Shown: piece after piece, positions 1 to 64,000 of the stretch
Numbering within the stretch: the first letter of the stretch is position 1
How the letters are laid out: every line of letters begins with the position of its first letter
Source of the DNA: a virus
Virus record (IMG/VR): IMGVR_UViG_3300034284_003265
Span: 27,194-91,193 of that record
Strand: one strand, 5' to 3'
Length of the DNA stretch: 64,000 nt
Notes under the pieces: generated by a model
Told to the model about the DNA's origin: nothing
The model's input: only the letters and a program-made list of their open reading frames with translations
Databases searched by the model: none
Made by a program: the position numbers and the translations under genes

Positions 1-230
1 TTAATTTGTACAAAAGTCTTTTATCAGACCGTGGTTATATAGCATTTCACGATATCGATCCAAATCATATATTTGCTGGATCTTATGCTGGAGAAGTTTA
101 TAAATTCTGGCAAGATTTAGACGAAGGGTCCAAAATTAATTTGACATGTACCAAGTCTTCTGGTAAAGTAAAACTAAATGGAATATATTCACATGGATTT
201 GGTGGAATAGGTCTTTGGACTCCAAATTGA
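1..230 (+). CDS. 3' end of a probable class I SAM-dependent methyltransferase (Methyltransf_24-like), truncated by the window edge
   Basis: 'LSDRGYIAFHDI' resembles the LxxGGxIxFHD C-terminal motif; the listed start is TTG and the frame is open to the window edge. Confidence 0.55.
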   Translation, partial: NLYKSLLSDRGYIAFHDIDPNHIFAGSYAGEVYKFWQDLDEGSKINLTCTKSSGKVKLNGIYSHGFGGIGLWTPN

Positions 231-260
231 TATTTATAATTAGTTCTTTTAAAATTTTAT

Positions 261-645
261 GGGCGCGTACTGGTATCGATTTAATAGTACACGTATGTTA
301 GGCACGTAGAGGATGATAGTTGGCCTCTTTAATACACCTATCGAAATATTAACTGCTGAAGATAACGTAGTTAGCTATGACTTCTCTTACGATGAAGTAG
401 TAGCCCTTGCAGCCTAAGTTGTTGCACATTCAATACAATGAAGTCTGATATTTGTGTTGAGTGTAAATTATTGGACTGGACCAAATATTTGATTTGCGTA
501 AATGGTCGAGATATTAGTAAATCTTAAGGGTAATATTTTTAGATATTTTTCATTATTACTCCCTAACAATTTAAAATATATAAGCGTGTAGTCTGATGTA
601 GGTTATCTGTTAAACACGGCGGTTCAACTCCGCCCGCGTCCACCA
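261..645 (+). ncRNA. ssrA: tmRNA, with tag ORF 355-417 encoding AEDNVVSYDFSYDEVVALAA*
   Basis: 5' GGGCGCG pairs with 3' CGCGTCC, giving the G3:U Ala identity pair; T-arm GGCGG-TTCAACT-CCGCC; encoded ACCA end; GCT resume codon after TAACT; tag ends in ALAA. Confidence 0.95.
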
Positions 646-647
646 TT

Positions 648-863
648 TTATTCTGGTTCAAAATCAATGTAGCTATCAATAATCAACACTCCACTATCAT
701 TGATGTAACCTTCTTCAATTAAATACTTCGTGATTCGTTCTCTACAACAATCATCCTCGTATAGATCACATTTTTCTGGATGTCTTAGTACAACAAATCT
801 GTTAGCCCAAACAGTTATATCGTGGTTGTTTATACTAACTTGGTGAAAATTAATCTCTTCCAT
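648..863 (-). CDS. hypothetical protein
   Basis: 71-aa ORF with TACTTATA motif just upstream on the minus strand (868-875). Confidence 0.7.
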   Translation of the reverse strand: MEEINFHQVSINNHDITVWANRFVVLRHPEKCDLYEDDCCRERITKYLIEEGYINDSGVLIIDSYIDFEPE

Positions 864-888
864 TAAGTATAAGTATATTTATACAGTA

Positions 889-1299
889 ATGAAAAGATAT
901 AGTTTATTATACGAATCTAGCATATATGATTATCTAGTGTGGGAACCAACTGGAAAATTTCAGTATATTGCTGATGAGTTAGATAAAATTCCTACAGACA
1001 GTACTAAACTTTATAGAGGAATGTCTGAGAAAGAATATAATATTTTGAAGAGTACTGGTAAAGTTACTTCAAGAGGTAAAGGAAATACCCGAAACATATC
1101 AGGTAGTTATCTAGCGAGTGATTTTAAATTGGCAGCTAGGTTTGCCTTGGTCAATTACAGAGACAAAGGAGAAGGTATTATAGTAGTAGTAGATAAAAGT
1201 AAGTTACCCGATTTAAAAAATGTAGATCCAGGTAATTATGTTACTAGTTATATACCGATAGAAGCAGTAACCAAAATTATAGACTTAAAACAGTTATGA
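889..1299 (+). CDS. putative ADP-ribosyltransferase-fold protein
   Basis: 'KLYRGM' first strand, 'GSYLASDFKLAARFA' and 'GIIVVVD' follow the ART-fold pattern; TATTTATA at 876-883. Confidence 0.5.
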   Translation: MKRYSLLYESSIYDYLVWEPTGKFQYIADELDKIPTDSTKLYRGMSEKEYNILKSTGKVTSRGKGNTRNISGSYLASDFKLAARFALVNYRDKGEGIIVVVDKSKLPDLKNVDPGNYVTSYIPIEAVTKIIDLKQL

Positions 1300-1481
1300 G
1301 TAACATTAAACTAACAAAGGCTGAAGCCGAAAAGAAAGTATATCAACTAACCGAAGATCTCTTACACGTTAAGAAAGACTTCAAAGATGTAGCTGCTGGC
1401 TACAAAGATCGTATGAAAGAAATTGAATCTGAAATTAAAGCTATCGTAGAAGAAGCTTCAATTGGAGATCCAACTAAGTAA
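1296..1481 (+). CDS. small coiled-coil hypothetical protein
   Basis: ATGA overlap with the upstream stop; followed by a terminator. Confidence 0.75.
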   Translation: MSNIKLTKAEAEKKVYQLTEDLLHVKKDFKDVAAGYKDRMKEIESEIKAIVEEASIGDPTK

Positions 1482-1484
1482 AAC

Positions 1485-1512
1485 AAAACCCGGTCTTTCG
1501 ACCGGGTTTTTT
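1485..1512. terminator. bidirectional intrinsic terminator
   Basis: AAAACCCGGTC-TTTC-GACCGGGTTTT between convergent genes. Confidence 0.9.
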
Positions 1513-1514
1513 AT

Positions 1515-1796
1515 TTATTGTTTAGATATTGGTTTAAACGTACCGTCTTTTAAATTCAGACTGCCGTCACCGTATTTTTGACTCAACGAGTTTAGTAAAT
1601 TATCTTCTTCTTGTTGAGTTTTCTTCCAATTTTCAAATACTTCATTTCTACGAAGTGTCAATTCTTTAATTTGTTGTTCCAAATCTGTTTTCTCCAAATC
1701 AACTTGACCTAAAGTAAAGATATGTTGTTGATAATCATTTTGCAATTTAGCAATTGATTGCATTTCTTGCTCTGTAAACTTAATAACGTCACTCAT
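1515..1796 (-). CDS. coiled-coil hypothetical protein
   Basis: 93-aa ORF with heptad pattern, ends at the terminator. Confidence 0.8.
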   Translation of the reverse strand: MSDVIKFTEQEMQSIAKLQNDYQQHIFTLGQVDLEKTDLEQQIKELTLRRNEVFENWKKTQQEEDNLLNSLSQKYGDGSLNLKDGTFKPISKQ

Positions 1797-1851
1797 AGTA
1801 TTTTTATATACATATGAACGACGTTATTTTTTTAGTTTTTATAATCGATTA

Positions 1852-4539
1852 TTATTTGTTTATATTTTTTAACAAATTACCAAGTTTTGTTATCGATTCT
1901 GCTGCGCCTTTAGTATCTCCTTTAGATTGAATACCAAAACCTTTTACTTGTGGTTCAGAAGTACTCGTTGGTTCTGGTTTGATAGATTTAGGTTTCTTGG
2001 AACCTTTTGGTTGTTCTTCTGGTTTGTTAGGAGTTATTTGACTGCCGTCTTCTTCAAGAATGAACGTTCTAGCTGTAGTTACAGCGAATATAAATTTAGG
2101 TTTATATTTTTCGTTCATTGGATCATCGATGAATTTAGATATAAATCTAGTGTGGGTTTGTAACATACTAGAAATTTCGCCACTCAATTGATCGTCGCCT
2201 TGAATACACTCATTAACTTTATCAAATAGTACTTGATACGAAGCTTGACTTTGGAACTTATATTTTTTAGGATTAAAAGTAGGATCTTTCATTATTCCAT
2301 TTGTAAGAGCCATTACAAAGTGAGAAGTAAATTCTTTTTTCATTGACTCAACAGATAGATTAACTACAGCTTCTTTCAATTTTCCTTTGAATGAATCTAC
2401 ATATGTTTTTGATATGAGATTTTTATTACCGATTCTAAATGCCATCGGTTTTCCATTCATCAAAATTGTGTATCTAGCACTTACATTTGATGAATTTTTG
2501 ATATAATAAACAACACTTACTTTGTCTGGACCTGTTAATTTTGGTTTCGTATAATCTCCACCTTGAGGAATTACGAATCCTTGTAAACGTAACGCGAATA
2601 CTTGTTTACGAGCAATTTTTCTAATCTTGTCACAATCTTCTGGACCAAATAGATTATCATCGCCTGGTTGTCCTGGTTTTGGAGGAGTAACTAGTCCAGG
2701 TTGTGGTGGTTGTGGAACTGGTGTTGGACCAGGTTGTGGGGTAGGAGTAACTGGTTCTGGTACAATTGGAGTTGGGCCAGGAGGAGTTGGAGTTGGTTGT
2801 GGCGCTGGTACTTTATCTGGAAGTGCTTCTTTATCTGATTTACGTGGATACAACCAATCTTTAACTTTCATCAAGTAGTCATAAACGTTTTTATCAGTTT
2901 CCAATATTTTTTTCTCAACATCTGCTCTTGTTGGATTTTTAAGTTTGAGTAATATACCAGCATTTGTTAAGAACTTATTATAAGCACTTTCGACTGATTT
3001 ATAATCCATTCTTTCAGCACCCATATTTGCGCCTCTAGTACCAAACGCATATTGAAGAGGATTTGCTTCGGCTAATAATTCAGCTTTAATCACATCTAGT
3101 TCCAAAGCTTCTTGTATACCGAATTTCTTGCTAAACATACTCAATAGTCCTTTTCGCATAAGTTGTTGTCTTATGCCAGGAGCATTTATTAATTGTTTTG
3201 CTTCACCTACGTCTTTTATGGAATTTATCCACATTTCTAATGCTTCTTTAGGCTGTACATATTGACCATTAATAAGTTTTACAACGTCTTGGGTTAACTG
3301 CCCAGCTTTTAAAGAAGTCCAATCTGGTAAATTATTCAATGCATTTATTTTTGATTGAATTGTATCGCCTGTTATTGATGGTACAGTGGTTGTAGTAACT
3401 CCTCCAGTGCCACCACCAAATGATGCTCCAGCGGGTCCTGCTGGACCTTGTGGCCCAGCTGGGCCTTGTGGTCCCGCAGGTCCAGGTCCACTCTCTCCTG
3501 GTACTCCAGGTTCACCAGCTGCGCCTGCTGGACCCATTCCGCCTGCTGGTCCTTGTGGTCCCATTGCTCCAGCTGGTCCTTGAAATTTATGCATCAACCA
3601 TTCCATTATTTTTGGAATGTATTTTGTGAACAGATCGCTAATTCCAATTGCTGCAGCGGTAACGGTTGCGCCTTTAACACCGGCACGTACAGGTTCTTCT
3701 CCTTTTAGTATGCCCACTATGGTTCTTAATGCGGTACCCAATATAAATGTTGATATCTTTGGAATCAATGCTAATGGACCAAGTTTAACAACGAGCAAAC
3801 TAACGAGTGCGCCAATAAGTATATTGGTTATATAAGGATGTTCTCTTGCAAAAATACCAATTTCATCTAAAGCATCATTGAATGATTGTGGCAATTTAGC
3901 ACGTAGTTTATTCAATAACTGTTCTACTTTAGATTGTTTTGCAGCAATTTCTTCTGGAGTGCCTGCTGACCATTGTAGTTTAGGATTTGGTCTTAAATTT
4001 GCAAATCTTTTACCAAATAGTACACCTAAACCAGGAATGCCTTGTTTAGTATTTTGTGTATTTGCGGTACCTCCGAATTTATCGGCACTTGTTTCTGGAT
4101 CTGGTGCATATTGACTTGGACCAGGACCAACTCCTCGATAATTTTGAAGTGCAGCTGAAACATTAGCTGGCATACCTGAAAGCGCAGGCGGAGGAGTTGT
4201 TGTAACGTATGGTTCGGTTTGTTGTTTAAACGTCTGAAAATAGGTATCTAGTTTAGTTTTAGCGTCTCCAGCTTTAAATATATTTTTGAAACCAGCGGTT
4301 GCTCTTTGAAATATATCTTCGCTTAATTTAGAATCTTGTTTTATTATTTCGTATAAAACCTCTGTTTGTAATTCTATACCCTGATTGATACCCTCTTGAT
4401 ATAATTTATAGAATTTTGATTTTTTACTAACTCCTAAATATGATTCGGTCAAAGACTTCTTAGAATTAAATTCTGTATATATAAATTCTCTTAAAATGTC
4501 TTTTATTACAGCTTCTTTATGATTTAAATTTTGGTCCAT
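1852..4539 (-). CDS. 895-aa protein with hydrophobic segments, a collagen-like tract and a Pro/Thr-rich linker
   Basis: '[21 protein letters not shown]' TM-like segment; Gly-X-Y run GPAGAMGPQ...GPAGPAG; PTPTPPGP linker; TATTTAT upstream (4545-4551, minus strand). Confidence 0.85.
3424..3580 (-). repeat. collagen-like Gly-X-Y coding repeat
   Basis: about 17 G-X-Y triplets with one interruption. Confidence 0.85.
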
Positions 4540-4580
4540 ATTAAATAAATATAGATTTGATCTAGAACTTTAAAATAATA

Positions 4581-4609
4581 TTGACATCTTCAGCTTCTGT
4601 ATATATACT
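4581..4609 (+). promoter_or_regulatory. sigma70-type early promoter
   Basis: TTGACA-17 nt-TATACT. Confidence 0.8.
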
Positions 4610-4689
4610 TGATTGAGTATGAGACTGGTAATCTTGTATTTCTAATTATATATACCAACAGTTAAACACTTAAAAAGTAATAATATAGT

Positions 4690-4884
4690 ATGTCAGTAGT
4701 CAAAAATAACATATCAATGGAGAGACAGAGTAAATACGTTGTTATTCGTAATGGTCTAAGAGTATCCGATTTAGAATATTCGAATAAAGAAGAAGCTAAA
4801 GTGGAATATGATCATTGGAAGAATATCATTACACGTTGGCCAGATGGAAGTAAACTAGAAATTCTCGAAACGAAAGGTAGGTAA
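4690..4884 (+). CDS. hypothetical protein
   Basis: ORF downstream of the sigma70 promoter. Confidence 0.7.
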   Translation: MSVVKNNISMERQSKYVVIRNGLRVSDLEYSNKEEAKVEYDHWKNIITRWPDGSKLEILETKGR

Positions 4885-4886
4885 TT

Positions 4887-5114
4887 ATGGGATTAAAAGA
4901 ACAAATTAAAAATGCAAGTTCCGAATCGGAGATTTCCTCTTTATTGACAAAAGGAAAATCTTTTGAATTTGCAAACGAATCCACAAAACGGTCATGGAAA
5001 TCAGCAGCTAGAGTTAGGTTAACTTCATTAACTGGCAATGACGTTACTCAAACTCCTGAAAAAGAAGTTGTTGCAAAAAAGACTCCAAAAAAGAAAAAAG
5101 ATAAAGTTGGTTAA
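4887..5114 (+). CDS. small basic hypothetical protein
   Basis: SD-like AAAGGTAGG upstream; Lys-rich C-terminus; terminator follows. Confidence 0.75.
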   Translation: MGLKEQIKNASSESEISSLLTKGKSFEFANESTKRSWKSAARVRLTSLTGNDVTQTPEKEVVAKKTPKKKKDKVG

Positions 5115-5136
5115 CTATAAATAAATCACTCGAAAT

Positions 5137-5168
5137 AAAGGCGTTACGTAATGGTAACGCCTTTTTTG
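5137..5168 (+). terminator. intrinsic terminator
   Basis: AAAGGCGTTAC-GTAATG-GTAACGCCTTT followed by a T tract. Confidence 0.85.
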
Positions 5169-5194
5169 TTTTTATTTTTCTATTTATTGAATGA

Positions 5195-5554
5195 ATGGAT
5201 AAATCATTTAGTGTAATGTCTTTACCGTTTGAGTATGATGAAATGGAATCATTTATTCAAACATACAAAGATAAGTTAATGGAACAAATTGTATCATCGG
5301 TACAATATGCGTTGGACAATGATTATCCTACTGTCGAGGTATTTTCTTTTAAAAATTCAGATTTTATTGTTATATTAACCCAATCGGAATTCAAGGATAA
5401 TATTGATAATGTCTTTGAATATTATGTGAATACGGAGCAATATGAATTTTGTTCCCGTTTAGTAAAATTAAAAAAACAAATAGAACAACATGAGCAAAAA
5501 CAACAAGAAAGACACAAGCCCAAAAGTTCATCAAAACGCAAAGATCAGAGATGA
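5195..5554 (+). CDS. hypothetical protein
   Basis: 119-aa ORF; TATTTAT at 5181-5187. Confidence 0.75.
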   Translation: MDKSFSVMSLPFEYDEMESFIQTYKDKLMEQIVSSVQYALDNDYPTVEVFSFKNSDFIVILTQSEFKDNIDNVFEYYVNTEQYEFCSRLVKLKKQIEQHEQKQQERHKPKSSSKRKDQR

Positions 5555-6206
5555 TATCAAGATCGATAAACGTGAATTAACACCAAAACAAAAAGAATTA
5601 TTAGAATTATTACAAAATAAGAATACAAAGTGTGTCTTTATTGCTGGTCCAGCCGGTACATCAAAAACTTATACATCTGTTTTAGCCGGTTTGAATTTAT
5701 TGAATCAAAAAAGAGTAAGTGAAATAGTATATGTTAGAAGTATAGTTGAAAGTAGCGATAGTAAGTTAGGATTTTTGCCTGGGGAAATGGATGAAAAAAT
5801 GAGTCCATATATTCAACCACTTATTGATAAGTTAGAAGAATTGGTACCAAAACACGATATTGATAAGTTGAAAAAAGAAGAACGTATCCATGGATTTCCA
5901 ATAAACTTTTTACGTGGTTTGAGTTGGAATGCTAAATGTATTGTAGCGGATGAAGCACAAAACATGACTAAAAAAGAACTTACTACGTTAATTACGCGTG
6001 TAGGCGAATTTAGTAAATTGTTTATTTGCGGTGATCCAGATCAAAGCGATATTAATGGTAAAAGTGGATTTGTACCAATGATGAATGTATTTGACGACGA
6101 AGAAAGTAGAAATAATGGTGTATATGTATTTAGATTCGAAGAAGAAGATATTGTGAGAAGTGGATTAGTTAAATTTGTATTAAAAAAACTAAAAACTCTG
6201 CAATAA
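5490..6206 (+). CDS. phoH: PhoH-like ATPase
   Basis: GPAGTSKT Walker A, LGFLPG, FLRGLS, DEAQN, TRVG and GDPDQSD motifs. Confidence 0.95.
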   Translation: MSKNNKKDTSPKVHQNAKIRDDIKIDKRELTPKQKELLELLQNKNTKCVFIAGPAGTSKTYTSVLAGLNLLNQKRVSEIVYVRSIVESSDSKLGFLPGEMDEKMSPYIQPLIDKLEELVPKHDIDKLKKEERIHGFPINFLRGLSWNAKCIVADEAQNMTKKELTTLITRVGEFSKLFICGDPDQSDINGKSGFVPMMNVFDDEESRNNGVYVFRFEEEDIVRSGLVKFVLKKLKTLQ

Positions 6207-6224
6207 TTATATTTATATAAAATT

Positions 6225-7598
6225 ATGCCAGTCTTATCTAATAACGGAAGATTAATTTCGAGTTTACCTATTGCGTCAAGTATAACTGGCGCCGATGAAT
6301 TATTGATTCAATCAAGCGGTGTCACTAAACGAATATATTACGCCACAATTTCTTCCAGCTTATTTTCTAGTTTGAGTTCTTATAACGGACTTGTTATATT
6401 AACAAATGACAATAATCAGTTTACAGGCAGTTTTTACAACCCAGATTTTAAATCATCTAATTTTTATACAGTTGCGGTTAGAAATACACTGACGGGTAAT
6501 ACTATTATTGCAACCTCTGGTTTTTCTGGAAATGTAACTGGCAACATAACATCTACTGGAACAAGTACATTTAGTAGTATTGATGTTAATGGAGGCGCTA
6601 TAGATGGAACATCTATAGGAAATTCATCCGAATCAACTATAAAAGGAACGAGAATAAGCGCTAGTATAGGTTTCAGAGGTAATATAACGTCTATAGGAAC
6701 AAGTACATTTAGTAACATTGATGTCAATGGTGGAACTATAGATGGTACGTCTATAGGAAATTCATCCGAATCAACTATAAAAGGAACGAGAATAAGCGCT
6801 AGTATAGGTTTCAGAGGTAATATAACAGGTTCGTTAAGAGGAGATATATATAGCCAAAATGGTAACAAAGTACTAGAAAATGGCACCAGTGCAAATCCAA
6901 ACGGGAATATACCTACAGCATTTTTTTACGGAACAAGTTCATATGCTATACAAGCACTAACAGCCGCCTATGCAGCTGCTGGTGGATCAGCAATAAATGG
7001 TATACCAAGCGGCGGAACTCAGTACCAAGTTTTAACTAAAAATACTGGAACTAACTATGATGTTGGATGGATAACTCCTATTACACGAAGTAGTGTACCA
7101 AATTCAAATTATTTAGCATTTTGGAATAATCCTACTACTTTATCAGATACGCAGATTTTATATACAACTTCTCCAAATGTTTTAACTTTTAATCCTGGTA
7201 CACTGAGAGTTCAAAATATAGAAATAATAGGCAATGGCTCCATTACTGGTTCATATAGAGGCAATCCTACAGATACAAAAACTATTAGTTCATTAAACCA
7301 GGGTAGATTTTTAAATGGGGTAAAATATGCAACACTTATACTTGAGTTAAGTCAGAGTGGAAACGTTACAATGTCATTATTGGATGGACAAACATCGACT
7401 GTTTTGGTAAAAAACAGTAATACATATACTATTCAACACTGGTCAGGTAGTTTAAATGGATCGACTGCTAATACTAAAATTTATTGGAAATCTGGCGTGG
7501 AACCATCTGTAACATCAGGCAATTTAAAACAAGATGTTTTCACATTTGTTAATGTTAAAGATAGAATTTATGGTTCTGCAATTCAGAATTTTAGTTGA
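6225..7598 (+). CDS. tail fibre / virion structural protein
   Basis: S/T/G/N-rich beta repeats (IDVNGGAIDGTSIG), 'GIPSGGTQYQVLTKN' fibre joint, C-terminal 'IYW...P..T...DVFTF' tip-like motif. Confidence 0.75.
   Translation: MPVLSNNGRLISSLPIASSITGADELLIQSSGVTKRIYYATISSSLFSSLSSYNGLVILTNDNNQFTGSFYNPDFKSSNFYTVAVRNTLTGNTIIATSGFSGNVTGNITSTGTSTFSSIDVNGGAIDGTSIGNSSESTIKGTRISASIGFRGNITSIGTSTFSNIDVNGGTIDGTSIGNSSESTIKGTRISASIGFRGNITGSLRGDIYSQNGNKVLENGTSANPNGNIPTAFFYGTSSYAIQALTAAYAAAGGSAINGIPSGGTQYQVLTKNTGTNYDVGWITPITRSSVPNSNYLAFWNNPTTLSDTQILYTTSPNVLTFNPGTLRVQNIEIIGNGSITGSYRGNPTDTKTISSLNQGRFLNGVKYATLILELSQSGNVTMSLLDGQTSTVLVKNSNTYTIQHWSGSLNGSTANTKIYWKSGVEPSVTSGNLKQDVFTFVNVKDRIYGSAIQNFS
6561..6826 (+). 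repeat. 138-nt (46-aa) tandem duplication
   Basis: 6612-6688 is identical to 6750-6826. Confidence 0.9.
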
Positions 7599-7599
7599 T

Positions 7600-8040
7600 A
7601 TGAGAAATTTTGCATTTTGGCAACAAGTTACATCAGGTGGAGGTACCAGTTATAATTTTAGTGATTATAGTCATCCAAGTAATTTTTCAACTTGTAAAAC
7701 GACGGTTAGAAATTTAATTACGGCACAAAGTTTAAGTAATATTGGAGATGATACAAAAATAGTATTACAATTTGTTGTGAATAGGTTAACTACTGTTACA
7801 AATGTAACTAATACAAATTCTTGGGCGCCGTATGGTACAACTACAATTAATTATAATTTAACATATCCAACAAAAGATCCTGATCCTGTAGTTCCAACTG
7901 GAAATAACATCGTTACTTTTGAAGTAAGAAAAAATTCAGATAGCTCATTAGTTGCTAATGGAACTCTTACGTTTTTAAGCAATGATGGTGCATCTGAATC
8001 TTATATAGAAATTGACTTTATTATATCACAAGTTATATAA
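7600..8040 (+). CDS. hypothetical fibre-associated protein
   Basis: ATG at 7600 directly after the upstream TGA; T/N-rich beta composition. Confidence 0.65.
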   Translation: MRNFAFWQQVTSGGGTSYNFSDYSHPSNFSTCKTTVRNLITAQSLSNIGDDTKIVLQFVVNRLTTVTNVTNTNSWAPYGTTTINYNLTYPTKDPDPVVPTGNNIVTFEVRKNSDSSLVANGTLTFLSNDGASESYIEIDFIISQVI

Positions 8041-8072
8041 CTAAATTTCTTATTTAATTATACTTATAATAT

Positions 8073-8417
8073 ATGGCAATAAGTCCCTGTAACACTTTAA
8101 ATGTAAAAACGCTTAGAATAAGTCAATTAGCTTCTTCTGCTATTAGTTCCAATGATGTACTGATGATTTCTCAGTATGATAGTATCAATAACGTATATTA
8201 TTCTAAAAAAGCTACATTTGGAAATTTAATAACATATTTTGGTACCGTTAACGCTTCTTACAAAGGTTCGTTTACAGGTAGTTTAGACATAACATCTGGT
8301 TTGACAGGATCTAGTGTGGTTATATCACCAAGTGCTGGTACATTTTTTAATGACAATTTCTTATCTATATATTTGAATGGAAATCCATACAAAATTCCAT
8401 TGTATCCAAACGTTTAA
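8073..8417 (+). CDS. short virion fibre/decoration protein
   Basis: N-terminus paralogous to 6225 and 8430 (RISQL...DVLMI...SKK); GSFTGS motif. Confidence 0.65.
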   Translation: MAISPCNTLNVKTLRISQLASSAISSNDVLMISQYDSINNVYYSKKATFGNLITYFGTVNASYKGSFTGSLDITSGLTGSSVVISPSAGTFFNDNFLSIYLNGNPYKIPLYPNV

Positions 8418-8429
8418 TATTTATTATAT

Positions 8430-9581
8430 ATGCCTTTACCATGTAATAATGTCAGTGTAACTCCAATTAAAGTAAGTCAACTAGTTAGATATTCAAATTT
8501 AGACGGTGGCGATATATTGTTGACAGTAGAATCAGGTTCTTTACTTTGGTCAAGACGTAGTACTGTTAATGATTTAAAAGTTTCTATGGGAAAACTTACA
8601 GGATCGTACTCTGGTAGTTTTACCGGAAGTTTTGTAGGAGTATCATCTGGTAGTTTTAGCGGTAGCTACTGGGGAAAAATAACTAGTAAAAATGTTAAAG
8701 CCACGGGTAGTTTTAGTGGAAGTCATTGGGGAAGTTTAATTAGCAAAAACACTAAAGCCACAGGCAGTTTTAGCGGTAGTTATTGGGGAAGTTTAATTAG
8801 CAAAAATACTAAAGCCACAGGCAGTTTTAGCGGTAGTTATTGGGGGGCTATAGTAAGTAAAAACATTAAAGCCACAGGTAGTTTTAATGGTACTAATAAT
8901 AAATTAAGTGGCAGTTTTAGTGGCAGTTATTGGGGATCCATAAATAGTAAAAATGCTAAAGCCACCGGCAGTTTTAGTGGCACAAACAACAAACTGAGTG
9001 GCAGTTTTAGTGGCAGTTATTTTGGAAAAGTAGTTAGTAAAAATTCACTTTTAACCGGTAGTTTTAGAGGCATAGATAATATCACAAATTTTAAAAATAC
9101 AGGCAAAAAAGTATCTTTTAATGGCACATCAAGTTATGCTGTAAGTAGCAGTTATGCACAAACCGCAAGTTTAATTACATCAGGTATTGGTGGATTTCCA
9201 GTTTCATTATACAAAGAACAATTAAGTACAAACACAGTTGCTTTTTTCATAGGCGGCGGCAATGAAGGAGTCGGGACTTTTAATTTCGCAATAACACATG
9301 GTTTTGGTACTAGTCCATCTTTGGTTAGAGCTACGTTATATTGTAATAGTAATGATTTAGGATACGTAACAGGTGATGAAGTAGGAGTTGAAGTAGCTGA
9401 AGATGACACTGGAGGCGCCGATGATGAAAGAAACATCTTTGCGGTTTGGACAAATTCCACATATGCAGGTGTATCAATAGGAGAGTATTCAGCTGGAGTT
9501 TATATATCACAGAAAACAGGCGGTACAAGATCTCCAATCAATCAAAATAGTTGGAAATTAAAAATTAGAGTTTGGAAATAA
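8430..9581 (+). CDS. fibre-like virion protein with GSFSGSYWG repeats
   Basis: tandem 19-aa repeats; C-terminal 'ITHGFGTSPSLVRATL...WKLKIRVW' beta domain. Confidence 0.75.
   Translation: MPLPCNNVSVTPIKVSQLVRYSNLDGGDILLTVESGSLLWSRRSTVNDLKVSMGKLTGSYSGSFTGSFVGVSSGSFSGSYWGKITSKNVKATGSFSGSHWGSLISKNTKATGSFSGSYWGSLISKNTKATGSFSGSYWGAIVSKNIKATGSFNGTNNKLSGSFSGSYWGSINSKNAKATGSFSGTNNKLSGSFSGSYFGKVVSKNSLLTGSFRGIDNITNFKNTGKKVSFNGTSSYAVSSSYAQTASLITSGIGGFPVSLYKEQLSTNTVAFFIGGGNEGVGTFNFAITHGFGTSPSLVRATLYCNSNDLGYVTGDEVGVEVAEDDTGGADDERNIFAVWTNSTYAGVSIGEYSAGVYISQKTGGTRSPINQNSWKLKIRVWK
8650..9070 (+). repeat. 57-nt coding tandem repeats (GSFSGSYWGSLISKNTKAT) interspersed with GSFxGTNNKLS units
   Basis: recurring ggcagttttagcggtagttattgggg...aaagccac. 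Confidence 0.9.
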
Positions 9582-9583
9582 AC

Positions 9584-9612
9584 TTGACATTTTTCAAAAA
9601 CTAGTTTATATA
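9584..9612 (+). promoter_or_regulatory. possible sigma70-type promoter of hsp20
   Basis: TTGACA-17 nt-TATATA (imperfect -10). Confidence 0.5.
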
Positions 9613-9709
9613 TATTCTTGAATGACACAGATGTGTTATTCACTATAGTGCTCGAGTGAGGCTATTAGGTTAATAAGTTCAACAGAATTATTAAAAGAAA
9701 GGTAAATAT

Positions 9710-10192
9710 ATGTCAGTAATTAGATACAATCCGGCGTTTCGCCATTTAAATCGTGATGAGTTTTTAACTCCATTCGATAAGTTGTTTGATGAAGTATTCA
9801 CTTCACAATTCCCAGAAATCACAAAAGAACTAGGTATAGGATTCTTTGAAAAACAAAGTTATCCCCGTGTAGATGTGATTGATTACAATGATCGTGTAGA
9901 AATTTTAGCAGAAATTCCAGGTCTGTCTAAAGAAGAAGTATCAGTTGATGTACAAGAAAACGTACTTACTATTAGCGGTCAAAAGATTCGAAAACTTGAA
10001 GATACAGATCTACAAGATCGCAGATACATTCGTAGAGAATTAAAACATAGTAGTTTCAAACGTAGTTTTACGTTAGGCGATATCATTGATAAAGACGAAC
10101 CATTGGCTAAATTTGAAAATGGTTTGTTGACAGTCACTCTTAATAAGTTGAAACCAACTGTACCGACAAGTAAGAAAGTAAAGATTGATTAA
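9710..10192 (+). CDS. hsp20: small heat shock protein (Hsp20/alpha-crystallin)
   Basis: YPRVDV, AEIPGLSKEEV, VLTISG, SFKRSF and AKFENGLLTV motifs; SD-like AGAAAGG. Confidence 0.95.
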   Translation: MSVIRYNPAFRHLNRDEFLTPFDKLFDEVFTSQFPEITKELGIGFFEKQSYPRVDVIDYNDRVEILAEIPGLSKEEVSVDVQENVLTISGQKIRKLEDTDLQDRRYIRRELKHSSFKRSFTLGDIIDKDEPLAKFENGLLTVTLNKLKPTVPTSKKVKID

Positions 10193-10216
10193 GTAATATT
10201 CAATCAAGGTTATATT

Positions 10217-10245
10217 AACCCCGTTATTAAATTAACGGGGTTTTT
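10217..10245 (+). terminator. intrinsic terminator
   Basis: AACCCCGTTA-TTAAAT-TAACGGGGTT followed by T tract. Confidence 0.85.
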
Positions 10246-10267
10246 AATTTTACAGATATTTATATAT

Positions 10268-11281
10268 ATGATAAAATTTCAACATTTGGTACTATTTACT
10301 TCACTTTTGATAGCTGGATGTGCAGCTTACTTTAGTGTATATGGTATAGGACTATTATTCTCTGGCGCAACTATTGCTGCTATGGTAATGGCATCTTCTT
10401 TGGAACTCGGTAAACTTGTAACAACTTCTTGGTTATTTAGATATTGGAATAAATCCAATGTTTTGATGAAGACTTATATGATCGTAGCTATATTTGCTTT
10501 GATGGGTATAACTTCATTGGGTATATTTGGATTTTTAACAGCGGCTTTTCAAAAGTCATCGTTAGAAACAGAATTGTCCGTAAATAAAATCTCTACATTA
10601 GAAACTCAAAAAATTGAAGAAAAGTTAAAAATGGACTCTGTAAAAAAGTCCATTGAAAAAATTTATGCATTGAGAAGTTCTCAAGAATCTAGATTAACCG
10701 AAGTGTTAACTAATACATTGATAGCTAGAAATCCTATTCAATTACAGAATATACAAAATCAAATTAATGATCAAATTGGCGACTTAAACAAACAATTGGA
10801 ATCTGAAAACGAAAAGTCTAAAATATATGGAGACAAAGTTTCAAAAATCGATGAAGAAATTTTCAAGTTAAAAGTTGATAATAGTCAGAAAAAAGATATT
10901 ACCACTTTTAAATTCGTAGCGGATCAATTTAGTACAACGATTCAAAATGTTGTTAAGTGGTTTATTGCTGTATTAATTGCTGTATTTGATCCATTGGCAG
11001 TTATACTACTATTAGCATATAACATTTCTTCAAATAGAGTTTATGACGAAGAAAAATTAGAAAGTGTTCAAGAAAACAAAGATATTTCCCAAAATAAACC
11101 CGAACAAATCATCATAGAAAAAATAGTGGAGAAGCCTGTTGAGGTTGAAAAGATTATTGAAAAACCAGTAGAAATTGAAAAAATAGTGGAGAAGCCTGTT
11201 GAGGTTGAAAAGATAGTGGAGAAAATAATAGAGAAACCTGCTAAAAAATCTACGGGTGTAAGAGGAATGTTCAGTTTTTAA
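10268..11281 (+). CDS. membrane protein: about 3 N-terminal TMs, a coiled coil, a further TM and EKIVEKPV repeats
   Basis: hydrophobic segments, 'LELGKLV' and 'VFDPLAV', C-terminal repeats. Confidence 0.85.
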   Translation: MIKFQHLVLFTSLLIAGCAAYFSVYGIGLLFSGATIAAMVMASSLELGKLVTTSWLFRYWNKSNVLMKTYMIVAIFALMGITSLGIFGFLTAAFQKSSLETELSVNKISTLETQKIEEKLKMDSVKKSIEKIYALRSSQESRLTEVLTNTLIARNPIQLQNIQNQINDQIGDLNKQLESENEKSKIYGDKVSKIDEEIFKLKVDNSQKKDITTFKFVADQFSTTIQNVVKWFIAVLIAVFDPLAVILLLAYNISSNRVYDEEKLESVQENKDISQNKPEQIIIEKIVEKPVEVEKIIEKPVEIEKIVEKPVEVEKIVEKIIEKPAKKSTGVRGMFSF

Positions 11282-11330
11282 ATAAAAAAATAATTTTTCT
11301 TTATTCTACTATATATGTAAATACACGTAT

Positions 11331-11480
11331 ATGGACGAAGAAGAAATTTTTAAATTATATAAGAATCTAAAAAGAGGATTCGATTTATCTGATTGGGACT
11401 TAGTAGAAGAATCAATTGAGTATTTAGCTGAATACATTGACTTAGGCGACGAAGACGAAACTTTTGACGAATTAAACTAA
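11331..11480 (+). CDS. 49-aa acidic hypothetical protein (absent from the ORF track)
   Basis: MDEEEIFKLYKNLKRGFDLSDWDLVEESIEYLAEYIDLGDEDETFDELN*; TAATG coupling to the next gene. Confidence 0.7.
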   Translation: MDEEEIFKLYKNLKRGFDLSDWDLVEESIEYLAEYIDLGDEDETFDELN

Positions 11481-11794
11481 TGATATATGTTATATTGATA
11501 GCATTATTGGCATCACTAATAGTGAATATTTTTTTATTAGTGGCCCTTAAAAAGTCTTTTGAACAAATAGACCAATTGGAGTCTTGGTTATTAGAATTCA
11601 AATTGCTTGTAAAAAATACATATAATAAGTTGAAATTTGTTGATGATCGGGGTATCTTTGTTAAAGATGATGATGTTGGCTTTTTATTTACAGATCTGCT
11701 TAATATCATCGAACTAACGAATAAAAGAATTCAAACTGATGATAATGATAAACCCACCGCTATTAATGAAAAAAACAAAATCGAAACCTTCTAA
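11480..11794 (+). CDS. hypothetical protein with N-terminal TM anchor
   Basis: hydrophobic first ~22 residues followed by a coiled coil. Confidence 0.75.
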   Translation: MIYVILIALLASLIVNIFLLVALKKSFEQIDQLESWLLEFKLLVKNTYNKLKFVDDRGIFVKDDDVGFLFTDLLNIIELTNKRIQTDDNDKPTAINEKNKIETF

Positions 11795-12728
11795 AAAAAT
11801 AAAGAAGATCGCTGTTACTAAAGACAGTGTTAAAAAAATTAAGAAAGTAGTAAAGAAGGTTAAATCGGTAAAAAAACCTAAAATTACCATCGATATTGTT
11901 ATTACAAAAAAAGAAAAAACTCCCAAGACTATTTCTAATATAGAAGTTCCAAGAACAATTCAAATAGAACATATAGCAGATAATGCCTCTGACTCACACG
12001 AAGAATCTGCTTTTGACATTAACGGAGAACGTAAAAAACGTCGTGGTAGAAATAAGAAAGAAAAGATATATTTTTCCAAGAAAACTGAAGATGCTATTAT
12101 TGAATACAACAATGAAGAAGATGAAGTAAGACGAAATGAAATTTATGAAACAAAGATAAAGTTTAGTTTTGATAAATTAGTAGAAAATATATTTAATACA
12201 TTTAAATTCACGTATTTTGACAATAGTCCATTGGAAATTCAGAAAGAAACTGTTTCACATTTAGTAACAAATATTCATAAATTTCAAGCTGGAAAAGGAA
12301 AAGCATTTAGTTATTTCAGTATTGTAGCTAAAAATTATTTGATATTTCACAACAATAACAATTATAAGAAATTCAACCAACACGTAGATATTAGTGAAAC
12401 ACCAAGCGAATCATCGGTTTGTTTACAAACAGAAGATGCACATCATAAAGATATTCAGACTCAAGAATTTATGAAGTTGATTGTAAATTATTGGGAAGCA
12501 AATATAACTAAGATTTTCAATAAACAAAAAGATTTAAATATTGCATACGCCGTTATAGAACTATTCAGAAACTGTGAAAGAATAGAAAATTTCAACAAAA
12601 AAACTTTGTACCTGTATATCAGAGAATTGAGTAATTGTAAAACCCAACAAATTACAAAAGTTATCAACAAAATGAAAACATATCAAAACCTCGTAATGAG
12701 AAATTATAGTAATAGAGGAACATTATAA
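11739..12728 (+). CDS. gp55-like late-transcription sigma factor with Lys-rich N-terminal extension (start may be 11766)
   Basis: 'IHKFQAGKGKAFSYFSIVAKNYL' matches the sigma region 2 pattern of T4 gp55-type proteins. Confidence 0.7.
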   Translation: MIMINPPLLMKKTKSKPSKKIKKIAVTKDSVKKIKKVVKKVKSVKKPKITIDIVITKKEKTPKTISNIEVPRTIQIEHIADNASDSHEESAFDINGERKKRRGRNKKEKIYFSKKTEDAIIEYNNEEDEVRRNEIYETKIKFSFDKLVENIFNTFKFTYFDNSPLEIQKETVSHLVTNIHKFQAGKGKAFSYFSIVAKNYLIFHNNNNYKKFNQHVDISETPSESSVCLQTEDAHHKDIQTQEFMKLIVNYWEANITKIFNKQKDLNIAYAVIELFRNCERIENFNKKTLYLYIRELSNCKTQQITKVINKMKTYQNLVMRNYSNRGTL

Positions 12729-12744
12729 TATCTAAATTGTTAAT

Positions 12745-12771
12745 AAAACCACTCCGATTGGAGTGGTTTTT
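12745..12771 (+). terminator. intrinsic terminator
   Basis: AAAACCACTCC-GATT-GGAGTGGTTTT. Confidence 0.85.
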
Positions 12772-12772
12772 C

Positions 12773-12780
12773 TATTTATA
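12773..12780 (+). promoter_or_regulatory. putative phage late promoter TATTTATA (representative copy)
   Basis: immediately after a terminator and 5 nt before the ATG; motif recurs before about 20 genes. Confidence 0.7.
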
Positions 12781-12785
12781 GGTAT

Positions 12786-13127
12786 ATGGACTTAAATTTT
12801 GAAATTTACAAAGGGAAGAATTTTTCTGGTCTTTGTAAAGACATAGTAAAAAATTCAGAGAATAAGAAAGATCAAATTGATATTTTGATCTCAGAATTAC
12901 GCACTTTAATTAAAACTGTAAATGATGCTGTAATCATCGTACCTCTTATCAAAGATTATTACGATGTGGGAATTAAAAACGACGAACAGTTAGTTAAATT
13001 AGCCGCAGTAGTACAAAGATTGGTCGCAAAAGGAGAATCTACTGGAGAAGGCAATGCTATGGTTCTCAGTGAAGATGAAAGAAAACAGTTAATGGAAGAA
13101 GTTATAACAATTAGCAAAGGAGAATAA
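12786..13127 (+). CDS. helical hypothetical protein
   Basis: 113-aa ORF with TAATG coupling to the spike gene. Confidence 0.8.
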   Translation: MDLNFEIYKGKNFSGLCKDIVKNSENKKDQIDILISELRTLIKTVNDAVIIVPLIKDYYDVGIKNDEQLVKLAAVVQRLVAKGESTGEGNAMVLSEDERKQLMEEVITISKGE

Positions 13128-14833
13128 TGAGTACGAATGTATCAAGTATAGTTAGATCGTTAAATCCTTCTACTTCAACTGTTATGAATACATCTATCAG
13201 TAATATAGATGCTAATTTTTTGAAATTGGCGGTTGTAGTTGATATTATTTTAGATGACAAACATCCATTCTTTGGAAAAACTACAACAGATAAAAATTCA
13301 CAACCTCCTCCGACCGTAAGATACCAACAGATACCGGTAAATTACGATAATAAAATACCAGTGGCAACAGATACCGATTTTAGTTATATTGGAAGAGCTA
13401 AAATTCGTGTTTTAAGTGAGGAAAAACAAACTGCTTATGATAAGCTACCATGGGCTATTCCGTTGGAGAACACTATTACTCAGTTTCCATTATTAAACGA
13501 AACAGTTTTAGTTATAAAAATAGGAGATAACTATTACTACACGAAACCATTTAATCGTTTAAACTTTTTGGGTACAAATGGAGAGTTTATAACTGAAAAA
13601 TCAAGTAGTGACGATGGTAAAAGTGCAATTGCATACTTACAACCCAAGAGCCGAAAAAGCTATGTAAGTCATCCAGCATTTATAAATCAAAATCAAACGG
13701 GATATTTTGGTAATTATTTTATATGTAATCCATTCATACGTAGTGTACGTCAATTTGAAGGAGATACCATAGTAGAAAGTAGGTTCGGACAATCTATAAG
13801 ATTTAGTGCGTATGATGATAATCGTTCGAATGATAAAGGTGCTTATCCATCTTATGCTTTAAACGGAAATCTATTTAAAGATTCAGTTGATGGTGGATAT
13901 GGAAATCCTAAACTAACTATACGCAATAGACAACGTAATATTGCTCAAAAAACCGCACAACAGTTACATCCTAAACTTCCTCCTATACCAGCTATAACTG
14001 AAAAGGAGAAGAATTATGGTGGTCAGATTGATGAAGATATAAATAATGATGGTAGTACTATTCAGTTTACCAGTGGAAATACTTTAAGTACTTGGCAAAC
14101 AACTGTATATAAAAGTATATTTGGTGTTAATAGTGAAAATAAGCCTACAGAAGAACAACCACGATTTAATCCTAAAGGATCAACATCTTTTAAATTTCCT
14201 ACTTTAGATCGTGATCAAATTGTAATAAATTCTGATAGATTAATATTAAGTAGTAGATTTGCAGAGACCCTACACTTTAGTAAAAAACGATATGCTGTAA
14301 CTACCGATAGTGAATATACAGTTGATGCTAATGATCAAGTTGTTATAACCACTAACAATGTAACTACTATAAATTCTCCACAGATATTTTTGGGTCAATA
14401 TGGAGAAACTAATGAACCTGCTTTATTGGGCCAAACAACTGTAGATTGGATGTATGATCTTTGTAATTGGTTGTTGGATCACGTACACTGGTATCATCAC
14501 GTTCATCCACATCCACATGGTCACGTAGATGCTGGTAAAATTGATGCAGAAAATACGAATGATGCAAATCCAGATCAAACACAAATACCAGTACAACAAA
14601 TTAAGCTTAAATTACTAAGAGATAATTTGCATAAAACGTTAAGTAGACGAGTATTCGTTACTGGAGGTGGTTATGCGCCTGGTAGTAATGGAGTTAAACC
14701 AACTGGAAGTGGTGGAGAGTGTAAAGATCCAGTAGAAATTAATACTGTTACAGGAGCTGGAGTTGTGGGTGATTTCAAAGGTAGAAATCGTCGTGAAGGT
14801 CCAGTACAAGTTGAATTTGAATTTGAGGATTAA
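13127..14833 (+). CDS. baseplate hub/central spike (gp5/gpV-like)
   Basis: OB-fold pattern (GRAKIRV...LPWAIP...PLLNETVLV), 'EGD...ESRFGQSIRF', beta-strand repeats and HxH tip motifs; upstream of gp25/gp6. Confidence 0.7.
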   Translation: MSTNVSSIVRSLNPSTSTVMNTSISNIDANFLKLAVVVDIILDDKHPFFGKTTTDKNSQPPPTVRYQQIPVNYDNKIPVATDTDFSYIGRAKIRVLSEEKQTAYDKLPWAIPLENTITQFPLLNETVLVIKIGDNYYYTKPFNRLNFLGTNGEFITEKSSSDDGKSAIAYLQPKSRKSYVSHPAFINQNQTGYFGNYFICNPFIRSVRQFEGDTIVESRFGQSIRFSAYDDNRSNDKGAYPSYALNGNLFKDSVDGGYGNPKLTIRNRQRNIAQKTAQQLHPKLPPIPAITEKEKNYGGQIDEDINNDGSTIQFTSGNTLSTWQTTVYKSIFGVNSENKPTEEQPRFNPKGSTSFKFPTLDRDQIVINSDRLILSSRFAETLHFSKKRYAVTTDSEYTVDANDQVVITTNNVTTINSPQIFLGQYGETNEPALLGQTTVDWMYDLCNWLLDHVHWYHHVHPHPHGHVDAGKIDAENTNDANPDQTQIPVQQIKLKLLRDNLHKTLSRRVFVTGGGYAPGSNGVKPTGSGGECKDPVEINTVTGAGVVGDFKGRNRREGPVQVEFEFED

Positions 14834-14836
14834 TAT

Positions 14837-16477
14837 ATGGCATTACAAGTAGTAGACATATTTGGCAATTTACAACCAGCAACTGGAAGAACTTTTCCAA
14901 AAAACTCTTTGGAAATAATTCCATATTTTAACAAATATAAAACCGGTGTTGGAGCTGTATTTAAAATAAATCCACAGGGCACATCTGTTAGTGATGATAA
15001 TAAAATAAAGCCAGAGTCCTATCAATCGTTATATGAATTTTATAGTCCTACTGAATTATTGAATAATGGATATGCACAAATTGGAGATAATAAGTATATT
15101 AAAATTTATAAAAAATACGATAGAACTTTTCAATTTTTTCAAAATTATTTTACAGAAACTTATACGCCAAAATCAGGAGGAACTCCTAAAATAAACGTAT
15201 TCGTCGATTTGGAGAAATATCCAATATTTAATGAAAGCATAGGCGATAGACTTTCTTGTTTAGCACAATATGATTCTATCAAATCTTCGACACTATCCAA
15301 TACACAACTTGGTTTTAGACGATTTTTTAACGTTCAAGCATTCAACTGGCCAACTGTTACAGACGCATTCAATTACGAATTTTCGTATAATCGATCATTA
15401 AATAGTGTTAAAGCTGACGTAAATTATATATTTGAAGAAATTAAAAATAAAGTTTCTTCGGGTCAACTTGATAAGAAACTAGTACCAGATTGCTTTTTAC
15501 CTGATCCTGATCCAGCATTACCAGGACCTCCTACACAAGCAATTAATGGTGTAGCAAATAAAGCTCCTGTAGTAGATAATCCTAATTTAAAACTACCGTC
15601 CCAAGAAGTAAAGGGGTTAGACGCAAATGCAGCACAACAAGCAGCATCACAAGCGCAAGGCGCAGCAAGTAATGCTGCATCTCAAGTACAAAGTGCGGCC
15701 GGTGGATTGACTAGCCAAGTACAAGGCGTCGCTGGTCAAGCTCAAGGTGCAATTGGTGGTGCTCAAGAATCAGCAGGAGGCGTGCTTAGTAATTTATCAT
15801 CCGGAGTTAAAGGTGCAATTGGAGGAGGAGCTTTAGGAGCTGGTATTGGAGCATTAGCCGGTGGCGGTAAAGGAGCATTAATAGGAGCCGGTGCTGGATT
15901 GGTTGCGGGTGGTGTAGCTGGTAAAGTATTTGATAAACTAAATCCTAAAGGTATTAAACCAGATGGGTTGGGTAAGGATTGGTCTCCAGATAAGTTTAGT
16001 CCTGAATCTATAGCTGGAAATGATAAATTTGTAAATGCTAAAACAGGTATGGTTGAATCTACGTCTGAATTAGCTAAAGGATTAAAAGGTGGATTGTTAG
16101 GTGGTGCTCTTGGAGCCGGTATTGGAGCATTAGCCGGTGGTGGTAAGGGAGCATTAATAGGTGGATTAAGTGGTACTGCACTTGGTACCGGATTATCTGT
16201 TGGAGGTGTAACAGGAGGAGCTTTAGCAGGTGGTGGGTTAGGGGCCGGAATCGGAGGAATAGTGGGAGGTGGAAAAGGAGCTGTAATTGGTGCCGTTTCA
16301 GGAGGAGCAGTTGGGGCGGCTGCAGCTAAATTAGCGAGTGTACAAAAAGGAATGCCTAAACCAAATATACCAAAACCACCTAGTACACCACGCATCAAGA
16401 CAGTCAAAATACCAAGACCATCAAATCCAAAAGGTGCAACAGATTTATTAAATTTACCTAAATCTCCGTTGGGTTAA
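14837..16477 (+). CDS. glycine-zipper protein in the baseplate module
   Basis: repeated GGALGAGIGALAGGGKGALIG units, A/Q-rich linker, P/K-rich tail. Confidence 0.8.
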   Translation: MALQVVDIFGNLQPATGRTFPKNSLEIIPYFNKYKTGVGAVFKINPQGTSVSDDNKIKPESYQSLYEFYSPTELLNNGYAQIGDNKYIKIYKKYDRTFQFFQNYFTETYTPKSGGTPKINVFVDLEKYPIFNESIGDRLSCLAQYDSIKSSTLSNTQLGFRRFFNVQAFNWPTVTDAFNYEFSYNRSLNSVKADVNYIFEEIKNKVSSGQLDKKLVPDCFLPDPDPALPGPPTQAINGVANKAPVVDNPNLKLPSQEVKGLDANAAQQAASQAQGAASNAASQVQSAAGGLTSQVQGVAGQAQGAIGGAQESAGGVLSNLSSGVKGAIGGGALGAGIGALAGGGKGALIGAGAGLVAGGVAGKVFDKLNPKGIKPDGLGKDWSPDKFSPESIAGNDKFVNAKTGMVESTSELAKGLKGGLLGGALGAGIGALAGGGKGALIGGLSGTALGTGLSVGGVTGGALAGGGLGAGIGGIVGGGKGAVIGAVSGGAVGAAAAKLASVQKGMPKPNIPKPPSTPRIKTVKIPRPSNPKGATDLLNLPKSPLG

Positions 16478-16494
16478 TAATTATATATAATAGT

Positions 16495-16965
16495 ATGAAA
16501 ATAGAAGTATTAAAAGAATTCATCAAGAAAACGGTACAACAAGAAGTACGTAATGTAATACACTCTGAAATTAAACTTCAATTGGCAGAAATATTTTCCA
16601 AAGAAGTTGGTCAGAATAAGAAAAAGTCATCTGAATCTGACTTGGAACAACAAATTCTCAAAGAGTTGGAAACTATGGATGATGTTCAAGTTATCGAAGA
16701 GGAAGTTAAACCGGTCAAAAAGTTTGTAAAATATACAAACAATCCAATGTTGAATGATATTTTGAATCAAACTACAGGCGGAGTACCACAAGAAGGTGGT
16801 TTGGTTAGTATGATGGGAGGACTTGGCGGTGGATCAACACAAGTAATTGCGGAAGCAAAAGCTCCAGAGAATGCTCCTGAACCAGTAAAAAGTGTTTATA
16901 GTGCTATGAATAGAGATTATAGATCACTAATGAAAGCGGTAAACAAAAAACGTGGCGACAAGTAA
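16495..16965 (+). CDS. hypothetical protein
   Basis: 156-aa ORF within the structural operon. Confidence 0.8.
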   Translation: MKIEVLKEFIKKTVQQEVRNVIHSEIKLQLAEIFSKEVGQNKKKSSESDLEQQILKELETMDDVQVIEEEVKPVKKFVKYTNNPMLNDILNQTTGGVPQEGGLVSMMGGLGGGSTQVIAEAKAPENAPEPVKSVYSAMNRDYRSLMKAVNKKRGDK

Positions 16966-16970
16966 AATAA

Positions 16971-17372
16971 ATGGCAACTCCAACCAAATCTATAGGTTTA
17001 TCATTACCAATACAACTTGGTAATCAAGGTTATTTTAACACAAATAAAGATACGATCTCACAGATTGGTACAAATATTCAAAATTTATTGTTAACTATTC
17101 CTGGAGAAAGAAGATTTAATAATACATTTGGATCTGGATTATACAATTTATTATTTAATAATATAGGAGATGATATATCAAATGATATCATTATTGATGT
17201 AATTCAACGTGACGTTGACAAATTTATGCCTGGCACAACAATATTGAAAGTGGAACTATCTCCAATTCAACCAGATAATAATAGTAAAAATTCGATATTT
17301 ATAAGTATTACCTTTAGATATAACAATACTGTGGGTGAAACCGAGTTTAACTTGGAAACTAATAAAATCTAA
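16971..17372 (+). CDS. baseplate wedge protein, gp25/GPW-like
   Basis: 'NIQNLLLTIPGERRFNNTFGSGL' signature. Confidence 0.9.
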   Translation: MATPTKSIGLSLPIQLGNQGYFNTNKDTISQIGTNIQNLLLTIPGERRFNNTFGSGLYNLLFNNIGDDISNDIIIDVIQRDVDKFMPGTTILKVELSPIQPDNNSKNSIFISITFRYNNTVGETEFNLETNKI

Positions 17373-19351
17373 TGTCAACGCTAATTAACAAAACATTTGA
17401 CGCGAATACAAAAGATGTAAATTATCTTAATAGAGATTTTACGTCTTTACGTCAACAACTAATTGATTTCACAAAACAATACTATCCACAAAGTTATAAA
17501 GATTTTAGTGAAAGTTCTCCAGGTCAAATTTTTATAGACCAAGCGGCGTATGTTGGAGATGTATTATCTTACTATACAGATCAGCAATTTTTCGAAAGTT
17601 ATATTCAATTTGCTCAAGATCGTAGAAATATTATAAATTCGGCTAAATATTTGGGTTATAAACCAAAAGTGTCTTCAGCATCTTCATCTGATGTTGATGT
17701 ATTCCAATTATTACCATCTATTCGTACCAAGGATAATGAATATATTCCAGATGAACGTTATTGTTTGATACTACAACCATTTTCACAACTATCTAGTACG
17801 CCAGGAGTCAATTTCGTAATAGAAGAAAGTATAGATTTTAGTCAAGATACTAAATTTTCCCCTAGAGAAATAACTGTGTATAGCCGTGATAACACAGGTG
17901 CTCCTCAATTCTATCTAATCAAGAAAGCAGCTAAAGCTTATTCTGGAACAGTAATTACTAAACAAGTTAGTGTGGCGGATCAAGTGCCTTTTTATAGTCT
18001 AATATTAGATGAAACGAATGTTCTTAAAATTATAAGTGTAATTGATAGTAATAACAACAATTACTACGAAGTAAATTATTTAGCTCAAGACACAATTCCA
18101 ATTGAAGTTGATAACGTACCACTAAACAATCAAACTCTATCTCCATACAGAAGTGAAACTCCTAAAATTCTAAAGTATTTGAGAACAGAAAAACGTTTTG
18201 TTACCGTTGTCGATGAAAATAATAAAACTACTTTACAATTTGGTGCAAATACTGAAAATTTTGAGAATACTATTGTTATACCAAATCCTACTAATGTTGG
18301 CGTAGCACTATCTAATTTAAAAAATCTAAACATTTCATTGGATAATACTAATGCGTTAAAAGAAAAGTCGTATGGTATGTCTCCATCTAATACGACATTG
18401 ACTATAACGTATGTTATAGGCGGAGGTTTAAATTCAAACGTAAACTCTGGGGAAATCAACAAGATTTTAGGAATTTCTTATTTAAATGATACTACATCAT
18501 TAACTGACAGCGAAGTTATATTATTGAATACTATAAAAAATTCTTTAAGAGTAAACAATATAGAGGCTGCTACAGGCGGTGACGATGCTGAATCTGACGA
18601 AGAAATTAGACAAAATGCAATGTTGAATTTTTCCACACAAAATCGTATGGTTACAGAAGACGATTTCTTGTTGAGAATTTATGCATTGCCACCGCAATTA
18701 GGCAATATAGCTAAAGCGTTTGTACAAAGTAATTTAACTAGAGAAGTTCAATATAATGGATTGATTAGTGGTATTTTAAATACAGAAAACAATTCAACTG
18801 TAAATTTAGCTCCATTAAATCCTCTTGACAGAAAGAAATTCTTACAGTCAAATAGCCCATTTACTAATAATTTATATTTGCTTGGATATGATGCAAATAA
18901 AAATTTAACACAAGTAAATCCAGCAACTCTTCAAAATCTAACCACATATATTCAGAACTATAAGATTCTGACAGATAAGATTAATATCATCGATGGTTAC
19001 ATAATCAACATTGGAGTTGAATTTAAAATAACTGTATTTAAAGGATTTAATAAATCTGAAGTGTTAAATAACTGTATACAATCTGTAAAATCATTTTTTG
19101 ATATAGATAAATGGAGTTTTAACCAACCAATAAATTTAAGTCAAATAAATTTCGAGATAATGCAAAATGAAGGCGTTCAATCCGTGAGCGACATTGTTAT
19201 AAAAAACTTAACTATTGATGACGGTAATTATTCTTCCGTTGCATACAATATTAGTATCGCGACACAAAATAATATAGTGTATCCACCAAAGGATCCTGCT
19301 GTATTTGAAGTTAAGTTTCCAGATTCTGACATAAAAGGACTTGTAGTATAA
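17372..19351 (+). CDS. baseplate wedge protein, gp6-like
   Basis: DFTSLRQQL, AYVGDVLSYY, AKYLGYKP, GGDDAES and QNRMVTEDDF motifs. Confidence 0.9.
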   Translation: MSTLINKTFDANTKDVNYLNRDFTSLRQQLIDFTKQYYPQSYKDFSESSPGQIFIDQAAYVGDVLSYYTDQQFFESYIQFAQDRRNIINSAKYLGYKPKVSSASSSDVDVFQLLPSIRTKDNEYIPDERYCLILQPFSQLSSTPGVNFVIEESIDFSQDTKFSPREITVYSRDNTGAPQFYLIKKAAKAYSGTVITKQVSVADQVPFYSLILDETNVLKIISVIDSNNNNYYEVNYLAQDTIPIEVDNVPLNNQTLSPYRSETPKILKYLRTEKRFVTVVDENNKTTLQFGANTENFENTIVIPNPTNVGVALSNLKNLNISLDNTNALKEKSYGMSPSNTTLTITYVIGGGLNSNVNSGEINKILGISYLNDTTSLTDSEVILLNTIKNSLRVNNIEAATGGDDAESDEEIRQNAMLNFSTQNRMVTEDDFLLRIYALPPQLGNIAKAFVQSNLTREVQYNGLISGILNTENNSTVNLAPLNPLDRKKFLQSNSPFTNNLYLLGYDANKNLTQVNPATLQNLTTYIQNYKILTDKINIIDGYIINIGVEFKITVFKGFNKSEVLNNCIQSVKSFFDIDKWSFNQPINLSQINFEIMQNEGVQSVSDIVIKNLTIDDGNYSSVAYNISIATQNNIVYPPKDPAVFEVKFPDSDIKGLVV

Positions 19352-19352
19352 T

Positions 19353-21020
19353 ATGCACACATTTATTTATCCATCTCAAGATACCTACATAAACAATTCG
19401 CCTGAATTTGTCAATAAAAATTTTGGCATTGATGAAATTTTAGAAATCTACGCTTCCAATATTGGTAATTCCGTAGTTTACACAGATCCAGTTTGGCACG
19501 ATGCGCCACAGACTGCTTCCTCTTATGGAAACAATGGATGGTTAGCCTATACAACATCCTCATTATTTATTTATTCAGGAAGTGCTTGGTATGCATATTC
19601 TTTAACTTCGTCTGTAATACCAAATACATCTTTTATATCAAATTTTACCGGAAGATTATCTAATAAAACAAATCCTCCACGAAAACCACTTTACATTTCA
19701 GGATCAGCTACTTTTGCATCTGGATCTTTTGTTGGACAGTTTACCTCAGCTCAATGTGTAACTTCTTCATTTAGTGGAAGTTTTAGTAGTTCTAGCTTTA
19801 AAGGAATCATCAGTACCAATACGTCTAGTAATTTATACTATGTCGATGTAGTAAATTTCGCTGGATATTTTAAAGGGATTTATAGTGGATCATTTGAAAG
19901 ACCATCTACAGCTACATATCTGAATAGACCTGAATTTTCAAGAACATTGATAAAGTTTGATTTAACTGAGTTAAGTAAATCTGTATCAGATAATAATATA
20001 AGCGGTTCTAATATTAAATTTACTTTGAATTTGAAAGCATGTGGATCTAGAAATTTACCACTAAATTATAGTATATATGCTTATCCAGTCAGTCAAAGTT
20101 GGAATAATGGAAATGGAAGATATGCAGATCACGGATCTCAATTGGGATCTAGTTGGTTATATAGAAACTACGATGGAAATGGTTTATGGTATGGGAATTC
20201 GATATCAAATAGTTATCAACAAGTAGATTATTTGACGAATCCATCTTATGCTAGTGCTAGTTTTCAAAATCAAGGAGGTACGTGGTATTATAAAGTACCA
20301 GCTTCTTATACAAACAAGCCAAAATGGATTTGCAATTCAACGAAGTATCCATCTTTGGTAAATGCAAGTTTAATTTGTAGTCAGTCATTTAGTTACGGAC
20401 AACAAAGTGACGTTACTATGGATATAACTAAAATCGTTAGAGGATGGTTATGTGGATGCGTTCCAAATCAAGGACTTATGTTATTGAGTTCTTTGGAAAT
20501 TTCAACTCCTCCATTACAACCAACCAATGGACTACTACAGTTTTTTAGTAAAGAAACAAATACTATTTATAGTCCATATATTGATGTAGCCTGGGATGAC
20601 AGTATATTTAATACCGGAAGTTTGAAACCTGTTTCAGGATCAATTCAAAATTTAATTACATTGAATTACTTGAAAGAAGCCTATAAAGCTGGAAGTTTAC
20701 CAAAAATATTTGTATTTGCTAGAGATAGATATCCGTTGAAAAACTTCCAAAAAGCTTATCAACAACCAGCTATGGTTACGCCGCAGTATCTTCCAACTAG
20801 CTCATATTATATGATTAAGGACGCTGAATCAGAAGAAGTTTTAGTGGGATTTGATCAATATACAAAGTTGAGTTGTGATCCAAATCAAGGTAATTATTTT
20901 AAATTACAAACAACTGGATTGCCACAAGAAAGATATTTGAAAATATTTATAAAATCGGAATATAAAGATGGAACTATAGATATTACAGATACCCAAAAAA
21001 TATTTAAGATAACAAGATAA
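19353..21020 (+). CDS. baseplate/tail structural protein (DNRLRE-like features)
   Basis: 'PSQDTYI...NFGIDEILEI', 'SRTLIKFDL', 'DITKIVRGW', 'FFSKET'; SGS-rich. Confidence 0.6.
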   Translation: MHTFIYPSQDTYINNSPEFVNKNFGIDEILEIYASNIGNSVVYTDPVWHDAPQTASSYGNNGWLAYTTSSLFIYSGSAWYAYSLTSSVIPNTSFISNFTGRLSNKTNPPRKPLYISGSATFASGSFVGQFTSAQCVTSSFSGSFSSSSFKGIISTNTSSNLYYVDVVNFAGYFKGIYSGSFERPSTATYLNRPEFSRTLIKFDLTELSKSVSDNNISGSNIKFTLNLKACGSRNLPLNYSIYAYPVSQSWNNGNGRYADHGSQLGSSWLYRNYDGNGLWYGNSISNSYQQVDYLTNPSYASASFQNQGGTWYYKVPASYTNKPKWICNSTKYPSLVNASLICSQSFSYGQQSDVTMDITKIVRGWLCGCVPNQGLMLLSSLEISTPPLQPTNGLLQFFSKETNTIYSPYIDVAWDDSIFNTGSLKPVSGSIQNLITLNYLKEAYKAGSLPKIFVFARDRYPLKNFQKAYQQPAMVTPQYLPTSSYYMIKDAESEEVLVGFDQYTKLSCDPNQGNYFKLQTTGLPQERYLKIFIKSEYKDGTIDITDTQKIFKITR

Positions 21021-21021
21021 T

Positions 21022-21495
21022 ATGGCGGATATACAATTAAATTATGATGTAGCTACAGATGAAGTTTCAAGCTTTAAAAATTTTGGAACATTCACTAACA
21101 ATTTGGATTCTTTTGGCAATTTCCAATTGGTATTTTCTGCGGCTCAGTCTGTTAATGGAAACGTTAATTATGTTAAAGTTCCATTAAAAACATTCTTATA
21201 CAACGAGAATAAAATTCTTGATGCAAATACTGCAGATTTTACTGAACTTCAAACTGTTCAACAAGAAGAAAAACGTAATGTGGATGAAGTTTTGAATCAA
21301 TATAATAATCTACTTGAAGAAAATAGAATTCTCAATCAGACGGTTAATGAATTGGTTGAGAAGTATGAGAACAATGATGATAAACAAGTAATCGCAGAGC
21401 AAAAGAGAACAATAATCGGCCTTAGAATTCAATTGGGACAGGGATCTGTTCCATCAGACTTTTCAGATGACTTTCCGTTTTTACCACTAGTATAA
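21022..21495 (+). CDS. hypothetical structural protein with coiled coil
   Basis: in the baseplate operon with 1-nt gene spacing. Confidence 0.7.
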   Translation: MADIQLNYDVATDEVSSFKNFGTFTNNLDSFGNFQLVFSAAQSVNGNVNYVKVPLKTFLYNENKILDANTADFTELQTVQQEEKRNVDEVLNQYNNLLEENRILNQTVNELVEKYENNDDKQVIAEQKRTIIGLRIQLGQGSVPSDFSDDFPFLPLV

Positions 21496-21496
21496 T

Positions 21497-24400
21497 ATGC
21501 CTTACGACTATTTAACAATTAATGAACTTGATCTCGCTAATGGTATAGCAAGTGCTTCGTATTTTCAACAAGACTTACAATCTTTATACGAACAACAAGT
21601 TTTAAACTCTGAAAACTTTTTCGGGGACACGAATGATGATATATTAGAATTAAGCGTTTATAATAGTAACCAAGAGCCAATTCTTTTTAATAGGGTAATA
21701 CCGAAAACAACTTATAGCATCGTACAATCGTCGTATAAAGATATAAACAACGTTCAACGATCATATAAAGTTGCAAATCCATTTACAAATTATGCTTTAT
21801 ATGGCAATGAATTGTTGTTACACAGTCAATTCGATCTTAAGTTTGATGAATTAAGCCCTGGTTTGTATTATGTTCTATATAATCCAATTAGAAACATTGC
21901 TGGGAATACGTCTAATAGATTATTTATAAAAGAAATATCTCCAAGTCGAACCGAATTAAGATTGTCTTACGCATTTGATCCAACTCTTAATGAAGCCAAT
22001 AGAGTAGATTCAGTAAAAATATCAGCATTTGCGGATAAAAAATTTGTTTTCTTACAAGTAATAGACCAAATTATTCCTATCGTAGATAGAAACCCTATAG
22101 ACGAATCATTTAACGCAAATTCTCCTAATTTTAATTATTTGAAATATGCACAACTACTTGGGTTTAAATCTTCGGCTGAATTGCAAGAATTTATAAATTC
22201 AGTTTACGTTGGCTATAATAAAGTTGTAAATCTATCTAATGATGCTGATTCTGTAATTAGTCAGAATATAAAATTTGCAGGAATTGCCGAACAAATAAAA
22301 AACTTTGTTTACACTTATAATGAAACTGAATTTTCCCAGGACGAAATACTGACGGCTATTTCATTGATTGTAGCAAAAGTAAGTCAAGACGCAATATTAC
22401 AAAGAACAACTTTAACAGACACAGATCTCGCCGAAACAGTAAATGTATTTGTAGAAATCGCATACAGATATTGGTTGCAACCAAAGATTACAGAATTATT
22501 AAATGACTATAGTCTAAAGTTTTATGGATTTTATAAAAATGCATTAAATTTTGATAATGGAAATTTAGTAAAAATATTAACTCACACAAGTTATTTAAAT
22601 GTAGTAGATAATCGTATTAACGTTCAAATTAAATTAGATAGTCCACTTCCATCTGAGTATTCTATAAGAGACACTTGTTGGATTTCTAACATCTCATTGG
22701 CTCCTTTATATTTTAAAATTAACTTATATACTGCTCCGATTTCACGAAAAGTTTATTTGAATGGAGTTAATTTTACAGTTGCAGTACCATCTGTTAATCC
22801 AACGAATGACAAGTTTAACGCTACAAATGATAATACATTATTTGCAGCTAAAGCTAGAACTCAACAAAAAATAAATGATTTGTTGATTAACTATAATGAT
22901 TTTAGCAATTTTATTAATTTTTCTTCCGCTGAATTAAGAACTAAGATAGCTAAAAGTAAAATTTCTAAATATGACTCATATGAAACATCCAAGAGTCAAA
23001 TAAAGAACCAAGCATCCGCAACATCTAACATTTCTATATCTGCTTCGTATTCAAATGATTTTACTAAGATTATAAACGAACAAATTTCATTACTAGATAG
23101 CTTCGATGAATATGAATCTTATCTATTTTATTCTACATCTAGTATAGATCAAAAAATAGAAGATGGCATAAGTTTTGATAAAAGCAATTACAATTCTTTA
23201 TTTTATCAATTGCCAGAGTATATTAAGACCGAAGAATCCAATGCTGATTATATAAAGTTTACAGCAATGGTTGGACATTTCTTCGACAACATTTTGGTTT
23301 TTGTTAAGAAGTTTCCGAAATCTTATCCAATTAATTGGGACGATAACAATAGTTATCCTAAAAATTATATAGAAGAATTATTAAATAATTTTAACTGGGA
23401 TGTTACTAATTTTAAGTTTAACAAAAGCGATGTAAATCAATTGTTGTTTAACAATACGCAAATGTCTGGAAGTTTATCATCCTCATATTTTGATTATGCT
23501 AAATCTATATTTAATAGAATAACAAATAATTTAAGTTACATATATAAAACTAAAGGAACATCTACATCGTTTAATCTGATCCGTTCAATTTTTGGAATAT
23601 CTTCAGATTTGATTAATGTAGTTGAATATAGCAGTCCAAATGTTTTAATAAATAGAAATGTTTACTATGATTTTGATGATATAGTGTATGCTACTAAGTA
23701 TCAAGATAATCAATTCATTAACTTCAATTTTACGAGTAGTGAATTTAAATATTTAGTTACTCAAGATAGTTTGAGTGGAAGCTATACAGGAAGTTATAAC
23801 GGAGACACAATATATTTAACAAGATCTTATATAGAAAATTTTACAGGAGTTTCTACTGTAGAATGTACATTTAGATCAAATGAATGGAATAAATATAATT
23901 ATAAAGATAAAATTCCACTTATTAAGAAACTAAGAAATGATAATTTAGACTGGCAAGTTTATTTGTATAAAACAAAACAAAGAGAATCTGCAAAATTAAT
24001 TTTTGAATTAAGTCCTATAGGATCCACAATAGCTACATCCAGTATAGAAAGTATTGAAATGCCTTATTTAAATGGCGATTTTTATACTTTCATGGTTAGA
24101 AAAGAACCAAATGATTCAATAAGATTTGATGCGTTGTCACCGTCATCCTCAATGACATCAAGCATTGGATATTATGGAAATTATAATGTAACTCAATCTA
24201 TCTGTGAAACTTTTTATCCAAATGCGTACAAGTATATACCTCAGACATATACATTATATGTAAATCAATATTATGGAAGTTTATTAAATTTCACAGATAA
24301 AAAAACCAAGACGATATTGTATGATCAAAATCAATATTTCTCTTCTGGAAGTTACTATGTTGGAAACTTTTCATCTTCTATTCAATTTAATGGAAATATA

Positions 24401-25996
24401 GATAAAATTAAAGTTCAAAAATATGCATTGAGCGATGCTGATTTCCAAGAACACTCTTATAATTTGAGTTCGATTTCAATACCCGAAAAGTCTTTGGTGT
24501 ATGAAAATATGTATTATTTATGGAGTTTTGATACTCCTGTAAATTTGTATGGAAGTCCATCTGTTATTCCTAATCAAAATAATAGATACAACACAGAATT
24601 CTATGCGTATAATTTTCAAAGAACACCAGTGGTATGTGGAGCTCCTATTTGTGATACCATATTATCTGATATTTTCCCATATCAATTTGATAAATTTAAT
24701 GTTAAACAAGCTATTAACTCAAATCGATTTGGGCCAAATTATAAAGACAATGCTAATATCAATAAAATAATACAGGACGTAAGTTCTAATTTGTTACCAT
24801 ACGAATATTCCACATATACAAGAGATATAATCGGAAGCGATTCTAATTTGGTAGGATATTATATTTCCCCATATAGATATTTAAACGAAAATATAGAAGA
24901 CTTTTTAGGAAAAGAAGGAATATCTGATATCATTGGAGATCCTAAATATCTCACATCAAGAAACTATCCGGAATTAAAACTAAGACAAAGAGAATTTGAA
25001 GATTCAAATAAAAAATATATTTATCCACAAGAATATTATAGTACCTATAAGTTTTATATCGATTTTTCAATATTTGATTTTATTAAAAAATTGACTCCGA
25101 CCCGTGGTACTTTAAAGAGAGGACTTTTATTGGAACCTTCTATATTTGAACGAGTAAAGTTTAATTATAAAGATGCCGTATTTTCCCCTCTTGATCCAAA
25201 TACAACATCTAGCTTAATGTTATATGAAATCAGACCGTCATTCTTATCTTCGTTAATAGATACAGTCAATTCATCAAGTAATACGGTTATAAACATTGAA
25301 TCTGTTAATGGAATTGATACTGATCGTGATACTTATAATTTTTCAAGATTTGAAATCAAAGATAAAGTGGATGATAGAGATTTTATATTTGCTAAATATG
25401 GTAAATACGTAAATGTTAATAAAAACGGATACATTGTACGAAATACTATAAATTATTCTGAAAATGATTATTATCAATCCCATAATAATACAGGTTCTAT
25501 TGTAACATTCACATCAAGTTATAAATCCGTACAAACTATTGGTTCCGGATCGGGAGATTTAAATAATCAAATTACAGGTAGTCGTTCATTAACAGACATT
25601 TATTACGGAAACATGAGTAGTGGTTATTCCCAAAGACATTTAAGTAAATTTGTACGAGTTGGTAGTAGACTAAAAAGACAAGCCGTTTCTGGATCTTATT
25701 ACGTTATTAACAATGGTATAAAAACATTGGCTAATGGTAAATTATCATACTACACTTATACAAAAGGTCAAAACGATTATACAACCACAGTGAACAGACA
25801 AGGTTTACCAAATGGATCATCTCCTATTATATCAATACCAGGATATTTGTCAGTTGACATTGAAAGCGATAATTTCCCTAAATATGGTATTCTAACTGGA
25901 TCGGTTGGATCGCCAAATAGTTTATTTATACAACAACCACTTACATGTTCTACGTGTACCAGTGCTAGTATGAATATGTATATTATGAATTTATAA
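21497..25996 (+). CDS. large baseplate wedge protein, gp7-like
   Basis: 'LPEYI...MVGHFFD' and 'YIYKTKGTSTSFNLIRSIFG' resemble the gp7/P2 gpI KGT motif; 1499 aa. Confidence 0.6.
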   Translation: MPYDYLTINELDLANGIASASYFQQDLQSLYEQQVLNSENFFGDTNDDILELSVYNSNQEPILFNRVIPKTTYSIVQSSYKDINNVQRSYKVANPFTNYALYGNELLLHSQFDLKFDELSPGLYYVLYNPIRNIAGNTSNRLFIKEISPSRTELRLSYAFDPTLNEANRVDSVKISAFADKKFVFLQVIDQIIPIVDRNPIDESFNANSPNFNYLKYAQLLGFKSSAELQEFINSVYVGYNKVVNLSNDADSVISQNIKFAGIAEQIKNFVYTYNETEFSQDEILTAISLIVAKVSQDAILQRTTLTDTDLAETVNVFVEIAYRYWLQPKITELLNDYSLKFYGFYKNALNFDNGNLVKILTHTSYLNVVDNRINVQIKLDSPLPSEYSIRDTCWISNISLAPLYFKINLYTAPISRKVYLNGVNFTVAVPSVNPTNDKFNATNDNTLFAAKARTQQKINDLLINYNDFSNFINFSSAELRTKIAKSKISKYDSYETSKSQIKNQASATSNISISASYSNDFTKIINEQISLLDSFDEYESYLFYSTSSIDQKIEDGISFDKSNYNSLFYQLPEYIKTEESNADYIKFTAMVGHFFDNILVFVKKFPKSYPINWDDNNSYPKNYIEELLNNFNWDVTNFKFNKSDVNQLLFNNTQMSGSLSSSYFDYAKSIFNRITNNLSYIYKTKGTSTSFNLIRSIFGISSDLINVVEYSSPNVLINRNVYYDFDDIVYATKYQDNQFINFNFTSSEFKYLVTQDSLSGSYTGSYNGDTIYLTRSYIENFTGVSTVECTFRSNEWNKYNYKDKIPLIKKLRNDNLDWQVYLYKTKQRESAKLIFELSPIGSTIATSSIESIEMPYLNGDFYTFMVRKEPNDSIRFDALSPSSSMTSSIGYYGNYNVTQSICETFYPNAYKYIPQTYTLYVNQYYGSLLNFTDKKTKTILYDQNQYFSSGSYYVGNFSSSIQFNGNIDKIKVQKYALSDADFQEHSYNLSSISIPEKSLVYENMYYLWSFDTPVNLYGSPSVIPNQNNRYNTEFYAYNFQRTPVVCGAPICDTILSDIFPYQFDKFNVKQAINSNRFGPNYKDNANINKIIQDVSSNLLPYEYSTYTRDIIGSDSNLVGYYISPYRYLNENIEDFLGKEGISDIIGDPKYLTSRNYPELKLRQREFEDSNKKYIYPQEYYSTYKFYIDFSIFDFIKKLTPTRGTLKRGLLLEPSIFERVKFNYKDAVFSPLDPNTTSSLMLYEIRPSFLSSLIDTVNSSSNTVINIESVNGIDTDRDTYNFSRFEIKDKVDDRDFIFAKYGKYVNVNKNGYIVRNTINYSENDYYQSHNNTGSIVTFTSSYKSVQTIGSGSGDLNNQITGSRSLTDIYYGNMSSGYSQRHLSKFVRVGSRLKRQAVSGSYYVINNGIKTLANGKLSYYTYTKGQNDYTTTVNRQGLPNGSSPIISIPGYLSVDIESDNFPKYGILTGSVGSPNSLFIQQPLTCSTCTSASMNMYIMNL

Positions 25997-26043
25997 TATA
26001 ATTTTTGATTAAAAACCGAAAAGATTTGATAATTATTTAATAT

Positions 26044-26685
26044 ATGGCATATCTTAATAATAACGTTCTCACTGTTAACGCGATATTGACGAAAAAAGGT
26101 CGTGAAGTATTAGCAAAAACAGGCGGATTGAACATTACAGCATTCGCTTTAGCTGATGACGAAATCGATTACACACAGTTTAACCCAAATCACCCATTGG
26201 GCAGTGCATATTACGATATCGCTATTCGTAATACTCCAATCATGGAACCTATTACAGATGAATCACAGACGATGAAATATAAGTTGGTCACTCTAAATGA
26301 TGGAGTCACATCTGTACCAACCATAAGCATCGCCCCTCCATTAATTTCTGTACCACGTACTTATTCAGCGGCAATTGATATTATTCCTAGTACAACTCCT
26401 GTTTATAACGTAACATTGGGATATACAGCAATATTATCTAATAAAAACGTAGGTACTTTAGTAGTTACTGAAACAAATAGTTTGAACTCTACCTCAGCAA
26501 CCATTCCAGCATTTACCGGAGATTTAGCGTCACAAGCTTCACAGGTTGTCATAGGTAATAAGTTTAGATTTATCCCAAATAGTTCTTTGTCTAAGACAAC
26601 TACTACTAATATTACTATTATCGGTAATGAAAGTGGCGGAAGTTCTTCCATCAACGTAACTGTCAGTGTTCCTACCACAACTTAA
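26044..26685 (+). CDS. baseplate/fibre-attachment protein
   Basis: 'AILTKKGREVLA...ITAFALAD' resembles the start of the P2 gpH-type attachment domain. Confidence 0.6.
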   Translation: MAYLNNNVLTVNAILTKKGREVLAKTGGLNITAFALADDEIDYTQFNPNHPLGSAYYDIAIRNTPIMEPITDESQTMKYKLVTLNDGVTSVPTISIAPPLISVPRTYSAAIDIIPSTTPVYNVTLGYTAILSNKNVGTLVVTETNSLNSTSATIPAFTGDLASQASQVVIGNKFRFIPNSSLSKTTTTNITIIGNESGGSSSINVTVSVPTTT

Positions 26686-26691
26686 TAATAT

Positions 26692-27801
26692 ATGATATTC
26701 ACCCCATTTACTCCAGACGATATAGTAGCAGGCAGAATTAACCAAGTATCATCGGGTATGTTTGGTACTGGTAGTTTAACAGTAGCACAATCGTCCTTCG
26801 TAACATCATCTGCTCAAGCAAATGTCATGACAGGATCAAGTCCATATGATGTTAAAAATGGACAGTACTATGTAGATGTTTATAGCGGAGCCGATCAATA
26901 TTTTGCTATTGCTTATGGAGATTATTATAATTCAGGAAGTAGCTATTTTGATTGGCCGGGTCAGTCCGTAGCGAGTGTATATACCAATGAAACCAAAATT
27001 ATATACAGTCAATATAAAAATACACTTCTTCAACCAGGCGACACATTTTTTAGTTTTGCCTCAGGCAGCGTAGATTCTCCAACCGATAGTTCGGCTATAT
27101 TCGTACTAAACTACGTAACAGATAAATTCCAAGATCAAATTGATCCTGGTCAAATTCAATTAAATTTTACAGGCGCTTTAGGTCAATTCTCATATATTGA
27201 CGATTCACAAGTAGTTAATACACAACAAAACGTTTATAATTTGATCTCGGGATCAGTTATTAATGGCGTCCCTACTCCATATACCAAAGGAGGAACAGTT
27301 TCGGCTGTTTACGAAGGAATTGGTTTATTTTATCCAACAAACGGAGTTGTTATATTGAATGCACTAAAGTTAGATGCAAAAGTTGGTATTACCGGAAATC
27401 CTCCGGAAATTACTAGTGCTAGAACCACAAATCAGTATTCAGTTAACTGGAAAAGTTATTGGAGAAATTGGTTGCGTAAATTTTATTTAAGTCTTAGAAG
27501 ATCAAATAAATACATGGCAATTCGTAAATCCGAATTTGTACCATCTACGAATTACTTCATAAGAGTTAAAAATAAAGAGTTCAACTATAGTAACAATCCA
27601 ACATTTGTATCAGATGGTACGGATGGTCAAACAAAGGGGACTATTATCTATCCAGAATTGATTAGTAATCCTCGTACTTATATTACTACAATTGGATTGT
27701 ATGATTCTAATAATGAATTACTTGCAGTTGGTAAATTAAGTAGACCTACGCAAAAATCATTTGATAATGAATTGTTAATTAAGTGTCGTATTGATTTTTA
27801 A
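26692..27801 (+). CDS. baseplate structural protein
   Basis: C-terminal 'YITTIGLYDSNNELLAVGKLSRP' motif. Confidence 0.6.
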   Translation: MIFTPFTPDDIVAGRINQVSSGMFGTGSLTVAQSSFVTSSAQANVMTGSSPYDVKNGQYYVDVYSGADQYFAIAYGDYYNSGSSYFDWPGQSVASVYTNETKIIYSQYKNTLLQPGDTFFSFASGSVDSPTDSSAIFVLNYVTDKFQDQIDPGQIQLNFTGALGQFSYIDDSQVVNTQQNVYNLISGSVINGVPTPYTKGGTVSAVYEGIGLFYPTNGVVILNALKLDAKVGITGNPPEITSARTTNQYSVNWKSYWRNWLRKFYLSLRRSNKYMAIRKSEFVPSTNYFIRVKNKEFNYSNNPTFVSDGTDGQTKGTIIYPELISNPRTYITTIGLYDSNNELLAVGKLSRPTQKSFDNELLIKCRIDF

Positions 27802-27836
27802 TCTAAATACGTTGAAATCTTCCTATTTATATTGGG

Positions 27837-28580
27837 ATGATTAAATTTCTTAAAAATCAAGACATACAAATCACTACATTTTCAGTAGCAAAAGAAAAGA
27901 TTGCTAATAACATCTTTTCCGATTTGATTTTTGCTAGCGATGGAACTTATAACTTTCCATTGATTATTCCTGTACAAGAATGTGATTACAATTTTAATTC
28001 ATTGTCTACAGGATCTTTTGCCACAGTTAATACACAAACGTGTTATGCGTCAATTGTTAATCAAAATGGATTTTTAGCTTGTTCGCCGATAAACGATCCA
28101 AATAATCCACAGTTTCAACTTGGTTTAAAATTACCAACTGGATCAGTATTTTATCCAGTCGATAATATTCATTATAATGCTGAAACTAATCCTACTAATT
28201 TAGACGGCACTTATCAGGGACAGGTTTATAATACAATTAAGAAAATGTATTATAATAATTATAACAATGCCTACAATATTTTTGGATTTGATAGTTATGA
28301 TATATCTGAAGCTAGTTTGAGTCTGGATGATAAATTTGTAAGTTATACATTAAATGTCACTCAGAGTGGCGATAGAATTAGTCCTTTTAGTGTATTAATT
28401 AACAATCAGACAGGCGATATAGTTGGCAGTATTTTAGATGATGGAAATAATAATTTGTATTTATCTGGATCATATTTCATCAATGATTTTGAAGTTTATT
28501 CGACCAACACGGAAAGTGTGGTTAATTATGGCATAACAGGACTAGGACAATATTTGTATTATGGATCAATGTCCACATAA
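27837..28580 (+). CDS. hypothetical structural protein
   Basis: N/S/T-rich, 'ILDDGNNNLY'; TATTTATA at 27824-27831. Confidence 0.65.
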   Translation: MIKFLKNQDIQITTFSVAKEKIANNIFSDLIFASDGTYNFPLIIPVQECDYNFNSLSTGSFATVNTQTCYASIVNQNGFLACSPINDPNNPQFQLGLKLPTGSVFYPVDNIHYNAETNPTNLDGTYQGQVYNTIKKMYYNNYNNAYNIFGFDSYDISEASLSLDDKFVSYTLNVTQSGDRISPFSVLINNQTGDIVGSILDDGNNNLYLSGSYFINDFEVYSTNTESVVNYGITGLGQYLYYGSMST

Positions 28581-28591
28581 GTATATAAAGT

Positions 28592-31246
28592 ATGAATTTG
28601 GAAAATATATATAATCAAAATTATGGTAGTGTAGTAACTACTAATGGCGATCTTGTTGCTATTGGAAATCCGCCATCAGATGTATTTACTACATGTGAGG
28701 GGTTTAGTAAAGTAGGTCAGGTTTATTTGATAAAAAAGGATAGTTTTAAAACAAACTATTCTGTATCTAAAATATTAAAGAAAACGATTTTTCCACAAAA
28801 CGGCGCATTGGTTCCATATTACACGGAACAAAGTTCTAGTGCTGCATTAACAGCTTCTCTGATAATTGAAAGTGGTTCTAAAAATGATTCTTTATCAAAT
28901 TGTGATTTTATCGTTGTAGAAACTGATAACTTAAAAGTAAACCAATCCAATTATGGATCGGCTATCGATTTATCCACATATTTCTTGGCAGTAGGAGATA
29001 CAGGAGTATCATCTAGTTATTATCTTGGACACACAAATAACTTTGCATGTGTAGATATATTTAAGATTAATCCAAACTATACTTTTGATAATACAGATGG
29101 AATTACTCCTTCTTCCCCGGAAAATTCTATACCAGTTGATCAATATAATATAAGTGATATTCCATTTTGTACTATTACAGGATCTATGTCCGATAAATTC
29201 GGAGGATCTGTATCCATTACCAACAACTATTTAGTGGTTGGATCGCCAGAATACAATAATGGTCGGGGAGCTGTTTATATATACAAATATACAGATGCTG
29301 ATTGTACTTATTCTCTTCAACAAATATTAAGTTGTAGTGTTACTAACTATCCACATCAATATGGTTTTGGTTATTCTATCTCTATAGATAAAAAAACTGA
29401 GAGTATATTAGTGGTTGGAAGTAATCAATTATCACAATCTAATGTTTATTTATTTTCTGGATCCGCAAATAATTGGAGATTAAGTCAAGTATTATCTCAA
29501 AATACAAGTTCACAATATTACACGATTCAAAATACGAACTTTGAATTAATTCCTAGTGGAAGTCAAATTAATAGTAGATATGGATATTCTGTATCATTAT
29601 ATGATACAGTTCTAGCTGTAGGTGCTCCCAACGATTTAGTTTATTGGGAATACTCTGGTTCAAATGTTTTGAGACAGCGTGGATCTGTTTACGTATATAA
29701 TAATCAACAATGTCCAGCTGACATTAATTGTGGATTCCAACTTATAACAAAATTATATGGCGATGATGTAACGTTTAAAGATAATTTGTTTGGATATTCA
29801 GTGTCTGTTTTTAATAAAAAAATATTGATAGGTTCACCAAAACCATATTTTCCATTTAGTTCATTATTTATTTCAAATTCTATAAACTATTACGATAAAA
29901 CGTTTAATCAATATGACTTTGGAGAATCTACATATTGCGGACAAACGCTTCTTTATCAAGTTACAGAGTCACTTGTAAATGGAAAAATATTTAGTTCATC
30001 GTTGATTTATCAGATGACAACCGATCCTATATCAAAACGAAAAGAAATAGGAAAGCCATTTACAGCTTACGGTTATTCAGTATCACTATCAGATACAAAT
30101 TTAGTAGTAGGTGCTCCTATTCCACTAAATAACGACTTTTATTTATCTGCTCCATTAATAACTGAGTCCGGTAGCATTAATGATTTAAATTATATTTATA
30201 CATCTTCATATCAAAGTGAAGATTGTTTTATTACTTCTAGTTTTGTTTATTTACAGATGGAAGATTGTCTAAGTTGTAACGGATCGGTACCTATTTCAGG
30301 CGCATTTTTAGGCGCATGTGATAATCTGATAATATTTGTAGACGAACAAGGGGAATATTCCTATGCATCTAGTAAGATATTCGGAAAATCATACATTTAT
30401 GATATATCCGATTTACAAACCAATTTTAACGTTGGAAATGTATTTTATAACAATAATAAGTTGATAATAAATAATACAGGAAGTGTATTAAAAAACTTAA
30501 CGCTTGATCCTACCGATCCAAATAATACATATTTGTATATGAAATACAATAGTCAGATAACATTGCATGAAAAGCAATATATCTGCACTGTGGAACCAGG
30601 CGAGTTTAATGTTTCAACCAATCCAACTGCAATAACATCTTCTTTATTTGACTATGGAGTGATTAATACTGAGACATTTAATTTTGATAACTTGGATATA
30701 ATTTTGAGATATATCAATACCAGAATTACTGTTAATAACTCGGAAAAATGGTGGAATAATTTTGTGTCAGGAGACATTGAAGAATCTATTTTCAATTTTT
30801 ACTCATCTTCTTACACGAATTATCAAGCAAATAGATTAACAAACGAATTGAAATCAAAGTGTAGTACTTTAAACTTCGATGTCAACGGAGATGGTACAGC
30901 TAATTACCAAGATGCAACAACTATTTGGAAGTATTTTATTCAAGATTTTACAATAAACAATTATCAGAATTATTTGAACCCACGTTCTAGACGCAATAAT
31001 TACGATGATATGGTTTCTTTTTTAAATGATAAAACAGGAAAATCAAACGAAAAATTAGTAAAACAAGAGTTCTTTGGATACAACTATAGTAGTTCATTGG
31101 ATCCAACTGGATCTTATTTGGCGCCATATATAACAACTGTTGGATTATATAGTGGCGCAGAATTGGTTGCTATAGCTAAATTAGCTCAACCAATTAAAAA
31201 TACGGGAGAAATTCCTATTAATATTGTTGTTAAATGGGACACTTAA
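28592..31246 (+). CDS. FG-GAP beta-propeller virion protein with an EF-hand/dockerin-like loop
   Basis: multiple F/YG.SVS...LVVGAP...G.VY repeats; DVNGDGTANYQD; C-terminal YITTVGLY motif. Confidence 0.8.
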   Translation: MNLENIYNQNYGSVVTTNGDLVAIGNPPSDVFTTCEGFSKVGQVYLIKKDSFKTNYSVSKILKKTIFPQNGALVPYYTEQSSSAALTASLIIESGSKNDSLSNCDFIVVETDNLKVNQSNYGSAIDLSTYFLAVGDTGVSSSYYLGHTNNFACVDIFKINPNYTFDNTDGITPSSPENSIPVDQYNISDIPFCTITGSMSDKFGGSVSITNNYLVVGSPEYNNGRGAVYIYKYTDADCTYSLQQILSCSVTNYPHQYGFGYSISIDKKTESILVVGSNQLSQSNVYLFSGSANNWRLSQVLSQNTSSQYYTIQNTNFELIPSGSQINSRYGYSVSLYDTVLAVGAPNDLVYWEYSGSNVLRQRGSVYVYNNQQCPADINCGFQLITKLYGDDVTFKDNLFGYSVSVFNKKILIGSPKPYFPFSSLFISNSINYYDKTFNQYDFGESTYCGQTLLYQVTESLVNGKIFSSSLIYQMTTDPISKRKEIGKPFTAYGYSVSLSDTNLVVGAPIPLNNDFYLSAPLITESGSINDLNYIYTSSYQSEDCFITSSFVYLQMEDCLSCNGSVPISGAFLGACDNLIIFVDEQGEYSYASSKIFGKSYIYDISDLQTNFNVGNVFYNNNKLIINNTGSVLKNLTLDPTDPNNTYLYMKYNSQITLHEKQYICTVEPGEFNVSTNPTAITSSLFDYGVINTETFNFDNLDIILRYINTRITVNNSEKWWNNFVSGDIEESIFNFYSSSYTNYQANRLTNELKSKCSTLNFDVNGDGTANYQDATTIWKYFIQDFTINNYQNYLNPRSRRNNYDDMVSFLNDKTGKSNEKLVKQEFFGYNYSSSLDPTGSYLAPYITTVGLYSGAELVAIAKLAQPIKNTGEIPINIVVKWDT

Positions 31247-31272
31247 TTATATTTATTATAAAATAGACATTT

Positions 31273-31767
31273 ATGGCAACCATTAATTCCGATACTTCTA
31301 AGATAAATCGAACATCCGTATTCAAAGGAATTTTAGATCTTTATTATTCCAAAGCTCCAGCAGGAGGAGCATTTTCCGCATATGATTCTGGAAAGAATAC
31401 TATGATCAAAGGTGTAACCGCTCCATATGGATTTACACAAAAATCAGTGGAATATACAGTTGAACCAGGATTTACGGTAGGTGCAAATAATGGTAAAGAA
31501 AATTTCAATGGTAAGGCTCTAAATTATAGTGATAAAACTGCCAATGGTCCTGTTCTAAAAACCGGAGTAAATAAAATTTCTACAAATTGGAATGGAAATG
31601 CTTCATTGCAAGATGCTCTATATACTAAGGATCCTGGTTTTAGACTACAAACTTCACTTGGAGCTAGTCAGTTTAAAGACGTAGCTGGACAAAGAAGTTT
31701 AGAATTATCCAGATACGTTAAAGGATTTAATGACAAAAAATATACCAACGGATCATTTACCCGTTGA
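31273..31767 (+). CDS. hypothetical protein
   Basis: 164-aa ORF; TATTTAT at 31250-31256. Confidence 0.75.
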   Translation: MATINSDTSKINRTSVFKGILDLYYSKAPAGGAFSAYDSGKNTMIKGVTAPYGFTQKSVEYTVEPGFTVGANNGKENFNGKALNYSDKTANGPVLKTGVNKISTNWNGNASLQDALYTKDPGFRLQTSLGASQFKDVAGQRSLELSRYVKGFNDKKYTNGSFTR

Positions 31768-31779
31768 TATATATTTTAA

Positions 31780-32289
31780 ATGGTTATATTAGGATTAGAT
31801 TCATCAACATCTACAACTGGTTGGTCTTTCTGTGAAAATGGAAAGATTCTTTCTGCTGGTTTCGTAGATACAAAAAAATTAGAAACTACAAAAGAAAAAA
31901 CTTTTCATGTTATTTCGTATCTCGAAAAGACAAAAGAGATTGAAAGATTTGATGAAATTAATCTTGAAGCTGCATTGAGTGGATTTGCGGGAGGATTTAC
32001 TAGTCAACAAGTTATTATTACATTAGCCAGACATAATGCTGTTTTTGCATATATTATAGAAGAACATTTTAAAAAGAAAGTTAATTTGTTATCGGTTAAT
32101 ACGATGAGAAAACAACTGTTTGGTAAATGTAGAATCAAAGGAATCAAGTCAAAAGATTTTGTCAAACAAGAACTTGAATCGTTAATCCCAGATGTATTGA
32201 ATTTTACTGCTAAAAATAAAAAAGGTAATTGGGATGAACGTAATGGCGATATGTATGACGCTATAGTTGCAGGTTTGTATAAGAATTAA
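31780..32289 (+). CDS. RuvC-like Holliday junction resolvase
   Basis: 'ILGLDSSTSTTGW', 'INLE' and 'DMYDAI' acidic residues of the RNase H-fold active site. Confidence 0.85.
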   Translation: MVILGLDSSTSTTGWSFCENGKILSAGFVDTKKLETTKEKTFHVISYLEKTKEIERFDEINLEAALSGFAGGFTSQQVIITLARHNAVFAYIIEEHFKKKVNLLSVNTMRKQLFGKCRIKGIKSKDFVKQELESLIPDVLNFTAKNKKGNWDERNGDMYDAIVAGLYKN

Positions 32290-32294
32290 AAGAC

Positions 32295-32323
32295 TTGATT
32301 TTATTTAAATCATCTGTTATTCT
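32295..32323 (+). promoter_or_regulatory. sigma70-type promoter of the primase operon
   Basis: TTGATT-17 nt-TATTCT with extended TG. Confidence 0.6.
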
Positions 32324-32331
32324 AAGATGAA

Positions 32332-33246
32332 ATGATTAATAGTTCGGTTATAGAAACACTATCAAAGTTGTTTAAGCAAAAACCACATATTCAAAAAGGT
32401 GGAGCTGAAATACTTGTGTTTTGTACAAACTGCAATCATCACAAACGTAAACTGAACATTAATACTACAACTGGATATTACCAGTGTTGGGTATGTGGAT
32501 TTAGCGGCAAGAGTTTTACATCTCTTCTTAAGAAACTAAAAGCGTCTTCTGAATATTATCAGATTTTATGTAAGAATAAAATCAGAGTAAGTTATGTACC
32601 CGAAGAGAAAAAGACACTAACTTTACCAATTGAATTTAAACCATTATACAAATCAAATGGTGATTTGATATATAAACACGCACTTAATTATTGTTTTAAA
32701 CGAAATTTAAGTATACACGAAATTGTACGTTACAATATAGGATATTGTGCGTCCGGTCAATTTGCTAATAGAGTAATAGTGCCGTCATATGATAAAGATG
32801 GAAATTTAAATTTTTATTGTGGTAGAGATTTTTATAACAGTAAACTCAAATACAGATTATGTGATGGTAGTAAAGACATTATCGGATTTGAACTGTTTAC
32901 CGATTTTACTAAACCCATTACAATCGTTGAAGGACCATTTGATGCACTTTCTGTAAAGTATAATGTTGTGCCTTTATTTGGGAAAACTATGTCTCGGAAG
33001 TTAAAAATGAAACTAATGGAATATAGACCGCCATATGTAAATGTTTTGTTGGATAATGATGCTTTGGGATCTAGTTTGAAAATATGTGAATTTTTAATTT
33101 CTAATGATATTGAAGCTCGTCTAATTTTACTGGACGGAAAAGATCCGAATGAAATAGGACATATAAAAACTTGGCAAACCATCAGCAGCAGTGTTATAAT
33201 GGATGAAAGTCTACTATACAGATATAAATTAACAAATAAACTATGA
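32332..33246 (+). CDS. DNA primase (Zn finger + TOPRIM)
   Basis: CTNC...CWVC zinc site; IVEGPFDAL, LDND and KDPNE motifs. Confidence 0.92.
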   Translation: MINSSVIETLSKLFKQKPHIQKGGAEILVFCTNCNHHKRKLNINTTTGYYQCWVCGFSGKSFTSLLKKLKASSEYYQILCKNKIRVSYVPEEKKTLTLPIEFKPLYKSNGDLIYKHALNYCFKRNLSIHEIVRYNIGYCASGQFANRVIVPSYDKDGNLNFYCGRDFYNSKLKYRLCDGSKDIIGFELFTDFTKPITIVEGPFDALSVKYNVVPLFGKTMSRKLKMKLMEYRPPYVNVLLDNDALGSSLKICEFLISNDIEARLILLDGKDPNEIGHIKTWQTISSSVIMDESLLYRYKLTNKL

Positions 33247-36200
33247 TCGTATTAAAAAATACCGACGACAAAATCAATTGTGTGATGCATATTGCAGATA
33301 TTCACATTCGTTTGACAAAACGACACGATGAGTATACATCTGTATTTGAAAGATTTTATAACGCATTAGACAAAGCTAAGACTTTAAATGCAATCTTAGT
33401 TATTGCTGGCGATGTTTTTCATAATAAATCGGATTTGAGTCCTGAATGCGTTAAGATCGGAAGCGATTTTCTAAAAAGTTGTGCGGATCGTGTACCCGTA
33501 ATTTTAACAGCCGGCAATCATGACGCTACACTGGCTAACAAGTCAAGATTGGATTGTTTAACTCCAATTGTACAGGCAGTAAACCATCCAAATCTTTATT
33601 ATCTAAAAGATACCGAAGTATATCGTTATCAAAACATCTTGTTTAATAATTTCAGTGTATTTGATGATCCCGATAAGTATATTAGATATACAGATATTCC
33701 ATCTAAACATCGTGTAGAAACAGATCATCACATTGCATTATTTCATGGTCCGGTAAACAATGCAATTACTGATGTTGGATATACTGTTAGTAATCGTGCT
33801 ATTACAAATGAACTATTTGATGGACATCATATCGCAATGTTAGGAGATATTCACAAACATCAAATTCTACAAGAATACGATGAAAATGAAAGTAAGCCTA
33901 TAATTGTATATGCTGGTTCTATGATCCAACAAAATCACGGAGAAGAACTAAAAGGACACGGATTTTTGATGTGGGATCTAAAAAGAAAAGTCTATAAACA
34001 CTATGAGCTAAAGAACGATTATGGCTTTTATACAATTGAAATCAATAAAGGTATTTTGTTCACTGATATTAGCGACATTCCAAAGAAAGCTCGCATCCGT
34101 ACAAAATGTTTTGAGTCTATACCATCGCACGTTAAGGAGGTAATGAATTCTATCAGGGACAAATGTGAAATCCTTGAGTCTACCTTCATTAGAGTAGATG
34201 ATGCAACGACTGATTTAACTTTAAAATCTGGCCAGATATTTGATATTCATAATATTTTTGATGTAGACTATCAAAATAAATTAATTGAAGAAAATCTTCT
34301 CTCTAAGAGTATTTCCACTGATTTGATTTACAAAGTTAAAGAGTTGAATAAAACTATTAATTTAGAAATACCAAAAGATAAAGCTCCAAAGAATATTCGT
34401 TGGAAGCCAAAGACTTTTGAGTTTGATAATATGTTTAGTTATGGTGAAGGAAACGTAATTGACTTTACCAAATTAAAAGGTACAATTGGATTATTTGCAC
34501 CTAATGCTAGCGGTAAGTCTAGTATTATGGACGCATTGGCATTTTGTGTATTTGATAAGTTTAGCAAAGGATATAAAGCCGTTCACGTATTAAATACTCA
34601 GAAAATGAGTTTTCGTTGTAAGTTCAACTTTGAAGTAAACGGCGTAGATTATTTCATTGAACGAGATGGTAAGGCTGATAAAAAAGGAAACGTTAAAGTT
34701 GAGGTTAAGTTTTACAAGATTGAAAATGGAAATGAGGTTCCATTAAATGGAGAAGCTCGTCGTAGTACCAATGACATTATCAGAGATTATGTAGGTACTT
34801 ATGAAGATTTTATTCTTACGGTATTAAGTATTCAAAATAGTAAGGCTGGATCATTTATTGATTTGGGTCAAACAGAACGTAAAGACTTATTGTGTCAATT
34901 CATGGGTTTAACTGTATTTGATCAGTTATATACTATTGCGAATGATAAGTTTAAGGAAACAAATATTTTACTTAAAAATCTTAGCAAAGATAACTTGATT
35001 GAAGATTTGCAAAATGTATCGGGTAGCATTGATCTAAATAATAAAAATATATCGCAGTATAATTGTGATATCAAAGATCTAGAGATCAAGAAAGAAGATC
35101 AAAACAATAAGCTTTTGGAGTTGTCTAACAATATAATTAAAACAGCTAATTTTGATTTTGATATTACCGAATTAGAATCCGAAAAGACACAATTAGAATC
35201 AAAGATCGGTACGTTTGAAACTGATATAAATGAAAAGAAAACTAAGTTTCTATTAATCGAAACCCAACTTTCAAATTTATCCTCTTCATTAAAGAGTTGT
35301 GAAAATATAGAAAATGATTATGATCATTATAAAATCTGCAAAGAAGACGAATCTAAAAAGTCTTCTGAAATAGAGAAATTGAAAGTTGTAGTCAAGAACA
35401 AGATTGATAAGTTGAAAAAGTTAGAGGAACATAAGTATGATCCTAATTGCACGTACTGCGTAAATAACGTATTCGTAAAAGATGCTATTAAAACTAAGGA
35501 AGAACTTGAGCTTGATAAAAACAAAGGCAAAATCTTAGTAGAAGAATTTAATGTCATCAAATCTAAGTTGGATTCATTTGGAGATATTGAATCTCGTTAT
35601 AAGGAATGTCAACGTATAGATGCTGAAAAAGTTAAATTAGAAAAGACCAAAGAAGTTTTATCTACGTCAATATTGCGTGATGAAAACTTCAAGATCCGAT
35701 TGCAAAATGATTTGAACGGGGTAATTCAAAATATTGATACTTTTTATAAGAACAAAGATATTATTGAAAACAATTCTAAACTACTTGTTAGTGTTAATGA
35801 AGTAAAAACTATTGTTAAAAATATTGAATCGGAGATTAAATCAGTAAATAATAGATTGTTTACCTCTTCTACTGAAAAAGGCAAGTTAGAATTACAATAT
35901 AAAAATACTACGGAACAACTAAATAAAGTTAAGGAACTTGAATCATCATATGAGGCTTATAAGCTTTATACTAATATTATTAGTCGAGATGGAATTCCAT
36001 ATGAAATCATCACTAAAACATTGCCTGAAATAGAAAAAGAAGTTAATAACATTCTACAACAAATTGTTGAATTCTCTATCACTCTTCAGACAGACGGAAA
36101 GAATATTATGACCAATATAGTTTATGATGATAAACGTTGGCCACTAGAAATGGCTAGTGGCATGGAGAAGTTTGTCAGTGGTTTGGCTATTAGAGTAGCT

Positions 36201-36428
36201 TTAATCAATATTAGCAATCTACCAAGACCAAATATTATTTGTATTGATGAAGGATTTGGCTGTGCTGATAGTGATCATTTGGGTCAGATGGGAGCTTTGT
36301 TTAGTTATTTGAAACATCAATTTGATTTTATTTGGATAATTAGTCACTTGGATCAGATGCGTGACATGGTAGATGAACAAATTGAAATAAAAAAAGAGAA
36401 TGGGTTTAGCAAAGTGTTATATAAATAA
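33243..36428 (+). CDS. fused Mre11/SbcD nuclease and Rad50/SbcC ATPase (gp47-gp46)
   Basis: DIH, GDVFH, GNHD, GDIH phosphoesterase motifs; then APNASGKSS Walker A, CTYC hook, ASGME signature, IDEGFG Walker B, ISH. Confidence 0.93.
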   Translation: MIVLKNTDDKINCVMHIADIHIRLTKRHDEYTSVFERFYNALDKAKTLNAILVIAGDVFHNKSDLSPECVKIGSDFLKSCADRVPVILTAGNHDATLANKSRLDCLTPIVQAVNHPNLYYLKDTEVYRYQNILFNNFSVFDDPDKYIRYTDIPSKHRVETDHHIALFHGPVNNAITDVGYTVSNRAITNELFDGHHIAMLGDIHKHQILQEYDENESKPIIVYAGSMIQQNHGEELKGHGFLMWDLKRKVYKHYELKNDYGFYTIEINKGILFTDISDIPKKARIRTKCFESIPSHVKEVMNSIRDKCEILESTFIRVDDATTDLTLKSGQIFDIHNIFDVDYQNKLIEENLLSKSISTDLIYKVKELNKTINLEIPKDKAPKNIRWKPKTFEFDNMFSYGEGNVIDFTKLKGTIGLFAPNASGKSSIMDALAFCVFDKFSKGYKAVHVLNTQKMSFRCKFNFEVNGVDYFIERDGKADKKGNVKVEVKFYKIENGNEVPLNGEARRSTNDIIRDYVGTYEDFILTVLSIQNSKAGSFIDLGQTERKDLLCQFMGLTVFDQLYTIANDKFKETNILLKNLSKDNLIEDLQNVSGSIDLNNKNISQYNCDIKDLEIKKEDQNNKLLELSNNIIKTANFDFDITELESEKTQLESKIGTFETDINEKKTKFLLIETQLSNLSSSLKSCENIENDYDHYKICKEDESKKSSEIEKLKVVVKNKIDKLKKLEEHKYDPNCTYCVNNVFVKDAIKTKEELELDKNKGKILVEEFNVIKSKLDSFGDIESRYKECQRIDAEKVKLEKTKEVLSTSILRDENFKIRLQNDLNGVIQNIDTFYKNKDIIENNSKLLVSVNEVKTIVKNIESEIKSVNNRLFTSSTEKGKLELQYKNTTEQLNKVKELESSYEAYKLYTNIISRDGIPYEIITKTLPEIEKEVNNILQQIVEFSITLQTDGKNIMTNIVYDDKRWPLEMASGMEKFVSGLAIRVALINISNLPRPNIICIDEGFGCADSDHLGQMGALFSYLKHQFDFIWIISHLDQMRDMVDEQIEIKKENGFSKVLYK

Positions 36429-36430
36429 AA

Positions 36431-37354
36431 ATGATAGATTTAGATATTACATATAATTGTACAGAAAATGTTATTACTGTAAAAAATAACGCAACCAGTT
36501 TTACAGGAGTATTATGGTTTTCAATTACAGACTGTGAAACAAATCTTAATGTAACATGTTGGTGGATGAATACTGCTCCATATGAATTCCAAACTTGGAA
36601 TTTGCCTTTAAATTATTATGAAGTTGTAAAAGAATTTGATATTAATGTGATGGATGAACAGTTTAATTTACTTTTTAAAAAAAACATACAATTAAAAAAA
36701 TTCACTTCCAAAATAGATTTCAAACCAAAAAATAAAATGGAAGTTACATATGGATCTTGGGAGTCGCTTGTTTATAGAAATGAGTATGACATAAAAATTA
36801 GATCAGATGATGTTGTTTATGACTTAGGCGGAAACGTTGGCGTATTTAGTAAATGGTGTTTGAATAAAAATGTAAATTACATTTATCTTTTTGAACCTGA
36901 CACTAGATGTGTGGAAAACATGAAAGATTTGTTTGACATTGATAAAAATAGAATTGAGTTGATAAATAAAGTCATTCTTGATAAAGATGGAAAAACGAAT
37001 TTTTATTTGCATCAACATTCAATTGCAAATAGTCTATTTTTAGAATCAAATGAATTTCTAGAAATAGATTCTATTAATTTAGAAAAATATATTATTGAGA
37101 ATAATTTGAAAAAACCTACATTGATTAAATGTGATATAGAAGGAGCTGAATATAAATTTATAAATAGTGTTAGCGATTCTTTTTTTAATACAGTAAGAAT
37201 TTTTATTCTGGAGTTTCATTTCTTAGACGCAAATCATAAATACGAGATGTATAAAATCTTAGAAAGATTTTTATCAATTGGGTATACTATCAGATTGAGC
37301 AATATTTCTAAATTTGAAAATAATGTTGGAACATTAATTTTTGAAAAAATGTAA
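36431..37354 (+). CDS. FkbM-family methyltransferase
   Basis: DLGGNVGVF, FEP, IKCDIEGAE and LEFH motifs. Confidence 0.9.
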   Translation: MIDLDITYNCTENVITVKNNATSFTGVLWFSITDCETNLNVTCWWMNTAPYEFQTWNLPLNYYEVVKEFDINVMDEQFNLLFKKNIQLKKFTSKIDFKPKNKMEVTYGSWESLVYRNEYDIKIRSDDVVYDLGGNVGVFSKWCLNKNVNYIYLFEPDTRCVENMKDLFDIDKNRIELINKVILDKDGKTNFYLHQHSIANSLFLESNEFLEIDSINLEKYIIENNLKKPTLIKCDIEGAEYKFINSVSDSFFNTVRIFILEFHFLDANHKYEMYKILERFLSIGYTIRLSNISKFENNVGTLIFEKM

Positions 37355-37401
37355 TTATATAAAAAAATTACTTAATTAGCTGTGATGTACTTATAAGGTG
37401 T

Positions 37402-48800: not shown

Positions 48801-49768
48801 GATTTGAAGGTCAATGGCCAGCAATTCCAATCAATGTTGGTAGTAACATTACTCCAGGCAACACTCAAGGTCTAGATTGTACAAACATTAATAGTCCAGG
48901 TAGTATTGCTTACAAACAATGTATTGCTGCTCTAGGTAACGCAGATGAATTTGATATTAATTTGATCGTGTTGCCTGGTATCTTCCGTTCTCTACACAGT
49001 TATGTTACTGAATTGGTAATCGATATGTGTGGAACTCGTCAAGATTGTTTCTACATCATGGATAACGTAGTATTCCCAGCAAGTAATCAAACTGTAGGAT
49101 TGATCGATGCTGCTATAAACAGTGTCGCTGACATTGACAGTAACTATGTAGGTACTTATTATCCTTGGGTTAAGATCCTAGATACTAATACCAACAAGAT
49201 TATTAGTGTTCCTCCTTCAGTAGTATTGCCAGCAGTTTACGCTGCTAACGATAACTCCGCTGCTGAATGGTACGCTCCAGCCGGTCTAAACCGTGGTGGT
49301 ATTCCAACCGCAGTACAAGTACTTGATCGTGTAACCCACGCTGAACGTGATACATTGTACGAAGGCCGTGTAAATCCAATCGCAGCATTCCCTGGCCAAG
49401 GTATTTGTGTATGGGGTCAAAAGACTCTACAAATTGCCCCAAGCGCTTTGGATCGTATCAATGTACGTCGTTTGTTGATCAACTTGAAGAAGTTTATCGC
49501 AAGTTCAAGCAACTACTTGGTATTCGAACAAAACGTTGCTTCTACAAGAAATCGTTTCTTGAGTATTGTAACTCCATATTTGGAATCAGTACAACAACGT
49601 AACGGTATCTACGCATTCCAAGTCAAGATGGATGCTGAAAACAATACTCCTGACTTGATTGATCGTAACATCCTCTACGGACAAATCTATATCCAACCAA
49701 CTAGAACCGCTGAGTTTATTATACTCGATTTTAATATACTCCCAACGGGCGCTCAATTTTCTGCCTAA
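45815..49768 (+). CDS. contractile tail sheath protein (gp18-like), 1317 aa
   Basis: SPGVFTRENDLS N-terminus; YYPWV, WYAPAGLNRG, WGQKTLQ and DRINVRRL C-terminal motifs. Confidence 0.95.
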   Translation: MPIQEGGTFAPTQNIVSPGVFTRENDLSALAQGVANIGGAIVAPFADGPAFFPATISEVSTLESTFGLADGVYYGPYTAKEYLQQQGIVTVVRVGGLTGYWQKSPLIVYAQPGSWDRGADAGAITTASFMYLDDTSYTTNINYQQSSSVLYSSGSNNTAVGKNNFIGLNGKITVTKASTSEISSFLLNNISSLPYYLSLSSSLASSGSKGKVLKITTTDYYNQFTASVQRRNFTVGKTTNYSLANFDFQKSRFSGSLSQSATTDSLVFDTNTFGNVAGTQNNAPYSTTYPYYSYLTASYTLSGNVITYGLVFAKLPSNQTTNFSSVTYNLAKSTGSYEFRVDNSRLSLSGAINVKFGSVAATSLVNAASTDGTGTLSGSVLYAGQQLNLGSIGPILFTKKGAPGNSSYPYYYLSSSVQAQDVSAETVISTAFAESTTTVALFSSSYFGNTAGNVIVDYDSDVLNVSSGTVRLISGSVESLRGSGTCVAGLQLKGVISGNFAKYTGTFSPNGTNSNDPCNPNTSGRQNMILAVLANTQNASTQFSNDYEVYGFNGTTLSQLTSSAFPYKNLINPNENVYNLALRYSFSNPNGSVSSGTYGYYDFSLNENDNNYIKDVFGIDPTVGNPDKQIAGQKVEAAYNYVLFEDSIKKFVAEKTSTLGWRLQVGTNSLSGSTIVGEPLKFVDQYSTNLNAGDSQFGITNAYTPWVYSQKISPFKGSANEAAVPTKFQLFKAHTLSDGTLSNNKYKIEISNVKLAGTVPGSDWGSFTLGVRAYSDTDKKPKYLEIFQNLNLDPDSANFIARRIGDRYAYITYAGKIIQYGTYANLSRYIRIEMSDVAYPVVCIPYGFESYSTPINSTANIYVPYVQYSKASIYGLAPGKYPSGTVFGAVPGTDSEIQSLYPTSSFGVGVDNNTKQYFNPLPYYGSTDSNGLNIDFDLEDKVYGTSTAKYYAQGTSASTGSLLNPSLSGSIPSIYDAVNESTYVKLRKFVLGFQGGFEGQWPAIPINVGSNITPGNTQGLDCTNINSPGSIAYKQCIAALGNADEFDINLIVLPGIFRSLHSYVTELVIDMCGTRQDCFYIMDNVVFPASNQTVGLIDAAINSVADIDSNYVGTYYPWVKILDTNTNKIISVPPSVVLPAVYAANDNSAAEWYAPAGLNRGGIPTAVQVLDRVTHAERDTLYEGRVNPIAAFPGQGICVWGQKTLQIAPSALDRINVRRLLINLKKFIASSSNYLVFEQNVASTRNRFLSIVTPYLESVQQRNGIYAFQVKMDAENNTPDLIDRNILYGQIYIQPTRTAEFIILDFNILPTGAQFSA

Positions 49769-49792
49769 TCTAGGATAAAGAAAATTAAACAG

Positions 49793-49822
49793 AACCCCGC
49801 TTAGAAATAAGCGGGGTTTTTT
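49793..49822 (+). terminator. intrinsic terminator
   Basis: AACCCCGCTTA-GAAA-TAAGCGGGGTT followed by T tract. Confidence 0.9.
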
Positions 49823-49845
49823 GTTTGATCGGTATATTTATATTT

Positions 49846-50136
49846 ATGATACTATTAACACGAATCGTTGAGGATTTAACTAACCCACAAGTTAAAAACG
49901 CCGTAGATCCATCTCTTTTAAAGTTAATTGACAAGGTAATCGATGACACAAATGTTTTGGTAGTTAATAACTTAAAAATGGTAAAGGATATTTTATCAAA
50001 AGAACCAATTGATAAAGCTAGATTAGACGTTGCACTAAGCAATTATAAACGTTATTTTAATAGAGACAACGGCGGCACACCTGAAGTGATTCGTGGTATG
50101 ACAATGCAAAATAAACTAGACGAGTTATCAAAATGA
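49846..50136 (+). CDS. hypothetical protein
   Basis: ATG at 49846 after TATTTATA (49835-49842); starts MILLTRIVED. Confidence 0.7.
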   Translation: MILLTRIVEDLTNPQVKNAVDPSLLKLIDKVIDDTNVLVVNNLKMVKDILSKEPIDKARLDVALSNYKRYFNRDNGGTPEVIRGMTMQNKLDELSK

Positions 50137-50906
50137 TTAGTTTAAACGATTTATTATTAGAAGCCAAACTTCCTCAAAGCGAGCAAGATATGGATCTTTA
50201 TGCTCGTAAATACAAAAAAACAATAGATTATTTACGTACCAAGAACAAAGTACTATTGCTTACAACCAGTAATAGATGGAGTGGTCACAAAGACGATATT
50301 GCTAAAAGTACACAACTTGCATTTAAAATACAAGAATTATTAGGCAAAGAAAAAGTAACTTTGATTGATACAACCAAATTAAATATAGTTCCGTGTGAGG
50401 GCAATGTATCGTCAAAATGGGGAAATCATTGTGGTACAAAAGATTCATCTTTAAAAGATAAAGAAAAAAACCCAACAGGAGAACATCGTTGTTGGGCTAG
50501 TATAAATAATAAAAGCGATGAATTGTGGAAAATAAGTAAAGAATTATTTGAAAGCGATGTTGTTTTATTTTTTGCTAGTGTAAGATGGGGACAAGCTAAT
50601 GGTTTTTATCAGAAATTAATTGAAAGATTGACTTGGATTGAGAACCGACATTCTACTTTGGGTGAAAGCAATATAGTAAAAGATATAGATTCAGGATTCA
50701 TTGCAACTGGACAAAATTGGAATGGCAAAGATGTTACACAAACACAAAAAGAAGTACTTCAGTTTTTTGGATTCAAAACACCAGACCAATTATTTTGGAA
50801 TTGGCAATTTACTGATAATAGTTTAGACGAAACTAAGAGTTCTTACAAAAAAGCAATTACTGTATTTGATAAAACATTTTTAAAACCATATGATAAGACT
50901 AAATAA
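50133..50906 (+). CDS. flavodoxin-fold NAD(P)H-dependent FMN reductase / iron-sulfur flavoprotein-like protein
   Basis: KVLLLTTSNR...KSTQLA, LNIVPCEG, ESDVVLFFASVRWG, QKLIERL. Confidence 0.75.
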   Translation: MISLNDLLLEAKLPQSEQDMDLYARKYKKTIDYLRTKNKVLLLTTSNRWSGHKDDIAKSTQLAFKIQELLGKEKVTLIDTTKLNIVPCEGNVSSKWGNHCGTKDSSLKDKEKNPTGEHRCWASINNKSDELWKISKELFESDVVLFFASVRWGQANGFYQKLIERLTWIENRHSTLGESNIVKDIDSGFIATGQNWNGKDVTQTQKEVLQFFGFKTPDQLFWNWQFTDNSLDETKSSYKKAITVFDKTFLKPYDKTK

Positions 50907-51924
50907 CATTTTAAGTGAGGTAATACAAGAAGGCGGCGCAGGTGGACATATGGCACATCCATTTGATTTTGTAAATACTGGCGCTAAATTGGTAGATGTA
51001 TTTGCGAAAGCAGTAAAGTCTCTGAAGCAAGGCGCCGGTAGTGTAAAGATTGACGGTGTTAATGCAAGTATCCGTATGGTAAACGGTCAATTTGTAATGG
51101 ATCGTGGATCAGCAAAACCACTTGATATCAAAGGAATGAGACCTGAAGATTTGGAGACAAGATTTGGAACCGGTCACGGATTTGTTAATATAGGTACTAA
51201 AGTTATCAATATTTTTGATGCTGCAATTCCATCCACAAGATCCGAATTGAAAACGCTTGGGTTACTAGATAATCCTAATATACTATTCAACATTGAATAT
51301 GTAGAGGGACAAACAAATGTGTTGGGATATGGTGAAATTGGAAACTTTTTAGCTATCCACGGATTAAAAGAAATTAAACCAAAAACATTTGGTAAAGACG
51401 GAAGTGTTAAATCAAGAGAAGCTGTTGAAATACCATATGATAAAACCGCAATGCAGTCTTATATAAACAAATTAAATAAGGTTGCTATGAAAAGTGGTTT
51501 TAAGGTATTGGGTAGCATTGACACTACTTTCAAATCAGAACCAAAACTAGCAAGCGTTTTGACGCAACAAGTTACATTGTATCCCACTGGCGAAGCTGTA
51601 ACTAAGTCTTTGAAAGATTGGTTAAAAGGATTAAAGTTTAAAACTCCTCTTATTACCCGTGAACAATTTTTAAAAGCGGTAGATAGTAAGAATATCAGTC
51701 AAGATTTTCCAGGTCAAGATGTAAATAAAATAGTTAATGATACTATTGTTTATTTAACCACAATTAAATTGGGAGATGAAATATTAAAAAATGCTACCAG
51801 TGAAATTGGAGACTTGGAAAAACACGAAGGTATAGTTGTGAGAGACTCAAGTATTTATGGCAATCCATTTAAAATTACAGGAAGTTTTATTATAAAAGGT
51901 CTCGGCAGTAAGTTTAAGAAATAA
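50890..51924 (+). CDS. ligase-like nucleotidyltransferase-fold protein (DUF6267-like)
   Basis: GGHMAHPFD; KIDGVN (motif I), NIEYV (III), EGIVV (IV), FKI (V). Confidence 0.6.
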   Translation: MIRLNNILSEVIQEGGAGGHMAHPFDFVNTGAKLVDVFAKAVKSLKQGAGSVKIDGVNASIRMVNGQFVMDRGSAKPLDIKGMRPEDLETRFGTGHGFVNIGTKVINIFDAAIPSTRSELKTLGLLDNPNILFNIEYVEGQTNVLGYGEIGNFLAIHGLKEIKPKTFGKDGSVKSREAVEIPYDKTAMQSYINKLNKVAMKSGFKVLGSIDTTFKSEPKLASVLTQQVTLYPTGEAVTKSLKDWLKGLKFKTPLITREQFLKAVDSKNISQDFPGQDVNKIVNDTIVYLTTIKLGDEILKNATSEIGDLEKHEGIVVRDSSIYGNPFKITGSFIIKGLGSKFKK

Positions 51925-51942
51925 ATTAAATACGTATTTGTT

Positions 51943-52584
51943 ATGAAGAAAGCATCAGGTAAAAGTAATCTAGGCATTGTTAAAGATTACCTAGAAGGTA
52001 ATCGTCCATTCGTACAAGTTGGCTATGATGCCAATTTGGAGAACAATAAACGCAAAGAAGGTGAAGAATGGGAGGACGGTCAAGGCAGAAAATGGGTTTG
52101 GAAAAATGGAAGCAAACGTAGAATTTCAAAACGTGCTACCATTATCAATGAACAACGTTGTAAATGTTGTAATATGGATGTTCGTTGGGGTAATTATTTG
52201 GATGATCGTGTGTGGCCAAAAACAGGATATTGTTATGATTGTTTTATCAATTTTCAAACTGAACTAAAAATGATGGGAATGTTTGAAGTATATAACGAAC
52301 TACAGGATCTTAAAAACGAACGTAGTATTTTAGAAGACTATAAAAGAAAGTTTGAAGAAAGTCAAACGTTCTGTCAAAAAAATCAAGGCAAACCAGTTGA
52401 ATTCTTAGAAGAAGATGGTTCATTTGAACGATGGGAAGGTGTTCAAGATTATACTAAAATTCTTGAAGATGTAACCAATGATTTAGTTAAAATCAACGTA
52501 GGTTTGGCAGAGATTAATGTTAAAATAAAAGAGTACGAAGAAAAGTATGAGTCAGCCAAATCTCAGAGAAATAATAAAAAGTGA
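51943..52584 (+). CDS. hypothetical protein with Cys cluster and coiled coil
   Basis: CKCC...CYDC; overlaps the terminase start. Confidence 0.75.
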   Translation: MKKASGKSNLGIVKDYLEGNRPFVQVGYDANLENNKRKEGEEWEDGQGRKWVWKNGSKRRISKRATIINEQRCKCCNMDVRWGNYLDDRVWPKTGYCYDCFINFQTELKMMGMFEVYNELQDLKNERSILEDYKRKFEESQTFCQKNQGKPVEFLEEDGSFERWEGVQDYTKILEDVTNDLVKINVGLAEINVKIKEYEEKYESAKSQRNNKK

Positions 52585-54136
52585 GTATAAGAAGTGTATA
52601 GAAGATCCTATATACTTCATGAAAAAATACGTCAAGATTCAACATCCTATTAGAGGTACTGTTGGATTTGAATTGTATCCATTTCAAGAAGACGCTTTAC
52701 AAGACTTCGTTGATAATCAATTAAACATTGTTCTTAAGAGTCGTCAGATGGGTATTAGTACTCTTACTGCGGCTTATAGTTTGTGGTTAATGACGTTTCA
52801 TAACGATAAGAATATTCTTTGTATTAGTATTACCCAAGAAACTGCAAAAGAAATTGTTACTAAAGTTAGATTTGCTAATGACAATTTACCAAGTTGGTTG
52901 AAAGTTCCTTGTGTAGAAGATAATAGATTATCATTGCGTTTAAAGAATGGTTCTCAAATCAAAGCAGTATCATCTGCCGGCACAGCAGGTCGTTCATCTG
53001 CACTATCATTACTAATCATTGATGAAGCTGCATTTATCGATGGCATTGAAGAAATTTGGCTATCCGCTCAATATACATTGAGTACTGGTGGTAGAGCTAT
53101 TATATTGAGTACTCCAAATGGCGTTGGCAATTTCTTCCACAAAACTTGGGTCGAAGCTGAAGAAGGAAAGAATAACTTCAAGACTATAAGATTACCATGG
53201 CATTTGCATCCAGAAAGAGATCAAGCTTGGAGAGATAAACAGACAGAATTATCCGGTGTAAAAGGTGCAGCGCAAGAATGTGATTGTGACTTTAGTACAT
53301 CTGGTAATCAAGTTGTTAGTGTAGAGGTTCTTGAGTTTTATAAACAAACGTATCTAAAAGATCCTGTAGAAAAACGTGGTAATAATCAAGATTTATGGAT
53401 TTGGGATTATCCTAATTATACCAAAAACTACATATTGACGGCGGACTGTGCTAGAGGAGACGGAGGAGATTTTAGTGCATTTCATGTTATTGATATTGAA
53501 ACCATGGAACAAGTGGCTGAATATAAAGGTCAGTTAACTACAAAAGATTATGGCAATTTATTGGTTAGTGTAGCTACCGAATATAACAATGCTTTGTTAG
53601 TGGTAGAAAATAATAACGTAGGTTGGGGAACTCTTCAACAGATTATAGATAGAGACTATCAAAATACATTTTACAGTGCAACAGATCTTACTATTGTAGA
53701 CGTAGAGAAATCTTATAGCAATAAGTTACATGCACAAGATAAAAAATTGGTAGCTGGATTTACAACGACCAGTAAAAATAGACCATTAATAGTAAGTAAT
53801 TTGGAGTTATTTTTTAGACAAAAACAAGTGATTATGAAGTCTAAAAGATTGTATGAAGAATTGAACGTGTTTATTTGGAATGGTCCAAAAGCAGAAGCGA
53901 TGCGGGGTTATAATGACGATTTGGTTATGTCTATAGGCATTGGATTGTGGGTACGAGAAACTGCATTGAGGCTTAGAAATGATCAAATCGCTTATAACAA
54001 AGCTATGATTTCTAAGATATCGAAAGTAACTAGTCCGGTTACTGTTCAGAAAGATGTAAGTCCTATTGCGGACCATCACAAAACCATGGAATTTACGGTA
54101 AACGATAAAAAAGAAAGTTTAACTTGGTTATTGTAA
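52547..54136 (+). CDS. terminase large subunit (gp17-like)
   Basis: LKSRQMGIST, IIDEAAF, STPNG, DCARGDGGDFS and DDLVM motifs. Confidence 0.96.
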   Translation: MSQPNLREIIKSEYKKCIEDPIYFMKKYVKIQHPIRGTVGFELYPFQEDALQDFVDNQLNIVLKSRQMGISTLTAAYSLWLMTFHNDKNILCISITQETAKEIVTKVRFANDNLPSWLKVPCVEDNRLSLRLKNGSQIKAVSSAGTAGRSSALSLLIIDEAAFIDGIEEIWLSAQYTLSTGGRAIILSTPNGVGNFFHKTWVEAEEGKNNFKTIRLPWHLHPERDQAWRDKQTELSGVKGAAQECDCDFSTSGNQVVSVEVLEFYKQTYLKDPVEKRGNNQDLWIWDYPNYTKNYILTADCARGDGGDFSAFHVIDIETMEQVAEYKGQLTTKDYGNLLVSVATEYNNALLVVENNNVGWGTLQQIIDRDYQNTFYSATDLTIVDVEKSYSNKLHAQDKKLVAGFTTTSKNRPLIVSNLELFFRQKQVIMKSKRLYEELNVFIWNGPKAEAMRGYNDDLVMSIGIGLWVRETALRLRNDQIAYNKAMISKISKVTSPVTVQKDVSPIADHHKTMEFTVNDKKESLTWLL

Positions 54137-54159
54137 ATACTTATATAATAGAATAATAT

Positions 54160-56058
54160 ATGGCAGATCAATCATTTCAGGAATTAAGAAATCGTTCATT
54201 ATTTGCACGTTTGAAACGTTTGTTTTCAAACGATGTAATTGTTCGTAATATCGGCGGTAAAAAATTAAAGGTAATTGATACCGATGAAATTCAGTATGCT
54301 ACAGATCGTAATAGTTTAAGAGATCGTTTTAATAGATTACGTACTACATCATATAATCAATATACAAGAGATTTCAACCTATCATATCAAAGTAGTCGTG
54401 TAGAACTATTTCGTGATTATGATACCATGGATATGGATCCAATTCTTGCATCCGCACTTGACATTTATGCAGATGAATGTACAACCAGAAATGAAATGGG
54501 TGATATTTTACAGATTAAATCTACCAATGACGAAATCAAGAATATTCTTCATAATTTATTCTATGATATTCTAAACATTGAATTCAACTTGTGGAGTTGG
54601 ACACGTTGTATGGTTAAGTACGGAGATTTTTATCTTCGTTTACACATTAGTCCAGAATACGGCGTATATATGGTTGAACCATTGAGTACCTATTATGTTA
54701 CCCGTGTTGAAAATGCACATATAACTAATAAAAATTTTGTTAAATTCCAAGTTAATCTTCCATATGGAAATAAGTTAGAAGATTTAGAAAACTACCAAAT
54801 TGCACATTTTAGATTATTGAGTGATAGCAATTTCTTGCCATATGGTAAGAGTATGTTGGAAGGCGCTCGTCGTGTTTGGAAACAATTAAGTTTGATGGAA
54901 GACGCAATGTTAATTCATCGTATCATGCGCGCTCCAGAAAAGAGAATTTTCAAAGTTGATATTGGTAATATTCCTCCAAATGAAGTTGATAATCATATGG
55001 AACGAATAATGACCCAAATGAAAAAGACTCCATATTTGGATCAACAAACAGGCGATTACAATTTACGTTTCAACCTACAAAACATGGTTGAAGACTTCTT
55101 CTTGCCAGTTCGTGGAAGTGATAGTGGTACTAGTATTGATAATTTACCAGGTCTTGAATGGACCGGTACAGACGATATTGAATATCTTCGTAATAAGATG
55201 ATGGCTGCACTCAAGATTCCAAAAGCATTCTTGGGTTATGATGAATCTTTGAGCGGTAAAGCTACTCTTGCGGCTGAAGATATTCGTTTTGCACGTACAA
55301 TTCAACGTATTCAAAGAATTATTGTTAGTGAACTGAATAAGATCGCTGTCATTCATTTATATTCACAAGGATACCGTGATGAATCTTTAGTAGACTTTAC
55401 ACTAGAATTGACAAATCCATCTACAATCTTTGAAAAAGAAAAGATCGATGTTTGGAAGAGCAAAGTTGAAGTCTCCAAAGACATGCAAGAAAATAAATTT
55501 TTTAGTAAAAAGTGGATTTATGAAAATGTATTTGGTTTAAGTGACCAAGACATGATTGATTTGCAAAAGCAATTGGTTGATGATGCTAAGGGCACATATA
55601 GATTTAAACAGATCGAAGAAGAAGGTAACGATCCAGCAATTAAATTCTTACAATCTAAAGACGAAGGTGATGGAGACGCTGGGGCCAGTCCAACAGATGG
55701 AGCCGCTGACACAGAAGCAGCCGATACAACGCCTCCAACAGAAAAACCACCCGGTGAGAGCAAGCCAGCTGATAAACAAAGCAAACCTAGTGAGTCGCCA
55801 GCAAAATTAGCGGAAAGAGATCAAACTGGAAGAAAAGATGCTAGTAAATATCCATTCGGAGAAGACCCATTAGGCGGTTTGGAAAATAATAGAAAGTCTG
55901 ATTTATCCGTAACACATAAATACAAAAACAAATCTCCATTATCATTGGAGTCGCTAAAAGGTTTGAGTGATTTGTTAAATACAGTTGAGGATGAAAAGAA
56001 AATTTTGAGAGAAGGTGAGGAAAAATCTTATATGGACGAAATAAATATAAAAGAATAA
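54160..56058 (+). CDS. portal protein (gp20-like)
   Basis: LMEDAMLIHRIMRAPEKRIFKVDIGN, EDFFLPVRG, ALKIPKAFL. Confidence 0.96.
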   Translation: MADQSFQELRNRSLFARLKRLFSNDVIVRNIGGKKLKVIDTDEIQYATDRNSLRDRFNRLRTTSYNQYTRDFNLSYQSSRVELFRDYDTMDMDPILASALDIYADECTTRNEMGDILQIKSTNDEIKNILHNLFYDILNIEFNLWSWTRCMVKYGDFYLRLHISPEYGVYMVEPLSTYYVTRVENAHITNKNFVKFQVNLPYGNKLEDLENYQIAHFRLLSDSNFLPYGKSMLEGARRVWKQLSLMEDAMLIHRIMRAPEKRIFKVDIGNIPPNEVDNHMERIMTQMKKTPYLDQQTGDYNLRFNLQNMVEDFFLPVRGSDSGTSIDNLPGLEWTGTDDIEYLRNKMMAALKIPKAFLGYDESLSGKATLAAEDIRFARTIQRIQRIIVSELNKIAVIHLYSQGYRDESLVDFTLELTNPSTIFEKEKIDVWKSKVEVSKDMQENKFFSKKWIYENVFGLSDQDMIDLQKQLVDDAKGTYRFKQIEEEGNDPAIKFLQSKDEGDGDAGASPTDGAADTEAADTTPPTEKPPGESKPADKQSKPSESPAKLAERDQTGRKDASKYPFGEDPLGGLENNRKSDLSVTHKYKNKSPLSLESLKGLSDLLNTVEDEKKILREGEEKSYMDEINIKE

Positions 56059-56110
56059 CACAATTCCTATATATTTACATAGTTGATCTATATTTATAAA
56101 TAATAATAAT

Positions 56111-56995
56111 ATGCACAAGAAAGCAAAACATTCAAAATTCAAGAATGCTGGAATATTGTTTGAGCTTCTTACACGCCAAATAACTGCGGACATTTTGGCG
56201 GGTAGAGACGAATCGTTTACTAAAAATTTAATGTTTAAATACTTCCACGAAAGTAAAGAACTTGGTAAAGAAGCACAACTATACAATTTCATACTTCAAC
56301 AATCCAGTAAGGATGCAAATTCTGCCGAACGTATTTTAAATGTAGTACTACAGACACGATCAAAATTAGACGAACGTGAGTTGAATAAACAAAAGTATAG
56401 TATTATTAAAGAGATAAAAGAAAAGTATAATATTGATGAATTTTTAAAGAACAAAATTCCAAATTATAAATTATACGCATCTGTGTATAAACTATTTGAA
56501 AATCAAGCTGATCAAGAAGTCAAGTTTAATGTTGAAGAGTTATTAGAATCTAGAGAATACGTCGTTGAAAATTTAATTAAAGAAAAGAAGAGCGGCGAGG
56601 AAAGTTTGGATGTTTATGGAAGTCAAAGTGCAGAAGTAAGATTGTTAGCTTATAAATTCTTGATTGAAAATTTTAATACTAAGTATAGTAATTTGTTACC
56701 AGCACAAAAGAAACTACTTAAAGAGTACATCACAAATATTAGTAATTCAAGCAAATTTACCAAGTTTGTTAATGAAGAATACAAGAGAGTTAGTCTCATT
56801 CTAAAGGATAATCTTCAAACAATTAATTCCGATATAGTAAAGATTAAAATTACAGAAGTTGTTAATCAGTTTTCCAACAAAAGTGTTATTGGTGTAGTAA
56901 AAGAAAATCAATTAACTTCATTGTTAAACGCTTACGAATTAGTTGAAGAAATCGAAAAGTTAAAGAATGAAATCCCATCTAAAAAAGAAGATTAA
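56111..56995 (+). CDS. head-module hypothetical protein
   Basis: 294 aa between portal and protease; TATTTATA at 56091-56098. Confidence 0.8.
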   Translation: MHKKAKHSKFKNAGILFELLTRQITADILAGRDESFTKNLMFKYFHESKELGKEAQLYNFILQQSSKDANSAERILNVVLQTRSKLDERELNKQKYSIIKEIKEKYNIDEFLKNKIPNYKLYASVYKLFENQADQEVKFNVEELLESREYVVENLIKEKKSGEESLDVYGSQSAEVRLLAYKFLIENFNTKYSNLLPAQKKLLKEYITNISNSSKFTKFVNEEYKRVSLILKDNLQTINSDIVKIKITEVVNQFSNKSVIGVVKENQLTSLLNAYELVEEIEKLKNEIPSKKED

Positions 56996-57965
56996 GTTAC
57001 TCTTAAGCAAATTAAGAGCTAAAAACGAAGCTAGTACTACTGGTACTGGCCCAGTTGCTTCTGGTCCTGTTGCTGTAGGCGGTGATGCTGCTAGAACGCC
57101 ATTCGCTTTTTCTAGAAGAGGAGCAAGACCAGATACTTATACACAATTGGGATATAAGTTAGCTAAACCAGTAAAAAGAAGTACTGGATATAAATTAGAA
57201 AATCAAATGTATAGTCAACCAGCTTATGGAACTCCAGCACAAGCTATTGAATTAGGTTCAACATACACAGATGAAAATGGATTGGTACAACACAACGATC
57301 CTGATATGGATCCTAATTTAGTTGGATATAAACAAGGCAGTTTACCATTTACTGAAGGATTTAATGGTTTGAAATATGAACAAGAGGGACAACAATCTCC
57401 ACAACCTGTTCAACAACCTGCTCCAGCTGCCACTCCTCCTCAACAACAACCAAAACAAAAAACAAACGTTAATCCAACAGTTGATGTTAAGAGTTACGAT
57501 GTATTGCCTGATTTTACATCATTCGATACAAAATTAAAGAATAGTACTGAAGTATTGAAGAATAATTTACAAAAAACTATTCAAGACAAAATTTTAGGTA
57601 AAAAGATTGTTGTAAGAGCTAGTAAGGGATACAAACAACCCGAAACCGATTACACAATTAATGTTACTGGAGTAGCTATAGATTATTATTACGATAGATA
57701 CGTAATAATAATTATAGGCCGTGAAGAAAATAAACAGAAAGTTGCTAAATTCTTTATTAAACCAGGATTTAAAATCAAAGTTCTAGGAAACGCTGATAAT
57801 TTGAAACCAAGAGATCAATATCAAGTTGCTAAATCAAAAGCATTGGTAGAACCTCAACAATCAGCTACTCCAACAAATACCATTACATCTGATGAAGAGG
57901 ATCAAAATCCCGATCAGCCAGAAGCTGGTGCTGAACAACAACCTTCTACACAACCAAAACAATAA
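56967..57965 (+). CDS. hypothetical protein with P/Q-rich linkers, possible prohead core component
   Basis: 332-aa ORF in the head module. Confidence 0.75.
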   Translation: MKSHLKKKIKLLLSKLRAKNEASTTGTGPVASGPVAVGGDAARTPFAFSRRGARPDTYTQLGYKLAKPVKRSTGYKLENQMYSQPAYGTPAQAIELGSTYTDENGLVQHNDPDMDPNLVGYKQGSLPFTEGFNGLKYEQEGQQSPQPVQQPAPAATPPQQQPKQKTNVNPTVDVKSYDVLPDFTSFDTKLKNSTEVLKNNLQKTIQDKILGKKIVVRASKGYKQPETDYTINVTGVAIDYYYDRYVIIIIGREENKQKVAKFFIKPGFKIKVLGNADNLKPRDQYQVAKSKALVEPQQSATPTNTITSDEEDQNPDQPEAGAEQQPSTQPKQ

Positions 57966-57966
57966 C

Positions 57967-58572
57967 ATGAAACAAGTACTAATCGATGTAATGCCATTTG
58001 AGTTTAAAAAGTCCGCCTTAAATGAGTCACTTAAGGACGGAAAACTACTCGTTAGTGGCGTACTACAACGTGCTGATGCAAAAAATCAAAATGGCCGTGT
58101 ATATCCAGTGGATGTATTAAAGAGAGAAGCCGAAAAATACATGCAAAACTTTGTAAAACAACGTCGTGCTATGGGTGAATTAGACCATCCAGAAAGTAGC
58201 GTTGTTAATTTGAAGAATGTAAGTCACAACATCACAGATATGGGCTGGGATGGAAAAGACTTGGTTGGAACAGTAGAAATTCTACCTACTCCAAGTGGTA
58301 ATATATTAAGAGATTTATTGCAATCAGGAATTCTTTTGGGTATTAGTAGTCGTGGATTGGGTAGTGTTAAGAAAGACATGAGAGAAGGTGCCGACGTTGT
58401 TCAAGATGATTTTGATTTAATTGCATTTGACTTCGTAAGCAATCCAAGTACTCAAGGAGCTTTTATGTATCCACAAGGAAAGATTAATGAAAGTGTTGAA
58501 CAACATAAAACAATTATTAACCCATATAGTAATGTTGAAAGAATTATCCACAACATTCTATCAGAACTATAA
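57967..58572 (+). CDS. prohead protease (gp21-like)
   Basis: NQNGRVYP, GELDHP, GISSRGLGS and DFVSNPS motifs; ATG at 57967. Confidence 0.95.
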   Translation: MKQVLIDVMPFEFKKSALNESLKDGKLLVSGVLQRADAKNQNGRVYPVDVLKREAEKYMQNFVKQRRAMGELDHPESSVVNLKNVSHNITDMGWDGKDLVGTVEILPTPSGNILRDLLQSGILLGISSRGLGSVKKDMREGADVVQDDFDLIAFDFVSNPSTQGAFMYPQGKINESVEQHKTIINPYSNVERIIHNILSEL

Positions 58573-58584
58573 TATTTATAAAGT

Positions 58585-59028
58585 ATGAAATTAAAACATT
58601 TACTAGAAAATTCTACTGAACACGCATATACTCCTCTTACCGTTTATGAGAAGAAGAATATGGTTGAAACGATCAAATCATATAACGAATATCGTAAAGG
58701 TTTGAAAACAGACAGTGTATATGAAACCGCACAAAAAATAATGGAAGCTGTTAATTTAGCAGAACGTTATGCTTTGAAAGAATGTGGCGATTGGATGGAA
58801 GCCAAGATGGTAGAACGTGATATGAAAGAAATTAAACGTGATGCCGCAAAGATGTACGAAGAAGCTCAAAAGATGAAAGCTATTGAAAAACAACTTGAAA
58901 TGTTGTACGAAGAAGTTGGTCGTCGTTTAGAGAGATATTTTGAAATTGCTGATCCAATCAATGAAGCTCCACAAGCTTATCAAACACAAAATCAACAAAG
59001 TTCAGTTAGTATCGATTCATTGGAATAG
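58585..59028 (+). CDS. helical hypothetical protein, possible head internal protein
   Basis: starts MKLKHLLE; TATTTATA at 58573-58580. Confidence 0.8.
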   Translation: MKLKHLLENSTEHAYTPLTVYEKKNMVETIKSYNEYRKGLKTDSVYETAQKIMEAVNLAERYALKECGDWMEAKMVERDMKEIKRDAAKMYEEAQKMKAIEKQLEMLYEEVGRRLERYFEIADPINEAPQAYQTQNQQSSVSIDSLE

Positions 59029-59473
59029 AATCGATATATTCTAACATTTTATCAAACGTTTCGAATACATATTTTCTATTAGTTTCCAAAACATAGCCTT
59101 CGTCAGTTTTATAGACGAAGGCTTTTATTTTTTCATTTTCCAATTGTAAAGCTGGAATTTCAATTTCAGAGAACATTTTATAGTCATCGTCGATTCTGAA
59201 ATTCATCTCGCCTAACATATCCAACTCTGAAAAGTTCCATCCATTTGGATGATCCAAATCTTCCAACTTATATATTTTAATATCTTCCTCAAAGTTATCG
59301 TTGTTTAAAAAATTAATCAACTTTGGACTTTTGTGGTTGTTGTAATTATTATTCATCGCACGAACGTCTGGATTAGAATATGGATTCTCATCGCCTTTTC
59401 TTTTGATATTTTTGTAATTATCCTTGGGTTGATTCATGTGTCTATTAAAATTTGGATTGAAATTGTATGGCAT
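59006..59473 (-). CDS. hypothetical protein
   Basis: 155-aa ORF, 4 nt downstream of the 59478-60071 gene. Confidence 0.75.
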   Translation of the reverse strand: MPYNFNPNFNRHMNQPKDNYKNIKRKGDENPYSNPDVRAMNNNYNNHKSPKLINFLNNDNFEEDIKIYKLEDLDHPNGWNFSELDMLGEMNFRIDDDYKMFSEIEIPALQLENEKIKAFVYKTDEGYVLETNRKYVFETFDKMLEYIDSIPMNRY

Positions 59474-59477
59474 AATA

Positions 59478-60071
59478 TTACATTGATCCTAATGTTGTAT
59501 TAATTCTGTCGATGAAATCAGATAACGTTTTACTTTTTTCTGCAAGATTTTCGTTATCAAAACTGTTGCTTAATAGATCTAATATTTCTTTATCGGGTTT
59601 ATCGGGAAATGTTCTTTGAATAATACAAGCGTATTTGTTTTGTTTATCTTCGTTGTCTACCAACTTTTTAAACACATATTTTTTATTGGTACCATTACTA
59701 TTGACTTCTGTAGAAACTTCGTTGGTACTTTTATTTTCTTTGAATTTTGTTTTTCCAAATCCACTAAATCCATTTTGTTTGGTTTGAAATACTTGTAATT
59801 CTTTTAGATCAAATGGTACTCCAACTTGTTTAGATAAATGTTTTTTAAAACTTATACCGCTTACTTTTTTAATTTTACCCAAACTATATTCATTTTCTTT
59901 TAATTTGTGAATAATTTCTTTTACTTTAGTAAAATCTTTTACACTACTTGGTTTTATAGTACGTGCCATTTTACGAACTTGCGGGGAAACTTCTTTTGAT
60001 TTAATTCCGCCTTTTTGTAAAGCTCTTACTAGTCTAAAAAGTTTTGCTTGTTTTTGCGATTTTGCAGGCAT
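59478..60071 (-). CDS. basic protein with DUF3008-like N-terminus
   Basis: MPAKSQKQ...ALQKG...KMARTI...VKDF; TATTTAT upstream (60078-60084, minus strand). Confidence 0.7.
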   Translation of the reverse strand: MPAKSQKQAKLFRLVRALQKGGIKSKEVSPQVRKMARTIKPSSVKDFTKVKEIIHKLKENEYSLGKIKKVSGISFKKHLSKQVGVPFDLKELQVFQTKQNGFSGFGKTKFKENKSTNEVSTEVNSNGTNKKYVFKKLVDNEDKQNKYACIIQRTFPDKPDKEILDLLSNSFDNENLAEKSKTLSDFIDRINTTLGSM

Positions 60072-60225
60072 ATATCAATAAATATAAAATATTTTTATTT
60101 ATTTCCATTTTATATTATATTTATTATTCAAATACATCATTCTTTGATGTCATATCAATTTATCTTCTTTGGAGTTCTTCAATAGCTTCACCAACAAATA
60201 ACAATAAGAAAGGCAAAATATAATT

Positions 60226-61287
60226 ATGAGCGATCTATTAAAAGAAAGCATTGCAGACGCGAAGGCTGTACGTGAAACAGCTTTGGCAAATGCAAAAACT
60301 TTCCTTGAAGAAAATTTTGCTGCTAGCATGAAAGAAATGTTCGCAGACAAACTCAAGGAAGAAATGGCAGAAGAAACCAGTGAAGAAGAAGGCAAGATCG
60401 ATGAAAAGCTTGCATCTTCAAACATCGGTAAAGATGATAGTAACATTGCTTCTAAGCAACATCCAACTAAACCATCTCCTGCTGCAAACAAAAACACAAC
60501 TCCTGCTGGAAAGCAAGAATTTGATGTAACACTTGAAGAAGAAACTGCAGTAGAAGAAGGTGCAGAAGTAACAAGCCAAGAACTAGATGAAATTCTAGCT
60601 GAATTGGAAAGTGAAGTATCCGAAGGCGATGATGCTCAAGAAGCACCAGAATCAGGTGATATGGACGAAGTTAGTTTGGATGAACTTCTAGCAGAACTAG
60701 AAGAAGAAGAAGCCGCTGTTCCAGCACCAGCTCCAGCACCAGTAGATCCAATGCAAGCAGCTGCTCCAGCTCCAGCTCCAGCACCAGCTCCAGAAATGGG
60801 ACAAGTTCCTTCTCCAGTAGCTGAAGGTGAAGAAGACGGAGTTACCGCTGAAGAAATGGCAGAAGCTTTGGTTGCTATCAACGAAGAAAACGAAGCTCTA
60901 AAGAAACAACTTGCAGAATCTCTAAGTACTGTTAAGTACATGAAGGGCGTTCTAGCAGAAACCAACCTATTGAATGCTAAGTTGCTTTATACCAACAAGT
61001 TGTTCAAGGGTAAGAGTTTGACCGAAGATCAAAAACTTAAGATCATCAACACTTTCGACTTGACCAAGAATATTCGTGAAGTCAAGTTGGCATATACAGT
61101 TTTGGCCGAATCAATTAATTCCGGTGCATCAGTTGCCAAGAAAAAGACAAATGCAACTGCTCAAACTATCACCGAAGGTTTGGCAAGCAAACCAGTATCA
61201 TCAACAAAGCCTGCTTCTACCATTGTAGAACCTCAAGCTGATGTGATGACTTCAAGATTCCAAAAACTCGCAGGAATCAAGAAGTAA
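60226..61287 (+). CDS. prohead scaffolding protein (gp22-like)
   Basis: very acidic, coiled coil, many L/I-x-E sites, directly upstream of the MCP. Confidence 0.85.
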   Translation: MSDLLKESIADAKAVRETALANAKTFLEENFAASMKEMFADKLKEEMAEETSEEEGKIDEKLASSNIGKDDSNIASKQHPTKPSPAANKNTTPAGKQEFDVTLEEETAVEEGAEVTSQELDEILAELESEVSEGDDAQEAPESGDMDEVSLDELLAELEEEEAAVPAPAPAPVDPMQAAAPAPAPAPAPEMGQVPSPVAEGEEDGVTAEEMAEALVAINEENEALKKQLAESLSTVKYMKGVLAETNLLNAKLLYTNKLFKGKSLTEDQKLKIINTFDLTKNIREVKLAYTVLAESINSGASVAKKKTNATAQTITEGLASKPVSSTKPASTIVEPQADVMTSRFQKLAGIKK

Positions 61288-61341
61288 AATTAGTTTGCGA
61301 GTAAAAACCTAACAGTAATTAATATAGAAAGAAATAAAAAT

Positions 61342-63168
61342 ATGAGTATGGATGTAAAAAGTCTATTGACAAACAATATGAATCCACAAGCCAAATTGAT
61401 GGCTGAAACACGTGGACTACAAAACAAGTGGGAAAAGACAGGCCTCCTAGAAGGTTGCCAAGGTGTTGAAAAAGCACACATGTCTATCCTCTTGGAAAAC
61501 CAAGCAAAGCAATTGCTCGACGAAGCAACTACAACTGGTACTTCTACCAGTTCTGAACAATGGGCTGGCGTAGCTCTTCCATTGGTTCGTCGTGTATTCG
61601 CTGAAATCGCTGCGAAGGAATTCGTAAGCGTTCAACCAATGAACCTACCATCTGGTCTAATCTTCTATCTAGACTTCAAATATGGTACAACCGCTCCAAA
61701 CCAAGACTTGCGTAACTTGAACAACGGTAGTTCCAAGACTACCCGTGCAGGTAAGCAATTGAATGACAGTTTGTTCGGTGGTACAGGTAAGAAATTGGGT
61801 TCAACCGATAGCGCAGTACGTGGTCTATACGGTCAAGGTGCTTATGCATATTCTGTACGTCCAGTAAGTAGCTCTGCTATTACTTTGACAAAGACCGCTG
61901 GTTCAACAAACAACGGTAACACAATTCAAACAGCTTCATGGAACGATGTTCAATTTGATGCTGATTTGAGCGCATCAGTTGTGGCTAAGAAGTTGTTCAA
62001 AGTTATTTTGAACCACGACGACAATACCTCTGGTATTGCTGCAAACGGATATGTATACAACGCCGATTTGGTCGCAGTACGTTCATTCAACTTGATCTCT
62101 GGTTCAACTACTCCAACCACTCTACAAAGCAGTGGTTTGGTATTGAATACCTATAGCAAGGCAATTAACACTGGTAGTTTGGGCGATCCATTCTATCAAT
62201 CTGTATACATTGTATCTGCATCTAACAGTGCATTCGGCGGTGTATCTAGCAAGATTAAATTGATCTATAGTCTACAACCTACCGATAACTTACGTGGTGA
62301 CTTCGAAGCTGGTAAGACCGCAGGTGAAGGTTCTGGTACCTCTGGTAACGTTGCTACACAAAGCATCGATACTGATATCAGTATCCCAGAAGTAAACTTG
62401 GTACTAAACAGTGAACCAATCGTTGCTAAGACCCGTAAGTTGAAGGCAGTCTGGACCCCAGAATTGGCTCAAGACTTGAACGCATATCACTCCATTGATG
62501 CAGAAGCAGAACTTACTGCTCTATTGAGTGAATATGTATCTATGGAAATCGACCTCGAAATCCTAGACATGTTGAACGAAGCCGTTCAAGGTCAAACAAC
62601 CGAAGCTTGGTCCGCCCAAATCGGTGTTGAATTCAGCAAGAGCATCAACGCAACCACTGGTGAAGCAATCTTCACACGTAATGCAAACAGTTCACCAAAC
62701 CGTACTGCTTACGTAAAGAGCACTTGGTTCCAAACTCTTGGAAACAAGATTCAAAAGGTATCTAACACAATCCAAAAATTGACCCTACGTGGTGGTGCTA
62801 ACTTCTTGGTCGTAAGTCCAGACGTAGCAACCATCTTGGAATCAATTCCAGGATATGTAGTAAACACTGATGGTGATCAAGCTAAGTTCGCAATGGGCGT
62901 AAGCCGTGTTGGTAGCTTTGCTTCTCGCTTCCAAGTTTACAAGAACCCATATATGACCGATAACGTTGTATTGGTTGGTTTCCGTGGAAATAACTTCCTA
63001 GAAACCGGTGCTGTATATGCTCCATATATCCCACTAATCCAAACTCCATTGGTCTATGATCCAGTGAACTTCACTCCACGTAGAGGTGTAATGACCCGCT
63101 ACGCTAAGAAGGTCGTCAGACCAGAATTTTATGGAAAAGTTATTATCGGTGATCTCGATACCGTATAA
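61342..63168 (+). CDS. major capsid protein (gp23-like)
   Basis: LLENQ, PLVRR, VQPM..PSGLIF, KTRKLKA.WTPELAQDL, YAPYIPL, FTPRRGVMTRY. Confidence 0.97.
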   Translation: MSMDVKSLLTNNMNPQAKLMAETRGLQNKWEKTGLLEGCQGVEKAHMSILLENQAKQLLDEATTTGTSTSSEQWAGVALPLVRRVFAEIAAKEFVSVQPMNLPSGLIFYLDFKYGTTAPNQDLRNLNNGSSKTTRAGKQLNDSLFGGTGKKLGSTDSAVRGLYGQGAYAYSVRPVSSSAITLTKTAGSTNNGNTIQTASWNDVQFDADLSASVVAKKLFKVILNHDDNTSGIAANGYVYNADLVAVRSFNLISGSTTPTTLQSSGLVLNTYSKAINTGSLGDPFYQSVYIVSASNSAFGGVSSKIKLIYSLQPTDNLRGDFEAGKTAGEGSGTSGNVATQSIDTDISIPEVNLVLNSEPIVAKTRKLKAVWTPELAQDLNAYHSIDAEAELTALLSEYVSMEIDLEILDMLNEAVQGQTTEAWSAQIGVEFSKSINATTGEAIFTRNANSSPNRTAYVKSTWFQTLGNKIQKVSNTIQKLTLRGGANFLVVSPDVATILESIPGYVVNTDGDQAKFAMGVSRVGSFASRFQVYKNPYMTDNVVLVGFRGNNFLETGAVYAPYIPLIQTPLVYDPVNFTPRRGVMTRYAKKVVRPEFYGKVIIGDLDTV

Positions 63169-63192
63169 TACTTAGTAGAAATAAAATAACTC

Positions 63193-63220
63193 AAAAACCC
63201 CAACGAAAGTTGGGGTTTTT
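63193..63220. terminator. bidirectional intrinsic terminator
   Basis: AAAAACCCCAAC-GAAA-GTTGGGGTTTTT between convergent genes. Confidence 0.92.
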
Positions 63221-63226
63221 CTTGCA

Positions 63227-64000
63227 TTACTCAAAAAATTCGTTGGTAGATGTTACAACGATTTCTTGCACTTCTTCTTTGAACGAAGTATCTTTGGGGT
63301 AAGGTAGAACTTTATGTTTTAGAGATTTAACCAGTTTCTTATTTTCTATCTTGTTGCTAATAAACTTGACGTAACGATGTTTACCACTTTCACGTTTACG
63401 CCAAAATGTTCTACCTATACGTTCTTTTAATTTATCTACACTGTGTGTTTTCCATCTAGCATATACACTTCTACTATGTATCCATTCATATTGATTTGGA
63501 CCAATTAAACTAACACTATAGTTAGGCATTATTGCTATATCCACATAGTTGTCTCCTTGATATACAAATCCAGTTGCTTGATATATTGTTCCAGCGTGTC
63601 CAACTTCACTATCTGCATAACTAAGAATACATTTAATGTGTGGATATTCTCTGTTTAATAGTCTAAAACTTTCAGCTATACAATAACTCTCTATATTTTT
63701 ACCATAACCATCTGCAATCCATAACCGCGTTAATTCCAACACATTATTGTTAGTAAGTAGACAAGATACGCTGGTACTTGCATTTCTACCTACGGCATTT
63801 CCATATACTAATACACCTATCAGGCGTTCGTTAAATCCCCCAAAGAAAGTACTTTCGATATACTCTTTGTAATAAACTCCATAAGCTACAGTACAAAGTG
63901 ACCACTTGTGAGTATAGTGGTTCTTTTCAATAAGAATTTTTGCAACATTCTTATTGATGCTTTTGAGGTAAATTAATGAGGGGTTAAAATACTCCGACAT
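63227..64000 (-). CDS. Mom-like GNAT DNA (adenine) modification enzyme
   Basis: HYTH, LELTRLW, ES..IA, ILSYADSEVGHAGTIYQATGFVYQG as in the Mu Mom family. Confidence 0.8.
   Translation of the reverse strand: MSEYFNPSLIYLKSINKNVAKILIEKNHYTHKWSLCTVAYGVYYKEYIESTFFGGFNERLIGVLVYGNAVGRNASTSVSCLLTNNNVLELTRLWIADGYGKNIESYCIAESFRLLNREYPHIKCILSYADSEVGHAGTIYQATGFVYQGDNYVDIAIMPNYSVSLIGPNQYEWIHSRSVYARWKTHSVDKLKERIGRTFWRKRESGKHRYVKFISNKIENKKLVKSLKHKVLPYPKDTSFKEEVQEIVVTSTNEFFE

What the first reader, a model, noticed from the sequence alone, without database searches (positions are those of the whole stretch)
6225..63168. (S/T)GS, SAS and SSS motifs saturate external virion proteins: possible glycosylation sequons
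Seen: fibres (6225, 8073, 8430), baseplate proteins (19353, 21497, 26692, 28592), the sheath insertion and the MCP insertion repeatedly carry SGS/TGS/SAS/TSS. PhoH, primase, terminase, portal and scaffold appear to have few (by eye, not counted). Inference: one short motif recurring across unrelated folds points to a shared modification or a shared surface function, and the BAHT enzymes are natural candidate writers.
Basis: partly seen in the sequence, partly recalled or inferred. Interest (0 to 1): 0.8.

Follow-up and report, generated by a model that had tools for sequence, protein, structure and literature searches.

The report
Ser/Thr-Gly-Ser tag on phage tail proteins
The baseplate, fibre and sheath-insertion proteins of this uncultured aquatic T4-like phage carry the tripeptide Ser/Thr-Gly-Ser about five times too often, but the excess is just as strong in relatives that lack the TibC-like sugar transferases, so those enzymes do not explain it, and it may instead be a tag for an older, clade-wide modification system.

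Summary
[ST]GS is the most over-represented tripeptide in the window's proteins. Against 30-residue local shuffles it occurs 33 times versus 6.2 expected in the baseplate, 25 versus 5.7 in the fibres and 9 versus 2.7 in the sheath. Head, packaging, replication and sugar enzymes have 1 versus about 1.5-2. The order matters (SGS 43, GSS 8, SSG 16) and the codons vary, so the signal lies in the peptide. [ST]SS is enriched in the baseplate. SAS/TAS are not significant in this window, and the capsid signal is weak.

Window 42761-44893 is a real GT4-TibC fusion. Yet across 145 related loci the excess is 2.4-8 fold in 144. The pooled ratio is 4.99 where BAHT is on the contig and 4.95 where it is not, and three complete BAHT-free genomes are enriched.

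The motif marks the clade and is older than the BAHT island. All five complete enriched genomes share a GT4-like gene pair. One relative lacks the second gene at its usual place and has lost most of the motif. My best reading (about 0.45) is a modification tag for that pair. A purely structural motif is about 0.35. No chemistry exists. Earlier runs of this scan noted the same motif on other DNA (85 notes).

The parts
8430..9581 (+). Tail-fibre protein (383 aa). Its shaft is made of tandem 19-residue repeats, each carrying TGS-F and SGS-Y/H.
   Evidence: 19 [ST]GS vs 2.4 expected; 18 are followed by a hydrophobic residue. Relatives differ in repeat number (383/402/428 aa), and one has a swapped C-terminal tip. 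No Pfam, PHROG or PDB hit.
6225..7598 (+). Fibre-like protein (457 aa) rich in Ser, Thr and Gly
   Evidence: 8 [ST][GAS]S vs 5.6 expected, not significant on its own.
8073..8417 (+). Small fibre-related protein whose N-terminus resembles that of 8430
   Evidence: BLASTP 32-34% identity to the N-terminus of 8430; 2 TGS.
19353..21020 (+). Baseplate-module protein (555 aa), directly downstream of the gp6-like wedge gene 17372
   Evidence: 17 [ST][GAS]S vs 4.0, z 6.5. The site W-D-D-S-x-F-N-TGS-L is conserved in Mel-JY01 and in the BAHT-less immuto. 18 of 20 distant loci have a homolog.
21497..25996 (+). Large baseplate-module protein (1499 aa)
   Evidence: 22 vs 5.8, z 6.9. A homolog is present in 20 of 20 distant loci. 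The LR756508 homolog (1400 aa) has only 2 [ST]GS.
26692..27801 (+). Conserved baseplate-module protein (369 aa), used as the marker of the clade
   Evidence: 5 [ST]GS vs 0.5. In 47 orthologs the sites at residues 81, 160 and 186 are held by 30-35 sequences, with Gly invariant or nearly so. The AF2 model has pLDDT 80.5. Fold searches were inconclusive.
27837..28580 (+). Baseplate-module protein (247 aa)
   Evidence: 3 [ST]GS vs 0.3, all followed by a hydrophobic residue.
28592..31246 (+). Baseplate-module protein (884 aa) with FG-GAP repeats
   Evidence: 18 vs 4.3, z 6.6; Pfam FG-GAP_2, E 2e-22.
45815..49768 (+). Tail sheath (1317 aa). Residues 56-980 (window 45980-48754) are extra material outside the conserved C-terminal sheath domain.
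   Evidence: PHROG and Pfam sheath hits cover residues 982-1316 only. 19 of the 20 motif hits lie in residues 56-980. Aligned against the 776-aa and 709-aa sheaths of Mel-JY01 and immuto.
61342..63168 (+). Major capsid protein (gp23-like, 608 aa)
   Evidence: 49% identity to the capsid proteins of Mel-JY01 and immuto. The motif excess is weak: 7 vs 3.1, p 0.03.
42761..44893 (+). Fusion of a GT4 glycosyltransferase (N-terminal) with a BAHT/TibC-type heptosyltransferase domain (residues 331-700)
   Evidence: PDB 4rap TibC, E 3e-73 over residues 331-700. The alignment conserves Asp110, Thr226, Lys230, Arg286, Trp305 and the four iron-finger Cys (339, 342, 358, 370). The residue lists come from PMC4358343. 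Pfam hits: TibC_1st, Glyco_transf_9, Glycos_transf_1.
44877..45722 (+). Short BAHT paralog (281 aa), equivalent to the C-terminal half of the domain
   Evidence: 50% identity to residues 503-704 of 42761; Pfam Glyco_transf_9.
36431..42713 (+). Rest of the variable glycan island: FkbM methyltransferase; GT4+FkbM+methyltransferase; GNAT; DegT-like aminotransferase; GT2 with an unassigned C-terminal part
   Evidence: Pfam. Gene content differs between close relatives.

Best explanation
Shown: [ST]-G-S (more loosely [ST]-small-S, usually with a hydrophobic residue on each side) is an ancient, ordered peptide signature. It marks the outward-facing tail proteins (peripheral baseplate, fibres, sheath insertion) of a very large clade of aquatic T4-like phages. 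The clade includes Flavobacterium phage immuto, Microcystis phage Mel-JY01 and Rhodothermus phage RM378. The signature is older than the BAHT glycan island of this phage and does not depend on it. Inferred: the tripeptide is most likely a recognition or attachment tag for a modification made in the cytoplasm by clade-core enzymes. The best candidates are a syntenic pair of divergent GT4-like glycosyltransferases, called GT-A and GT-B here. They would put a sugar on one of the serines of newly made tail proteins before assembly. The BAHT-GT4 island next to the sheath gene would then be a lineage-variable add-on. It may decorate some of the same strand-Ser-Gly-Ser-strand elements or the sheath insertion, but it is not what keeps the motif in place. 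The fibre shafts built of (S-G-S-hydrophobic) runs use the same element as a structural repeat. In them Ser would face outward, and Gly and the aromatic residue inward.
For: The enrichment is real, order-specific and at the peptide level. It is confined to tail-surface proteins and absent from head, packaging, replication and sugar enzymes. It is clade-wide: 144 of 145 IMG/VR loci around homologs of 26692 are 2.4-8 fold enriched, and TGS (z 41) and SGS (z 35) are the top tripeptides in 32 distant loci. It is absent from T4 (0.66x) and SPO1 (0.97x) and weak in S-PM2 (1.5x). It is independent of BAHT: pooled ratio 4.99 on 12 BAHT+ contigs vs 4.95 on 37 BAHT- contigs, and the SGS share of [ST]GS sites is 0.59 vs 0.60. 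The complete BAHT- genomes immuto (4.3x), RM378 (5.4x) and G016 (4.7x) are enriched. The sites sit in mixed secondary-structure contexts in a confident model: loops, a helix N-cap and strands. Orthologs keep 3-9 sites each, with turnover. The fold does not need the motif. The syntenic orthologous modules of LR756508 (5 observed vs 3.0 expected) and L153 (5 vs 6.4) lack the excess while keeping the Gly. GT-A is present in all six complete clade genomes. GT-B is present in immuto, Mel-JY01, G016 and G033, and there is a weak syntenic match in RM378. It is missing from its syntenic place in the motif-poor LR756508. Both genes are absent from T4, S-PM2 and SPO1. GT-B occurs in no other lineage among 50,697 phage records.
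Against: There is no chemical evidence of any modification. The link between the GT pair and the motif rests on one loss lineage, possibly two, and is otherwise confounded by shared ancestry. This phage's own contig is only 31% complete and does not carry the GT pair, so its presence here is inferred. Gly is invariant at the best-conserved sites, and the hydrophobic flanks and tandem fibre repeats fit a structural role. Phage GT4 enzymes could equally act on DNA or on host polysaccharide.
Confidence: 0.45

Rival explanations
1. Purely structural signature. Hydrophobic-[ST]-Gly-Ser-hydrophobic would be a packing element of this clade's beta-rich tail proteins: a small residue facing inward between two large ones, Ser/Thr facing outward, and a tight turn or bulge at the Gly. 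It would be inherited with the baseplate and fibre module and reused as a 4-residue and 19-residue fibre-shaft repeat. No modification would be involved.
For: Site positions are conserved among orthologs, with Gly invariant at residue 81 (47/47) and nearly so at 186 (46/47) of the 26692 family. Hydrophobic residues are enriched before (55%) and after (59%) the motif against a 34% background. Tandem (SGS-F/Y) runs occur in the fibre shafts of this phage and of BAHT-less immuto. The enrichment is inherited with a syntenic module.
Against: In the one confident model the sites lie in loops, strands and a helix cap rather than in one context. Ser is strongly preferred to Thr at the third position (SGS 18 vs SGT 3.8 per 10,000 aa), which beta propensity alone would not predict. 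Orthologous modules of LR756508 and L153 do without the Ser flanks while keeping the Gly. Site number is maintained despite turnover. T4 and SPO1 tail proteins show nothing of the kind.
Confidence: 0.35
2. One reading: the motif is the sequon of the phage's BAHT (TibC/AAH-type) heptosyltransferases, which wrote it into the virion proteins.
For: Window 42761-44893 carries a BAHT domain that is intact by sequence, with all catalytic, sugar-binding and iron-finger residues conserved. BAHTs act in the cytoplasm on Ser at the start of a short loop between two strands (PMC3835316), and the TibA sites N-S-G-G and T-S-A-A have Ser followed by a small residue. BAHT is far more common in this clade (12 of 49 contigs) than among sequenced phages (4 of 50,697 records).
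Against: Enrichment, site positions and Ser:Thr ratio are the same in relatives without BAHT, including three complete genomes. No linear consensus is reported for the BAHT enzyme Aah, and TibC modified Ser but not Thr in TibA, whereas 40% of the sites here start with Thr. On BAHT+ contigs G026 and G027 the large protein next to BAHT has only 1 [ST]GS. The neighbourhoods of BAHT in the huge phages LR756501 and LR756504 are not enriched.
Confidence: 0.07
3. A tag for something other than sugar: a docking motif for a clade-specific fibre or baseplate assembly chaperone, another modification such as phosphorylation, or a surface chemistry (a hydroxyl-rich stripe) selected for adsorption in water.
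For: It has the same distribution as above: outward-facing tail proteins only, clade-wide, and dispensable in two lineages.
Against: No conserved candidate enzyme or chaperone lies in the syntenic module. Nothing points specifically to this reading.
Confidence: 0.1
4. An artefact of composition, low-complexity stretches or one tandem repeat.
For: Most of the fibre hits come from one repeat array, and these proteins are rich in Ser, Thr and Gly.
Against: Local 30-residue shuffles and permutation controls still give z about 10 in the baseplate, which has no tandem repeats. The result was reproduced in 144 other loci.
Confidence: 0.02

Closest known systems
Bacterial autotransporter heptosyltransferases (BAHT: TibC/TibA, Aah/AIDA-I)
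   Same: They O-glycosylate many serines of a beta-rich surface protein in the cytoplasm. The acceptor Ser sits at the start of a short loop between two strands and is followed by a small residue. A true homolog is encoded in the window.
   Different: Here the domain is fused to a GT4 and sits in a phage glycan island. No autotransporter is present. The motif excess does not depend on the enzyme. Thr is frequent at the first position, and known BAHTs have no linear sequon.
Mycobacteriophage virion glycosylation by phage-encoded glycosyltransferases (Freeman et al. 2023; known to me only through its citation in PMC12619734)
   Same: Phage-encoded soluble glycosyltransferases are thought to coat virion proteins.
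   Different: In that system the glycans sit at the C-termini of capsid and tail-tube subunits. Here the candidate sites are internal tripeptides on baseplate, fibre and sheath-insertion proteins, in an unrelated myovirus clade, and there is no chemistry.
GtfA/GtfB glycosylation of serine-rich repeat adhesins in Gram-positive bacteria (from my own knowledge, not tested here)
   Same: A pair of GT4-type proteins modifies Ser in Ser-small-Ser repeats in the cytoplasm.
   Different: No detectable sequence relation was found. The nearest PDB hit of GT-A is the chlorovirus glycosyltransferase B736L at E 0.0016, and GT-B has none. The substrates here are folded structural proteins with dispersed sites.
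Repetitive shaft motifs of phage tail fibres
   Same: Tandem short repeats rich in Gly/Ser with a periodic aromatic residue; copy number varies and tips are swapped between relatives.
   Different: The same tripeptide is also dispersed as single sites through non-fibrous baseplate proteins and a sheath insertion.

Membership tests
BAHT (TibC/AAH) heptosyltransferase: claim for window 42761-44893, residues 331-700 | Full-length sequence homology to TibC, including the N-terminal beta-barrel | tested here: met
   phmmer vs PDB: 4rap_A, E 3.2e-73, query residues 331-700 against TibC 16-386; Pfam TibC_1st and Glyco_transf_9.
BAHT (TibC/AAH) heptosyltransferase: claim for window 42761-44893, residues 331-700 | Catalytic base Asp110 and sugar-binding residues Thr226, Lys230, Arg286, Trp305 | tested here: met
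   All five are identical in the alignment. The residue list comes from PMC4358343.
BAHT (TibC/AAH) heptosyltransferase: claim for window 42761-44893, residues 331-700 | Four-Cys iron finger (TibC Cys339, 342, 358, 370) | tested here: met
   All four Cys align with Cys in the query. The positions come from PMC4358343.
BAHT (TibC/AAH) heptosyltransferase: claim for window 42761-44893, residues 331-700 | Dodecameric ring, and transfer of heptose from ADP-heptose to Ser | not testable with these tools
   Needs purified protein and an activity assay.
BAHT (TibC/AAH) heptosyltransferase: claim for window 42761-44893, residues 331-700 | Cognate substrate encoded next to the enzyme (beta-helix with 19-residue repeats) | tested here: inconclusive
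   The downstream neighbour is the sheath with a motif-rich insertion. The only protein with 19-residue repeats, 8430, lies 33 kb upstream. On G026 and G027 the neighbour is motif-poor.
[ST]GS as the acceptor sequon of BAHT | Motif enrichment travels with the presence of BAHT among relatives | tested here: not met
   Pooled ratio 4.99 (BAHT+) vs 4.95 (BAHT-). Complete BAHT- genomes are enriched 4.3-5.4 fold.
[ST]GS as the acceptor sequon of BAHT | Known BAHTs recognise a linear consensus | tested here: not met
Phage virion O-glycosylation with a tripeptide sequon (clade-core GT-A/GT-B pair) | The GT pair co-occurs with motif enrichment in complete genomes | tested here: inconclusive
   Five of five enriched complete genomes carry the pair, although in RM378 GT-B is only a weak syntenic match. 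LR756508 lacks GT-B and is motif-poor, and three outgroups lack both. There is only one clear loss event, and the pair is not on this phage's partial contig.
Phage virion O-glycosylation with a tripeptide sequon (clade-core GT-A/GT-B pair) | A sugar is covalently bound to a motif serine | not testable with these tools
   Needs mass spectrometry of virions.
Phage virion O-glycosylation with a tripeptide sequon (clade-core GT-A/GT-B pair) | Motif residues are exposed on the surface | tested here: inconclusive
   Only the secondary structure of one model is available. Of its six [ST][GAS]S sites (five of them [ST]GS), three are in loops, one at a helix N-cap and two in strands. The fibre model was unusable (pLDDT 38.6).

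The most novel reading that the evidence does not exclude
A very large clade of aquatic T4-like phages (hundreds of IMG/VR contigs, with hosts from Bacteroidota to cyanobacteria) coats its baseplate, fibres and sheath with sugars. They would be attached in the cytoplasm at a three-residue O-glycosylation sequon, [ST]-G-S, by a clade-specific pair of divergent GT4 enzymes. Some lineages, including this phage, would have added a second layer: an island built around a phage version of the bacterial TibC/AAH protein heptosyltransferase fused to a GT4.
Probability: 0.4. Interest if true: 0.85.

Novelty: new variant of a known kind. Interest (0 to 1): 0.6.

Why it matters
Protein glycosylation of phage particles has been shown chemically in only a few systems, and no short O-linked sequon is known for it. 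If [ST]GS is such a tag, glycosylated tail surfaces could be predicted from sequence alone across hundreds of environmental phages. That bears on adsorption, host range, particle stability and grazing or immune recognition. It would also supply a compact cytoplasmic O-glycosylation tag with its enzymes. Whatever the motif does, the window holds a phage-borne BAHT fused to a GT4, which extends a family known from enterobacterial adhesins. For this finding, the practical result is that the motif cannot be used as evidence that the BAHT genes act on the virion.

Tried and rejected
1. A DNA-level word (methylation site, promoter, slippage) was rejected, because the sites use many different codon triplets.
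2. Composition or low-complexity artefact was rejected by whole-protein shuffles, 30-residue local shuffles and permutation controls.
3. 'Only the tandem fibre repeat' was rejected, because the baseplate proteins have no internal or mutual BLAST repeats and still give z 10.5.
4. 'A general property of phage tail proteins' was rejected by T4, SPO1 and S-PM2.
5. A megablast of 17 kb of the window and a tblastn of the fibre against sequenced phages gave nothing useful. PHROGs and Pfam name few of the baseplate proteins, and the PDB sequence searches of 8430, 26692 and 19353 were empty.
6. The fold of 26692 remains unassigned. Foldseek had no hit at E <= 0.001, and the best VIA-align Z was 5.0, to phage baseplate proteins, so no family is assigned.
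7. The AF2 model of fibre 8430 from a 4-sequence alignment had pLDDT 38.6 and was not used.
8. I looked for the GT-A/GT-B pair in this phage's lineage. It is not on the 91-kb contig or on nine close relatives' contigs, and none of 80 GT-B loci overlaps this lineage. That is uninformative, because the contigs are 8-34% complete.
9. The phage's own GT4 domains are not orthologs of the core pair by BLASTP.
10. Literature searches found no paper on this motif or on Mel-JY01. The Freeman et al. paper is not held.


Full report
WHAT THE WINDOW IS. The window is the right-hand 64 kb of a 91-kb IMG/VR viral contig that CheckV estimates to be 31% complete. It belongs to a low-GC (about 31%) distant T4-like myovirus. 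Its capsid protein (61342-63168) is 49% identical to those of Microcystis phage Mel-JY01, Flavobacterium phage immuto and the uncultured 484-kb phage LR756508, and 36% identical to that of Rhodothermus phage RM378. PHROGs and Pfam confirm five genes: a gp6-like baseplate wedge (17372), the tail sheath (45815, conserved part residues 982-1316 only), large terminase (52547), portal (54160) and prohead protease (57892). Genes 19353-31246 follow the wedge gene. They are syntenic in every relative I examined, so I treat them as the peripheral baseplate module. Most have no named family. Genes 36431-45722 form a glycan-enzyme island.

THE OBSERVATION. I translated 53 ORFs and counted [ST][GAS]S against whole-protein shuffles. 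The excess sits in 8430 (22 vs 6.3), 19353 (17 vs 4.0), 21497 (22 vs 5.8), 28592 (18 vs 4.3), 45815 (20 vs 7.5), 26692 (6 vs 1.7) and, weakly, the capsid protein (7 vs 2.6). Terminase, portal, protease, primase, nuclease and all the sugar enzymes have 0-3.

An unbiased scan of all tripeptides against 30-residue local shuffles puts SGS (43 vs 12.4), GSF and TGS (30 vs 8.9) at the top. Same-letter permutations are not enriched (GSS 8, SSG 16). SAS and TAS equal their permutations in this window.

The residue after the motif is F/Y/L/V/I in 67% of sites outside the repeat protein, and the residue before it is often I/L/F. The underlying codons are diverse.

Grouped, with local shuffles:
- Baseplate: [ST]GS 33/6.2 and [ST]SS 29/12.6.
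- Fibres: 25/5.7, but only 6/2.6 without 8430.
- Sheath: 9/2.7, with 19 of 20 composite hits in residues 56-980.
- Head and packaging: 1/1.4.
- Replication plus glycan enzymes: 1/1.9.

Its core is [ST]-G-S, and SAS and the capsid were overstated.

THE BAHT GENES ARE REAL. Residues 331-700 of 42761-44893 match TibC (PDB 4rap) at E 3e-73. The alignment conserves the catalytic Asp110, the sugar-binding Thr226, Lys230, Arg286 and Trp305, and the four iron-finger cysteines. The N-terminal 330 residues are a GT4 domain. Gene 44877-45722 is a half-length paralog. Only 4 of 50,697 sequenced phage records encode a BAHT: Mel-JY01 and three huge uncultured phages.

DOES THE MOTIF TRAVEL WITH BAHT? It does not. 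Immuto, RM378 and LR756508 have no BAHT or GT9 gene. Genome-wide observed/expected [ST]GS is 3.5 for this contig, 2.8 for Mel-JY01, 2.5 for immuto and 2.9 for RM378, against 0.66 for T4, 0.97 for SPO1 and 1.5 for S-PM2. Within the tail modules it is 6.2 here, 6.7 in Mel-JY01, 4.3 in immuto and 5.4 in RM378.

The fibres of immuto carry the same S-G-S-F / T-G-S-F runs. Individual sites are conserved between this phage, Mel-JY01 and immuto.

I then collected 80 IMG/VR loci around homologs of 26692, out of at least 556, and 65 more distant ones. Of these 145 loci, 144 are enriched 2.4-8 fold. BAHT is present on 12 of 49 searchable contigs. The pooled ratio is 4.99 with BAHT and 4.95 without it, and 4.09 for the five BAHT-negative contigs that are at least 47% complete, one of which is a 100% complete 365-kb genome. 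The share of SGS among [ST]GS sites is 0.59 vs 0.60.

On BAHT+ contigs of other sublineages the large gene next to BAHT is motif-poor.

WHAT THE MOTIF IS. Across 32 distant loci (200,000 residues) TGS (z 41, 4.1x) and SGS (z 35, 4.3x) are far ahead of every other tripeptide.

In 47 orthologs of 26692 the sites at residues 81, 160 and 186 are held by 30-35 sequences. Gly is invariant at 81 and nearly so at 186, and the flanking Ser are 65-85% conserved. Other sites turn over, yet every ortholog but one keeps 3-9 sites.

An AlphaFold2 model built on this alignment (pLDDT 80.5) places the six sites in three loops, one helix N-cap and two strands. That is not a single structural context. Fold searches did not name the protein.

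Two clade members have the same syntenic module without the excess. LR756508 has 5 vs 3.0 expected, its 1400-aa homolog of 21497 has only 2 sites, and only the two most conserved sites of 26692 are retained. L153 has 5 vs 6.4, and its 26692 homolog has none although it keeps the Gly. The folds therefore do not require the serines.

A CLADE-CORE CANDIDATE WRITER. Earlier notes of this scan on other DNA claimed that a conserved pair of glycosyltransferase genes accompanies the motif. I tested this myself. Immuto 49128-50570 (GT-A) and 50573-51883 (GT-B) are adjacent, weakly GT4-like genes with syntenic orthologs in Mel-JY01.
- GT-A is present in all six complete clade genomes: immuto, Mel-JY01, G016, G033, RM378 and LR756508. 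It is absent from T4, S-PM2, SPO1 and the two BAHT+ huge phages.
- GT-B is present in immuto, Mel-JY01, G016 and G033. RM378 has a weak HMM match (E 2e-6) in the syntenic downstream ORF.
- In LR756508 the gene upstream of GT-A and GT-A itself are conserved, but the next ORF is unrelated.
- Among 50,697 phage records GT-B occurs only in immuto and Mel-JY01. IMG/VR holds at least 258 loci.

The pattern is thus: pair present with motif-rich tails in 5 of 5 genomes, GT-B lost with motif-poor tails in 1 of 1, and neither feature in three outgroups. This is suggestive, but it rests on one loss event and is otherwise confounded by common descent. This phage's own contig is too incomplete to show the pair.

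READING. It is shown that the motif is real, ordered, peptide-level, restricted to outward-facing tail proteins, clade-wide, dispensable for the folds, and independent of BAHT. It is inferred (about 0.45) that the motif is a tag for a cytoplasmic modification by the clade-core GT pair, with the variable BAHT-GT4 island as a lineage-specific addition. The island lies between the nuclease gene 33243 and the sheath or terminase genes in all BAHT+ clade contigs, and its content differs even between close relatives. The main rival (about 0.35) is a purely structural packing and turn element that is also used as a fibre-shaft repeat. The BAHT-sequon reading retains about 0.07. No chemistry exists for any of these readings.

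NOVELTY. I found no publication on this motif. Phage virion glycosylation and BAHTs are both known kinds, so a tripeptide tag on tail proteins served by a phage-specific GT pair would be a new variant. Earlier runs of this scan have noted the same motif on other DNA many times (85 notes).

Noticed in passing
window 8430-9581; L162-L164: The fibre shaft is a tandem array of 19-residue repeats. Copy number differs between near-identical relatives (383, 402 and 428 aa), and L164 carries an unrelated C-terminal tip. This is ordinary fibre modularity, seen here at close range.
   Followed up: partly
window 36431-45722; L072, L073, L318-L323: The glycan island differs between relatives whose flanking genes are 80-98% identical. 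Homologs of 36431, 39830 and 40255 are missing in L072/L073, 40899 is only 57% identical there, and other relatives carry different GT and methyltransferase fusions. The island behaves like a diversifying cassette.
   Followed up: partly
L319 (G005) 2460-5257, minus strand: In this close relative the large-terminase gene is split into two pieces, matching residues 1-260 and 246-529 of the window's TerL. A 252-aa ORF with no homolog in the window lies between them. It may be a homing-endonuclease or intein-type insertion.
   Followed up: no
window 33243-36428; LR756508 122538-126751; L153 18011-21428: The nuclease (calcineurin-like phosphoesterase plus SMC_N domains, 1061 aa) is a single ORF here but is split into two ORFs, with another gene between them, in the two motif-poor relatives. 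This hints that those two form one sublineage.
   Followed up: no
Mel-JY01 (W01) 83444-84929: The GT-A homolog of Mel-JY01 is interrupted by one in-frame TGA. This could be a sequencing error, a pseudogene or a two-piece enzyme.
   Followed up: no
window 1852-4539 (-) and 14837-16477 (+): An 895-aa minus-strand protein has a weak collagen-repeat hit. A 546-aa protein is unusually rich in Gly (16%) and Ala (11%). Neither carries the motif, and I did not characterise either one.
   Followed up: no
window 9710-10192: An Hsp20-family small heat-shock protein gene (PHROG 432, E 1e-21) lies between the fibre genes and the baseplate module.
   Followed up: no
L074-L077, L081: In other IMG/VR phages the BAHT domain is part of giant multi-domain proteins of 1021-1736 aa, so fusion of BAHT to other sugar-modifying domains seems to be the rule in phages.
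   Followed up: no
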